From Octopus vulgaris (lineage: Eukaryota), in assembly GCA_951406725.2 (NCBI GenBank), contig OX597832.1:51274001-51338000 (forward strand): a DNA stretch of 64,000 bases. The letters are read 5' to 3'. The position numbers and the translations under genes were made by a program. A model generated the notes under the pieces. It was not told the DNA's origin, made no database searches, and saw nothing but the letters and a program-made list of their open reading frames with translations. Position 1 is the stretch's first letter. Each line of letters starts with the position of its first letter. Below are positions 1-64,000 of this stretch, piece by piece.

Positions 1-290
1 AATTTTTCACTTTCAATTTGTGATCATAAATCAAAAGAATACCTTTTTACCCCTGCCTCTTTCATGTGAAATCAATCAATTAAAGCTGTTTATCAACCCA
101 CTGTCTGGTACAAATCCACTGTCACCCTCTTATTAAGCTATTGATAAAAGCAACACTTAATTGGATATTCATTTTTCTTTTTTCTTTCTTTTAGCATCAG
201 GTGTTTTTTAGTTCTGTTTTATTGATGAATAATAACAATTATGATATTCTTCCTGTTTCATTTATTGCACTACTTTTCAGTATTTTTTAA

Positions 291-746
291 TAATAATAAT
301 GAAATTATTGTATACAGTGCTCAGGGGGAACCACAACTTGTCAGAAAGTGCATATAAAGTGTATGCAGTAATGTACAAATGTCTGGAAAGTGAACAGTGT
401 ATGAGTCAGATACATGCTTGCGTGTGTATGGAGGGGAGAAAATCAGGTGTAGTGTTGGCGAATCTCAGAAAGCAAGGAAGTTTTGAAGGATGCAGTGCTC
501 CGACAACCGATGCCGGCAGTTTGTTCCATACCTCAGCAACTCTCAGTGTGAAAAAATGTTTCCTAAAGTCATGGGAGCTATGCTGTTTTCTGACTTTGTA
601 AACATGTCCGTGGGTGTTAGACAGGTGGAGTTTGAAAAGGTGCTCAGAGTTATTGTTTGTAAGATGATTAATAATTTTATGGGTGTCTGCCAAGTCAGCT
701 GCTAGATGTTGAAGTTTCAATGTGTCCATGCCCAGGGAAGTAAGGC
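291..746 (-). mobile_element. CR1-like LINE 3' fragment
   Basis: Encodes ...KHFFTLRVAEVWNKLP, like the C-terminus of the RT at 54098-55345, and ends in an (ATT)n tail. Confidence 0.85.
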
Positions 747-1040
747 TTTTGCTTTGGTGTCTGCTATTAGATGTTCAGAATTCAAAAGGTTGTCAGGAGA
801 ATGGTCATAGCTGATTGAATAGAATCTGATTATAGTTTTCTTGATTTTTAAATTCGTCTTTAGATTGATTGATTGCAGTACTATATACACAGGTGTGTCA
901 TTTTTGATTATATAAACTTTTCCAGACTAGATTCGAAATAGGGGTTGTTGTTTATATATATTAAGGATAGTTATGTCTTTAGCTAATAACCTTCTTGCTA
1001 CAAAACAATCATGATAATAATTTAAACTTTGGATCAACAT

Positions 1041-1082
<42 letters not shown>

Positions 1083-1269
1083 ATGTGTGTGTATTCTTGT
1101 ATGTAGATAGATACATAGATAGATAGATTAGATAAGGGTAAAATCCAGGGATAAAAGTGTTGGGAGTTTGTAAGTTTCAAGCAATCCGTGGCAGGTATAG
1201 AAAACAATATGTAGCCTGAATTTTACTCATTCCACTCCCTTAATCTGGATGTGTGTGTGTGTGTATTGG

Positions 1270-1607
1270 GGGGACCCCCTTCGGTCATGATACTGACCAT
1301 GGGATTGCACCTAGAAAGTTACCCTCCTAGTCACAAGTCTGAGCAAGGTTGTTTATGGAAGACCAGCAGTCGCCCATGCATACTGGCCTCCCCTCGCCAC
1401 GCCACCAGTGTTGTCCAAGGGAAAGGTAGCAGTCGATACAGTTTGGCACCTGTGACGTCGCAACTCATTTCTACAGCTGAGTTAACTGGAGCAACGTGAA
1501 ATAAAGTGTCTTGCTCAAGAACACAACACGCAGCCTGGTCCGGGATTCAAACTCAAAACCTCACGATTGTAAGCTCGACGCTCTAACCACTGAGCCATGC
1601 GCCTTCA
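1270..1607 (-). mobile_element. tRNA-head CORE-like SINE with a distinct 3' module
   Basis: Pol III A/B boxes and a GTGTTCTTGAGCAAGACACTT core. The same tail module occurs at 21650-21842 and 43405-43700. Confidence 0.7.
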
Positions 1608-1763
1608 CGTGTGTCTATATAGACGTGCACTAACATACACACTAATGGGTGCACTTATAAAAAATTCTGGGTGATAAAATATTCAGTTTTATTGTCAGTT
1701 ACTTGTAGCAAGCTATAATAATAAAAGAATTAATTAAAATACACATTCTTTTACATCATTTAA

Positions 1764-2384
1764 TCCATTAACATTTAAACTGGCCATATCAGGCTCAAAT
1801 ATTTTACCTGTTTTGTGTTCAAGCTGATCAGATTCAGTTTCCTGCGTCCACCTTACAATGTTATTCTAAAGCTAAAGCTACATCATCAAAATCTCAAAGC
1901 TATTAGATTATAGGCGCAGGAATGGCTGTGTGGTAAGTAGCTTGCTTACCAACCACATGGTTCCGGGTTCAGTCCTACTGCGTGGCACCTTGGGCAAGTG
2001 TCTTCTACTATAACCTCGGGCCGACCAAAGCCTTGTGAGTGGATTTGGTAGACGGAAACTGAAAGAAGCCCGTCGTATATATGTATGTGTGTATGTGTAT
2101 ATGTTTGTGTATCTGTGTTTGTTCCCCCCCAACGTAGCTTGACAACATTGCTGGTGTGTTTACGTCCCTGTAACTTAGTGGTTCGGCAAATGAGAGTGAT
2201 AGAATAGGTACTAGGCTTACAAAGAATGTCCTGGGGTCGATTTGCTCAACTAAAGGTGGTGCTCCAGCATGGCCGTAGTCAAATGACTGAAACAAGTAAA
2301 AAAAAAAAGAAAATGCATGATTAAGCCAAAATAGTGTGAATTAATAAGCTTTGCATCTGATAGAGTAATCTGAGTACCAAAAGG
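1764..2384. mobile_element. piggyBac-type MITE interrupted by a SINE-A copy (1912-2310)
   Basis: TTAA flanks; homologous to the intact copy at 51689-51909. Confidence 0.65.
1912..2310 (+). mobile_element. SINE family A (tRNA-derived, internal TA/TG microsatellite, (AAAGAGT)n tail), representative copy
   Basis: TGGCTGTGTGG A-box and GGTTCAGTCC B-box. Further copies at about 5901+, 6811+, 9510+, 19774+, 23325-24420+, 27665-, 34545+, 35767+, 45985+, 47075-, 49585+, 50975+, 52840-, 55780-, 57211+, 57980+, 60095-, 62382-. Confidence 0.9.
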
Positions 2385-3111
2385 TTAATAAATGTAAGAC
2401 ATGTGTATGTATGTGTATGAATGCACTCATACACACCTGTAATCTTATCTGCTATTACGCTCAGTGTCCTCACCTATCTACCATAGCCTCCCTGAGCCAT
2501 TCCTATATCTCTCACCATTGCCTGCTACAGTCACCTCTACCCATTCTCTAGCACTCCCATTGTATCTTGAAGATATGTTCCAACATATCTCCACCAACAT
2601 CTCCCCCTTTCCTTTCTTTTCTATCTGGAGTAGCTTCATATCTCCTCTACAGCAACACACCCATTTCTAGCCCTCTCTCATACTTTAACCTTTCATCAAC
2701 TGGCACAAAGCCACCCCAGTCAGGGGATCTTAAGTCTTGCAAGTTACCTGATGACCCGACTGATGCTGGTGCCATGTAAAAAGCACCGAGTGCACTCTGT
2801 AAAGTGGTTGGCATTAGGAAGGGCATCGAGCCATAGAAACCAGGCCAAAGCAGCCAAGAAAGCTTGGTGTTGTCTTTTAGCTTACCAGCATCTGTCGAGC
2901 CATGCAGCTCATGCCAACATGGAAAATGGATGTTAAATGATGATAAATATATGTACACTTACACACACATATCTCCTCTTGCACTCTCCTATCTTTGAAA
3001 GAACTTTTTCTTCACCCATTCCCTTCCGGTCATTCAAAATGTGACCACGTGTGTACCGTTGGCAATTTTTTTCCCTCTGTCTTCCCTTCTTTGGATCTTT
3101 CCTTTTCCTAT

Positions 3112-3146
3112 GTTTCTGACGAAGAACTCCGCTCGAAACGTTAAAC
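3112..3146 (+). ncRNA. Minimal type I hammerhead ribozyme motif in a Penelope-like pLTR remnant (~3000-3240)
   Basis: gttt-CTGACGA-A-GAAC.TCC.GCTC-GAAA-CGT-T-aaac: stem I, catalytic core, stem II with one mismatch, palindromic ACGT stem III. Confidence 0.75.
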
Positions 3147-3559
3147 CCTCCTTCTTTCCTGAGCGCCCAATAACACTATACTTGTTCCACGTCCTCATGT
3201 TGTTGTGTTTTCTCTTTGTGTTTTCATGTTTGGATTAACTATATATATATATATATATCCATATTATATGTATTTATATATAAACACGCACACAATTTGT
3301 ACATAGTTAATTCAGGTATTCTTTTATACTTTTATTCTGTCATTCTTTTACTTGTTTCAGTCATTTGACTGTGGCCATGCTGGAGGACTGCCTTTAGTTG
3401 AGCAAATCAACCCCAGGACTTTTTCTTTATAAGCCTAATACTTATTCTTTTGGTCTCTTTTGCTGAACTGCTCAGTTACAGGATGTAAACACACCGGCAT
3501 CAGTTGTCAAGCAATGTTGGGGTGACAAACATACACACACACATACATATATATGTATA

Positions 3560-3926
3560 CTAGCAGTATCGCCCGGCGTTGCACAGGTTTGTAAGAGAAA
3601 TAACTATAAAGCATTTTTAGAGAGTTATAGCCAAAAAATAGCAAAAAATGGGAAAAAAATGATGGTAAATTTTTTTTTTTGAGAGTTAAAAAAGGTGGAG
3701 TTGCGTCCCCTAGACGGTCTGTGGTTTGGGTTTCTGATTCTCGACCCCATGTCGAATTTATCAATTTTTTTCAGAACTGGGGGAACTTTTCAAAATTTTC
3801 GCTGCGTTAGTTTTGAATTATGACATTGGGCTATGTGTGTGTCAAATTTCATCAGAATCGGTTGAAAGCCGTGGTCAGAGTGAGGGTACGAGAAAACAGA
3901 CTCACAGAAAACTGCCGTTTATATAG

Positions 3927-3931
<5 letters not shown>
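3560..3931 (-). mobile_element. Non-autonomous Helitron nested in a SINE-A microsatellite
   Basis: On the minus strand it starts TC, ends CTAG, sits between A and T, and has a subterminal hairpin (CCTGTGCAACGCCGGG). Confidence 0.75.
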
Positions 3932-3961
<30 letters not shown>

Positions 3962-4624
3962 TGACAGGCTTCTTTCAGTTTCTTATTTCTTTATTGCCCA
4001 CAAGGGGATATACAGAGGGGACAAAGAAGGACAGACAAAGGAATTAAGTCGATTACATCAATCCCAGTGCGTAACTGGTACTTAATTTATCGACCCCGAA
4101 AGGATGAAAGTCGACCTCAGCGGAAAAGTATGGAAAAGTGTACCTAAAACCATTTGCAAGTTACTTGGTGACCCTGCCAGTGCTGGTGCCATGTAAAAAG
4201 CATCCAGTCTACACTATGAAGTGGGTGGCATTTGGAAGGGTGTCCAACTGTAAAAAAACCATGCCAAAACTGACCTCACCTGTGCTGGTGCCACATAAAT
4301 AGCACTCAGTCCACTCTGTGGGCTGGTTGGTGTTAGGAAGGGCATCCAACCGTAAAAACCATGCCAAAACAGACACAGTAGCCTGAGGTAGTCTTCTACC
4401 TGGCTGGCTCCTGTCAGACTATTCAACCCATGCCAGCATGGAAGGTGGACGTTAAACGCTGATGATGATGTTGAAATTTCTGTTGATTCATATTATAAAT
4501 GAAAGGCTTTGATTTCCTGTACTCTGAGTTGCTTGTTTCCATTTGTCAGCTTGTATACTGCACACACACACACTCATTGTTTTCAAAAGTGTTAATTAAA
4601 AACATCAATTAAAAGTATTATACA

Positions 4625-5137
4625 TCTGACGACAGGCACCTATGCCAACGAAGACTTTGCTTGCGAAGACCTGTTGGGGCAAGTGAAATCGGAATCGAAA
4701 TTGAACCAATCCTATGGCTGGCACCCGGCAGATGCCAGGACCCCTGGACTGGAGATACGTAAAAAGCACTATCTGAATCGTGGCCGATGCCAGTGCCGCC
4801 TCGACTGGCTTCCGTGCCAGTGGCACGTAAAAAGCACCATCCGAATCGTGGCTGGAACCAGTGCCGCCTCGACTAGCTTCCGTGCCGGTGGCACGTAAAA
4901 TGCACCAATCCGACCGTGACTGTTGCCAGCCTTGCCTGGCACCTGTGCAGGTGGCACGTAAAAAGCACCCACTACACTCACGGAGTGGTTGGCATTAGGA
5001 AGGGCATCCAGCTGTAGAAACATTGCCAGATAAGACCGGAGCCTGGTGCAGCCTTCTGGCTTCCCAGACCCCAGTTGAACCGTCCAACCCATGCTAGCAT
5101 GGAGAACCGACGTTAAACGATGATGATGATGATGATG
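4625..5137 (+). mobile_element. RTE-clade LINE 3' end/UTR with (GAT)n tail and internal ~67-bp repeats, representative copy
   Basis: GTTGGCATTAGGAAGGGCATCCAGCTGTAGAAA motif and (GAT)n tail. The copy at 29993-30410 keeps an RTE-like ORF end (VVRKDLQMLGL...FAVLEK). Others at about 2730, 4150, 7245, 9198-, 13890, 25415, 27290, 29628-, 31420, 35166-, 37625, 40870-, 49744-, 51385-, 59070. Confidence 0.75.
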
Positions 5138-5353
5138 ATACAAAAGAATTATTTTGGAACATTGCTTAAACAGCAACGCAATTTCCAAGTTGCTTGTTTC
5201 CAGTCGTCAGCGAGTAAACTGTAAACTACACACATTCATTGTTTTCAAAAACATTAAAAGTGTTACTTAAAAGTATTATTTTGGAACATTGCTTAAACAG
5301 CAACGCAATTTCATGACTTCAATTGTATAGAGCTTATGATGTTTATAATAATA

Positions 5354-5731
5354 CTAGCAGTATCGCCCAGCGTTGCTCGGGTTTGTTTCGACCCTTTAGA
5401 ATTGGAATTTTTGAAAAGTAAAATTTTTGCATTATGTAGCTTGTTATTCTCCTTAAGCGAACATTTTTCTGGTTGAAATACACTGAAAAATGGCGACACA
5501 GCATTAATAAAGTCGTAAAAAATAGGGATTTTTATAGAAAAAAAAGCACCTTTTTGATGTAAATAATTTTTGGTGTTAACATGGTCCAATTTGAAATTTT
5601 TCTTCTACGGAATGAAGAGCAAGCCTTCTATCATACTCTCAATTTTGGTCAACTTGCACCGCAGGGTCTCGGAGGAGATAGTGTTAGTTGAAGGCTACCA
5701 AACCAGACAACTTCAGCTTTATATATATAGG
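5354..5731 (-). mobile_element. Non-autonomous Helitron, second copy
   Basis: Same CTAGCAGTATCGCCC terminus and hairpin as 3560-3931, with a TA-rich 5' end. Confidence 0.7.
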
Positions 5732-6380
5732 TTACCACGAGAACCAGGAATGAGATCAAAAGCTTGAGTTTGCGGCAGCTGTTTTCACACATGTTGTTCA
5801 CAAAGGTTTTTTTTTTAATGAAAGAGCAAATGTATAATGATGTTTCCTTCAAACTTTCTTTCATGTTTCTAGAAATATTCAGACAGTGACTATTTGTGTA
5901 GGTGCAGGCATGGCTGTGTGGTAAGAAGCTTGCTTCCCAACCACATGGTTTTGGGTTCAGACCCACTGCATAGCACCTCGGGCAAGTGTCTTCTATTTTA
6001 GCCTCAGGCCGACCAAAGCCTTGTGAGTAGACATGGTAGATGGAAACTGAAAAAAGACCATTATATATATGTATATATATGTGTATATATATATCTGTGT
6101 GTGTGTCTGTGTTTGCCCCCCCCTCCATCGCTTGACAACCGATGTTGGTGTTTACATCCCTGTAACTAAGCGGTTTGGCAAAAGAGTCCAATAGAATAAG
6201 TACTGAAGTCAGTTTGTTCAACTAAAACCCTTTAAGGCAGTGCTCTAGCATGGCCACAGTCAAATGACTTAAGCCAGTAAAAGAGTATTCTAAAGAAAAC
6301 CAAGCTCAGTTTACTAGTTGATGATGAGAAATGAGTAACTCGGAGTACTGGAAATTGGAGCTTTTCAGCTGTAATATATA

Positions 6381-6593
6381 CAAAGGGGTGCTGAAAAGTT
6401 CCTAGCTTTAAGGGTATTGCAAAAGGCCTAGTTGGAGGCCCAACATTCTGAGTTCTTTCACAGGGCTTAGAGAAACTGAAGGACCGCTGCAGTATTGTGT
6501 GAACCTGAGGGGGGAAAATGCTGAATAAAATCATAATTAACTGATCTTCCTGTATTTCTTTTACCCTAAGCCAAGAACTTTTCAGTATCCACT

Positions 6594-6595
<2 letters not shown>
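6381..6595. mobile_element. Mariner-type MITE
   Basis: Inverted termini GGGGTGCTGAAAAGTTCCTAGC / GCCAAGAACTTTTCAGTATCC in a TA context. Confidence 0.6.
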
Positions 6596-6647
<52 letters not shown>

Positions 6648-7536
6648 TGTATGTGTGTTTGTGTGAGTTCATTCATATTTCATCATCTTCATATATATTC
6701 AGTGACCTCATTAGCTGTGTTGTTTGCTTGTAGTCTGCTGTGGAAGTGAGCCTGGGCTTCTGACTTGTGAATAAGATGTTTTTTCATACAGTGTTATTTG
6801 TCTCCAGTTAGGCATAGGAGTGGCTGTGTGGTAAGTAGCTTGCTTACCAACCACATGATTCCTGGTTCAGTCCCACTGCATGGCACCTTGGGCAAGTGTC
6901 TTCTACTATAGCCTCGGGCCGACCAAAGCCTTGTGAGTGGATTTGGGAGACGGAAACTGAAAGAAGCCCGTTGTATATATGTATATATATATATATATAT
7001 GTTTGTGTGTGTTTGTCCCCCCAACATCGCTTGACAACCGATGCTGGTGCGTTTACGCCCCCATAACTTAGCGGTTCGGCAAAAGAGACCTATAGAATAA
7101 GTACTAGGCTTACAAGGAATAAGTCCCGGGGTCGATTTGCTTGACTAAAGGCGGTGCTCCAGCATTGCCACAGTCAAATGAATGATACAAGTAAAAGAGT
7201 AAAGAGTTCTCCACCTTAACATATTGAGACTGTTTGTTGTGCAATAGATGAGGACGTTATTACCTCACTTGGAAACAAGCGAGGATTGGCAACAGGAAGG
7301 GCATCCAGCTGTAGAAAACTCTTCTCCAACACCCTCTCATCTCACACATACAAACATGGAAAAACAGGTGTTAAAATGATGATGATGAAAGTTTCATAAG
7401 CAAATTATTCATCGTCTGTCTGTCTGAAGTAACATGTTCTCCAAGAGAAATTGTGACATTTTGAACTAAGTTTATATAAAAGTACTTTCACAGTTTATAT
7501 ATCAAAAGCTGTATTCATTAGCCTCAACATTTAACT

Positions 7537-7571
<35 letters not shown>

Positions 7572-8364
7572 CATATACATATACAGAGAGAGAGAGAGAG
7601 AAATAAATAATATACAAATATATGCATATATACATACATATATGTACACACCTACATATGTATACACAACTGATGGAAGCATTAAATTTAAATTTATGCA
7701 AATATGTTTATTATATATGCATTAAGATATATATATATATATATTATATATCACCGTGACCAACCAAGCTATCAGATGTTGCTATGCATCGCTGGTCAGC
7801 CTTCAAATGACGCCACCCCACTGGCTAAGCGAGCAGGCCAATATATATATTTATATATACATATAAAACCACATAATTAATGATATGTATATATATTCAT
7901 ATGTATATTCATACACATATACAGATACACACACATTTGCATAAATTTAAATATATTACCTCCAGTTTTAAATATATTGCTTCCAGCTTTCTACCTGCAT
8001 GTTTTATGACTGCTGATTTAGTAGCAGTCTTCTAATTAGGCCGGATACATGTGTGTATTGCACATACACATACGGACATGTACATATATGATTGTATGTG
8101 CAGGATATCTGATCTCAGTGATAACATACAGCACTCTAAGGTTATCTGCACTGATCTTTAAGCCTCTTGCTTTCTTTTTCCATCAGAGTCTGCCAAGATC
8201 ACAGTTTGCAGATATTAATGTCTAAGGAATGAATTTCCTTGATAGACCAGTCAAGTATCCCAAATGCTGTTATCAGCACTGTTACTGAAAGTGCATTGTG
8301 GGATACTATCTTGTAAGAGGAAGGCTATGGCTGCCATTTTTTTTTAAAATCTGGTATAATATTT

Positions 8365-8771
8365 GGATCTTTTCAGTTTGACCGGCAGTTTTTCTAGCGG
8401 TGTCATATGAAATTGTCACCCATAATTATGACCTTAGTATCGATCTATTGCATTTCAATCTGTTTTAGGGTTAGGGTTAGGGGTGGGGGGAAGGGTATCT
8501 TTTTTCTTCACAAATGTAAATAAACCCAATCTGTTTCTTAAACGAGGGACATATTCATATGGCACAGAATGTTTTTTTTACCTCAATAGACGTCATTGAT
8601 TGGTTAAAATTGAAGAAAAAAACAACAAATATCTTACAAACTATAGAATTTTCTCAATAAAGCCAAGAGAAAAAGATGTTTTATAAACACATTCTACCAG
8701 TGTACGAAGTTTAAAAGTGTTTAGTTATGTGGAAATTATTTTTAAAAACTGCCGTTCAACCGAACAGATCC
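8365..8771. mobile_element. MITE with GGATC termini, ~8-bp TSD and internal (TTAGGG)3 (Merlin-like)
   Basis: TIRs GGATCTTTTCAGTTTGACCGGCAGTTTTT / AAAAACTGCCGTTCAACCGAACAGATCC; flanks taatattt/taatattc. Confidence 0.75.
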
Positions 8772-10084
8772 TAATATTCTTTGGGCTACTTTTTATTCAC
8801 AACACTTTCATATGATACAATCTTATCAATACCTAGATATTTCTTGCACTTAGTCTGTAGAACAGGGAAGATAGAGTGCTCCTTGCTGGAAAGGTTTTGG
8901 GGACAATTTTCATATTAAGTTTGTAAATATGAACCAGTTTTTTTTTACAAATTCCATCCCTATTTTAGCAGAAAGTATGATTAATTCCAGTTGTTTCTCA
9001 GCATTGTAAATATTTTGAGCATGGATAGAGCTTTAGAGTAGCTACAAGTAAATTATAGGTTTCATTAGCATCTCTTGTTGTAGACTTTATGACAGTCATG
9101 GGCAAACTGTGACCCATAGGACTGCCAATGAAAAGTTTACTCTGAATTATTTTAGTAGAAAGACATGCTTGATAAGCCATGTCTCTTGTGGTCTCATCAT
9201 CATCATTTAACATCTGCTTTCCATGCTAGCATGGGTTGAATGATTTGACTGAGGACTGGCGAACCAGATGGCTGCGCCAGGCTCCAAACTGATCTGGCAG
9301 AGTTTCTACAGCTGGATGCCCTTCCTAACGCCAACCACTCCAACCTGCTGGCCTTGTGCCAAAATTTCAAACCAATATATAAAGTACAAGATTGGAGGTT
9401 GAGGTTATGGTATTACATGTCTTTCATTAAAATCGTTTCAACAATGCATTGTTCAGATGCATATATAAATATAATTGTGTAATATATAGTAAATATTACA
9501 CAATAGTGTAATAGGAGTGGCTGTGTGGTAAGTAGCTTGTTTACCAACCACATGGTTCCGGGTTCAGTCCCACTGCGTGGCTCCTTGGGTAAGTGTCTTC
9601 TACTATAGCCTCGGGCTGACCAAAGCCTTGAGAGTAGACGGAAACTGAAAGAAGCCCGTCGTATATATGTATGTATATATATATATGTGTGTGTCTGTGT
9701 TTGTCCCCCTAGCATTGCTTGATAACCGATGCTAGTGTGTTTATGTCCCCGTTACTTAGCAGTTCGGCTAAAGAGACCGATAGAATAAGTACTGGGTTTA
9801 CATAGAATAAGTCTCGGGGTCGAGTTGCTCGATTAAAGTCGGTGCTCCAGCATGGCCGCAGTCAAATGACTGAAACAAGTAAAAGAGTAAAGAGTAATAA
9901 TATCATTTATATTTATATTCATGACGTATCTGAACCACGTATTGTTGAAATGACTGTAACGAAGGAATGCAGCTAATACCATAACCACCATTTTTGGACT
10001 TAATGTGTTATACGTCATGACAATAAATTATCCCTAATATTCCAATGTATATGAATAGTTTCTTTTTAAGGAAAATTGTCCACA

Positions 10085-10990
10085 TTTAAACTCTCTTCTG
10101 GTTTTGGCAGATACTCTCCTCTTCAGAGAAGAACCACAGCATATCTGGCTCCAGTGGGTGTTTCAACTTGTTGATCATCTTCTTGGTGTGTTTCAGTCCC
10201 TTTTTCCTGCATCACCTTGGGACAGAAATTGTCTCTTCCTCATCTTGTATGAAAAGTAGTGAATGTCCGCATGCACCACCTGTCCTGATGAGCTTTTCAT
10301 CCGCACCTTTCTCACCTGCAGTGGCATGCTTTGACTTGCGGAGATCATTGTCGATGATCTGGATCTCAATGAGGAATTCTTATTTCTTTATTGCCCACAA
10401 GGGGCTAAACATAGAGTGGACAAACAAGGACAGACAAACGGATTAAGTTGATTACATCGACCCCAGTGCGTAACTGGTACTTAATTTATCGACCCCGAAA
10501 GGATGAAAGGCAAAGTGGACCTCGGCGGAATTTGAACTCAGAACGTAGCGGCAGATGAAATACCTATTTCTATTTCTTTATTACCCACAAGGGGCTAAAC
10601 ATAGAGGGGACAAACAAGGACAGACAAACGGATTAAGTCGATTACATCGACCCCAGTGCGTGACTGGTACTTAATTTATCGACCCTGAAAGGATGAAAGG
10701 CAAAGTTGACCTCGGCGGAATTTGAACTCAGAACGTAGCGGCAGACTAAATACCGCAATGCATTTCAGCCGGTGTGCTAACGATTCTGCCAACTCCTCGC
10801 CTTGAGGAATTCTGGCGTCCTGATGGCATTAGATTATCAGTCATGGGGTTTTCCTCTCTGTTGTTGCCTCATAGTCAAATCCTGGATCTTTCAGCTCCTT
10901 TCTGACCTTTTCCACCATCCTTCTGCTGATGTTGAGGAAGTCTGAAAGCTCCTTGTTTGTCCTTCTGCCACAGATGGCCAAAAGAGGACT
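10085..10990 (-). pseudogene. Degenerate Tc1/mariner transposase fragment split by a SINE-B dimer
   Basis: Minus strand reads ...YKMRKRQFLS...NKLKHPLEPDMLWFFSEE, similar to 24691-25062. Confidence 0.55.
10381..10803 (-). mobile_element. SINE family B (tRNA head, Nin-like central domain), tandem dimer
   Basis: GTCGACTTTGCCTTTCATCCTTTCGGGGTCGATAAATTAAGTACC core; TSD tgaggaattct. Other copies at about 3984-, 11173-, 11690-, 26926-, 29335+, 32578-, 39866+, 46087-, 59594+, 60500+, 62895-, 63280-, 63894-. Confidence 0.85.
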
Positions 10991-11944
10991 CCATGCCTCT
11001 TCTATAAATTGGGGAATTGGGGAGGGGTGTCAAAATTTTCCATAGCCAATTATTCTGCAAAAAAAAAAAAAATAAAGCCAAAATGGTTATTGCTTTTAAG
11101 AAGAAAATGACCAACAACAAAAGTAAAAAAAAAATGTGTAAAATTAGCAGTTGAAAATTGTGATCAAATACCTATTTCTTTATTACCCACAAGGGGCTAA
11201 ACACAGAGGGGACAAACAAAGACAGACAGAGGGATTAAGTCGATTACATCGACTCCAGTGCATGACTAGTACTTATTTAATCGACCCCGAAAGGATGAAA
11301 GGCAAAGTCGACCTCGGCTGAATTGGAACTCAAAACATAACGGCAGACGAGATACCGCTATGCATTTCGCCCGGCGTGCTAACGTTTCTGCCAGCTTGCC
11401 GCCTCAGCCCAAATACCATCTGCACCTTGTGTGTAGCCTAAACTAACATAGAAATCCCACCCATTGGGTATTAAACGTGACTCTGTAGCTTTTACTAGTT
11501 TTTGTAGTTGAATATACTATGTTGCAGCAGTGTACCTCAGTTAGTATTTCAGAAATGCTTGTACTATCACTAGAGGATACTATATTATCAGATGTCTGTG
11601 TTTATAAAATTACAGGATTTTACTATTGTCACTATCAGTGCAGTTAATTTACTTTTTTATGACATTGCATGCTATCCTACTTTTATATATATTTCTTTAC
11701 TTCCCACAAGGGGCTAAACATAGAGGGGACAAACAAGTACAGACAAACGGATTAAGTCGGTTACATCGACCCCCGTGTGTCACTGGTACTTAATTTATCG
11801 ACCCCGAAAGGATGAAAGGTAAAGTCGACCTCGGTGGAATTTGAACTCAGAATGCAGTGGCAAACAAAATACTGCAAAGCATTTCGCCCTGCCCGGCGTG
11901 CTAACGTTTCTGCCAGCTCATTGCCTTTCTTCTTTTTTTGGCGA

Positions 11945-12190
11945 ATGCCCCGGGGAGAACTTGCTGGGTCTTGATGGTCTGCCTTACGAATTTTACAAAA
12001 GTATGCCAGACTTGTTCAGACACCTGCTGGCCAGCGTCTACACCAATTGGCAGCAGAATGGGAGAATTCCCACGTCTGCGAGCCAGGGGTGGTGGTGGCG
12101 TTGATCAGTAAGGACCCGAGCAAGGGGGACGAGATAGGGAACTTCAGGCCCATAACTCTGCTAAACACAGAGTTAAAGATTTTGGCCAAC
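11945..12190 (+). pseudogene. L1/Tx1-clade reverse transcriptase fragment
   Basis: GLDGLPYEFYK...(frameshift)...KGDEIGNFRPITLLNTELKILA. Confidence 0.75.
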
Positions 12191-12600
12191 CTACTTTTGT
12201 ATAATCTCCAACAATATCACCAACAATCACAACCTTGTGATTGCTTGACTTTTTATCCCAACTCTCATCAAAAAAGTTACTTAACGCTAACTTAAAGGAT
12301 TGTTTTCCAATTGTGGTTTTAAAATGTCTTTTCAGATGTATGCATTCAGTTTTATTTCAAGAGTTCTTGCCAATAAAGAGCTGGTTTCTAAACTAGATCC
12401 AAGGCTCCTTCATTGGAATTTCAGCATCAACAGGGTATTTTTGTATATATAAAGAAGAGTATTGTAGTTCGCTTGAAGCATTGAGTATTGTTTGTAAAGA
12501 ATAAAAAGTTTTGAATGGTACAACAATGCACTATAATACAGACAATGGGCTATATACCTGTTGTAATTTAGTCATCCATAGTCTGATATGATATTTCGGA

Positions 12601-12980
12601 GGAGGCGCAATGGCCCAATGGTTAGGGCAGCAGTCTCGCGGTCATAGGATCACGGTTTCGATCACGGGCGTTGTGAGTGTTTATTGAGCGAAAACACCTT
12701 AAAGCTCCACGAGGCTCCGGCAGGGGATGGTGGTGATCCCTGCTGTACTCTTTCACCACAACTTTCTCTCACTCTTACTTCCTGATTCTGTTGTACCTGT
12801 ATTTCAAAGGGCCGGCCTTTTCACTCTCTGTGTCACGCTGAATATTCCCGAGAACTACGTTAAGGGTACACGTGTCTGTGGAGTGCTCAGCCACTTACAC
12901 GTTAATTTCACGAGCAGGCTGTTCCGTTCATCGGATCAACCGGAACCCTCGTCGTCGTAACCGACGGAGTGCTTCCATCC
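12601..12980 (+). mobile_element. SINE family C (tRNA-Arg-like head)
   Basis: A/B boxes, CTCGCG anticodon-like loop, 13-bp TSD atgatatttcgga (12588-12600 and 12981-12993). Relative at 21336-21645. Confidence 0.85.
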
Positions 12981-13015
12981 ATGATATTTCGGAATAATAT
13001 TCCTTCTTCAGATAT
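12981..13015 (-). ncRNA. Minimal type I hammerhead motif, disrupted by the SINE-C insertion
   Basis: Minus strand atat-CTGAAGA-A-GGAAT.ATT.ATTCC-GAAA-TAT-C. The stem I partner atat is restored when the SINE and one TSD are removed. Confidence 0.7.
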
Positions 13016-13127
13016 TCTTAGATGGAGTCGCTGCTATAATCAGTTTTCAAACAGCTTGTTTATGTGCAGATTTGTATGTATTGTCAAGCATATAGTTGCA
13101 TGTCTCGACATGCTCGTATATACTCAA

Positions 13128-13347
13128 CCCTTTCATTACTAACCCGGCTGAAACCAGCTCTGGCCCTGTAGTACAAATGTCTTGTTTTCATAAGTTTTGA
13201 ATTAATATCTTCCACCAAACCTTAGTCACAATTTATATTCCTAACACTAGCTTAATGATAACCAAATTATTTTACTAAATTCTTTGTTATATTTAAAATT
13301 AATTGAAAGAAACAGAGCATCTCAACGGAAATACGGTAACGAAAGGG
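13128..13347. mobile_element. piggyBac-type MITE (~220 bp); also at 52047-52266, 56376-56597, 56629-56848
   Basis: TIRs CCCTTTCGTTACC / GGTAACGAAAGGG with TTAA target sites. Confidence 0.85.
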
Positions 13348-13364
13348 TTAAATGATAAACTTCT

Positions 13365-13890
13365 GGAAAGTTTTACAGATTTTTACAGTTCCAGTGATGG
13401 CTTGGATCTGTAGTTTTCGAATCAGCTTCCTTCCTTTCTGATTTTGAGAAGCTTAATTTCTCAGGATTGGTATTTAGGCAGTGTGTTATATATCCCAGTG
13501 CTCCAATAATTACAACTATAAACCTGAACTCTGGATAGAGTAACTGTAGATTTCTCAATAGTTTAGCATAAGTATTTTCTTGTTTGCCGATCTTCAGCTT
13601 TATGTTAACACATCTGCTGGCCAGCTGATTTTCACAGCTGTAACACAGTTTCTCTTCTCTATCCCAAATTGTTATATCAGGTCTATTGTGTTTACATTTT
13701 ATCAACGTTTTCACTGGGACATTCCACTAGTACTCCTTTTTAGTATGAGTGGCTATGGCTTCCGCCATACTGTGGGTTCTTATTTCTATGTCCGCGGGGT
13801 TATCCTTTCGACGGATCTCGTTATACAGTGTCCTAGTTACAGCATCACGTCTTATCGGTAAATGATACCGTGATAACATTTTCGAACAAC
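13365..13890 (-). pseudogene. Restriction-like-endonuclease non-LTR retrotransposon 3' fragment
   Basis: KHNRPDITIWD...KQENTYAKL...IIGALG; frameshifted. Confidence 0.7.
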
Positions 13891-14224
13891 TGCCAGCCTC
13901 GTCTGGCACCTGTGCAGGTGGCACATAAAAAGCACCCACTACACTCTCAGTGGTTGGCGTTAGGAAGGGCATCCAGCTGTAGAAACACTGCCAGATCAGA
14001 CTGGGTCTGGCACAGCCTTCTGGCTTCCGAGACCCCAGTTGAACCGTCCAACCCATGCTAGCATGGAAAACGGACGTTAAACGATGATGATGATGATGAT
14101 GCTTATGATGTGGGTGATATCTTCGGGGTTAACTCTACAAAGTCTGCATTGGTTATCACATTTTACTGCTTTTCCTGCATCTATGTCCCTTTTGTGTACA
14201 TATGTATGTATGTTGGTTGGTTGG

Positions 14225-14522
14225 TTGGTTGTTCCTTCTCGAGCCATGCCTTGCTCATAAGGGCCGGTTTCCTGGTTTCTTGGTGTATAGGTTCCTCACC
14301 TGGACGGGACGCCAGTCTGTCGCAGGTGAGCTGCAAGATGCAGGAGAAGAGAGAAAGTTGTGGCGAAAGAGTCAGCAGAAGTTTCGCCATTACCTTCTGC
14401 CGGAGCTGCGTGGAGCTTGGGTGTTTCGCTCATAAACACACACATCGCCCAGTCAGAGATTCGAACCCGCGATCCCTCGACCACCTATCCGCTGCTCTAA
14501 CCACTTGGCCATGTGCCTCCAC
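14225..14522 (-). mobile_element. SINE with family-C head and Meta-like domain; also at 46506-46795
   Basis: Shares head and body with SINE-C, then CCTGCGACAGACTGGCGTCCCGTCCAGG and a (CAAC)n tail. Confidence 0.7.
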
Positions 14523-14794
14523 ATGTATGTGTGTGTGTGTTTTATGTAAATGAGAGAAAAAAAGGGTAAAAACATGTTTATATTATAGTTCCTACGTGCG
14601 TTTCACTATTATGGTTGTTAGGAGGCCCTGCAGTAGGTATTCCTATCTGTAATTCATAATTAGTTGCACTGTTCAATGTACACAGGAAACAGACTGGATT
14701 AATGTCTATGTAGAACTCTAAACATAACAGTAACATCTGTTTGTACACAGTGTGTGTGTGTGTGTGTGTGTGCGTGCGTGTGTGTGTGTGTGTG

Positions 14795-15070
14795 TGTGTA
14801 CACCAACCAACCGACCGCAGTCGTCTCAGTATTAGAGAGAGAGAGAGAGAGAGGTGCCAATCTGGCAGTAGTTGTGTGGTGGCGGCGCTGGTGGTGTCGG
14901 TTTGTTTACATTCTTATCGGTCTCTATGGCAGCTTATGGATGGTTTTTTCAATATAATCGGAAAGACGGACTATCATAGCAAGAATCGGGATGTCGATTG
15001 CTGTCTGTCACAGCCGTTTTTCCAGGCCTGTTGCCTTCGTTGTCCAGCTGCGAAGTAGCTTAGCTTAAGG
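14795..15070 (+). promoter_or_regulatory. Probable TSS region and non-coding exon 1 of the evectin gene
   Basis: CpG-rich non-repeat island after a (GT)n tract, ending in a donor-like site AAGG|GTGAGA at 15070/15071. Exon 2 has an acceptor upstream of its ATG, so an upstream exon is needed. The 5' boundary is approximate. Confidence 0.5.
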
Positions 15071-15651
15071 GTGAGATTCGACTTAGTATATATATATATA
15101 TATATATATTTTTTTAAACCCTTCATGTAGAGCTGATCGAAGGATCTCGGACGTTTTCGTAGTACCGGAGTATATCTTGATTTAAATGCAGAGACCACAT
15201 GAAGTGGGAATGCTCACATCTTCTATAATAGCTTGCAGATGTGATGATAAAACTGCAGATACCAACATTTGGTGGTCGTGTTTAGCAATGTCAGTCATTA
15301 ATTATTACATAAGCGAAAATCCCACGCGTTTTGCAGTGTATTTTTATAGAATTCGGTACGAGTGGCGCTATTTTGATGAGTAAAAAGGATGTTTCGTTTA
15401 TTTGTAACACAAGAAGAAGGAAAAAATGCATCGTCTACTTACTGATCTAGGCTTCGTTTAGGTCGGCATATTGCAGAGGTGGATGTTAAAAAGCACATTT
15501 TTGACGTTTCTCTCTTTCTCTCTCTCAACGCTTGGCTTCTCTGAAGGCGCGCGCGCGTATGTATGTGTATCCTGTCTGTACGTGTGTGTGTATGTTCTCT
15601 TATTTTCAATTATTTGAAATTTGTAAGGAACTGTTTCTAACAAAGATATGG

Positions 15652-16030
15652 GGAGCTTTTCCTTTTGAACGGCATATCTCAACGCAATTTCTAGTTAACT
15701 AAACACTTTTAAACTTCGTATACTGGTAGAATGTGTTTATAAAACATCATTTTTTTCTTGGCTTTATTGAGAAAATTCTATAGTTTGTAAGATATTTCCA
15801 CTTTAAAATCGAGCATTTCGGCAATTTTAACCAATCGCTGACCTCCATTTGGGGTGAAAACATTCCGTCCTGTATGAATATGTCCCTCGTTTAAGAAACA
15901 GATTGGGTTTATTTACATTTGCGAAGAAAAAAAGATACCCTTCCCCCAACCCTAACCCTAAAACAGATTGAAATGCAATAGATCGATACTAGGGTTATAA
16001 TTATGGGTGACAATTACATACGACACCGCT
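15652..16030. mobile_element. Diverged copy of the TTAGGG-containing MITE
   Basis: Reverse-complement match to 8365-8771, including CCCTAACCCTAA. Confidence 0.7.
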
Positions 16031-16089
16031 GCGGAAAATGGGATTTTTTTCTAGATACAATATATTGTATGCATGCTTGTGCGCGCGTA

Positions 16090-16600
16090 CCGTAAATCCT
16101 CGAGTATAGTCCGCCCTTGAGTATAATACGCAGGGAATTTTTAGGGGGCTGTACCTCTGAAAAACCTAAACCTTGTGTATAATACGCACCCCTTCTCTAA
16201 CTTGAGTCAAGGAGGTCTATATAACGTCCTTGGTTTGTAAAACTGTATAGGATAACGTCCTTTATTATTATTGTATATATAACATAATGCAAACGTGTAG
16301 CTTTTTTGCGCATTTTGTTTGCAGAAAATAAAGCAATAACAGTAATAACGTTTAATAATGTTGCTAACTGCAAGTTATGGATGATTCTTTTATGACTTCA
16401 TTGCTTTCAGGCTTAGCTTAAGGTATTTTCGCGCCCAACATCACAAAATGCGTCTGAATAAACATTGCCAGACAGCAAATAGAGACTCGGACATTGCTTA
16501 GAAAATAATTTTCATTTTTAACCTCGTATATAGTACGCACTAGGGATTTTGACCTTTAAATTTTGGGAAAAAAATGCGGATTATACTCGAGGATTTACGG
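16090..16600. mobile_element. pogo/Tc2-type MITE
   Basis: TA|CCGTAAATCCTCGAGTATAGTCCGC ... GCGGATTATACTCGAGGATTTACGG|TA. Confidence 0.85.
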
Positions 16601-17023
16601 TAAATAAAAATGATTTCTAATTTAAGCACAAGACCAGTTATCTTTGAAGGAAAGAGTGAGCTTTATTCTGACTCCAGTAATTCATTGATACTTTATTTTA
16701 TCCACCCCGAAGAATGAAAGGCGAAGTTAATCCCAGCAGGATTTGAACCCAGGTTGTAAAGAAACAGAATAAATAACCACAAGGCATTTTTTTTTTCTGA
16801 TGTTCTAACAATTCTGACAGCTAATCCAAATAGAAAATAGTGTAAAACGGGTCAGAAACCAGCAATAAGTCAAATAAAGGAAAACAACAATAGCTTTCAT
16901 ATGTACATACACAGTATACATTTTGAAACAAAGGACAGGAAAGTGAACAGTAAAAGAGTCATCAGCATGGCGGGAGCAGTGTTGAGGAATTTCGGGAAAC
17001 CAGGAATTTTTAAGTGTCTAGAC

Positions 17024-17242
17024 CAGTGCTTTTCAAACTTTTTGCTGGAGTGGAACCCCAAAGAAACATTCCACAGGCTCGAGGAACCCCTGTGCAATAA
17101 TTTAATAGTCTTATGCACACATATCTGCACAGGAGAATTAAAAATTACTGCCGAATTTGGCAGTTTTGTAACTTCTTGCGGAACCCCTAGACTGTGCTGG
17201 CGGAACCCTAAGGTTCCGTGGAACCTTGGTTGAAACCCACTG
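17024..17242. mobile_element. hAT (Charlie-like) MITE
   Basis: CAGTG...CACTG termini with a perfect 8-bp TSD gtctagac. Confidence 0.9.
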
Positions 17243-17402
17243 GTCTAGACAGCTGACAACCGACTCAGGTAGTTGTTCCCCCATGCTTTGATAATTCTGG
17301 GCTTGCAAAAACATCTCTGACAGATATGGGTACTGTGTTTTGGTTCTTATAAGTGTGTCCATGGGTGTTGGAGATATTGAATTCAACAAGTTGGAAAGAT
17401 AT

Positions 17403-18737
17403 CACAACGTAACAATTTTCAAAAAAAAAAAATTGTTTATTGTATTTTTTGTTTGTTTATCAATCCATTTTTTCTGCTAATTCCAAAAAGGAAATTATTT
17501 TTTGTGTATCATCAACAGTTAAAAAAGACATGTCGACTTTCAATATTATTATATATTCAGTATTGTTATAATGTTCCGCTACTAAATGTATGCCTAATTT
17601 TCTCTTTCAGTCCAATTACTAAGTTGTGCTACTTTCAGGATGGCTACTAGAGTATGTAAAAATTCTCCAAATACATTTTGCTATGTGTGTGGTTATTATA
17701 TTGGAAAAAAGCAGGTATTACATAACATTGTGAAAGATGCTAAATTGTGGATAGCGTACAGACTATTTCGGAATGCCCATGGGTGACCAGGACAAACCAT
17801 GGGCCCCCATATGTGATTATGTGGAAGCTGTCAGTCTACTCTAGAATGATGGTTAAGAGGTACAGGAAGGTCAATGCCTTTTGCCATTCCAAGGGTATGG
17901 AGAGAGCCAAAGAACCATCATGATGACTGTTACTTTTGTATGATCGATGTGACAAACTCTTCAGTATCCAGACATACCATCATCTAGAGCACCTGACAGT
18001 TTACGAGTACCACTACCACTAGAAAATATTTCATCTGAAGTGTCAACAAGTAGCAGCAGCCAAGAAATGGAGGAAGCTTTCGTACCATGAACAACTTCAG
18101 AGCCTTACTTTCCAAATCAGAGTGAGCTAGATGATTTAATCAGGGATCTGGGTCTTACTAAGTCAGGAGCTGAACTTTCATGAAGGTTGAAGGAACAGAA
18201 TCTACTGGGGGAAGACTGCAAGACATCTGTGTACTGGAAATGCCATGAAGTGAGAGTCATGGTGAGAGATTTCATCAGGACGTCACAACTATGGAAAGAA
18301 GATACCAAGGACGATGGAATGCTGCTTTGATGGGAGATTATATATGGTCTCTAGTCAGATGAGATGAAGGTATACACTCCAGAAAATCTCGATCGTCAAA
18401 GCACTTCTCATCTTAAGAAAAGAGTTATCAAGGCATTTACAGTGCAGAGTTTTATTGTTTCTTTTTGTTCTAACTCATATTATATTCTTCATAAATACCT
18501 TTCAATTTATGAAAAAGTACTAAATGTTGTGTAATTATCCTTACAATACTAGAATAGATTGAACCAATAAAGTACTGTAGAGAAAAGTTACAAATATAAC
18601 GAGCAAATATGAAATTAGGAATAAGTAAATAACTATCGATGTTACGTCAAAACAAATGGGATTTTTTAATTTAGTGGCAAAAAATGCATATATGAATATT
18701 AAAAAATACAAATAAACAAAACATGTGTTACATTGTG
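17403..18737 (+). mobile_element. Internally deleted DNA transposon, probably Chapaev3/CMC
   Basis: TIRs CACAACGTAACA / TGTTACATTGTG. Decayed transposase motifs FCYVCG, GDQDKPWAP, MPFAIPRVWREPKNHHDDCYFC and HGERFHQDV...YQGRWN. The superfamily call is from memory of these motifs. Confidence 0.7.
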
Positions 18738-20799
18738 TAGTGGGTAATCTTCTACAAGTATATTTGCATGCATTTTATTTTTAATATCTAAAATACATTG
18801 TCCTTGACTTTTAGGCAAAGAAGAATATGCATACATTGTCTCTCTCTCTCACTCACACACACACACAGGTAGATAGATAGATGAAAATAACACGAAGCAA
18901 CAAAAATAGGGAGCATTCCATCTAGCCTTAATGATTTAATCCATTGTTGGAAAATAAATTGTCTTTCCTTCTCCCATAAGCAAAAGGTGAACAAAACAAT
19001 ACCGAGAATCACATTGTTAGCTCAGCTATCATAATAAACACCTTTATCACTAACCATCATCATCATTTCATCATCACCACTGTCATCATCATCAACAACA
19101 CTATTAGCAATATTATGTCAGCAGCAAGTTTATTAGCCTCATCACCACTATTGTGTTCATCTTAATACCACCACCACTACCACCACCACCACCACCTCTG
19201 CCACCACAATTGCTAATCTCCTTATCAACTCTTTCATTATCTCCATCCGTCATCATAACTTCCATCATTGTCAGCGCTATCGTCACCATTATCATTATCA
19301 TACATCTTCCACCTCATTTAATACAGACTCGGCAGAACTACCTTTGACACTTCTTCATTTCATTCACAAGTTACAAGTTACTTCAGGAATATTTATCTTT
19401 CGCCAACTGTCTGTCTGTCTGTCAGTTTTGGTCTTGTTGGTTCCATTTGCTTCAGTGATTGTCCAGTGAAGTTACCATTCTCATAATATAAAATATTTTA
19501 CACATACAACAACAGCAGCAACAAGCCGGGGAGGTGGTTTATGTTGTCAGGTTCAATATTTAACCCTCATATCAGTATAGTAGACTTATGATTAAAGGTG
19601 AGTAGTTTGCTGTTCTTTTCCAACTGTGGCTTATCTTTTTGTACATCATAATAGAGTAAGCTAAGTTTACTGGTGTAAATATTGTTTTTTTTTATGAATT
19701 TGTCCCAAACAAGGCTCAAGTCTCTGTAGTAAGAGACCATAAAAAAGATTTTAAAAAAAAGTGGGGAGTCTATAGGCACAGGCATGGCTGTATGGTAATA
19801 AGCTTGCTTCCTAACCACATGGTTCCGGGTTCAGTCCCACTGCATCGCACCTTGGGCAAGTGTCTTCTACTATAGCTTCAGGCTGACCAGAGCCTTCTGA
19901 GTGGATTTGGTGGGCCAAAACTGACTGAAAGACGATTGTACTGTGTGTGTGTGTGTGTGTGTGTCCCTTCACCACTGTGTGAGTGTGTGTTTGTCCATCG
20001 TGGTCACCACCATTTGACAACTGTGTGTTGGTGTGTTTGAAGGCACCTACTTTCCCTTTGCTCTGATGGAGACCCTTCAGCGGTAACGGATCCTTCGACA
20101 CAGCCCAACCTGAACGCTAGAGATAGCAGCTGCTTCACCCAACCTTAACAACGTGATCACCTGTCTTAACCCCTCGACGACCTGACTCGAAAAGGCAGAA
20201 TGCCCCGCTCGCTGCGCGCGCATCATGGCTGCCCCTTTCGGTCAGCCCCAAGTTCCGGTCAGCTCCCCAGCTGCTGACGTCATCCCACAACCACCACCTG
20301 ACGACTGGTGTTGGTGTGTTTGTGTTCCCATAACTTAGCAGTTTGGCAAGAGACCAATAGAATAAGTACCAGGTTAAAAAAATAAGTACTAGTATCAATT
20401 CATTCGACTAAAAATTCAAGGCAGATGACACATATAAAGGTTTTGACATGAGTCCAGAGCTCAGCTGGCTCTGGCTGACAGTACCCAGTTTGGGCCCCTA
20501 TCCAGGATTACGGAAAGGAGACAACCTTCAAAGAAATCCGAAGTGGAGCCCCATAGGTGGTTTAGTGTTCAACTCAGCACTCTTCCGGAAGCTCCTGCAA
20601 CCAAGCTGGTGCAAAATGTAATGCTCTGCACTCCTTTGGACTACGTCAGCAAGGTCGAGAGAGGAATCCTGATGATTGGGCTACCCAGGATTTTCTTACA
20701 TCTAGCCCAGGCCTGCGCAAAGCTGGAGAGGAAACTGGAGAGGACACGAAATGTAAAAACCAGACTGGATTAGTGTATACACAACTCCATTGTCTCCTG

Positions 20800-21200
20800 A
20801 GACAAAAGGATACCAACAATTGTCTAGTATATGCAACTGAGGTACCAACTTCCCTTCTCTTTACAATTTCTGAATCTGGTTGAGATAATCTTGCACAGTG
20901 ACCCAAGATTCAATTGCACAGTTTTCACTGTGCCATCATTGAGAACAATTGGTCTTTCTGATCAACACCTATCCAGAAGACTGAAATCTTCGTTTCTGAG
21001 TTTGTTAAACTGCCTTTAGCATTTCCAAACATTCGCACCATCAGGATATACAATACATGTTGCTTTGATGCCCTTACAAAATTCGTAAAGCATGCAGTGT
21101 TGAATATACATCTCACTAAAGTCCTTGTCTTCTACGAGCTATCAGATGGAGCATATATGTGTACAGTGTATTTCTATATTAACATTTGGTCATTAACTCT
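20800..21200 (-). pseudogene. Ancient mariner transposase N-terminal remnant
   Basis: Minus strand YIQHCMLYEFCKG and QFNKLRNEDFSLLDRC*SERP resemble the mariner HTH region. Confidence 0.45.
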
Positions 21201-21964
21201 ATGTTGATGGTTGATTGCAAGGACAATTTTTATTGGCTTGCAAACTATTTGTGATATGATGGGCAGTCTATTTGCTTGAAAATACACCATTACTTTTCAG
21301 TATCCTTAATACAATATCTATAATCTAGAAACTGTGGAGGCTCAATGGCCCAGTGGTTTGGGTAGCGGTCTTGCGGTCGTAGGATCGTGGTTTCGATTCC
21401 CAGACCGGGCATTGTGAGTGTTTATTGAGCGAAAACACCTAAAGCTCCACGAGGCTCCGGCAGGGGGTGGTGGTGAACCCTGCTGTACTCTTTCACCACA
21501 ACTTTCTCTCACTCTTTCTTCCTGTTTTTGTTGTACCTGTATTTCAAAGGGCCAGCCTTGTCACACTCTGTGTCACGCTGAATCTCCCCAGGAACTACGT
21601 TAAGGGTACACGTGTCTGTGGAGTGCTCAGCCACTTACACGTTAATAAATGAGCTGCGACGTCACAGGTGCCAAGCTGTTTGGGCCCCTTTGCCTTTCCC
21701 TTGGATAAAATCAGTGATGTGGAGAGGAGAGGCTGGTATGCATGGGTGACTTGGTCTTCCATAAACAACCTTGCCCAGACTTGTGCCTCAGAAGGTAACT
21801 TTCTAGGTGCAATCCCATGGTCATTCATGACCGAAGGGGGTCACAACAATCTAAAAACTAAAACGTTAAAATTTTTGTATTAAGGTTAATTTAATGCATT
21901 TATTTATTTATTTATTACAGGTGTACACATTCACTGACTTGTCTATTGAAAAATCTACTTCAAA

Positions 21965-22007
21965 ATGGACTATGACATAATGAAAGCAGGCTGGATGCAT
22001 CGGCAGA
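21965..22007 (+). CDS. PLEKHB2: Evectin/PLEKHB-like, coding exon 1 (MDYDIMKAGWMHRQ-S)
   Basis: Acceptor ttattacag|G at 21920/21921, in-frame upstream TGA, caaaATGG start, donor A|GTAAGA at 22007/22008. KAGWMHRQS matches the evectin PH start (KSGWLLRQS). Confidence 0.9.
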
Positions 22008-22034
22008 GTAAGAGTTAATTTATTTAATTTTGCA

Positions 22035-22079
<45 letters not shown>

Positions 22080-22405
22080 TCTCTCTACCTCCTCACTCTC
22101 TCTAGCTACTCCCTCCCTCTAGCTCCTCCCTCTCTCCGCCTCCTACCTCTCTCCACCTCCTACCTCTCTCCGTCTCCTCCCTCTCTCCGCCTCCTCCCTC
22201 TCTCCGCCTCCTCCCTCTCCCTGCCTCCTCCCTCTCTCTGCCTCCTCCCTCTCCATACCTCCTCCCTCTCTCCGCCTCCTCCCTCTCTCTATCGCCTCCC
22301 CCTATCTACCGCCTCCCTCTCTCTACCTCCTCCCTCTCACACACCCTCACTCACTCACTCACTCACTCATTCAGTTACTCACTCACTCACTCAGTTACTC
22401 ACTCA
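22080..22405. repeat. Pyrimidine-rich ~17-bp minisatellite (CCTCCTCCCTCTCTCCG)n plus (CACT)n
   Basis: Directly visible tandem units after a (CA)n tract. Confidence 0.85.
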
Positions 22406-22699
22406 GAAAGTGGGAACTCAAAATATAGTCGCAGAGTATGAATTTTTAATTTAATCAAGATTGAATTTCATGATTGAAAAGTTGCTCGTTAGCAATCCAG
22501 GTTAACCATGATAAGCACCAATATTCTATTGCAACTTGTAAAAAAATAAACTTTGCATTTTTGAACTTGCTTATTCAAGTAGATTAGCAGCGTACAAAGT
22601 GCAACAACGATTAATAATGCTTTATTATCGTTGTAAGAATGTCCAACAGTGCAAACATTGAATCAGATATGTAACTGGTGTTTTTGTTATTCTGTAGTA

Positions 22700-23322
22700 C
22701 CAAGTCAGCTCTGATCAACTGAGTAGATCAATGGTCAAACGCCTTGCTAGCTCGTCCCACTTGATCAGCTCTGATGTTGTACATCTATAATGAAAGACAT
22801 TCCACGCATGACCACCATGTCTTTTTTAGCACCGAGTCTGCTCTGATCAACTGAGTAGACCAATGGTCAAACGTCTTGCTAGCTCGTCCCACTTGATCAG
22901 CTCTGATGTTGTACATCTATAATGAAAGACATTCCAGGCATGACCACCGTGTCTTTTTTAGCCTCAAGTCTGCTCTGATCAAGTGAGCAGACCTATGATA
23001 AAACATATTGCAACTGTGACGTTGTTGTTGTTGTTGTCAGTTCCTTCCACTTGATCAGCTCTGATGTTGTACATCTATAATGAAAGACATTCCACGCATG
23101 ACCACCATGTCGTTTTTAGCCCTGAGTCTGCTCTGATCAAGTTAGCAGACCTATGATAAAACATATATTGCAACTGTGATATTGTTGTTGTTGTTGTCAG
23201 TTCTTTCCACTTGATCAGCTCTGATGTTGTACATCTATAATGAAAGACATTCCACGCATGACCACCATGTCATTTTTAGCCCCGAGTCTGCTCTGGTCAA
23301 GTGAGCAGACCTATGATAAAAT
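22700..23322 (+). repeat. Tandem repeat, about 4 units of 130-160 bp
   Basis: CCACTTGATCAGCTCTGATGTTGTACATCTATAATGAAAGACATTCC recurs at about 22758, 22888, 23047 and 23207. Confidence 0.9.
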
Positions 23323-24557
23323 ATGTGTGTGTGTGTGTGTGTGTTTGTCCCCCCCAACATCGCTTGACAACCGATGCTGGTATGTTTACATCCCCGTAAC
23401 TTAGCGGTTTGGCAAAAGAGACTGATAGAATAAGTACTGGGCTTACAAAGAATAAGTCCTGGGGTCTATTTGCTCGACTAAAGGCGGTGCTCCAGCATGG
23501 CCACTGTCAAGTGACTGAAAAAAGTAAGAGAGTAAAAGAGAGAATATCCAGCCATTCATAAGAAAGCAATCAGTGTATTGCTGCAAATTTTAACTTCTTG
23601 CATGTGTGAGCAAGAATTTTCTTGTTTATCAACAAATATTAAGAGCAAAGACAGAACTTGTCTCCTTTTGGTTGATGAAATCCATGTGTGATTATCTAGA
23701 GTTTGAGACTGAATTAAGTATTTGTGTACCGAATTACAAGTACAGATTTTTCATTAGAGAAATAAATTTCATTATCTAAATTAGTTTCAGAAATAGCATT
23801 GCTTTGACTCATGCGACATATTGCTTTGGTTTAAATTGTAGTTTTCCAGCGTTGTCAATAGTAACTGTGTGGTAAGAAGCTTGCTTCTCACCCAGTGGTT
23901 CTGGGTTCAGTCCCACTGCATGGCACCTTCAGCGAGTGTCTTCCACTATAGCCTCAGGTCAACAAAAACCTTGTGATTGGGTTTGGTAGACAGAAACTGA
24001 ATGAAGTATGTTGTACACACACACACACACACATCTATATATATCTATAGGTGTAGGAGTGGTTGTGTAGTAAGTAGCTTGCTTACCAACCACATGGTTC
24101 CGGGTTCAGTCTCATTTCTTGGCACCTTGGGCAAGTGTCTTCTACTATAGCCTCGGGCTGACCAAAGCCTTGTGAGTGGATTTGGTAGACAGAAACTGAA
24201 TGAAGCATGTTGTACACACACACACATCTATATATATATCTATAGGTGTAGGAGTCGCTGTGTGGTAAGTAACTTGCTTACGAACCACATGGCTCCGGGT
24301 TCAGTCCCACTGTGATGCACATTGGGCAAGTGTCTTCTACTATAGCCGCAGGCTGACCAAAGCCTTGTGAGTGGATTTGGTTGATGGAAACTGAAAGAAG
24401 CCCGTCGTATATATGTGTGTATATATATATATATAATTATTTATAAATGTAAATAATGTAAATAATTTAAAATATCAGATAGTAAGACACATACACCCAC
24501 AATACATATACATACATGTACACACACACAAAAGTGTATATATCAATTTACCCTTTA

Positions 24558-25405
24558 CTTGCCAAATATAATAGTCCAATGGATTGAGATCTAGGGAATT
24601 AGGAGGCCAAATGTTAGGGATTATGTGATCAAGAAAATTTTCAGTCATCCATTCCTGTGTTACTAGAGCCATGTGTGAAAGTGCAGAGTCTTACTGAAAC
24701 ATATATGGCCTTCCATTGCATACACTGTCTATCCAGGGTTTAATTATTTCCAGGACCTCAATGTAGGCAGCGGAGTTAACTCTAAGGCCTTGTGGAATGA
24801 AGTAAGGAGGCATCACATGTTCTTCATTGCTGACAACCCCTAAAACCTTGACAGTTGCAGGAAGTTTTGTATGCATGACACTTGGAACTTCAGAAGGGTC
24901 TGCACATAACCATCTGTCATTTCTTCTGTTAACTTTTTGATCTTGGTCAAAGTTTTTCTTGTTTGAGTAAAACCAAATCAAATCTTCTTCTGTTGGATTT
25001 TTCTGTTTGTTTAAGAGCCTTTTAAGTCTGATGTAGTGATTTTCTTTTGCTTTTTCTGACAAATTGACCTTTCCTCTTCATATAAAACATATCTGATGTC
25101 TTCGTGGACAACATTCCTGGACTATTCCTTCTGACACATGGAAATCTTTTGCAATTGACCTCATGGACTTTCTGGAATTCTAATCAATGGTCTTTTGAAC
25201 TTGCTGGATAAATTCATGTGTTCTGATGATTTCAGAGGTTTTAGAATGCTTTTTATTCTTTGATACTGGTGATACACTTCCATCTTCAGTCTTTAGCTCC
25301 TTACAAACTCTGTAGATGAAAGATCTGGCAACTTTTAAAAATCAAGATATTTCTAAATCGCTATGCTCAGCCTTTATAACCACAATAACAGCTTGCCTCT
25401 TCATT
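24558..25405 (-). pseudogene. Tc1/mariner transposase remnant (DD37D/maT-like)
   Basis: WFYSNKKNF, GRPYMFQ and WPPNSLDLNPLDYYIW motifs, with stops and frameshifts. Confidence 0.8.
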
Positions 25406-25665
25406 TCTTGAGTAATCTGAGCACATTCTGCAAAGTGGTTGGCTTTAGGAAGGGCATCCAGCTGTAGAAATCATGCCACATGAAACAGTTTGCTGTCTGG
25501 ACAGCACCCGTCAAACTGTCCAGCCCATTCCAGCATGGACAATGGATGTTAAACAATGATGATGATTCCCTACAATTTAACTTCAAGTTCTACTTGGATC
25601 ACCTTTGTCCATTCCTCTCTTTGGGATTGATAAAATTAATAAGATATGGAGTTCTCTTGGAAATT

Positions 25666-26236
25666 GATGGAATTGTCCAGAAAGTTTATGCCGGTTTTTA
25701 AAGGAAAGTAAAAGGTCAATAAATACTTGCCATTACATTTTTAATCAACCAAATATGAACCATTTTGTTGCACAGTGCATCTCCATCTTTCCTTTAACTT
25801 GAAAATACCCTCTTCCCAGAATTGAGGTGGTTTCATGGCAAAGAATTCATCAAGGTATCTTTTTACATCATCCAAGGAATTGAAATTTTTACCATTAAGA
25901 CTATTCTGCAGAGACCTGAATAAGTGGAAATCCGAAGGAGCAATATCTGGTGAATAAGGAGGGTGGGGGTAACACATCCCAGCCGAGCTGCAGCAATTTT
26001 TGTCTGGTTCCCAAAGCATCAAGTGCCGAAAATGAACTTTCTTATCTTCCATTTTAAAGGGTTACAGAATTAACACAAGTTATAGGAACATAAACCTTCT
26101 TCCACGAAAAGATAGCTTAAACTGTGCTCTAAATGGAGGTGTAGTCAAATCTTATTTTATGGACTCAACCATGTTTTAAAATAAGTCGAAAGGTAAGTTA
26201 CTAGAAATCGGCACGAACTTTCCTGACGACCCAATA
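25666..26236 (-). mobile_element. Internally deleted mariner
   Basis: MEDKKVHFRHLMLWE fused to HPPYSPDIAPSDFHLF; inverted termini, one ending CCAA|TA. Confidence 0.85.
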
Positions 26237-26321
26237 GTTGGCTACAGTTCTTCTTTCGTGGCATTTTGTATTTGCAATGTAAAGATGGTATGCCCCTATA
26301 GTAATGCTTCTATTGTTTTAG

Positions 26322-26467
26322 GTAGCATCTTGCATCGCTGGAAAAAGAATTGGTTTGTCCTCTACAAGAGTGGCAAGCTACGCTATTTTGAGAGCCCACA
26401 CAGTCGCTGCTGTGATGATGTCTTGATGATCCCTTCAGCATTGGTGTGTATAAAAACAGGTAAAGAG
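26322..26467 (+). CDS. PLEKHB2: Evectin/PLEKHB-like, coding exon 2 (SILHRWKKNWFVLYKSGKLRYF...CIKTGKE)
   Basis: ttttag|GT acceptor, GAG|GTAAGT donor, phase 1 to 0 compatible. RWKKNWF is the evectin PH signature. Confidence 0.93.
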
Positions 26468-27887
26468 GTAAGTTATTTCTTTATTAGCACATAGTTATGG
26501 GTTTTTTGCATGTCCTTTTATTGTTTTACTCTTTTGCTTGTAAAAGTCATTAGACTTCGACCATGCTGGAGCACAACCTTGAATTTTAGTCGAATGAGTC
26601 AACCCTAATGCCTTTTTAATTATTATTTTTTTTTAAGCCTGGTACTTATTCTGTAGGTCTCTTTCGCAGAACCACTAAGTTACAGGGAAGTAAACACATC
26701 AACACCGGTTTTCAAGCAGTAGTAGGAGGACAAACACACACACACACACACACAAATCTTCCTCTTGCACAAGTTTCTTCTACATAGATATCTTGGTATA
26801 TCATTACCTGTCTGTTATCCTTCTAACAAGTCCATATTAGCACAATCTCTTCTCATGCATGCTACAACCAATTCCTCATTTGTGTCCACCCCATTCAATA
26901 CTACAACCAATTCCTCATTTGTGCCTATTTCTTTACTACCCACAAGGGGCTAAACACAGAGAGGACAAACAAGGACAGACAAACGGATTAAGTCGATTAT
27001 ATCGACCCCAGTGCGTAACTGGTACTTAATTTATCGACCCTGAAAGGACGAAAGGCAAAGTTGACCTTGGCAGAATTTGAACTCAGAACATAACGGCAGA
27101 CGAAATACGGCTACGCATTTCACCCAGCGTGCTAACGTGTCTGCCAGCTCGCCACCTTTGTGCCTACCCTATTCAATACTACAACCAATTCCTCATTTGT
27201 GCTCCTTTTCAAAGCAGTGGCACTAATGAAGTAACTAAGTACTTGCAAGAGACAAGACCTCTCGACTGAGTGGAGTTTAGTATTGAATGGGGTGGGCATT
27301 GTAAAGTGGTTGGCATTTGGAAGAGTAACCTATTGTAGAAACTATGCCAAAACACACACTAGTGCTTGCTACAGTCCTTTAACTGGTTGGTTCCTGTCGA
27401 ACTGTCCGACTCATGACCAGCATGAAAAAACAAACATTAAATGATGTTGCTGTTGTTGATGATGATGAGGAGGAGGAGGAATACTTGCCTTATTTATTTC
27501 CATCATTTGCTTTAGATTCTCATGTTTAGCTAACATGTAACAAGATCTGCCCTTCACTTGTAGATAGAACCCCATGGCTCAAGGAGAGTAGCTTCTGATC
27601 CTCACTCCTGAAGACAATCCTATTCATTCATTCATATATAATTCTAAAATCCTTAATGTATTTACTCTTTCTCTTACTCTCTTTTACTCTTTTACTTGTT
27701 TCAGTCATTTGACTGCGGCCATGCTGGAGCACCGCCTTTCGTCGAGCAAATCGACCCCGGGACTTATTCTTTGTAAGCCCAGTACTTACTCTATCGGTCT
27801 CTTTTGCCGAACCGCTAAGTGATGGGGATGTAAACACACCAGCATCGGTTGTCAAGCAATGCTAGGGGGACAAACACAGACACACAA

Positions 27888-27928
<41 letters not shown>

Positions 27929-28574
27929 CAAAAAGAGAAAATGGAGAAATATATCTAAATCAATCATCAACCATCAGATAATACCCAATCAATACTTTAT
28001 TAAACCATTACATAATAGCAATGATATTATACATTAATATAGTACAAATATAACAAGACATAGAAATAGAAATAGAAAACATATATACGACAGGCTTCTT
28101 TCAGTTTCCGTCTACCAAATCCACTCACAAGGCATTGGTCGGCCCGGGGCTATAGTAGAAGACACTTGCCCAAAATGCCACGCTGAAGAATAATCTTATC
28201 TCAAGCCAGCAAATCAGTAAGATTTGGAAGAGCCAAGAACAAAATGCCATGGTGTATTTGATTACAAACATTTACATTCAGCATGCAAGAATTCGTGAGA
28301 AATCCACACTTGTCAAATATATCTTCTGACATTTTTTTGTTTCGTTTGTCTAAATCTTTATAGATGCAAGCTTAGTGTGTGGTTCAGAAGCTAGCTTTGC
28401 AACCATGTGGTTTGGTGTTCAGTCCCACTGTGTGACACCTTGGGAAAGTGTCTTATATTATAGCTCCAGGTCAACCAGTGCCTTGTGAGTGAATTTGCCT
28501 GATGGAAACTGAATGGAAGTCTATAATACATTATATATATACCTCCTTCTTTCTGTGTTTTTTTTCTCTGTGTA

Positions 28575-28612
28575 TCTTTCTGTTGAAGAGCGTAGGCTCG
28601 AAACGTTAAAGA
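28575..28612 (+). ncRNA. Minimal type I hammerhead motif in a Penelope-like remnant (~28543-28710)
   Basis: tcttt-CTGTTGA-A-GAGC.GTAG.GCTC-GAAA-CGT-T-aaaga. All stems pair and one core base is variant. The downstream TTCCTGAGCGCC is shared with the 3112 copy. Confidence 0.75.
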
Positions 28613-28705
28613 CTTGTTTTATTTATATTTCCTGAGCGCCATACTAATACAATTGTTTGTTTGTTTTCCACCTGCCTTTGTCTTTTGTCTATTTTCATAA
28701 AGCTT

Positions 28706-28752
<47 letters not shown>

Positions 28753-29006
28753 TAAATTATATATATATATATATTATATTAAATTAGAGATAAAACCACT
28801 ATTAGGCAAATCAAACAATGAAAAACATAAGCCAATACATAAAATTAATTTAATTTATATTATTTTAAATATATATCAAATATTTAAATATATATCAAAA
28901 GTATTAAAAGTTTAATAAAAGATAAATGACAACTAAAGAATGGGACCTCGATATTATGTAAGTAGAGAAATTTATATATATAGTATAGCATAGGACAATC
29001 AGTAAG

Positions 29007-29081
29007 TTGTCATAATATAACTCAGAGTTTCAAATGCTGGAGCTAAGAGCTTTGAGGCATTTTCATCGGCTATTTTGACAA
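29007..29081 (-). ncRNA. Type I hammerhead motif with a longer stem II loop
   Basis: Minus strand ttgtcaaaatag-CCGATGA-AAATGC...GCATTT-GAAA-CTC.T.GAG-T-T-atattatgacaa. Confidence 0.65.
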
Positions 29082-31715
29082 TAGACACTATGAAAAGGAA
29101 AACAAAAAAAGAAAGAAAAAAAACGTTCAATAAAAGGGAAGTTACTCTCAAAGGTATGAAAAAGTATATCTTTTTGATATATAAATATATAGCATTTTGA
29201 GCTTTATAACTTATAATTTATTTGTATTGTTATTTTAAAAAAAAATTTCAACATCTTTATATCATACAAATAAATTATTCATACATCCATCTTTCTCCAT
29301 TTTCTTTCTTTCAATATTAATATGTATATCTTTATTTTCTAAGTTCAAATTCCGCCAAGGTCGACTTTGCCTTTCATTCTTTCGGAGTCTATAAATTAAG
29401 TACCAGTTGCATACTGAAGTCGATCTAATCAACTGGACCTCTCCCCACAAATTTCGGGCCTTCTGCCTAGAGTAGAAAAGAATATTAATAATATGTATTA
29501 CTACAATAATCCTTAACATATTGCTGAGACTTTCTTATGTGATAGTGATTAACCAGTAGAATTTTTTAGATTATATAATCCCTAATGTAGATCTAACATC
29601 TTTGAATTGACCATATATATATATATATCATCATCATCATTGTTTAAGGCCCGTCTTCCATGCATCCATGGGTAGGACGGTTTACAGGAGCCAGCCAGGT
29701 AGAATATTTATCCAAGGCTACTGTGTCTGTTTTGGCAAGGATTTTATGACTGGATGCCCTTCCTAGCAGCTGTAAAACTCCTGCATGTATATATCATCAT
29801 CATCATCATCATCGTTTAACGTCCATTCTCCATGCTAGCATGGGTTGGACGGTCTGACCAGGGATCTGGGAAGCCAGAAGGCTGCACCAGGCTCCAGTCT
29901 GATCTGGCAGTGTTTCTACAGCTGGATGCCCTTCCTAACGCCATATATATATGTATATATATTTATATACACACACACACACACACACATATAAGGGGAA
30001 ACATGTAGAAGTGGTAGATCTAGGAAGTGGTGAGAAAGGATCTACAAATGTTGGGACTCATAGAAGGGATGACAGGCAGTTTGCTGTGCTTGAAAAAGCC
30101 AAGCTAAATAAAAGCGTGCTTGCCTTTGCATATAGGCTTGTCCCTTGCAACCCTCTCTAGCTGAGCATCCCTAATCTTATGGGCTCTTAAGTGCTGGTGC
30201 CATGTAAAAAGCTCCCATGCCAGTGCTGTGTAAAAGCACTAAATACCCTCTGTAAACTGGTTGGAGTTAGGAAGGGCATCCAGCCATAGAAATCATAGCA
30301 AAACAGACAGTGGGCCCTAAAAAGCCATTTAGCTAGTCAGCTCCTGTCGAACTAACTCATGCCAACATGGAAAACAGGTGCTAAATGATGATGATGATGA
30401 TGATGATGGTTTTATAAGTGTGTGTTTGTTTGTCCCTCCCTCACCTTACTGCTTGACAACCTGTGTTGGTTTGTTTACATCCCCATAAACTAGTTGTTCA
30501 GTAAATGAGACACATAGAGTATGTACCAGGCTTAAGTTAAGTACTGAAGTTAATTTGTTTAACTAAACCCTTTAAAACAGTGCTACAGCTTGGCTGCTGT
30601 TCAGTGACTGAAATAAATAAAAGATAAAAGGTGTATGCATAGCTGTGTGGTAAGAAGTTTGCTTCCCAACCACAGGGTCTTGGTTTCAATCCTATTGTGT
30701 GGCACCTTGGGCAAGTGTCAAAGCCTTGTGAATCAATCTGGTAGACTGAAACTGAAAAAACCCCATCAAATGTGTGTGTGTGTGTGTGCGCGTGTGTATG
30801 AAGGTTCATGGCCTAGTAGTTAGGCATATTGCACTAACAATCGTGAAATCTTGGTTTCAATTCCCAAGCTGGCTGTGTGTTGTATTCTTGTGCAAAACAT
30901 TTAATTTCACACTGCCCCAGCTTCAGCTGTAAATGGATAACCCTGCAATAGACAAGCTTTTCGACCAGGGGGCAATGTTGGCCTGCTTGTCTAGTCAGCA
31001 GGATGGCATTATCCAAAAACTAAAACAATGCAAAGCGCATTGTGACCAGTGATGTATAACATCTGATAGTCTGGTTGATCATGTCATCACATGATATATG
31101 TGTATATATGTGTGTATATACATGTGTGTGTATGTGAGTATATATGTGTGTGTGTATGTGAGTATATATATGTATGTGTATGTGAGTATATATATGTGTG
31201 TGCATGTGAGTATATATATGTGTGTGTATGTATGTGTGCGTGTGTATATGTATGCATATGTGTGTGTGTATATATGTATGTGTGTGTGTATGTATGTATA
31301 TATATATATATATATATATGTGAGAAAGAGAAGAAACAAAATATCCTTAAGATGATGATATTTTGTGTGTGTGTACATGTATGTATATGTATTGTGGGTG
31401 TATGTGTCTTACTATCTGATTTCATGCGGCAGTCGTAAACACATGTGACCATCATGCAAGTGGTGCCCTTTATTTCCAATCTTCCATGAAAACATGTCTG
31501 GTCACAGGGAGGTATTACCTTGCTTGGAAACAGGCAAAGGTTTGTGACAGGAAGAGCATCCAGCTGTAGAAAATGCACCTCAGCAAATTCTGTGTGACCC
31601 ATGCAAGCATGGAAAAGTGAATGTTAAACGATGATGATAATGAGGAAATGACAATAACAAACCGTTGTTTTTTTTTGTTTCTTTTTGTAATTCTTTATTC
31701 TTCAACTATTTTTAG

Positions 31716-31825
31716 GTGGCTATGTCCAATCCACTTCCATCACACCTGAACCGCAATTGTCTGATAGAATTGGTAGCACGAGACAGAAGGTTGTTGTTGT
31801 GTGCAGAAAGTTCTGATGACACAAG
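31716..31825 (+). CDS. PLEKHB2: Evectin/PLEKHB-like, coding exon 3 (VAMSNPLP...LLLCAESSDDT)
   Basis: tttttag|GTG acceptor, AG|GTAAGA donor, phase 0 to 2. LCAESSDD corresponds to LCAESTDD of evectin-2. Confidence 0.92.
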
Positions 31826-33317
31826 GTAAGATATCCATTTTAGTCATTAAAATCCCTAGCAAAACCTCAGGTATTACCTTCTGTATATTTTACATTTTTC
31901 GTATTCCCCTCTCTCTCTCTCTTGCGGAGAGGCACTGAGCAGCTATACACACACATACACACACGGCAGTGACTTCCACCTACCGGATTCAATCACAAAG
32001 TTTCGGTCGGCTCGGGGCTATAGTGGAAGACACCTACCCAAAGTGCTATGCAGTGGGACTGAACCCGAAACCATATAGCTAGGAAGCAAACTCCCTAACC
32101 ACACAGCCATGCCCGTGCCTACAGTCATGCCCGTATTCATTTGTCTCAATTGTCCAAAGCCAAATGTCTCTGTTACTCAGAGAGAGAGAGAGAAAGCATC
32201 GTACATAATTAACAAATTATTTTTAGGGCAAGTCAGTGACGTCCCTCTATGTGGACACTCAGAAATAGCAGCCAAATTTTCCTTCAAATTCACTCAAAGT
32301 GCACCATACCCTTCTTTCATAGAAAAGATTGTATGATTGCACTTACTGGAAAAAAGACTGGATGGGCCCGGCTAGAACGTCTCTGACCAATAGGTCTGCT
32401 CAGTCAGAGTTGATCTTGCGGCTAAACAACAACAGCAGCTATTTTCAATTATCATCAACTTCCAGAATACCCCGGATGGGGATGGGTGTCAATAAGTATA
32501 AGGTAAAAATAATTAAGGGGAAGTAACTCTTGGTAAAAATGAATACCTTGTAGTATCTATAGTTATCGGAAATTAATATTCTTTACTCTAGGCACAAAGC
32601 CCGAAATTTTTTTTTGGGGGGGGGGGGCAGTCGATTACATCGACTCCAGTACGCAACTGGTACTTATCGAACCCGAAAGGATGAAAGGCAACGTCGACCT
32701 CGGCAGAATTTGAACTCAGAAGTAAAGACAGACGAAATACCTATTTCTTTACTACCTGCAAGGGGCTGAACATAGAGGGGACAAACACGGACAGACATAG
32801 GTATTAAGTCGATTACATCGACCCCAGTTCGTAACTGGTACTTAATTTATCGATCCCGAAAGGACGAAAGTCAAAGTCGACCTCGGCGGAATTTGAACTC
32901 TGAACGTAAAGACAGACGAAATACCACTAAGCATTTCGCCCAGTGTGCTAACGTTTCTCTCAGCTCGTCGCCTTATCGGAAACTGATATTGATAAATAAA
33001 CTATCGGTTTGTAGCCAGGCACAAAGAAGCCAGCGCTATTTTGAAACAGCGACATCTTACCTGCAACCATTGCCATACACGAGACTAAAATGAGATCTCA
33101 CCTTTAACCATTATTGAAGAAAAAGACAACATTTTCCCCTCTCATTCTTCTCAGGCTGAGGCCGAGAAGACACTTTGAAGCCAGGAGCTCACAGTGGACT
33201 TTGGTCTCACTGTGATACTACATGCATTGTCTCCAGACGTTATTGAACCTCACATGTATGGGAGAGAAGGCTAACTACACACTACTGTGAAGATGGTTAC
33301 TGAAAGCAAACCCCTTG

Positions 33318-33729
33318 GGATCTTTTCGGTTTGAATGGCAGTTTTTAACATAATTTCTAGGTAACTAAAAAAATTTTAAACTTCGTATACTGGTAGAATG
33401 TGTTTATAAAACATCTTTTTTTCTCTTGGCTTTATTGAGAAAATTCTATAGTTTGTAAGATATTTGTTGTTGTTTTTCTTCAAATTCTGCAATTTCAACC
33501 AACAGTGACGTCTATTGAGTTAAAAAACATTCTGTGCCGTATGAATAAGTCCCTCGTTTAAGAAACAGATTGGGTTTATTTACAATTTGTGAAGCAAAAA
33601 GATACCCTTCCCCAACCCCTAACCCTAAAACAGATTGAAGTGAAATAGATCGATACTAGGGTCATAATTATGGGTGACAATTTCATATGACACCGCTAGA
33701 AAAAACTGCCGTTCAAACCGAAAAGATTC
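33318..33729. mobile_element. Third TTAGGG-containing Merlin-like MITE
   Basis: GGATCTTTTCGGTTTGAATGGCAG / CTGCCGTTCAAACCGAAAAGATTC termini; flanks share aacccctt. Confidence 0.8.
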
Positions 33730-33949
33730 AACCCCTTTTATGAAGCACCTGTGAATAAATGGTTATTGAATTTACTCCGCCTGAGAACTTCATTCTTCGT
33801 ATTTCCAGCTCCTTGAATCAACAGACTAATTATAATGGAAGCAGAAGATACCCCAAAAGTATCATAAAAACCTTCCTTCCATTATAAAATGGTGACCCCG
33901 ACGTGCCTTCCTTCCATTTTAGGTTAGTTGCTGTCCGCAGAATTTCATA

Positions 33950-34413
33950 TAATAATATAATGAAATTATTGTATACAGTGCTCAGGTGCACCACAACTTG
34001 TCAGAAAGTGCGTATAGAGTACATGCAGTAATGTACAAATGTCTAGAAAGCGAACAGTGTATGAGTCAGATACATGCTTGTGTGTGTATGGAGGGGAGAA
34101 AACCAGGTGTAGTGTTGGCGAATCTCAAGAAGCATGGAAGTTTTGAAGGATGCAGTGCTCCGACAACTAACAACTGATGCCGGCAGTTTGTTCCATGCTT
34201 CAGCAACTCTCAGCGTGAAAAAATGTTTCCTAAAGTCATGGGAGCTGTGCTGTTTTCTGACTTTGTAAATATGTCCACAGGTGTTAGACAGTTGGAGTTT
34301 GAAAAGGTGCCCAGAGTTATTGTTTGTAAGATGGTTAATAATTTTATGGTTGTCTGCCAAGTCAGCTGCCAGACGTCGGTGTTTCAATGTGTCCATGCCC
34401 AGGGAAGTAAGGC
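33950..34413 (-). mobile_element. CR1-like 3' fragment; a shorter copy lies at 36544-36939
   Basis: Highly similar to 291-746. Confidence 0.85.
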
Positions 34414-34704
34414 CTTGTGCCTAAATTAGAAATACCTAAAAATAAATGCAGAACTAAATAATTTCAACTAGTATCTCACTAAATATTTGTTTTAAAGTCT
34501 TGTACTTATTTTCTCAGTCTCTTTTATTGAACTGCTAAGTTATAGGGCTTGGCTGTGTGGTAAGAAGCTTCCTTCTCAACCACATAGTTCCAGGTTCAGT
34601 CCCACTGTGTGACACCTTTGGCAAGTGTCTTCTACTATAGTCTTGGGCCAACCAAAGTTTTGCAAGTGGATTTAGTAGATGAAAACTGTGAGAATCCCGT
34701 CATG

Positions 34705-34740
<36 letters not shown>

Positions 34741-35934
34741 ACTTTGTCTCCCCCCACCCATCACTGCTTGACAACTGGTGTTGGTATGTTTACATCCCTG
34801 TAACTTAGCACTTCAGCAAAAGACACTGATAGACTAAGTACTAGGCTGTAAAAAAAAAAATAATCCTGGGGTCGATTTGTTTGACTAAAACCCTTCAAAG
34901 TGGTGCTCCAGCATGGCTGCAGTTGAATGGTTAAGGTGTTGGACTCATAGTTGTAAGATTGTGGTTTCAATTCCTGGACTGGGCGACGCGTTGTGTTCTT
35001 GAGCAAAACACTTCATTTCACGTTGCCATCACATGTCTTATCTCTAACACTGCTTTTTAAATCTGATTGTTTATATTATGTTTACTCCTTTTACCTTCTA
35101 ATTTATGTACCCCATTTTGATTTTTGGGGATTTTGAGTTACACTTTCTATTATATTATTTGAGTTATCATCATCATCATCATCATCATTTAGCGTCCGTT
35201 TTCCATGCTAGCATGGGTTGGACGGTTTAACTGGGGTCTGTGAAGCCGGAAGGCTTCATCAGGCCCAGTCAGATTTGGCAGTGTTTCTACGGCTGGATGC
35301 CCTTCCTAACGCCAACCACTCCGTGAGTGTAGTGGGTGCTTTTTACGTGCCACCATCACAATTCACTACATCACAATTTATTTCGCTGTTACTAAGTGGT
35401 TTTCCACCACATTTCTTAAAAATTGTGGTAGAGGCCTTGGTTTCGGGACCATTCATGTCGAGAAACTGAAGTTGGGGGTAAGCGGGGGCTGGCTTCCTGT
35501 AGAAAATACAATTCCAAAAAAGCCTCATGATAGCAAAGGAGAATGGTTACCAGCCAGCCCAAAAATTGGGGTGGGGTGCACTTGCCTACCTTGGCTGCTT
35601 ATGGCATTGAGGTAGATCTGGCCACCTCTGTTAACAAGGGAGGGGTGCTGGATTTAAAACACTGGATGGTGATGATGATGATATGCATTAAGTTACTATC
35701 TTTAGTATGAATACTTGCTTTCAGATTGCTGTGCTTTTTAGCATGTGTTTACTTGTTCAGATCCTTGCAGGAGTGGCTTTGTGGTAAGTAGGTTGTTTAC
35801 CAACCACATGGTTCCGGGTTCAGTCCCACTGCGTGGTACCTTGGGCAAGTGTCTTCTACTATAGCTTCGGGCCGACCAAAGCCTTGTGAGTGGATTTGGT
35901 AGACGGAAACTGAAAGAAGCCTGTCGTATATATG

Positions 35935-35967
<33 letters not shown>

Positions 35968-38535
35968 TTGCGTGTCTGTGTTTGTCCCCCTAGCATTGCT
36001 TGACAACCGATGCTGGTGTGTTTACGTCCCCGTAACTTAGTGGTTCGGCAAAAAAGACCGATAGAATAAGTCCCGGGGTCGATTTGCTCGACTAAAGGCG
36101 GTGCTCCAGCATGGCCGCAGTCAAATGACTGAAGCAAGTAAAAGAGAGAAAGAGTATAGCAAAGGAGAATGGTTACCAGCCAGCCCAAAAGTTGGGTCGG
36201 GGTGCACTTGCCTACCTTGGCTGCTTATGGCCGCAGTCAAATGACTGAAACAAGTAAAAGAGTAAAAGAGTGAGTATAGAGTATTGTTTTCGCCAGTTAT
36301 TTCCCTTGCATCATTTTCCGTATTAACTTTATTTACATCAATGACTTATTTCGTGTAATTTTCTTAAGTGTTCATTTCTATGTAGAAAGAATTTCGTAAA
36401 TTTAATATTCTCAACTATAGACCACTGTTCATCTCCAAATGCTGTTAAGTACTAGTTTGACGGTGGGTATTTCCTTGTCTTAAAAGTCCTCTGTATTTGT
36501 AACGTGTCTTCACTATTCTTACTGTTGGAGCTTTCATCTTTCTTAATAATAATAATGAAATTATTGTATACAGTGCTCAGGTGCACCACAACTTGTCAGA
36601 AAGTGCGTATAGAGTATATGCAGTAATGTACAAATGTCTGGAAAGCGAACAATGTATGAGTCAGATACATGCTTGGTTGTGTATGGAGGGGAGAAAATCA
36701 GGTGTAGTGTTGGCGAATCTCAGGAAGCATGGAAGTTTTGAAGGATGCAGTGCTCTGACAACTAACAACCGATGCCGGCAGTTTGTTCCATGCTTCAGCA
36801 ACTCTCAGCGTGAAAAAATGTTTCCTAAAGTCATGGGAGCTGTGCTGTTTTCTGACTTTGTAAATATGTCCACGGGTGTTAGACGGGTGGAGTTTGAAAA
36901 GGTGCTCAGAGTTATTGTTTGTAAGATGGTTGATAATTTCTTATAGAATCATGCTCTCCATCTCATTCTTTGTCTGAAGGTATTTATTTTATAGATGATA
37001 TCTCTTTTTGTATTCCTTTTTTGATGGTATTGGAGTATCTTTCATGGATATATTTATATTTATTATTTCCATTTTCTGGTAATCTGCTTTAGTCATTCAG
37101 TAAAATACTGAGTTTGTTTAAAGGTAAATTTCCAAAATTGGTTCATAGGGATATACAATCCTAGCAGGTACCATGTTCACTTTGACTGGTTAACAATAAT
37201 ACTGGTTAACCTCAGTGAATGTAGATGAACTCCACTTAGCTTATTTTTCTATCCTTAGTAGATTCTCACTTAGATAAATCCATATGTCTATATAGAGACT
37301 GCATGTTGTCGGTAGAGAAGAAATGATAAATTAATAAATTATGAGAAAAGAGATTTGGTTGGACTAGTACTCTATTTAGATGGTGTCTGAAATGCAGTTA
37401 AATTGTACCCTGGCAAAACAGCATCAGTGATTAACCCCAAAATGCACATCATGCTGCAAAATTTTCAGTGTGCACTGACTTGCAACAGAAACCTATGTTG
37501 GTACTGACATGGAAAGATGTGATTAACTGTCACCTGTTTCTGCCTCTCTGTCTCTTTGTCACCCTCTAACCTTTCATCTTCTGACATGAGTTCCCCTCCT
37601 CAAATTCCCCTACCCCTCTCACAATTCCTTGTCTTGTGAGTTACATGATGACCCTGCCAGTGCTGGTGCCATGTAAAAGGCGTCTAGTCCACACTGTAAA
37701 GTAGTTGGCATTTTGAAGGGCATCCAGCTGTAAAAACCATGCCAAAACTAACATTGCCTGTGCTAGTGCCTCTTAAAAAGCACTGAATCCACTCTGCAGA
37801 GTGGTTGGTGCTAGGAAGGGCATCCAGCCATAAAAACCCTTCCAAAACACACACAGCAGTCATAGGTAGTTTTTCTACCTGGCCAGCTACTGTGAACCTT
37901 CCTACCCTTGCATGCATGGAAGATGGACATTAAACGATGATGATGATAATATATATTTCATGTATTTGTGTATATGTGATATATGGAGATGTGCATATAT
38001 TTAGTCAAATACACCTACTTACAAGTAAAAGATATACAGGCATAAGCTGTATGTATGTGTATTGTTTAGATAGATATACAGTGATGTGCGTAAATAGAAG
38101 AGTGTGTATAAGTGTGTACAGTATTTGTGGGTATCATAAATATATATCAGCAATTAAATTCTTTACTAAGGCATACTAATATCTGTTAATAGATAATAAA
38201 TCATTACTGTTCTATTTCCTCATTAGGGAACAACTTCTTTGAAGTGAATGTGTGTTCATAACACATTCAATTTATTAGCGTATGGAGACTTTAAGGCACC
38301 TAGTGTTTTGAAATTATTGTACCTCCTCAGTCACAGCTACTACCTACCAGCCACCCAGGATTACATCCCAATTGTATTTCAACTACCCTGAACTAATGAA
38401 TTGAGTCCAGGGTGACTGGGATTTAATTGACTTAGGCACAAGAAGACAGAATTCAGACATAGCTGAAGTACAATAAGTGAAACCAGTAGAAGAATACTCT
38501 GAATTCAATTGTCTTTAAAATGAATGCTCCTAAAA

Positions 38536-39168
38536 CAGTGTTTCCCAACCTATTTTCCCCCAGGCTTCACTATAACTTTCCATAAATATGTATGCCCCAC
38601 CAGTGATTGAAAAACAACTTTATTTTTAATATTTTTTCACAATTATTTAATACAGTGGTTCTCAACCATTTTTTTAATCTATGGACCTCCTTGATTACTG
38701 TTTTACTCTGGTGCTCCCCTCCCCCCAGCCTCTCGGATGTTTAAAGACTAGTTTTATAGAAACTTCTTTCAAAACCCGTTTTGTTTTTCACACATTAACT
38801 TGTGTAGGCTGAACTATTTAACATGTTAGAGAAAGAACCCTATCTGTTTCTTCCAATACATACATCAAAATCAAAATTTTTTTAATAGACCCTTAATATA
38901 CTACTGTGTGGACCCCAAAAATATTATATGGGCCCCCAGGGGGCCATATGAACCCTTGCTGAGAACCACTTATTTAATACAAAATAATCTACCAGTAACT
39001 CTTTATTTAAGTAGAGTACAAAAATTAGTACATTCTTGACTAAGAAATAAAAAAACAAGTGAATTGCTTTATTGAGAACCTCGTGCCTGGCAGCCTACGG
39101 CACCATGCCCTACCACCATTTTCCCAGGCCCCACAAGTGGGGCATTTATCCTACATTGGGAATCACTG
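38536..39168. mobile_element. hAT MITE containing a nested hAT MITE (38653-38971)
   Basis: Outer CAGTGTTTCCCAA / TTGGGAATCACTG; inner CAGTGGTTCTCAA / TGAGAACCACT with 8-bp TSD atttaata. Confidence 0.75.
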
Positions 39169-39302
39169 CTCTAAATTCTATCAGCTTTTTAAATTCCTCC
39201 TGCACTACCAAGGTCACCTTATTAAGAAAAATTAACCTTGTTCTTTGTTGAATGAGATGAATGCTATTCATTAAACTGCATAATTTTTGTATTTCACCAA
39301 AG

Positions 39303-39505
39303 TGCTTGGAAAATGGCAATTGAAGAAGCCAGAGCAGTTCATGCAACCCGACGATTTTCAGACACATTCCGACCAGATCATCACCAAGGCATGGAGCCAC
39401 CACCTTCTTATGCTGAGCTTTACAACCAACCTCAGATTTTAACATATGCCACCAATGAGTATCCAACAGGCTATTCTGTGCATCATGTTAATTCTTTACC
39501 TTATG
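39303..39505 (+). CDS. PLEKHB2: Evectin/PLEKHB-like, coding exon 4 (AWKMAIEEAR...PPPSY...LPY)
   Basis: aag|T acceptor, G|GTAAGT donor, phase 2 to 1. Contains the PH C-terminal helix Trp (AWK) and a PPxY motif. Confidence 0.9.
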
Positions 39506-39568
39506 GTAAGTACACCATCAAAACAAGTACACACACATATCACCGCTATTATTATTATTATTATTATT

Positions 39569-39840
39569 CTATGTTTGACTTTTGCTTTATATTTGTACAA
39601 GTTGGCTCCAAGTCTCACTCAGAGACCTCAAGAGACAACAGGTTGGAAGTTTGTGATGTTGTTATGCCTAGTGTGCCAAAAAAAAAAACGAAAATAGAAA
39701 GTATTTTGCGTAGGATATGAGCAGTTCCCATGAGCACTATCTTTTGAATTTCTGCCATTTTGGGGTTTCCTGGTATCTGAGTTAGGTAGCGATCAGCCCC
39801 TTTTGCTATCATTCCCAGGGCACCTATGACAACCGGTATT
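39569..39840 (-). mobile_element. R4/Dong-like retrotransposon 3' end inserted in (TAA)n
   Basis: IPVVIGALGM...IQKIVLMGTAHILRKILS; (TAT)n tracts on both sides. Confidence 0.7.
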
Positions 39841-40585
39841 ATTATTATTATTATTATTATTAATAAGGCGGTGAGCTGGCAGAATCATTAGCATCTGACT
39901 TCATGTTCTGAGTTCAGATTCTGCTGAGGTTGACTTTGCCCTTCATCCTTTCGGGGTCGACGAAATAAGTTAATAAAAAAGGAGCTCTCCGTCAGTTGCG
40001 ATGACGAGGGTCCCAGCTGATACGATCAACGGAACAGCTTGCTCGTGAAATTAACGTGCAAGTGGCTGAGCTCTCCACAGACACGTGTACCCTTAACATA
40101 GTTCTCAGAAAGATTCAGCGTGACACAAAGTGTGACAAGGCTGGCCCTTTGAAATACAGGTACTACTCACTTTTGCCAGCTGAATGGACTGGAGCAACAT
40201 GAAATAAAGTGTCTTGCTCAAGGACTCAACGTGCCACCGGGAATTGAACTTGTGACCTTATGACCATGAGCCGAATACCCCTAACCACTAAGCCACATGC
40301 CTGCCAAAATAAGTACTAGTTGAGCACTGGTGTCGATGTAATCGACTTAGTCCTCCTAACAAATTTCAGGCTTTGTGCCTATAGTAGAAAGGATTATTAT
40401 TATATTAGCTTTCTCCAGGCTTTCGTCAGTTGGGTGAGATTTCTTGAGGCAGCATTATTCTATGCCAAGATGCCATGTCCAACCACTAGGCTGTGGAGAT
40501 GTGTTGTTTATGCGGGACTAAATGTCTCAGCTGCTCAAGTTGTGTCAATGTAAACACACAGGGAGACGTGCACAAATACACATGT

Positions 40586-40641
<56 letters not shown>

Positions 40642-42429
40642 TATGAGACACATATATTTAGTCAAATACATCTGTCTGCACAAGTAAAAATTATACAGGT
40701 ATAAGCTTACACCTTGTTGAATATACAGGTACCAGCTTACACTGATTGCAGATGGTATTCATTTGCATGGTGACTATCTCACAAAAAATTTAAAACATTT
40801 TATTTTTTGAGATATATTTGTCCAATTTGGGTCAGTTTGTTTTCATGACATGTTTTTTTGATCTCACTCATTTGACATCTGCTTTCCATGCTGGCATGGG
40901 TTGGACAGTTTGACTGAAAACTGGTAAACTTGGGAGCTGCACCAGGTTCCAATCTGATTTAGCATAGTTTATACAGCTGGATCTTCTTCCTAATGCCAAT
41001 CACTCCAAGAGTGTAGCAGGTGCTTTGTACATGCCACCAGCATGGGTACCAGTTATGAAATACTGGCATTAGCCATGACTATGATCTCGGTTGGCTTCAC
41101 AGATCTTAAGCATGATATAATGCCAAAGGTCTCGGCCTCTTGTCACTGCTTCCGCGAGGCCCGAAGTTTGAATTGTACTTTTTACATGCCATCAACACAG
41201 GTGCCAATTATGTGATACTGACATTGGCCACGGCTATGATTTCACTTGGCTTGATAGTTCTTCTCAAGCACAGCATATCATACATATATTTATCTCAGAT
41301 GGGAGCAGGTATGGCGATGTGGTTAAGAAAATTGTTTTGAAATAACAAGGTCTTAGGTTCAATCTCACTAACATTTATGACGAGTGTTGTTTCTCATAAC
41401 CTCATGTTGCCTTGACTTTTGAGAGTGGAATTGAGTGGATGGAAACCACATGGAAGCCTGTTAGATGCTTCAAAGATAGCTAGATGAAAAATCCTTCAAT
41501 ATCATCCTCTCCCTTACTTTTCTCTGTACCACTTTATCATGCTAGTCCAACATGGTTCAGTGCTTGGTCCATTACTCTTTTTAGTTTTGATATATGATCT
41601 GAAGTGTATTCATGAAAATGAGCTCAGTCTCTACCCAAATGACTCCCCCCCACTCCCAAAATGTTCCAAACACCAGCTTAATAATGACTAAATGTTATTT
41701 TACTATATTCTTCATTATTAATTCATTATTTAATTATTAATTGAATCAAGGGCAGTGTTTTTCAATAGAAATAAAGTAACAAAATATATAAAAGACATTT
41801 ATGCAGTTTTTATGTATAGTCAGCGAAAGCACATGGTTCAGTGGTTAGAGTGTCAGGATCACAATCATGACGTAGTGAGGTCGATTCCTGGACCGGGCTA
41901 TGTGTTGTGTTCTTGAGCAAGACGTTTCATTTCATGTTACTCCAGTTCACTCATCTGTAGAAATGAGTAGCAACGTCACTGGTGCCAAACTGTATCAGCA
42001 TTTACTTTTCCCTTGGACAACATCGGTGGCACAAATATAATTGCCTGGAGAAGAAAATGCTGCAATTAGGTTAAACAGAAATCTTGTAAGAAGAATAGCC
42101 AGGAAGAGAGACCTGAAAGTGACATTTGAGCCAGTGACATAAAACTTTTTGTTTTGTGAAGGAAAAACTGAATGAATTAATGCTTGCATTGTATTTTGGG
42201 AATTCTAACCTGTCCGCATAAAAGTAATTTGATATTCTGAGTGTAATCAATAACAACAAAGCTGTATCAGCAGAATGTATTTTCCTAGCTTGCTAATTGA
42301 ATAACGTAGACGTAGCTAGTGAACATGATCTGGACTTTATTGTCAATAGTGATTTGTATCAGACAAACCACATTTCAGAAATATTGAATTTCTAAATGTC
42401 TCACTGAGATATGTATGGTGGTGGAGCGA

Positions 42430-42882
42430 TAGAGTGGTTGTATACTGTCAACTTAACGTGACAGTCCTGTAAGGGAATTACACCACCACTGTTTAGCCCT
42501 AGGAAGCATCGACGCTTCCTGTCGGCCTTGACACATTTCCTGTGACCTTATATATTTAGAAATTTGATATTTCTGATTTTGGTGATCAGTGAATAAACTT
42601 CACTGAAAATATACATATATATATTTACGAAGTCTAGACAAATATCTTCAGCTAGCAGGCCTTGCTACTCTAGACTGATGATGGGCGAAGACCCAGAAAT
42701 ATGCATTTCCCTAGATGCAGGCCTAGCTGTTGGGAGTGCTTGTCTCCCCTTCGTAAATATATAAGGACACAGGAAATGTGTCAAGGCCGACAAGAAACGT
42801 CGATGCTTGCTAGGGTTAAACAGCGGTGGTGTAATTCCCTTACAGGACTGTCACATTAAGTTGACAGTATACAACCACTCTA
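42430..42882. mobile_element. Fold-back element with ~129-bp inverted arms and a central hammerhead motif; duplicate at ~44477-44929
   Basis: TAGAGTGGTTGTATACTGTCAACTTAA... (42430-42558) is the reverse complement of 42754-42882. Confidence 0.85.
42669..42715 (+). ncRNA. Type I hammerhead motif; duplicate at 44716-44762
   Basis: tctaga-CTGATGA-TGGG.CGAAGA.CCCA-GAAA-TATGCATT-T-C-cctaga. Perfect core, near-palindromic stem III, and stem I extendable via cagcta/tagctg and ggcct/aggcc. Confidence 0.7.
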
Positions 42883-45800
42883 AACCACATTTCAAAAATC
42901 ATCAAGAAGGCTGAGGGTATCTCAGTATCACTCAGTAAGATCCTTGTCATTTATTCTCAACAGGGTAAAAAGACATTCATAAAACTTCTACTTATAATTA
43001 CTTGTCCTGTTCAATGTCTCTTCCATTAACAAACTCCCTACTGGCTATTACACCCTCTTTGTACTAAATCTTAGTACAGCATGACTTTCTGCAAAGATCT
43101 AGCTACCCTGCAGAGATCATTAGCTAAAGACATCTGGCAATGTTACACAGTTCTAATTCTCTTCTCACACACTATAGTGACCATTTGTCTATTCTATCCG
43201 CCATTTTTGCCGAACTAAGCTATGGGGGGAAACACATGGCCTAGTGGTTAGAGCAGTGGATTCGCAGTCGAGGGATCGTGGGTTTGAATCTCAGTCTATT
43301 GCTAGCTGCTTTATAACAGTATCCCCTATGCCTGTTCAAGTGACAGGCAGAATGATGGTTTTTTACAAAGTAGATAATTGACTATATGTAAAGGGTAAAG
43401 GATAAAGACCCCCTTTGGTCATGAATGACCATGGGTTGCACCTAGAAAGTTACCCTCTGAGGTACAAGTCCAGGCAAGGTTGCTTATGGAAGACCAGCAT
43501 GCCACCAATGTTATCCAAGGGAATAGTAAATGCTGATAGTTTGGCACCAGTGACGTTGCTACTCATTTCTACAGATGAGTGAACTGGAGTAACATGAAAT
43601 GAAACGTCTTTCTCAAGAACACAACACATAGCCCAGTCCAGGAATCGACCTCACTACGTCATGATTGTGATCCTGACACTCTAACCACTGAGCCATGTGC
43701 TTTCGCTGACTATACATAAAAACTGCATAAATGTCTTTTATCCCTTTTGTTACTTTATTTCTATTGAAAAACACTGCCCTTGATTCAATTAATAATTAAA
43801 TAATGAATTAATAATTAATAATGAAGAATATAGTAAAATAACATTTAGTCATTATTAAGCTGGTGTTTGGAACATTAATTTTGATGTAGACCCAGGAGTA
43901 GCTGTGTGGAAAGATGTGTAGTGAGGTCGATTCCTGGACCGGGCTATGTGTTGTGTTCTTGAGCAAGACGTTTCATTTCATGTTACTCCAGTTCACTCAT
44001 CTGTAGAAATGAGAAGCAACGTCACTGGTGCCAAACTGTATCAGCATTTACTTTTCCCTTGGACAACATCGGTGGCACAAATATAATTGCCTGGAGAAGA
44101 AAATGCTGCAATTAGGTTAAACAGAAATCTTGTAAGAAGAATAGCCAGGAAGAGAGACCTGAAAGTGACATTTGAGCCAGTGACATAAAACTTTTTGTTT
44201 TTGTGAAGGAAAAACTGAATGAATTAATGCTTGCATTGTATTTTGGGAATTCTAACCTGTCCGCATAAAAGTAATTTGATATTCTGAGTGTAATCAATAA
44301 CAACAAAGCTGTATCAGCAGAATGTATTTTCCTAGCTTGCTAATTGAATAACGTAGACGTAGCTAGTGAACATGATCTGGACTTTATTGTCAATAGTGAT
44401 TTGTATCAGACAAACCACATTTCAGAAATATTGAATTTCTAAATGTCTCACTGAGATATGTATGGTGGTGGAGCGATAGAGTGGTTGTATACTGTCAACT
44501 TAACGTGACAGTCCTGTAAGGGAATTACACCACCACTGTTTAGCCCTAGGAAGCATCGACGCTTCCTGTCGGCCTTGACACATTTCCTGTGACCTTATAT
44601 ATTTAGAAATTTGATATTTCTGATTTTGGTGATCAGTGAATAAACTTCACTGAAAATATACATATATATATTTACGAAGTCTAGACAAATATCTTCAGCT
44701 AGCAGGCCTTGCTACTCTAGACTGATGATGGGCGAAGACCCAGAAATATGCATTTCCCTAGATGCAGGCCTAGCTGTTGGGAGTGCTTGTCTCCCCTTCG
44801 TAAATATATAAGGACACAGGAAATGTGTCAAGGCCGACAAGAAACGTCGATGCTTGCTAGGGTTAAACAGCGGTGGTGTAATTCCCTTACAGGACTGTCA
44901 CATTAAGTTGACAGTATACAACCACTCTAAACCACATTTCAAAAATCATCAAGAAGGCTGAGGGTATCTCAGTATCACTCAGTAAGATCTTTGTCATTTA
45001 TTCTCAACAGGGTAAAAAGACATTCATAAAACTTCTACTTATAATTACTTATAAGTAGAAGTTTTATGAATGTCACGTGGTGGTGTAATTCCCTTACTTG
45101 TCCTGTTCAATGTCTCTTCCATTAACAAACTCCCTACTGGCTATTACACCTTCTTTGTACTAAATCTTAGTACAGCATGACTTTCTGCAAAGATCTAGCT
45201 ACCCTGCAGAGATCATTAGCTAAAGACATCTGGCAATGTTACACAGTTCTAATTCTCTTCTCACACACTATAGTGACCATTTGTCTATTCTATCCGCCAT
45301 TTTTGCCGAACTAAGCTATGGGGGGAAACACATGGCCTAGTGGTTAGAGCAGTGGATTCGCAGTCGAGGGATCGTGGGTTTGAATCTCAGTCTATTGCTA
45401 GCTGCTTTATAACAGTATCCCCTATGCCTGTTCAAGTGACAGGCAGAATGATGGTTTTTTACAAAGTAGATAATTGACTATATGTAAAGGGTAAAGGATA
45501 AAGACCCCCTTTGGTCATGAATGACCATGGGTTGCACCTAGAAAGTTACCCTCTGAGGTACAAGTCCAGGCAAGGTTGCTTATGGAAGACCAGCATGCCA
45601 CCAATGTTATCCAAGGGAATAGTAAATGCTGATACAGTTTGGCACCAGTGACGTTGCTACTCATTTCTACAGATGAGTGAACTGGAGTAACATGAAATGA
45701 AACGTCTTTCTCAAGAACACAACACATAGCCCAGTCCAGGAATCGACCTCACTACGTCATGATTGTGATCCTGACACTCTAACCACTGAACCATGTGCTT

Positions 45801-47580
45801 TCGCTGACTATACATAAAAACTGCATAAATGTCTTTTATCCCTTTTGTTACTTTATTTCTATTGAAAAACACTGCCCTTGATTCAATTAATAATTAAATA
45901 ATGAATTAATAATTAATAATGAAGAATATAGTAAAATAACATTTAGTCATTATTAAGCTGGTGTTTGGAACATTAATTTTGATGTAGACCCAGGAGTAGC
46001 TGTGTGGAAAGATGTTTGCTTCTCAACCAAATGGTTCCAGGTTCAGTCCCACTGTTTGGTACCTTGGGCAAATGTCTTCTACTATATATTTCTTTATTGC
46101 CCACAAGGGGCTAAACATAGAGGGGACAAACAATGACAGACAAAGGGATTAAGTCGATTACATCGACCCCGTGCGAAACTGGTACTTTTTTTATCGACTT
46201 CGAAAGGATGAAAGCCAAAGTCGACCTCGGCGGAATTTGAACTCAGAACGTAACGGCAGATGAAATACTGCTAAGCATTTCGATCGGCGCGCTAACGTGT
46301 CTGCCAGCTCGCCACCCTATGTCTCCTACTATAGCTTTAGGTCGACTGAAGCCTTGTGAGTGGATTTCATAGATGGAAACTGAAGGAAGCCTATCATATA
46401 TGTATATGTATATCTATGTGTGTGTGTCTTTGTATCTGCGTTTGTCCCATCCCACCCCCATCACCACTTGACGACCAGTTTCGGTGTGTTTACATCCCCA
46501 TAACTTGTTTGTTCCTTCTTGAGCCATGCCTGGCTCATAGGGCCGGTTTCCTTGGTGTATAGGTTCCCCACCTGGATGCGATGCTGGTCTGTCACTGGTT
46601 AGCTACAAGATGCAGGAGGAAAGAGTGAAAGTTGTGGCGAAAGAGTCAGCAGAAGTTCACCATTACCTTCTTCCAGAGCCACGTGGAGCTTAGGCGTTTC
46701 GCTCATAAACACACACATCGCCCGGTCTGAGATTCAAACCCACGATCCCTCGACTGCGAATCCACTGCTCTAACCACTAGGCCATGTGCCTCCACCCATG
46801 GCTTAGTTTTGCAAAAATGACAGATAGAATAAGTACCAGGCTTAAAAAATAAGTATTGGGGTCAATTTCTTCAACTAAAAACCATTTAAGGCGGTGCCCC
46901 AGCATGGCTGCTGTCAAATGACCTAAACAAGTAAAAGATAAGAGCTAGTTTTAGTTTAGATCACTTTGAAACAGGAAGCTTTATACCATTGAACCAGAGA
47001 TGGTTTCTAACAAGTATGGTATCAGAAGGGCTGAAAATGTTGAAATTCTCACAAATGCATTTTCACTTTGCATACTCTTTACTCTTTACTCTTTTACTTG
47101 TTTCAGTCATTTGACTGCGGCCATGCTGGAGCACCGCCTTTAGTCGAGCAAATCGACCCCGGGACTTATTCTTTGTAATCCCAGTACTTATTCTATCAGT
47201 CTCTTTTGCCGAACCGCTAAGTGACGGGGACGTAAACACACCAGCATCGGTTGTCAAGCAATGCTAGGGGGACAAACACACACAAACACACACACACATA
47301 CATATATATATACATATATACAACAGGCTTCTTTCAGTTTCCGTCTACCAAATCCACTCACAAGGCATTGGTCGGCCCGGGGCTATAGCAGGAGACACTT
47401 GCCCAAGATGCCATGCAGTGGGACTGAACCTGGAACCATGTGGTTGTTTAGCAAGCTACTTACCACACAGCCACTCCTGCGCCTTACGATCATGATGCTG
47501 ACACCCTAACCACTAAGCCACGTGCCTCCACACCGCATCCATGAGAAATATTTTTATCTTTTTCTTCTTTTGTTTTCCAG

Positions 47581-47708
47581 GTACCAGACAGATTTACGTA
47601 CGAGAACCTTATCGCGAGCGTTATACCGGCTGTGACGTTGCAATGGGTGTGGCTACCGGTGCTCTAGTCGGGTCGATGCTATGGTCACCGTTTTTGTGGT
47701 GGTGGTAA
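47581..47708 (+). CDS. PLEKHB2: Evectin/PLEKHB-like, last coding exon (GTRQIYVREPYRERY...GVATGALVGSMLWSPFLWWW*)
   Basis: Strong polypyrimidine tract ending ttttccag|GT, then TAA at 47706-47708. Gly-rich hydrophobic tail as in evectins. Spliced CDS is 43+146+110+203+128 = 630 nt, i.e. 209 aa plus stop. Confidence 0.92.
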
Positions 47709-48232
47709 ACATCATTATGAATGACCCCGTTAAGATTTTGCCCTGCATTATTCCACCTTTTCTTGTTTTGTTTCCCCTCATTTAAATAATTAAAATGTAG
47801 ATCATTAAATGAGTTCATAGATATTTAAACACAAGCATGATGGTTCTGGTCATTTTGTTACATACTGAATATGATAAAATTACATTTGATCTTACTGTAA
47901 GATCATTTGACTATATAACAGATACATTCTCAATGCATTCAAATTGCTTTGATTTATTTGTTCTTTTGTTTATCTCTTAGTAGGGGGGTATCTTTATCTG
48001 ACTATGGACATTGGGCATGGATCCAGATCCGGTCTCCACTGTCCATTGTACAACACTTTGGTCTTGGTTAAATAGTGCCTCTTAAAATTTGGTAGAAGAA
48101 AACCATGCAGAAAATATTCACATGTACACACACGCACACATATAAATGATAAAGGAACAGGAATTAGTAAGTTCAACATTACATAATCATCTGTTACTTT
48201 GTCACTTTTATCAATTTCATATTGTTTTGTGT

Positions 48233-48495
48233 GGAGGCGCGTGGCTTAGTGGTTAGGGTGTCAGCACCATGATCGTAAGATTGTGGTTTCGATTCCTGGA
48301 CCGGGTGACGCGTTGTGTTCTTGAGCAAAACACTTCATTTCACGTTGCTCCAATCTACTCAGCTGGCAAAAATGAGTAACGCTGCGATGGACTGGCGTCC
48401 CGTCCAGCTGGGGAACACATACGCCATAGAAACCGTGAAACCGGGCCCATGAGCCTGACTAGACTTTAAAAGGGTGCATTTATTTTTATTTTTAT
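48233..48495 (+). mobile_element. tRNA-head CORE + Meta-like SINE in the probable 3' UTR
   Basis: A/B boxes, GTGTTCTTGAGCAAAACACTT and CTGCGATGGACTGGCGTCCCGTCCAG. Confidence 0.75.
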
Positions 48496-49530
48496 TATGC
48501 TTTGTACCCAACTAATGTTTCATTCTAAAGAATATATATATTGAATTTAAACACCATGTCATCAGTATTGCTGTATACCTAAGCAAAACATTGATACACA
48601 CACACACATGCATGCACATACCACATATGCATTCAGTTATAGATTACAAGATTAAATTTCAGAAGCTGTTATTTCAAATTTCATATTACTGAATTTCAGA
48701 AATGTGAAACTTGCAGTAGAGGTTAGTGAAATTTTAAATAAGATAAAACTCTACAATATGCACAGAGCAGTCTTCCCCCCCTCCTTGGTCACATAGTATT
48801 TTTCTTTCTTTTCTTTCTTTCATATATACATGCATGTGTGTGTGTATGTGCATCAGTGTGTGTGTGTGTGTTTATATCAGGTGGACAAAATCTAATATAT
48901 TTAAACAGAAATACTTTGTGGTATATATGTGTGTGACGTAGCTATCTCCCCTTAACTGTTTTGTTCACTTTCTGTTTTTTTTTTAATTTTTTATATATAT
49001 ATATATTATATAATTGACCATACAAATGCCAAATTAAGTATGTACTTGGCTTGCTATAATTGACTAAAAGCTGTGAAGACAGCGATATGATGTGGCTGCA
49101 GTCTTGTGTCTAAAATCACTGGAACAATAAGAGTCCTATTTAAATGCCTGTAATATACTCTGGATTTAAGAGAAGAGATAGAAGCCACAGCAACACAGAA
49201 TAAATATTTGGAAAAAGATATTAAAAAAAAGACTGATAAATATATTTCTAACAAACCCAAGTGTTTATATGTCTTCCTTCCCCTGCCATACACATTCACC
49301 ATGTACCTAGTAAAAATTTGTTCTCAATAAGAATATGCAAAATTACCAGCTGCTTTCATACGCCTGTTTTTGTACCCCGTAGTTTTGAGTTCAAATCTTG
49401 CTGGGACTGACTTTACTCTCATCTTTTCCCGTTCTTGATTGATAAATAAATTACAGTTAATGGATTGAGGTTGGTTCAATCAGCTGTGCCTTTCTTCTTG
49501 CAGAGAAATACTCTTCTTGTATATAAAAAA

Positions 49531-49536
49531 AATAAA
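49531..49536 (+). terminator. Candidate polyadenylation signal of the evectin 3' UTR
   Basis: AATAAA followed by T/GT-rich sequence at the end of a mostly unique AT-rich stretch. Other AATAAA copies lie near 49199 and 49445. Confidence 0.3.
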
Positions 49537-49957
49537 ATGTGATTTTTCTAACTCTTTTGCACGTATTTTTTCAATTTTTTAATCAGAGTGGCTGTGTGGT
49601 AAGTAGCTTGCTTATGAACCACATGGTTCCGGGTTCAGTCCCACTGCATGGCACCTTGAGCAAGTGTCTTCTACTATAGCCTCGGGCCGACGAAAGCCTT
49701 GTGAGTGGATTTGGTAGACAGAAACTGAAAGAAGCCCGTCATATCATCATCATCATCATCGTCGTTTAACGTCCGTTCTCCATGCTAGCATGGGTTGGAC
49801 GGTTCGACCGGGGTTCTGGGAAGCCAGAAGGCTGCACCAGGCTCCAGTCTAATTTGGCAATGTTTCTACAGCTGGATGCCCTTCCTAACGCCAACCACTC
49901 CGTGAGTGTAGTGGGTGCTTTTTACGTGCCACCTGCACAGGTGCCAGGCGGGGCACC

Positions 49958-50004
<47 letters not shown>

Positions 50005-50736
50005 GTGTGTGTGTCTGTGTTTGTGTATATGTTTGTGTGTCTATGTTTGTCCTCCAACATCGCTTGACAACCGATACTGGTGTGTTTACGTCCCTGTAAC
50101 TTAGCGGTTCGGCAAAAGAGACCAATAGAATAAGTCTTGGGGTCGATTTGCTTGACTAAAGGCAGTGCTCCAGCATGGCTACAGTCAAATGACTGAAACA
50201 AGTAAAAGAGTAAAAGAATATTGTTCTGAGCTTAATTGCCCTTCTACCTTTGATTCAAGTTGATACCTTATGAGTGGAATTTGGTAAAATTATGCCGAAA
50301 CACCCATTCCATATGACTGTGTGTGTGTGTGTGTGCCATCTCCTCCTCCCTGGTCCATTATTATTTCCTTCACATCCTCCCTAAACTGATATTCACCATT
50401 GATCGTGCCCCCCTCCCTTGTCTGCCATTCATTGCATCATCTGTAACCTTACCTGTAACCATCTGTCACTCACTCAACTCTCTCACAAACTTACCTGCTC
50501 CTCTTTCCAAGTTATGATCACCATTTTTTGTATAACACTGGATGATGACAGCTGCAACAGTGGCATGTATGTATGTATGTATGTATGTACGTATACATAC
50601 ATACGTACATACATACATACATCATACATACATTCATTCATTCATTCATTCATTCATTCTATAATTATTACTTGAGGGAATATAAATCCAAAATTACAGG
50701 GAAAAAATTCAATTTAGAAATATTAAAACAAATTTC

Positions 50737-50778
<42 letters not shown>

Positions 50779-50932
50779 GAAAAAAAACACCTTTTATCAA
50801 TTCAAAATGAACAATTAAATTACACCATCTAGAAAATTACATATAATAGAAGTATTAAAATAACAATAAAATATCAATGATTAAGTAAATTGCAAAAAAA
50901 ATAATAAAAACGTATATAATTGGTAGAATAAC

Positions 50933-50974
<42 letters not shown>

Positions 50975-51688
50975 GGCACAGGTGTGGCTGTGTGGTAAGT
51001 AGCTTGTTTACCAACCACATGGTTCTGGGTTCAGTCCCACTGCGTGGCATCTTGGGCAAGTGTCTTCTGCTATAACCTTGGGCCGACAAAAGCCTTGTGA
51101 GTGGATTTGGTAGAAGGAAACTGAAAGAAGCCTGTCGTATGTATGTATGTGTGTGTATATATGTTTGGGTGTCTGTGTTTGTCCCCCTAGCATTGCTTGA
51201 CAACCGATGCTGGTGTGTTTACATCCCCGTCACTTAGCGGTTCGACAAAAGAGACCGATAGAATAAGTACTGGGCTTACAAAGAATAAGTCCCGGGGTCA
51301 ATTTGCTCGACTAAAAGGCGGTGCTCCAGCATGGCCGCAGTCAAATGACTGAAACAAGTAAAAAAAAAAAAATAAGGATCATCTTCATCACTCGTCAACA
51401 TTTAATGTCTGTTTTCCATGTTGGCATGGGTTGGCTGGGGCTTGACAAGAACTAGCAAGGCCAGGAACCACACCAGGTTCCGTACTCTGTTTTGGTTTGG
51501 TTTCTATGGCTGGATGCTCTTCCTTAATGCCAACCTCTTTACAGAGTATACTGAAGTGCTTTTTACATGGCACCAGCACCCACACCAATACTTTTTATGT
51601 GGAACCTTAGTTTTAGGGATCCAACATAAAACTGCAGCATATTTTTTTTCCGTTGCTTTTTCTGTTATTGGTATCATTCTCTAATTAA

Positions 51689-51909
51689 CCCTTTAGCTTT
51701 TAAACCGGCCATATCCGGCCAAAAGTATTCTACCTGTTTTATGTTCAAAATGGCCAGATCAGGTCTCTCACACCAACCCTACAATATCATTTGAAAACTT
51801 AACAGCTACCTCATCAAAATCTCATAGCTACAAGATAATGCCTGATTAGTTCAAAACAATGTGGATGAAAAAGCATTAATTTTGGTAGAATAATGCAAAC
51901 ACTAAAGGG
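51689..51909. mobile_element. piggyBac-type MITE, second family
   Basis: TTAA|CCCTTTAG ... CTAAAGGG|TTAA. Confidence 0.85.
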
Positions 51910-52459
51910 TTAAATATACCTATGGTTAAATGGCCGTTGATCTTTATAGACAGACATGCTGTACTTACTGATGTTTAGGGCAAAGAAAGTGTAGTAGCCA
52001 ATAAGGAGTTTGGGATTATATGTAGAAGCATCATGAGTGTCTTTAACCCTTTCGTTACAAATCCGGCTGAAACCAGCTTTGGCTCTGAGTACAGATGTCT
52101 TGTTTGCATAAGTTTTGAATTAAAATCTTCCACCAAACCTTAGTCACAATTTATGTTCCTAACAGTAGCTGAATGATAACTAAGTTATTTTACTAAATTC
52201 TTTGTTATATCTAAAGTAATTGAAAGAAACACAGAGCATCTCAAAATAAATACAGTAACGAAAGGGTTAACATCTTTCTACTTCTCTGTCCTCATCCCCC
52301 TTGAATCCTTGTGTATTTTGAAGGTACGTCCTGACAACTCATCACCATCATCTTTCTCTCTTTTTTTCCAACTCTGGTTAACCATGCATCTCCTATGCTT
52401 CAAGACACCTGTTCTTATCCCTCTATCATACTCTTGCTTCTCAACACCTGTCATAAGCT

Positions 52460-52665
52460 GATCAGTCAAGGCTGATCTGGAACCCAACCTAGGCCCCCAT
52501 ATCTACGGCGTTCGCCGCTGGAATAAGGAGTGGTTGGAGACCACGCGGTCATTAGCCTCAAATCGCCTGGCCTGGTCAGCGTTTGTGATGCAGCATTGAG
52601 GATGAATGAAGCTATTTCAATCCACCCCGGGTGAATGCTGTAAGAAGAAGAAGAAGAAGAAGAAG
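52460..52665 (+). mobile_element. RTE-clade 3' end with (AAG)n tail
   Basis: GPHIYGVRRWNKEWL...NRLAWSAF; TSD ataagct. Confidence 0.65.
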
Positions 52666-53376
52666 ATAAGCTACCTCCTCAATTCTATTCCACCCCTTCT
52701 ATCAAAGACTCTTTACAAGCTATTTGGCAATCTCATTAGTACTGGTCACACACACACACGCGCAAAAAAAAGCATTCAGTACCCACAGTATAATGGTTGG
52801 CATTAAGAAGGTTATCTGGCTGTAGGAACCATGCCAAAAGAAACACAAAGACACACACACACATATATATGATAGGCTTCTTTCAGTTTCCATCTAATAA
52901 ATCCACTCAGAAAGCTTTGGTCAACCTGGGGTTGTAGTAGAAGACACTTGCCCAAAGTTGCCATACAGTGGGACTGAACCCAGGACCATGTGGTTGGAAA
53001 GCAAACTTCTTTTCACACAGTCATGCCTATCTTTTACTTGTTTCAGTCATTAGACTATGGCCATGCTGGGGCACTGCCTTGAAGAATTTTTAGTTGAATG
53101 AATCAACCCCTGTACTTAATTTTTTTAAAGCCTGGTACTTATTTTATTGGTCTCTTTTGCCAAACTGCTAAGTTATGGTGGCATAAATACACCAGCACCA
53201 CTTGTCAAGCGGTGGTAGAGGACAAACACACACACACACACATACACACACATGTATATATATAAACACACATGCACACAATGAGCATCTGTCTACCAAA
53301 TCCACTCACAAGGCATTGGTCAACCCAAGGCTATAATAGAAAACACTTGCTCAAGATGCTATGCAGTGGGACTGAA

Positions 53377-55394
53377 TGTGGGACTGATGTGCAGCATCAG
53401 TGCCACGTAAACAAAAAAAGAAGAACCGCCCCAAAAGGGCAATTTGGGAAACTTCAGCGGTCCGACTTGCCAGGAGGGAACGTCGGACTGCTGAACGGGA
53501 ATACAGGTTGCATAAATCAGACACCAACAGGAAGAAGCGGAATAAATCCTCCAACCATCTCAAGCAAGTAACAAAAAAAGCAGTGCTTGAATTTGAACAG
53601 TGCATAGCAGCCAATCCTGACAGCAAGGTTTTCTGGAAATATGTGCACTCAAAGCAGAGACCTCACTCTCCAGTGGGCCCTCTTCGCAACCCTCACACAA
53701 ACCAGATCACTGACGACCCCAAGGAATGCGCAGAACTCATTGCCGAGTGCTATGCAAACATATTCACTGTTGAAAGTCAAAATGTACCATCTTCACCATC
53801 ACTAACAGCAAACTCCATAACAACTATGGAATTTACACCTGCAATGCTGCGACGTCACCTTCAAAATAAGCGCAACTATGCCTCCCCTGGTCTCGATGGA
53901 GTTACATACCTGCTTCTCAAACGTGGCAGGCACTTCCTTTACACCAGCTTTCTATTTTCTTCCAGTACTGTCTCAACAATGGTGCTACTCCGGAGCAGTG
54001 GAAAACTGCCAGTGTCATTCCTCTGTTCAAAAAGGGCGACCGCACATCACCTGTCAACTATCGCCCAGTCAGTCTCACTAGCTGTATTGCAAAACTGATG
54101 GAATCGTGTGTCAGAGAAACACTCTGGAACTTCTGGAGCTCTCACAGTCTCATCCGACCCTCACAATATGGATTTGTCCCTAACTCCAGCTGCAGTGACC
54201 AGCTTGTCGAGTTCCTTGAGGACATTACTCAGATTACTGACAGTGGCTCATGGGTGGATGTTGTCTACCTTGACTTTGCTAAGGCTTTCAACTCTGTGCC
54301 ACACAAAAGGCTTATGGTGAAACTCTCTGCAATGGGTGTGGGGGATGACCTTTTTAACTGGTTGAAATCCTTCATCCTCAGCCGAAAGGAGGTAGTCACA
54401 GTTCTAGGACAGCACTCTACACCATATGAGATGTCATCGGGTGTACCACAGGGATCTGTCCTTGGCCCCCTCTTGTTTGTGGCATACATTAACGACATAG
54501 ATGCCAATTTAAAGAATGCCACAGTATTGAAATATGCAGACGACATCAAGCTGTACCTTGAAATCAAGAGGACAGATCCTGATGTCTACAACTCTTTCCT
54601 GCAATCAGACCTAGACACAATGCAGCAATGGATCACAGACTGGCAACTGAAACTGGCTGTGGACAAGTGTACCACCATGCATTTTGGGAGAAAAAACCCT
54701 GCGTTCACATACTCCCTCCACAACACTGATATCAAGAAATCCTCTTGCGAGCGTGACCTAGGCATCACTGTCAGCAGTGATTTGCGTTGGTCAAAGCATA
54801 TCTCTAAGATTGTCAGGAAGGCCGAGGGTGTCTTGGCATCACTCAGCAGGTCTTTTGTTAGCCGCTCTCCAGCCATCTATTTAAAACTGTATACAGCTAT
54901 GGTACGACCACACTTGGAATTCGCATCATCAGTTTGGAACCCCTATCTTGCACAGAACATTGACCTCCTGGAATCTGTCCAGAGACGTGCAACCAAACGC
55001 ATACCCTCCATCAGACACCTACCATATTCTGAGCGCCTTGTTTCCCTGGGCATGGATTCACTGAAGCTCCGGCGTTTGGCGACGGACTTGGTAAACACCC
55101 ACAAAGTTATCAACCACCTCACCAACAACAACACTGAACACCTTTTTGATCTTCATGTGTCTAACACACGTGGACATGCCTACAAAGTCAGAAAACAATA
55201 CAGCTCCCATGACTTTCGGAAACATTTTTTCACGCTCAGAGTTGCTGAAGCATGGAATAAACTGCCTGCGTCAGTTGTTGACTGCCATGACACTGCATCT
55301 TTTAAGGCCCTCATGCTTTCCGAAATCCGCCGAAACTTCACCTGATTATATATACACTTTAGATGAGTTGTAGTGCACCTGAGCACTGTACACA

Positions 55395-55426
<32 letters not shown>
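53377..55426 (+). mobile_element. 5'-truncated CR1-like LINE
   Basis: RT coding region plus a short 3' UTR and (ATT)n tail, inserted into a SINE-A copy (ggactgaa|cccagaacc). Confidence 0.92.
53400..55345 (+). pseudogene. CR1-like ORF2 reverse transcriptase, no endonuclease domain, one frameshift near 53940
   Basis: SPGLDG, then after a 1-nt shift WKTASVIPLFKKGD..NYRPVSLTS, followed by YLDFAKAFNSV, GVPQGSVLGPLLF, YADD and ERDLG. Confidence 0.92.
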
Positions 55427-55427
<1 letters not shown>

Positions 55428-58274
55428 ACCCAGAACCATTTGGTACTTATTTTATTGGTCTCTTTTGCCAAACTTTTTCTGTCAAGTTGGATCCTGTCAG
55501 AACCACTCAACTCATACCAACATGGAATATAAGTGTTAAATCATGATGGTGATGACAATAACACGCACACACACACAGAGTATATGTATGTGTGAGTGCA
55601 TTTCTTGTTGACATATATTGTCGAAAGATGAAAATATTAGTGAGAAAAAAATGAAAAATTAATACTCTCCAGAGGAAGCTGCTTGAAATATTTGTTCTGC
55701 ACTGAGTTACAGATGCTTCCTTGCCACATTCTCTGTCAGAAATCCAGTGAACCAGTGATTAACAATCCTGTTGTCCCCTACTTACTCTTTACTCTTTTAC
55801 TTGTTTCAGTCATTTGACTGCGGCCATGCTGGAGCACCGCCTTTAATCGAGCAACTCGACCCCGGGACTTATTCTTTTGTAAGCCAAGTACTTATTCTAT
55901 CGGTCTCTTTTGCCAAACTGCTAAGTAATGGGGACATACACACACCGGCATCGGTTGTCAAGCAATGCTAGGGGGACAAACACAAACACACATGCACACA
56001 TATATATACGACAGGCTTCTTTCAGTTTCCGTCTACCAAATCCACTCACAAGGCTTTGGTCGGCCCGAGGCTATAGTAGAAGACACTTGCCCAAAGTGCC
56101 ACGCAGTTAAACTGAACCCGGAACCATGTGTTTGGTAAACAAGCCACTTACCGCACAGCCACTCCTGCGCCTACTTGCTTTTTTTTTTTTTCTGAGTGTT
56201 GACTCTTCCTATAACACGTCTGGAGATGAACCCCTCTGAGATAAAATGCAGTAACATAAGGATGCTGTTGTTGTTGTTTAACCCTAGGTCAACAATGATA
56301 ATAGGGCAGATGAGACTTACTTAAACTATTGCCCAATATAGCATCATCATCATCTGGCTTCTTGCTTGCCTTTAACCCATTCGTTACCAACCCGGCTGAA
56401 ACCGGCTCTGGCTCTGTAGTACAAATGTCTCATTTTCATAAGTTCTGAATTAAAATCTTCCACCAAACCTTAGTCACAATTTATGTTCCTAACACTAGCT
56501 TAATGGCAACTAAGTTATTTTACTATATTCTTTGTTATATTTAAAATTAATTGAAAGAAACACAGAGCATCTCAACAGAAACATGGTAACAAAAGAGTTA
56601 AAATATATAATAGAGAAACAATTCTTAACCCTTTCATTACCAACCCAGCTGAAACCGGCTCTGGCTCTGAGTACAAATGTCTCATTTTCATAAGTTTTGA
56701 ATTAAAATCTTCCAGCAAACCTTAGTCACAATTTATATTCCTAACACGAGCTTAATGGCAAGCAAGTTATTTTACTAAATTCTTTGTTGTATTTAAAACA
56801 ATTGAAAGAAACACAGAGCATCTCAACAGAAATATGGTAACAAAAGGGTTAATGAACTCAAATTGATTTACTTTTTTAGTGGGATTTGGTAAAATTGTGC
56901 AGAAGCACCTTTTGTGTACGGATATATGTATACACACATGTGTGTCTGTGTGTGTGTGTAGTATAGGTTGTATGAAGCATTATGTGATATAGATAAATGT
57001 TCTGAATATTGTTTTTTTAAAGCCGAAACAAGTTATAAGCCGAGTTATAAGAAATAATGCAAGTTGATAGTTTGTACTATTATAGGTCAAGCTCACAATA
57101 CAATATCGCTGAAGATACAGTCCTAACCCTGAAATACGGAAATACCAAGCAACTTCTATTATTTCTTAAAACTCCCATTTTAAAAAGTCTTAGGTGTGGC
57201 TGGGTGGTAAGAAACTTACTTCGCAACCAAATGGTTCTGGGTTCAGTCCCACTGCATAGCATCTTGAGCAAGTGTTTTCTATTATAGCCTTGGGCTGACC
57301 AATGCCTTGTGAGTGGATTTGGTAGACAGATGCTCATTGTGTGTATGTGTATTTATATATATACATGTGTGTGTGTGTGTTTGTCCTCTACCACCGCTTG
57401 ACAAGTGGTGGTGCTGGTGTATTTATGCCACCATAACTTAGCAGTTTGGCAAAAGAGACCAATAAAATAAGTACCAGGCTTTAAAAAAATTAAGTACAGG
57501 GGTTGATTCATTCAACTAAAAATTCTTCAAGGCAGTGCCCCAGCATGGCCACAGTCTAATGACTGAAAGAAGTAAAAGATAGGCATGACTGTGTGAAAAG
57601 AAGTTTGCTTTCCAACCACATGGTTCTGGGTTCAGTCCCACTGTATGGCAACCTTGGGCAAGTGTCTTCTACTACAACCCCAGGTTGACCAAAGCTTTAT
57701 GAGTGGATTTATTATATGGAAACTGAAAGAAGCCTATCATATATATGTGTGTGTGTGTCTTTGTGTTTCTTCCACCACAACTTGACAATCTGTGTTAGTT
57801 TGTTCATGTCCCTGTAACTTAGCAGTTTAGCAAAAAGAGACTGATAGAATAAGTACTGGACTTGGCAAAAATAGGAAGTCCTGGGGTTGATTTGTTTGAC
57901 TAAACCCTTTAAATTGGTGCCCCAGCATGGCTGCAGTTTAATGACTGAAACAAGTTAAAGATAATATATATATATATACAGGCACAGGAGTGGCTGTGTG
58001 GTAAGTAGCTTGCTTACCAACCACATGGTTCTGGGTTCAGTCCCACTGTGTGGCACCTTGGGCAAGTGTCTTCTACTATAGCCTTGGGCCAACCAAAGCC
58101 TTGTGAGTGGATTTGGTAGATGGAAACTGAAAGAAGCCTGTCATATGTATATATATATATGTGTGTGTGTGTGTTTGTCCCTACAACATCACTTGAAAAC
58201 GATGCTGGTGTGTGTACATTCCTGTAACTTAGTGGTTCAGCAAAAGAGACTGATAGAATAAGTACTAGGTTTAC

Positions 58275-58317
<43 letters not shown>

Positions 58318-59069
58318 TACACACACACTACTATAGTAGGCTATAGTAGAAGACACTTGCCCTGAGGTCGATTTGTTCAACTAAAAGTGGTGCACCAGAA
58401 TGGCCACAGTCTAATGACTGAAACAAGTAAAAGAATAAAAGTACGTATGTTGCAAGCATTTGGACCAGGATTTCAGTCTAAGCATAGCTTCCTCTCACCA
58501 GCCGTGAAGGCTCTGAAAATGATCATGGGTGTTGCCTGTTGTTCTTCAATTAAGTCATGAAAAAAAAAACAACTTAAAAATAATTTTTGATGGAAGATAT
58601 TCCAATTATATCCAGCCAATCTTTCATCTACTCCCAGGACCACATTATTCAATGGGTTTTTCCCATTATAAGATAACGTGCTTTGTGAGATATTTGACTG
58701 TTATTTCAAGCAGTTTGAGCAACTCTGTTTTGGAGCCATCATTGATATATGTTGTCTTATGCTGTAGTGTGATACACCATGTTGAAACTCAGTGCAGTAA
58801 TTAAATCCAGTAATTAATTCTAGTAATTAAATGAGGAAGATGAAAATAGATAATGATAATTGAGGGGTTATTAAACTGTGTGATTAGGAGGACAATAGCT
58901 GACAGAATTATTAGAATACCGAACAAAGTGCCTTGTAGTATTAAATTTTTTGTCCTCTTTTCATTTTGACTCTTGAATCCCACCAAATTCAATTTTGCCT
59001 TTCATCCTTCTGGATGGAGTACTCTACCCCCAAAATGTGTGGCCTTGTGGCAAAATCTGAAACGATTGT

Positions 59070-59590
59070 GCCGGTGACACATAAAAAGCTCCATCCAAAC
59101 GTGGCCAATGCCAGCGCCGCCTCGACTGGCTTCTGTGCCGCTGGCACAAAAAGCACCATCTGAACGTGGCCGATGCCAGCACCGCCACGACTGGCTTCTG
59201 TGCTGCTGGCACATCAAAAGCTCAATCTGAACGTGGCCGATGCCAGCGCCGCCTCGACTGGCTTCTGTGCCGGTGGCACATAAAAAGCACCATCCGAACG
59301 TGGCCGATACCAGCGCCACCTTGACTGGCTTCCGTGCCGGTGGCACGTTAAAAGCACCAACCGATCGTGGCCGATGCCAGACTCACCTGGTACCTGTGCC
59401 GGTGGCATGTAAAAAGCACCCACTACACTCGCGGAGTGGTTGGCGTTAGGAAGGGCATCCAGCTGTAGAAACACTGCCAGATTGGACTGGAGCCTGGTGC
59501 AGCCCCTGGCTTCCCAGACCCCGGTCGAACCGTCCAACCCGTGCTAGCGCGGAAAACGGACGTTAAACGATGATGATGATGATGATGAAT
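59070..59590 (+). repeat. RTE 3' UTR with about 5 tandem units of 60-67 bp
   Basis: GTGGCCGATGCCAGCGCCGCCTCGACTGGCTTCTGTGCCGGTGGCAC..AAAAGCACCATC recurs; a shorter array lies at 4775-4970. Confidence 0.85.
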
Positions 59591-60271
59591 GAAGGAGGCG
59601 AGCTGGCAGAATCATTAGCATGCTGGAAGAAATGCTTTGTGGTATTTTGTCAGTCCTTATGTTCTGAGTTCAAATTTTGCTGAGGTCGACTTTGCCTTTC
59701 ATCCTTTCAGGGTCACATAAATTAAGTACCAGTAAAATACTGGAGTCAATGTTATCGACTATCCCCCTTTCACCCCAAAATTTTCAAGGCCCTGTGCCTA
59801 GTGTAGAAATGATTATTATTATTAAGGTGGCGAGCTGGCAGAATCGTTAGCATGCTGAACAAAGTAAATGTGTAGTGGTATTTTGCCTGTCACTTTGTTC
59901 TGAGTTCAAATTCTACTGAGGTCGACTTTGCCTTTCATCTTTTCGGGGGTCGATAAAATAAGTACCAGTTGAACACTAGGATCAATGTAATCAGCTCATC
60001 CCCTCCTGCCAAATTCCAAGCTTTGTGCCTATAGTAGAAAGGATTATCATCATCATCATCATCATTATCATCATCATTATTTTATTTATTTTATTTTACT
60101 TGTTTCAGTCATTTGACTGGGGCCATGCTGGAGCACCGCCTTTAATCGAGCAACTCGACCCCGGGACTTGTTCATTGTAAGCCCAGTACTTATTCTATAG
60201 GTCTCTTTTGCCGAACCGCTAAGTGACACACCAGCATCGGTTGTCAAGCAGTGCTAGGGGGACAAACACAA

Positions 60272-60302
<31 letters not shown>

Positions 60303-60749
60303 CATATATACGACGGGCTTCTTTCAGTTTCCATCTACCAAATCCACTCACAAGGCTTTGGTCAGCCCAAGGCTATAGTAGAAGATACTTGCCCAAGGTG
60401 TCACGCAGTGGGACTGAACCCGGAACCATGTGGTTGGTAAGCAAGCTACTTACCACACAGCCACTCCTGCGCCTTATTATTATTATTATTATTATTATTA
60501 AGGCAGTGGACTGGCAGGATCATTAGTATGTCATCAAAATGCTCAGTGGCATTTCATCCATCTTTATGTTCTGAGTTCAAATTCCACCAATGTTTTCTTT
60601 GCCTTTTCATCCTTTCGGAATCAGTGAAATAAGTACCAGTCATGCACTGGTGTCAGTGTAATTGACTTACACCCTCTCCCTGAAATTGCTAGCCTTTTGC
60701 CAAAATTTGAAACCATCATTATTACCTCTGCCTTAGCGAAGGCAGCAGT

Positions 60750-61135
60750 ATATGACTGGTACTGTATTAGTGTGTGTGGAGTGAGAAGGTGTTGTGGGTG
60801 TGTATGTAATGGTGTGTGAAGTGATTGATGAGTTGAACAGTGTGTACAGGTGTGTGTATAGTGGTGTATGCGTGGTGAGGGTACCAAGATGGGCCATATG
60901 TAGGTGTGTAGGGGTGGGGGGAGGCAGGCGACTGGTAGGTGTGTGGAAATCCATGTGGAGTTAGTGTCAGATGAAGAGAGGAGGTAAGTTGAGCCCATAT
61001 GGTGCAAAGGAACAAAGAGAAGATTAACTCCTGTTCACGACAAAGGGTGTGGGACCAGTGAATTGTGAGAATATTTAGGCCTCAACGTAGCCAATGAAGA
61101 GGTTCACATAGTTAGGGCCCCTTCTCGTTCCCATG
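60750..61135 (-). mobile_element. Internally deleted Penelope-like element
   Basis: MGTRRGPNYVNLFIGYVE (Penelope RT motif) joined to REQELIFSL..SFAPYGLN (GIY-YIG C-terminal signature). Confidence 0.65.
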
Positions 61136-61159
61136 TATGTGTATATACATAAATACATA

Positions 61160-61198
<39 letters not shown>

Positions 61199-61201
61199 TT
61201 A

Positions 61202-61269
61202 GTGTAGGAAGAAATGGAGCTGAACGAAGATTTAACAAAATCTTCGTTCAGCTCCATTTCTTCCTGCAC
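61202..61269. repeat. 32-bp stem hairpin with a 4-nt loop
   Basis: GTGTAGGAAGAAATGGAGCTGAACGAAGATTT-AACA-AAATCTTCGTTCAGCTCCATTTCTTCCTGCAC. Confidence 0.95.
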
Positions 61270-61422
61270 GAAATATATAAAACTTCAAATTTCCGCACTA
61301 AGGCACGGATTTTAGGCCCCATGGTCGTAACCTCAACCGTGCTTTTTCTGTTGTGATTTTTGCTACCCAGGTATCGGTTATCATTTGAATTATCCGTAAT
61401 AAGATAATTCATTTGTCTACTT

Positions 61423-61486
<64 letters not shown>

Positions 61487-63129
61487 TATATATATAAAAT
61501 AATAATAATAATAATAACAATAAAAAATTACCACAGCTGATAAGAATCCATTGTAGCTCTTTGCTCTGATATTCAAAACACCATATACTATGACAACTTA
61601 TTGTTTGTTCTAAATTATAATACACACACACACACACGCATATATATAAAATAGTATACATTTAAACACAAGAGAAACTGCCTTCAACAGGCAGTTTTAC
61701 ACGCTAGAAGTAATCAAAATGATCAAAACCACATTAAAGTTTCTTTTGTGTTTAAATGTACACTATTTTATATTGAGAATATGTTGTCTATTGACTTTTT
61801 ATACATGCTAGGCCACTGGTAGTGAAATTTAAAACAAAAACTCGCTACCCTATATTTTACGTATATATATATATATAACAAAAGTTATTTTATTCCACAT
61901 GAGTAGAAATATAGGAAAAATAGAAGTTGAAAATGCACTGAGAATAGTTAATATATTTTTAAAATTATATTTAAAGCTTTAACTTGTTTCACATTTTACA
62001 CAGATTTTCAAAAATTTCAAATTGAAAGACATGGCTTATGCCATAGCTGTTTTGCTTGTAATAAGTGTCTGAAGCTTGGCCTATTTTTATAGAGTGTTCA
62101 TGACTCAAATTAGTATATGTTTTAAATATGGTGTGATTGGTAGAGGATAGTCGTGTCACTGATCTGAGAAATTTTTGTACTTTCCTTGCTGTCTGTGTAT
62201 TAGTATAAAAGTGATGATGTTTAGCACTATAACTGAAGGCTGACATGGTTGACTGAACAAGTGGAGTGGTAATACTAAACAATCTATGCTCTGAATGTTT
62301 TCTGTCAGCATTTATAGAGAATGAACACATAATTAGATTTAGAAGGTTCTAAGCTTAATCACATTCTCTACAAATACTGGACTTACTCTTTTACTCTTTT
62401 ACTTGTTTCAGTCATTTGACTGTGGCCATGCTGGAGCACCGCCTTTAATCGAGCAACTCGACCCCGGGACTTATTCTTTTGTAAGCCCAGTGCTTATTCT
62501 ATTGGTCTCTTTTGCCGAACCGCTAAGTAACAGGGACGTAAACACACCAGCATCGGTTGTCAAGCAATGCTAGGGGGACAAACACACAAACACACATACG
62601 CATATATATATACATATATATGACGGGCTTCTTTCAGTTTCTGTCTACCAAATCCACTCACAAGGCTTTGGTCATCCCGAGGCTATAGTAGAAGACACTT
62701 GCCCAAGGTGCCATGCAGTGGGACTGAACCCGGAACCATGTGGCTGGTAAACAAGCTACTTACCACACAGCCACTCCTAGGTACATCTCATTGATGAGAG
62801 CCAGCTCAAAATATCCATGTCTGAGACCCCTAATAGAGGGCAACACTAAACAAACCAGTGTTTTCCCACCTTTTTCCCACAAGAGAGATTTATTTATTTC
62901 TTTACTACCCACAAGGGGCTAAACACAGAAGGGACAAACAAGGACAGACAAAGGGATTAAGTCGATTATATCGATCCCAGTGCGTAACTGGTACTTAATT
63001 TATCGACCCCGAGAGGATGAAAGGCAATGTCGACCTATTCTCTACAGTAACTGCTGTGTATTTGTCTTTTAACAGTTGAAATATGTTCATGACATATTTC
63101 AACTAACCTAAATTCTGCTTATATATATA

Positions 63130-63885
63130 CAGCTTTGGCCAAAAGTATTAGGTCACCCCAAAGTTTTGAGGTTCTGCTATCTCAATGTTAATGAAACTCA
63201 TGCACGTGGTGATTATGGTATATTTCACAATATACAATAGTTTTCATATCTGGTTGACCCTCCTTTAGCATCAATTACCTATTTCTTTACTACCCATAAG
63301 GGGCTAAACATAGAGGGGACAAACAAGGACAGACAAATGGATTAAGTCGATTATATCGACCCCAGAGCGTGACTGGTACTTAATTTATGGACCCCAGGAG
63401 GATGAAAGGCAAAGTCGACCTCGGCGGAATTTGAACTTACAACGTAACGGCAGACAAAATACCTATTTCTTTATTACCCACAAGGGGCTAAACACAGAGG
63501 GAACAAACAAGGACAGACATAGGTATTAAGTCGATTACATCGACCCCAGTTCGTAACTGGTACTTAATTTATCGACCCCGAAAGGAAGTGGAAGGCAAAG
63601 TCGACCTTGGCAGAATTTGAACTCAGAACGTAACAGCAGACAAAATACTGCTAAGCATTTCACCCGTGCGTACCGCTTTCATACGGTTAGGCATTGGATC
63701 AACTAGTTTCTTGCAGATACTAAGCGTAATTTTACTCCATTCTACTCTCAGCTTTTGGTACAAATTTTTAATTTTTGTTCCTGATAGCTTCACCAAGAGT
63801 TCTCTATAGGTGTTTGATTGGATTTAGATTGGGACTTTGAGCTGGCCAGTCCATGGGAACAATTCCCTGTGTCTCAAACCATTGA
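63130..63885 (-). mobile_element. Tc1 3' end interrupted by a SINE-B dimer
   Basis: TA|CAGCTTTGGCCAAAAGTATT terminus; minus strand DWPAQSPNLNPIKHL...MPNRMKAV/IDAKGGSTRY. Confidence 0.8.
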
Positions 63886-64000
63886 TGAGTATCACAGACA
63901 AATGGATTAAGTCGATTATATCGACCCCAGAGCGTGACTGGTACTTAATTTATGGACCCCAGGAGGATGAAAGGCAAAGTCGACCTCGGCAGAATTTGAA

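Follow-up and report, generated by a model that had tools for sequence, protein, structure and literature searches.

The 64,000-nt stretch of the Octopus vulgaris genome analysed here (the window) contains motifs described in an initial annotation as five distinct minimal hammerhead ribozyme folds of Penelope type, and raises the question of whether these folds are genuine, from which elements they derive and whether the copies lying in introns of the host gene PLEKHB2/evectin-2 act on its transcript. The motifs are in all likelihood type I hammerheads. They sit in short copies of five repeat families that are abundant in the octopus genome and that are likely the 5'-truncated ends of Penelope-like elements (PLEs) and, in one case, a non-coding retrozyme-like derivative; cleavage by the copies in the window is probably slight or absent. 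Each motif falls in a different one of these families, designated A to E (Table 1).

Table 1. Positions of the host gene, the repeat copies and their hammerhead motifs in the window
Feature	Position	Strand	Description
PLEKHB2/evectin-2	21965..47708	+	range covers coding exons
PLEKHB2 coding exons	about 21965-22007, 26322-26467, 31716-31825, 39303-39505, 47581-47708	+	
Family E copy	2943..3253	+	5'-truncated 3' end, probable Neptune-type PLE, (TA)n at end
Family E minimal hammerhead	3112-3146	+	core CUGACGA 3116-3122, additional A following A9
Family B copy, 3' piece past insertion	12436..12600	-	
SINE-like repeat interrupting family B hammerhead	12601..12980	+	later than family B copy
Family B copy, 5' piece	12981..13057	-	Poseidon/Penelope-type pLTR, intact minimal hammerhead
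Family A copy	28543..28774	+	young 3' end of Neptune-type PLE, PLEKHB2 intron 2, sense
Family A minimal hammerhead	28575-28612	+	core CUGUUGA (A6U) 28580-28586, common to family
Family D copy	28853..29168	-	antisense in PLEKHB2 intron 2; old copy of what is probably a Nematis-type PLE end
Family D hammerhead	29007-29081	-	core CCGAUGA (U4C) at 29069, long stem II
Tandem duplication, 2.05 kb	41872-43917 / 43918-46015		
Family C copy	42375..42885	+	retrozyme-like unit 42552-42885, sense in intron 4
Family C full type I hammerhead	42645-42732	+	core 42675-42681 (CUGAUGA)
Family C second copy	44422..44932	+	453/453 compared nt identical to first
Family D relative, decayed	61535..61619	+	without intact hammerhead

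Detection of the motifs and background controls

Every claimed sequence was found at its reported coordinates and strand. A strict type I descriptor requiring CUGANGA gave four matches (3116+, 13011-, 42675+ and 44722+) against none in each of 12 shuffles, a version with one core mismatch and a perfect 4-bp stem II gave five against none in 12, and the loosest setting gave nine against a shuffle mean of 1.1, the descriptor having been composed after the sites were seen and the shuffles being block-wise dinucleotide shuffles (n=12). Control searches with reversed patterns returned 0 matches. An Rfam search yielded no hammerhead at the gathering threshold and none at E<=10, and minimum free energy folding of the motifs alone gave z-scores of -0.6 to -1.9, which are not significant.

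All five folds are real and above the shuffled background, but they amount to four unrelated architectures, because the families of the 3112 (E) and 28575 (A) motifs are sisters with identical stems II and III, and two of the five cores are non-canonical. The CUGANGA and GAAA boxes and an NUH triplet are present in the window copies of E, B and C, and the cores of A (A6U) and D (U4C) each depart from CUGANGA by one substitution that is family-wide. A family consensus lacking CUGANGA had been named beforehand as an outcome that would count against the hammerhead assignment; it was found for these two families, yet the positions that are kept still argue for hammerheads. Three traits of minimal hammerhead ribozymes (min-HHRs), namely an extra nucleotide between A9 and 10.1, a G10.1-C11.1 pair and a palindromic minimal stem III, all occur in A, B and E; families C and D are without G10.1-C11.1 and have a longer stem III, and the 42669 motif, although labelled minimal, is a full-size type I hammerhead. 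The differing stems of unrelated families do not count as the covariation that had been read into them, and covariation was found instead inside family C and, when A is compared with E, at a single pair of stem I. Family searches of the genome returned 569-1,678 first-look candidates per family with matches on many chromosomes, the top-match samples being skewed towards the query sequence. The density in the window, which had been called high, equals the genome background, since 0.84 exact matches per 64 kb are expected for one superfamily alone.

Repeat families and their origin

The proposed Penelope or retrozyme-like origin is borne out by upstream same-strand GIY-YIG/RT ORFs in A and B and by the ORF-less, wrapped unit of C; it is weaker for D, and for E it is reached through sisterhood with A. 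The PLE origin of C, D and E is inferred, ORF matches in these families being few or inconsistent. PLE insertion traits (5' truncation, inverted partial copies, a tail and (TA)n targets) were observed in the families; B, C and D have inverted partial copies next to the motif, a feature known from PLEs (PMC8557442, in excerpt).

A Neptune-type ORF lies upstream of the family A motif in 3/30 and 4/30 loci of two samples, and at one locus RT, a CxxxxCxxC linker and GIY-YIG are encoded in a single open frame ahead of the motif. For family E, with one weak ORF match in 44 loci, a PLE origin is suggested by similarity to family A; its window hammerhead has one stem II mismatch (GAAC, family GAGC), stem III ACGU and the cleavage triplet GUU. 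In family B, a same-strand GIY-YIG ORF ends ~300 nt ahead of the core in 8/30 loci. In the 12981 hammerhead (core CUGAAGA at 13011-13005, stem III AUAU), the later insertion of a SINE-like repeat severed the 3' strand of stem I 2 nt past the cleavage site. This repeat is flanked by target duplications of 13 nt, at 12981-12993 and at 12588-12600, and its tRNA-like head was discerned by eye and not detected by ARAGORN. An RLE-type LINE fragment at 13373-13726 (-), R4/Dong-like by eye, was considered as parent of this motif and rejected because the B copies share sequence only to ~13057 and lead to the GIY-YIG ORF. The ORF link of family D consists of one sense match in 25 loci and two antisense matches beside inverted copies; two GIY-YIG ORFs next to D copies (loci L095 and L106) were set aside as belonging to other, younger families. 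The decayed relative reported near 61535-61600 is indeed kin of family D (74% over 85 nt), with the GAAA box lost.

Family C consists of a wrapped unit of ~350 nt (349-nt period) without an ORF, and no consistent ORF was found near it in 55 loci. In the window, part of the unit's 3' end lies inverted ahead of it (42375-42558), and the two window copies are identical because they share the 2.05-kb tandem duplication. Three substitutions in the 42669 motif disrupt pairs 15.2-16.2 and 1.1-2.1, at which the other family C copies have C in 22/23, G in 23/23 and U in 23/23. The stem III sequence first given for this motif, ATATGCATTT, is a damaged version of ACATGCATGT, and the predicted stem III homoduplex is at -5.7 kcal/mol for the window copies versus -13.3 kcal/mol for the family form. 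In the family alignment 94.4% of cells pair and 7/15 pairs are changed on both sides, against 18-49% in slid controls, a control that does not remove relatedness among copies. Folded as a circle, a natural 349-nt unit gave z = -7.4. Wrap-around was seen in 12/25 loci; among the 100 places listed there were one head-to-tail dimer, three more same-strand pairs 287-365 nt apart and no long arrays. Thirteen of 30 genomic copies picked via the 3' part have no parsable hammerhead in place. As a side observation, contigs from four runs guessed to be RNA, without a DNA control, span the family C unit from 1549 to 1846 of locus L064 and are far deeper 3' of the cleavage site, a depth that pools many diverged subfamilies and is given no evidential weight; no wrap-around joint was listed in contigs of these runs, in which the 5' part was skipped as repeat.

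Core variants and proposed mechanism

Among the first 100 listed of 36,565 genomic matches, counted by hand and lying at the start of one chromosome, 12 have a canonical core, 59 CUGUNGA (A6U) and 21 CCGANGA, and one family bears the A6U core in about 14,000 copies, or more, across the genome. No natural A6U hammerhead was found in print, and literature searches on A6U turned up only a twister paper; Lunse et al. 2017, reportedly a source on min-HHRs in the pLTRs of metazoan PLEs, or paper supplements may list A6U. An active natural A6U core, if confirmed, would alter search descriptors, and those that fix A6 would miss most copies in the octopus genome.

In the RNA of active master elements, the minimal motifs would cleave slowly, either as dimers via the palindromic stem III or aided by the element's protein. 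Monomers of min-HHRs showed no in vitro cleavage (PMC4209133, in excerpt), and the PLE ribozyme of the anole depends on protein, while insertion in vitro can proceed without it (PMC11167929, in excerpt). The full motif of family C would cut tandem transcripts to unit-length RNA that could be circularised and reverse-transcribed by the PLE machinery. In amplifying lineages, selection would keep the fold, the 3-8 pair, G5, A9 and GAAA, and tolerate weakening at U4 or A6.

Chance folding in AT-rich repeats, for which the silence of Rfam, the weak folding z-scores and the matching of shuffles by loose descriptors might be cited, can be given almost no weight, as strict and reversed-pattern controls gave 0 matches, the motif is positioned after PLE ORFs, family C covaries and the family alignments already refute it. 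A more serious reading, which we regard as possible without favouring it, is that the variant cores are dead hitch-hikers: cleavage would be dispensable, the A6U and U4C lineages would have spread by drift, and the motif would either be in decay or persist solely for protein binding or as a promoter element. It gains from the rarity of canonical cores among the 100 listed, from the GUU/GUA cleavage triplets of families A and E and from a young Neptune-like family with no motif by eye in the 670 nt downstream of its ORF, as well as from published work in which hammerhead mutants left in vitro insertion unaffected (PMC11167929, in excerpt), Naiad PLEs thrive without canonical hammerheads (PMC8557442, in excerpt) and A6C has a kobs of <0.1 per min (PMC3088659, in excerpt). 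However, the 100 listed cores retain G5 (100/100), A9 (100/100), G8 (99) and C3 (97), although any of the four bases is found at N7 and loop II is variable, and they combine U4C with A6U in just one case; a compensatory U3-A8 occurs in 20/20 loci of a separate young family and also in family C relatives; and the viroid U4C variant stays active in vivo (PMC3088659). The constancy of the four core positions is suggestive of selection, short of proof, because the subfamilies are few and 74-90% alike.

The ORF1-only element and the host gene

Outside the window, an element of ~1.65 kb (range about 1.6-1.8 kb) carrying an ORF1 and no reverse transcriptase lies directly 5' of the retrozyme hammerhead, with target duplications, in 24/27 loci. 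RT matches were found in 3/59 loci, none of them between ORF1 and the element's 3' end. Duplications of at least 9 nt at the 3' junction were present in 19/29 loci analysed, with 18 skipped. The ORF1-like protein has a zf-CCHC in 18/18 members, below the Pfam cut-off in those shown, and its Atlas features lie at 0.90-0.93 to CCHC and ZCCHC3 RNA-binding clusters; sequence homologue searches were empty, a PDB sequence search gave nothing useful, and structure predictions (pLDDT 32 and 39) were too poor for use. ORF1-only HAL1 ("half-L1") elements, together with HeT-A, serve for comparison. The octopus element likely parasitises the retrozyme-like family C as a recurrent landing site. We advance tentatively the wider proposal that PLEs have been selected for deliberately slow hammerheads, including A6U in well over ten thousand copies, and that their retrozyme offspring is parasitised by an RT-less ORF1-only LINE inserting specifically into the ribozyme 5' arm; processing from one ribozyme to the next would then release a protein-coding retrozyme RNA of ~2 kb. 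A mobile element targeting a ribozyme arm would, if real, extend the targets of sequence-specific LINE derivatives by a new class and would amount to three-level parasitism (PLE, retrozyme, half-LINE).

The ORF1 segment, which was found in relatives of family C, might instead be part of one composite element with family C as its pLTR. Related ORF1 lineages at other targets speak for this, and the PLE-style inverted and wrapped flanks around composites indicate that some were probably copied as units, but independent site-specific insertion accounts better for flanking duplications of 9-20 nt that differ in sequence from one local target subfamily to another and stop 2-23 nt ahead of the core, and for a segment that terminates in an AATAAA end of its own, is found in arrays at the hammerhead site and occurs at unrelated targets too; the composite is therefore unlikely. 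Action on the host gene is a still more improbable reading, in which sense intronic copies would cut evectin pre-mRNA and thereby alter host expression, for instance through dimer formation between the two duplicated copies, which lie 2,047 nt from each other. The placement announced initially is correct, the copies at 28575, 42669 and 44716 lying sense in PLEKHB2 coding introns and that at 29007 antisense, and the duplicated pair keeps its CUGAUGA/GAAA core with 8/10 palindromic positions still pairable. The suggested role in host pre-mRNA is nevertheless unsupported, because the three sense copies represent only two events and all three deviate from the active consensus: the duplicated pair carries the disrupted stem pairs described above, and the copy at 28575 is a solitary minimal motif with the A6U core. 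Chance alone would also give two sense events versus one antisense.

Comparison with known systems

PLE solo hammerheads in thousands are already known from many animals, and the finding as initially annotated is ordinary. Beyond this, the amplification of sister subfamilies whose cores are canonical, U4C, A6U or U3-A8 offers a natural series relating cleavage rate to amplification success, through which the function of PLE hammerheads could be approached. The literature searched has nothing on these motifs in octopus, and "hammerhead" and "ribozyme" are missing from the main text of a 2026 O. vulgaris repeat paper. In the available part of the account of metazoan PLE min-HHRs (Cervera and de la Pena 2014, PMC4209133), the likeness to octopus extends to type I topology, a 4-5-bp stem I, an extra base after A9, a short palindromic stem III, thousands of solo copies, a site after the RT/GIY-YIG ORFs and the U3-A8 variant; that part reports U3-A8 as the sole core variant, whereas the largest octopus superfamily is mostly A6U/U4C. 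Natural core variants (Perreault et al. 2011, PMC3088659) likewise include U3-A8, U4C and a U-U pair at 10.1-11.1, but such variants are rare there and the majority among the 100 listed cores of the octopus superfamily; A6U has 0 occurrences in that paper, where A6C is listed.

Family C has the non-coding unit of 150-450 bp and the canonical type I HHR that characterise retrozymes. It resembles animal non-LTR retrozymes (Cervera and de la Pena 2020, PMC7229834; Li et al. 2026, bioRxiv 10.64898/2026.07.22.740005, from whose text octopus is absent) in its ORF-less ~350-nt unit, its full type I hammerhead with a 6-bp stem I and internal loop, a highly self-paired circle prediction and PLE-like flanks, and its weak stem II base resembles axolotl HHR_Amex2. 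It differs from them in occurring mostly as dispersed monomers accompanied by inverted pieces and short wrap-arounds, with multimers observed up to the dimer and the circle only predicted.

A hammerhead or retrozyme as LINE target was not found in the Tx1, HAL1 and retrozyme literature searched; targets named for Tx1-clade LINEs in the available part of PMC4494074 include another transposon, U2 snRNA genes and microsatellites. As far as that part goes, these sequence-specific LINEs share with the ORF1-only element an ORF1-like protein with a CCHC knuckle, an AATAAA end and 9-20-nt target duplications, and Tx1-clade LINEs together with the ORF1-only HAL1 match it in a multicopy target, head-to-tail arrays and the lack of an RT of its own.

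Hammerhead motifs in the window

The hammerhead sequences were confirmed as given in the initial annotation. A type I descriptor, composed once the sites were already known, yielded 4 matches in the window with a perfect core, 5 when a single core mismatch was allowed but stem II had to be perfect, and 9 at the loosest setting; 12 shuffles gave 0 each at the first two settings and a mean of 1.1 at the loosest. In this check, proposed beforehand, shuffled sequence did not equal the window counts. An Rfam search of the window gave no hammerhead match and the folding energy of the motifs by itself was unremarkable, both as expected of minimal motifs. The motifs are real and of a known kind, and their presence, density and intronic position are ordinary. 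The "high density" claimed previously equals the genome background, as one superfamily alone is expected to contribute 0.84 exact matches per 64 kb.

PLEKHB2/evectin-2 is the sole host gene of the window, which lies within a 2.8 Gb genome and otherwise consists of repeats; its PH-domain exon led to a 209-aa protein whose cluster includes Octopus sinensis, O. bimaculoides and O. vulgaris. Two sense events and one antisense event were found in introns, without bias. The presence of three sense intronic copies was upheld, but these are the least likely to cut because of their variant or damaged state (variant core in family A, broken pairs in family C). The family D copy also has a variant core, a single mismatch in stem II is the only defect of the family E copy, and the family B copy retains an intact core, with a later repeat inserted 2 nt past the cleavage site (13-nt duplication). 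The two family C copies represent a single event, a tandem duplication that is either a real rearrangement or an assembly artefact, and carry three substitutions breaking pairs 15.2-16.2 and 1.1-2.1, where other family C copies have C in 22/23, G in 23/23 and U in 23/23.

Positions of hammerhead sites, host gene and other features in the window
Feature	Position	Strand	Basis or remark
Family A hammerhead	28575		genome search
Family B hammerhead	12981		genome search
Family C hammerheads	42669 / 44716		genome search
Family D hammerhead; ruined relative	29007; 61535		genome search
Family E hammerhead	3112		genome search
PLEKHB2/evectin-2, five coding exons	within 21965-47708	+	tblastn
RLE-type LINE ORF, broken C-terminal fragment	13373-13726	-	R4/Dong-like by eye; rejected as unrelated to adjoining hammerhead
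Tc1/mariner-like transposase fragments	25741-26061, 24691-25077	-	by eye
Tandem duplication, 2.05 kb	41660-46015		97% by gapped BLAST; inverted copies of a 370-nt stretch at borders
LINE reverse transcriptase frame, 491 aa	53388-55345	+	RVT_1, E 7e-38
3' pieces of the same LINE family	about 500-770, 34040-34420, 36500-36950
Inverted repeat pair, 364 nt each	52838-53201 / 57408-57771		98% complementary; either side of LINE copy
Neptune-type PLE ORF fragment, decayed	60621-61134	-	hammerhead region absent

Repeat families and their link to Penelope-like elements

Genome searches showed every site to be a member of many dispersed copies (569, 1,639, 1,628, 626 and 1,678 first-look candidates). 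Families A and E are sisters as judged from sequence: they have stems II and III in common, differ by a compensatory change at one stem I pair and show 55-62% overall likeness. Family copies lack their 5' part, terminate in (TA)n and in many cases contain an inverted piece of themselves. The suggested link of the flanks to Penelope ORFs was borne out for families A and B, amounted to one sense match for D and one weak match for E, and gave nothing consistent for C; the samples contain the window copy itself as well as a few loci that overlap. In 8/30 family B loci a GIY-YIG ORF on the same strand terminates ~300 nt upstream of the core, and a Neptune-type ORF lies upstream of the family A motif in 3/30 and 4/30 loci (two samples), one family A locus having RT, cysteine linker and GIY-YIG in a single frame ahead of the motif. 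Nematis-like matches for family D comprised one sense and two at inverted copies (25 loci), family E gave a single weak match in 44 loci, and no consistent ORF was found in 55 family C loci. The clade names were given by motif rather than from a tree.

Variant cores

Majority non-canonical cores are what is new about these hammerheads. None of the 30 top family A matches has A6; when any base was allowed at positions 6 and 7, the family A motif gave 14,929 exact genomic matches, the first 100 listed carrying U6 in 96 and any of the four bases at position 7 (hand count). Freeing the 3-9 box and loop II gave 36,565 matches, and the first 100 listed, a non-random sample from the start of one chromosome, comprised 59 CUGUNGA, 21 CCGANGA, 12 canonical, 3 A6C, 3 C3U, 1 CCGACAA and 1 double variant by hand count, with G5 and A9 invariant and G8 altered once. 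Reversed-pattern controls gave 0. As the A6U subfamilies show 10-26% divergence and include near-identical young copies, A6U was amplified rather than gained post-insertion. The 26 family D matches (CCGA 15, CTGA 5, CCA 5) point to symmetric CpG decay of a U4C master. In a separate, very young Neptune-like PLE family with full-length ORFs (811-aa open frames), 20/20 loci carry a minimal hammerhead whose core is U3-A8 and whose stem II has 2 bp. Another young Neptune-like family has 784-aa frames and a long 3' UTR; inspection by eye of its first 670 nt at nine loci revealed no hammerhead.

The rare natural variants U3-A8, U4C and A6C have reduced or retained activity according to PMC3088659, and U3-A8 is reported in PLEs in PMC4209133. 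Our reading is that these octopus lineages may keep a weakened ribozyme. That dead ribozymes hitch-hike with amplifying lineages is a serious rival, since cleavage was dispensable for in vitro insertion of an anole element (PMC11167929).

Family C and a putative ORF1-only element

In its family form, the family C motif is a full type I hammerhead: stem I has 6 bp and is followed by an internal loop and a long outer stem, and stem III is the palindrome ACAUGCAUGU. In an alignment of 37 sequences, 94.4% of cells pair (slid controls 18-49%), with double-sided changes at 7/15 pairs, relatedness still included. The 3' end continues into the 5' start in 12/25 loci and the head-to-tail dimer has a period of 349 nt; folded as a circle, this unit gave z = -7.4 against 60 shuffles, and a 24-mer from it has 993 exact genomic matches.

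Some family C loci outside the window are broken by a ~1.65-kb segment, absent from the window itself, with one ORF of 443-453 aa, an AATAAA end and no RT inside. We read its protein as L1/Tx1 ORF1-like from a CCHC knuckle and Atlas features like those of CCHC/ZCCHC3 RNA-binding proteins; sequence searches with it found no homologue. Among the best 30 genomic matches to the protein (three already in the set), the 3' end of the segment was placed in 27; by eye, it adjoins a hammerhead of the family C type, on its 5' arm, in 24, with the core next within about 35 nt in 19 of these, and lies elsewhere in 3. Twenty further loci hand-picked for long frames included 13 that share this 3' end, with a hammerhead next to it in 11, and 7 of a sister lineage at other targets. 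A second ORF1-bearing element carries a sister lineage at its 5' end. Target duplications of 9-20 nt, found in 19/29 analysable loci (18 skipped), vary with the target subfamily and stop 2-23 nt ahead of the core; head-to-tail arrays of the segment also occur. On the simplest reading, the segment would be a site-specific, non-autonomous half-LINE (an ORF1-only element without reverse transcriptase) parasitising retrozymes, PLE machinery then copying some composites. A hammerhead or retrozyme target for such an element was not found in the largely open-access literature searched, and the element is a promising side lead.

Comparison with known systems

A full-text literature search for A6U returned only a twister paper; Lunse et al. 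2017, outside its scope, may cover this variant. A6U, carried by octopus family A, is absent from the natural variants listed in the consulted part of PMC3088659. The structure described for PLEs in PMC8557442 is that of the octopus family copies, with 5' truncation, (TA)n and inverted pieces. Family C, in which a dimer is the longest array seen and circular RNA would be a prediction, fits the non-LTR retrozymes of PMC7229834 and is consistent with the PLE origin of retrozymes proposed in bioRxiv 2026.07.22.740005.
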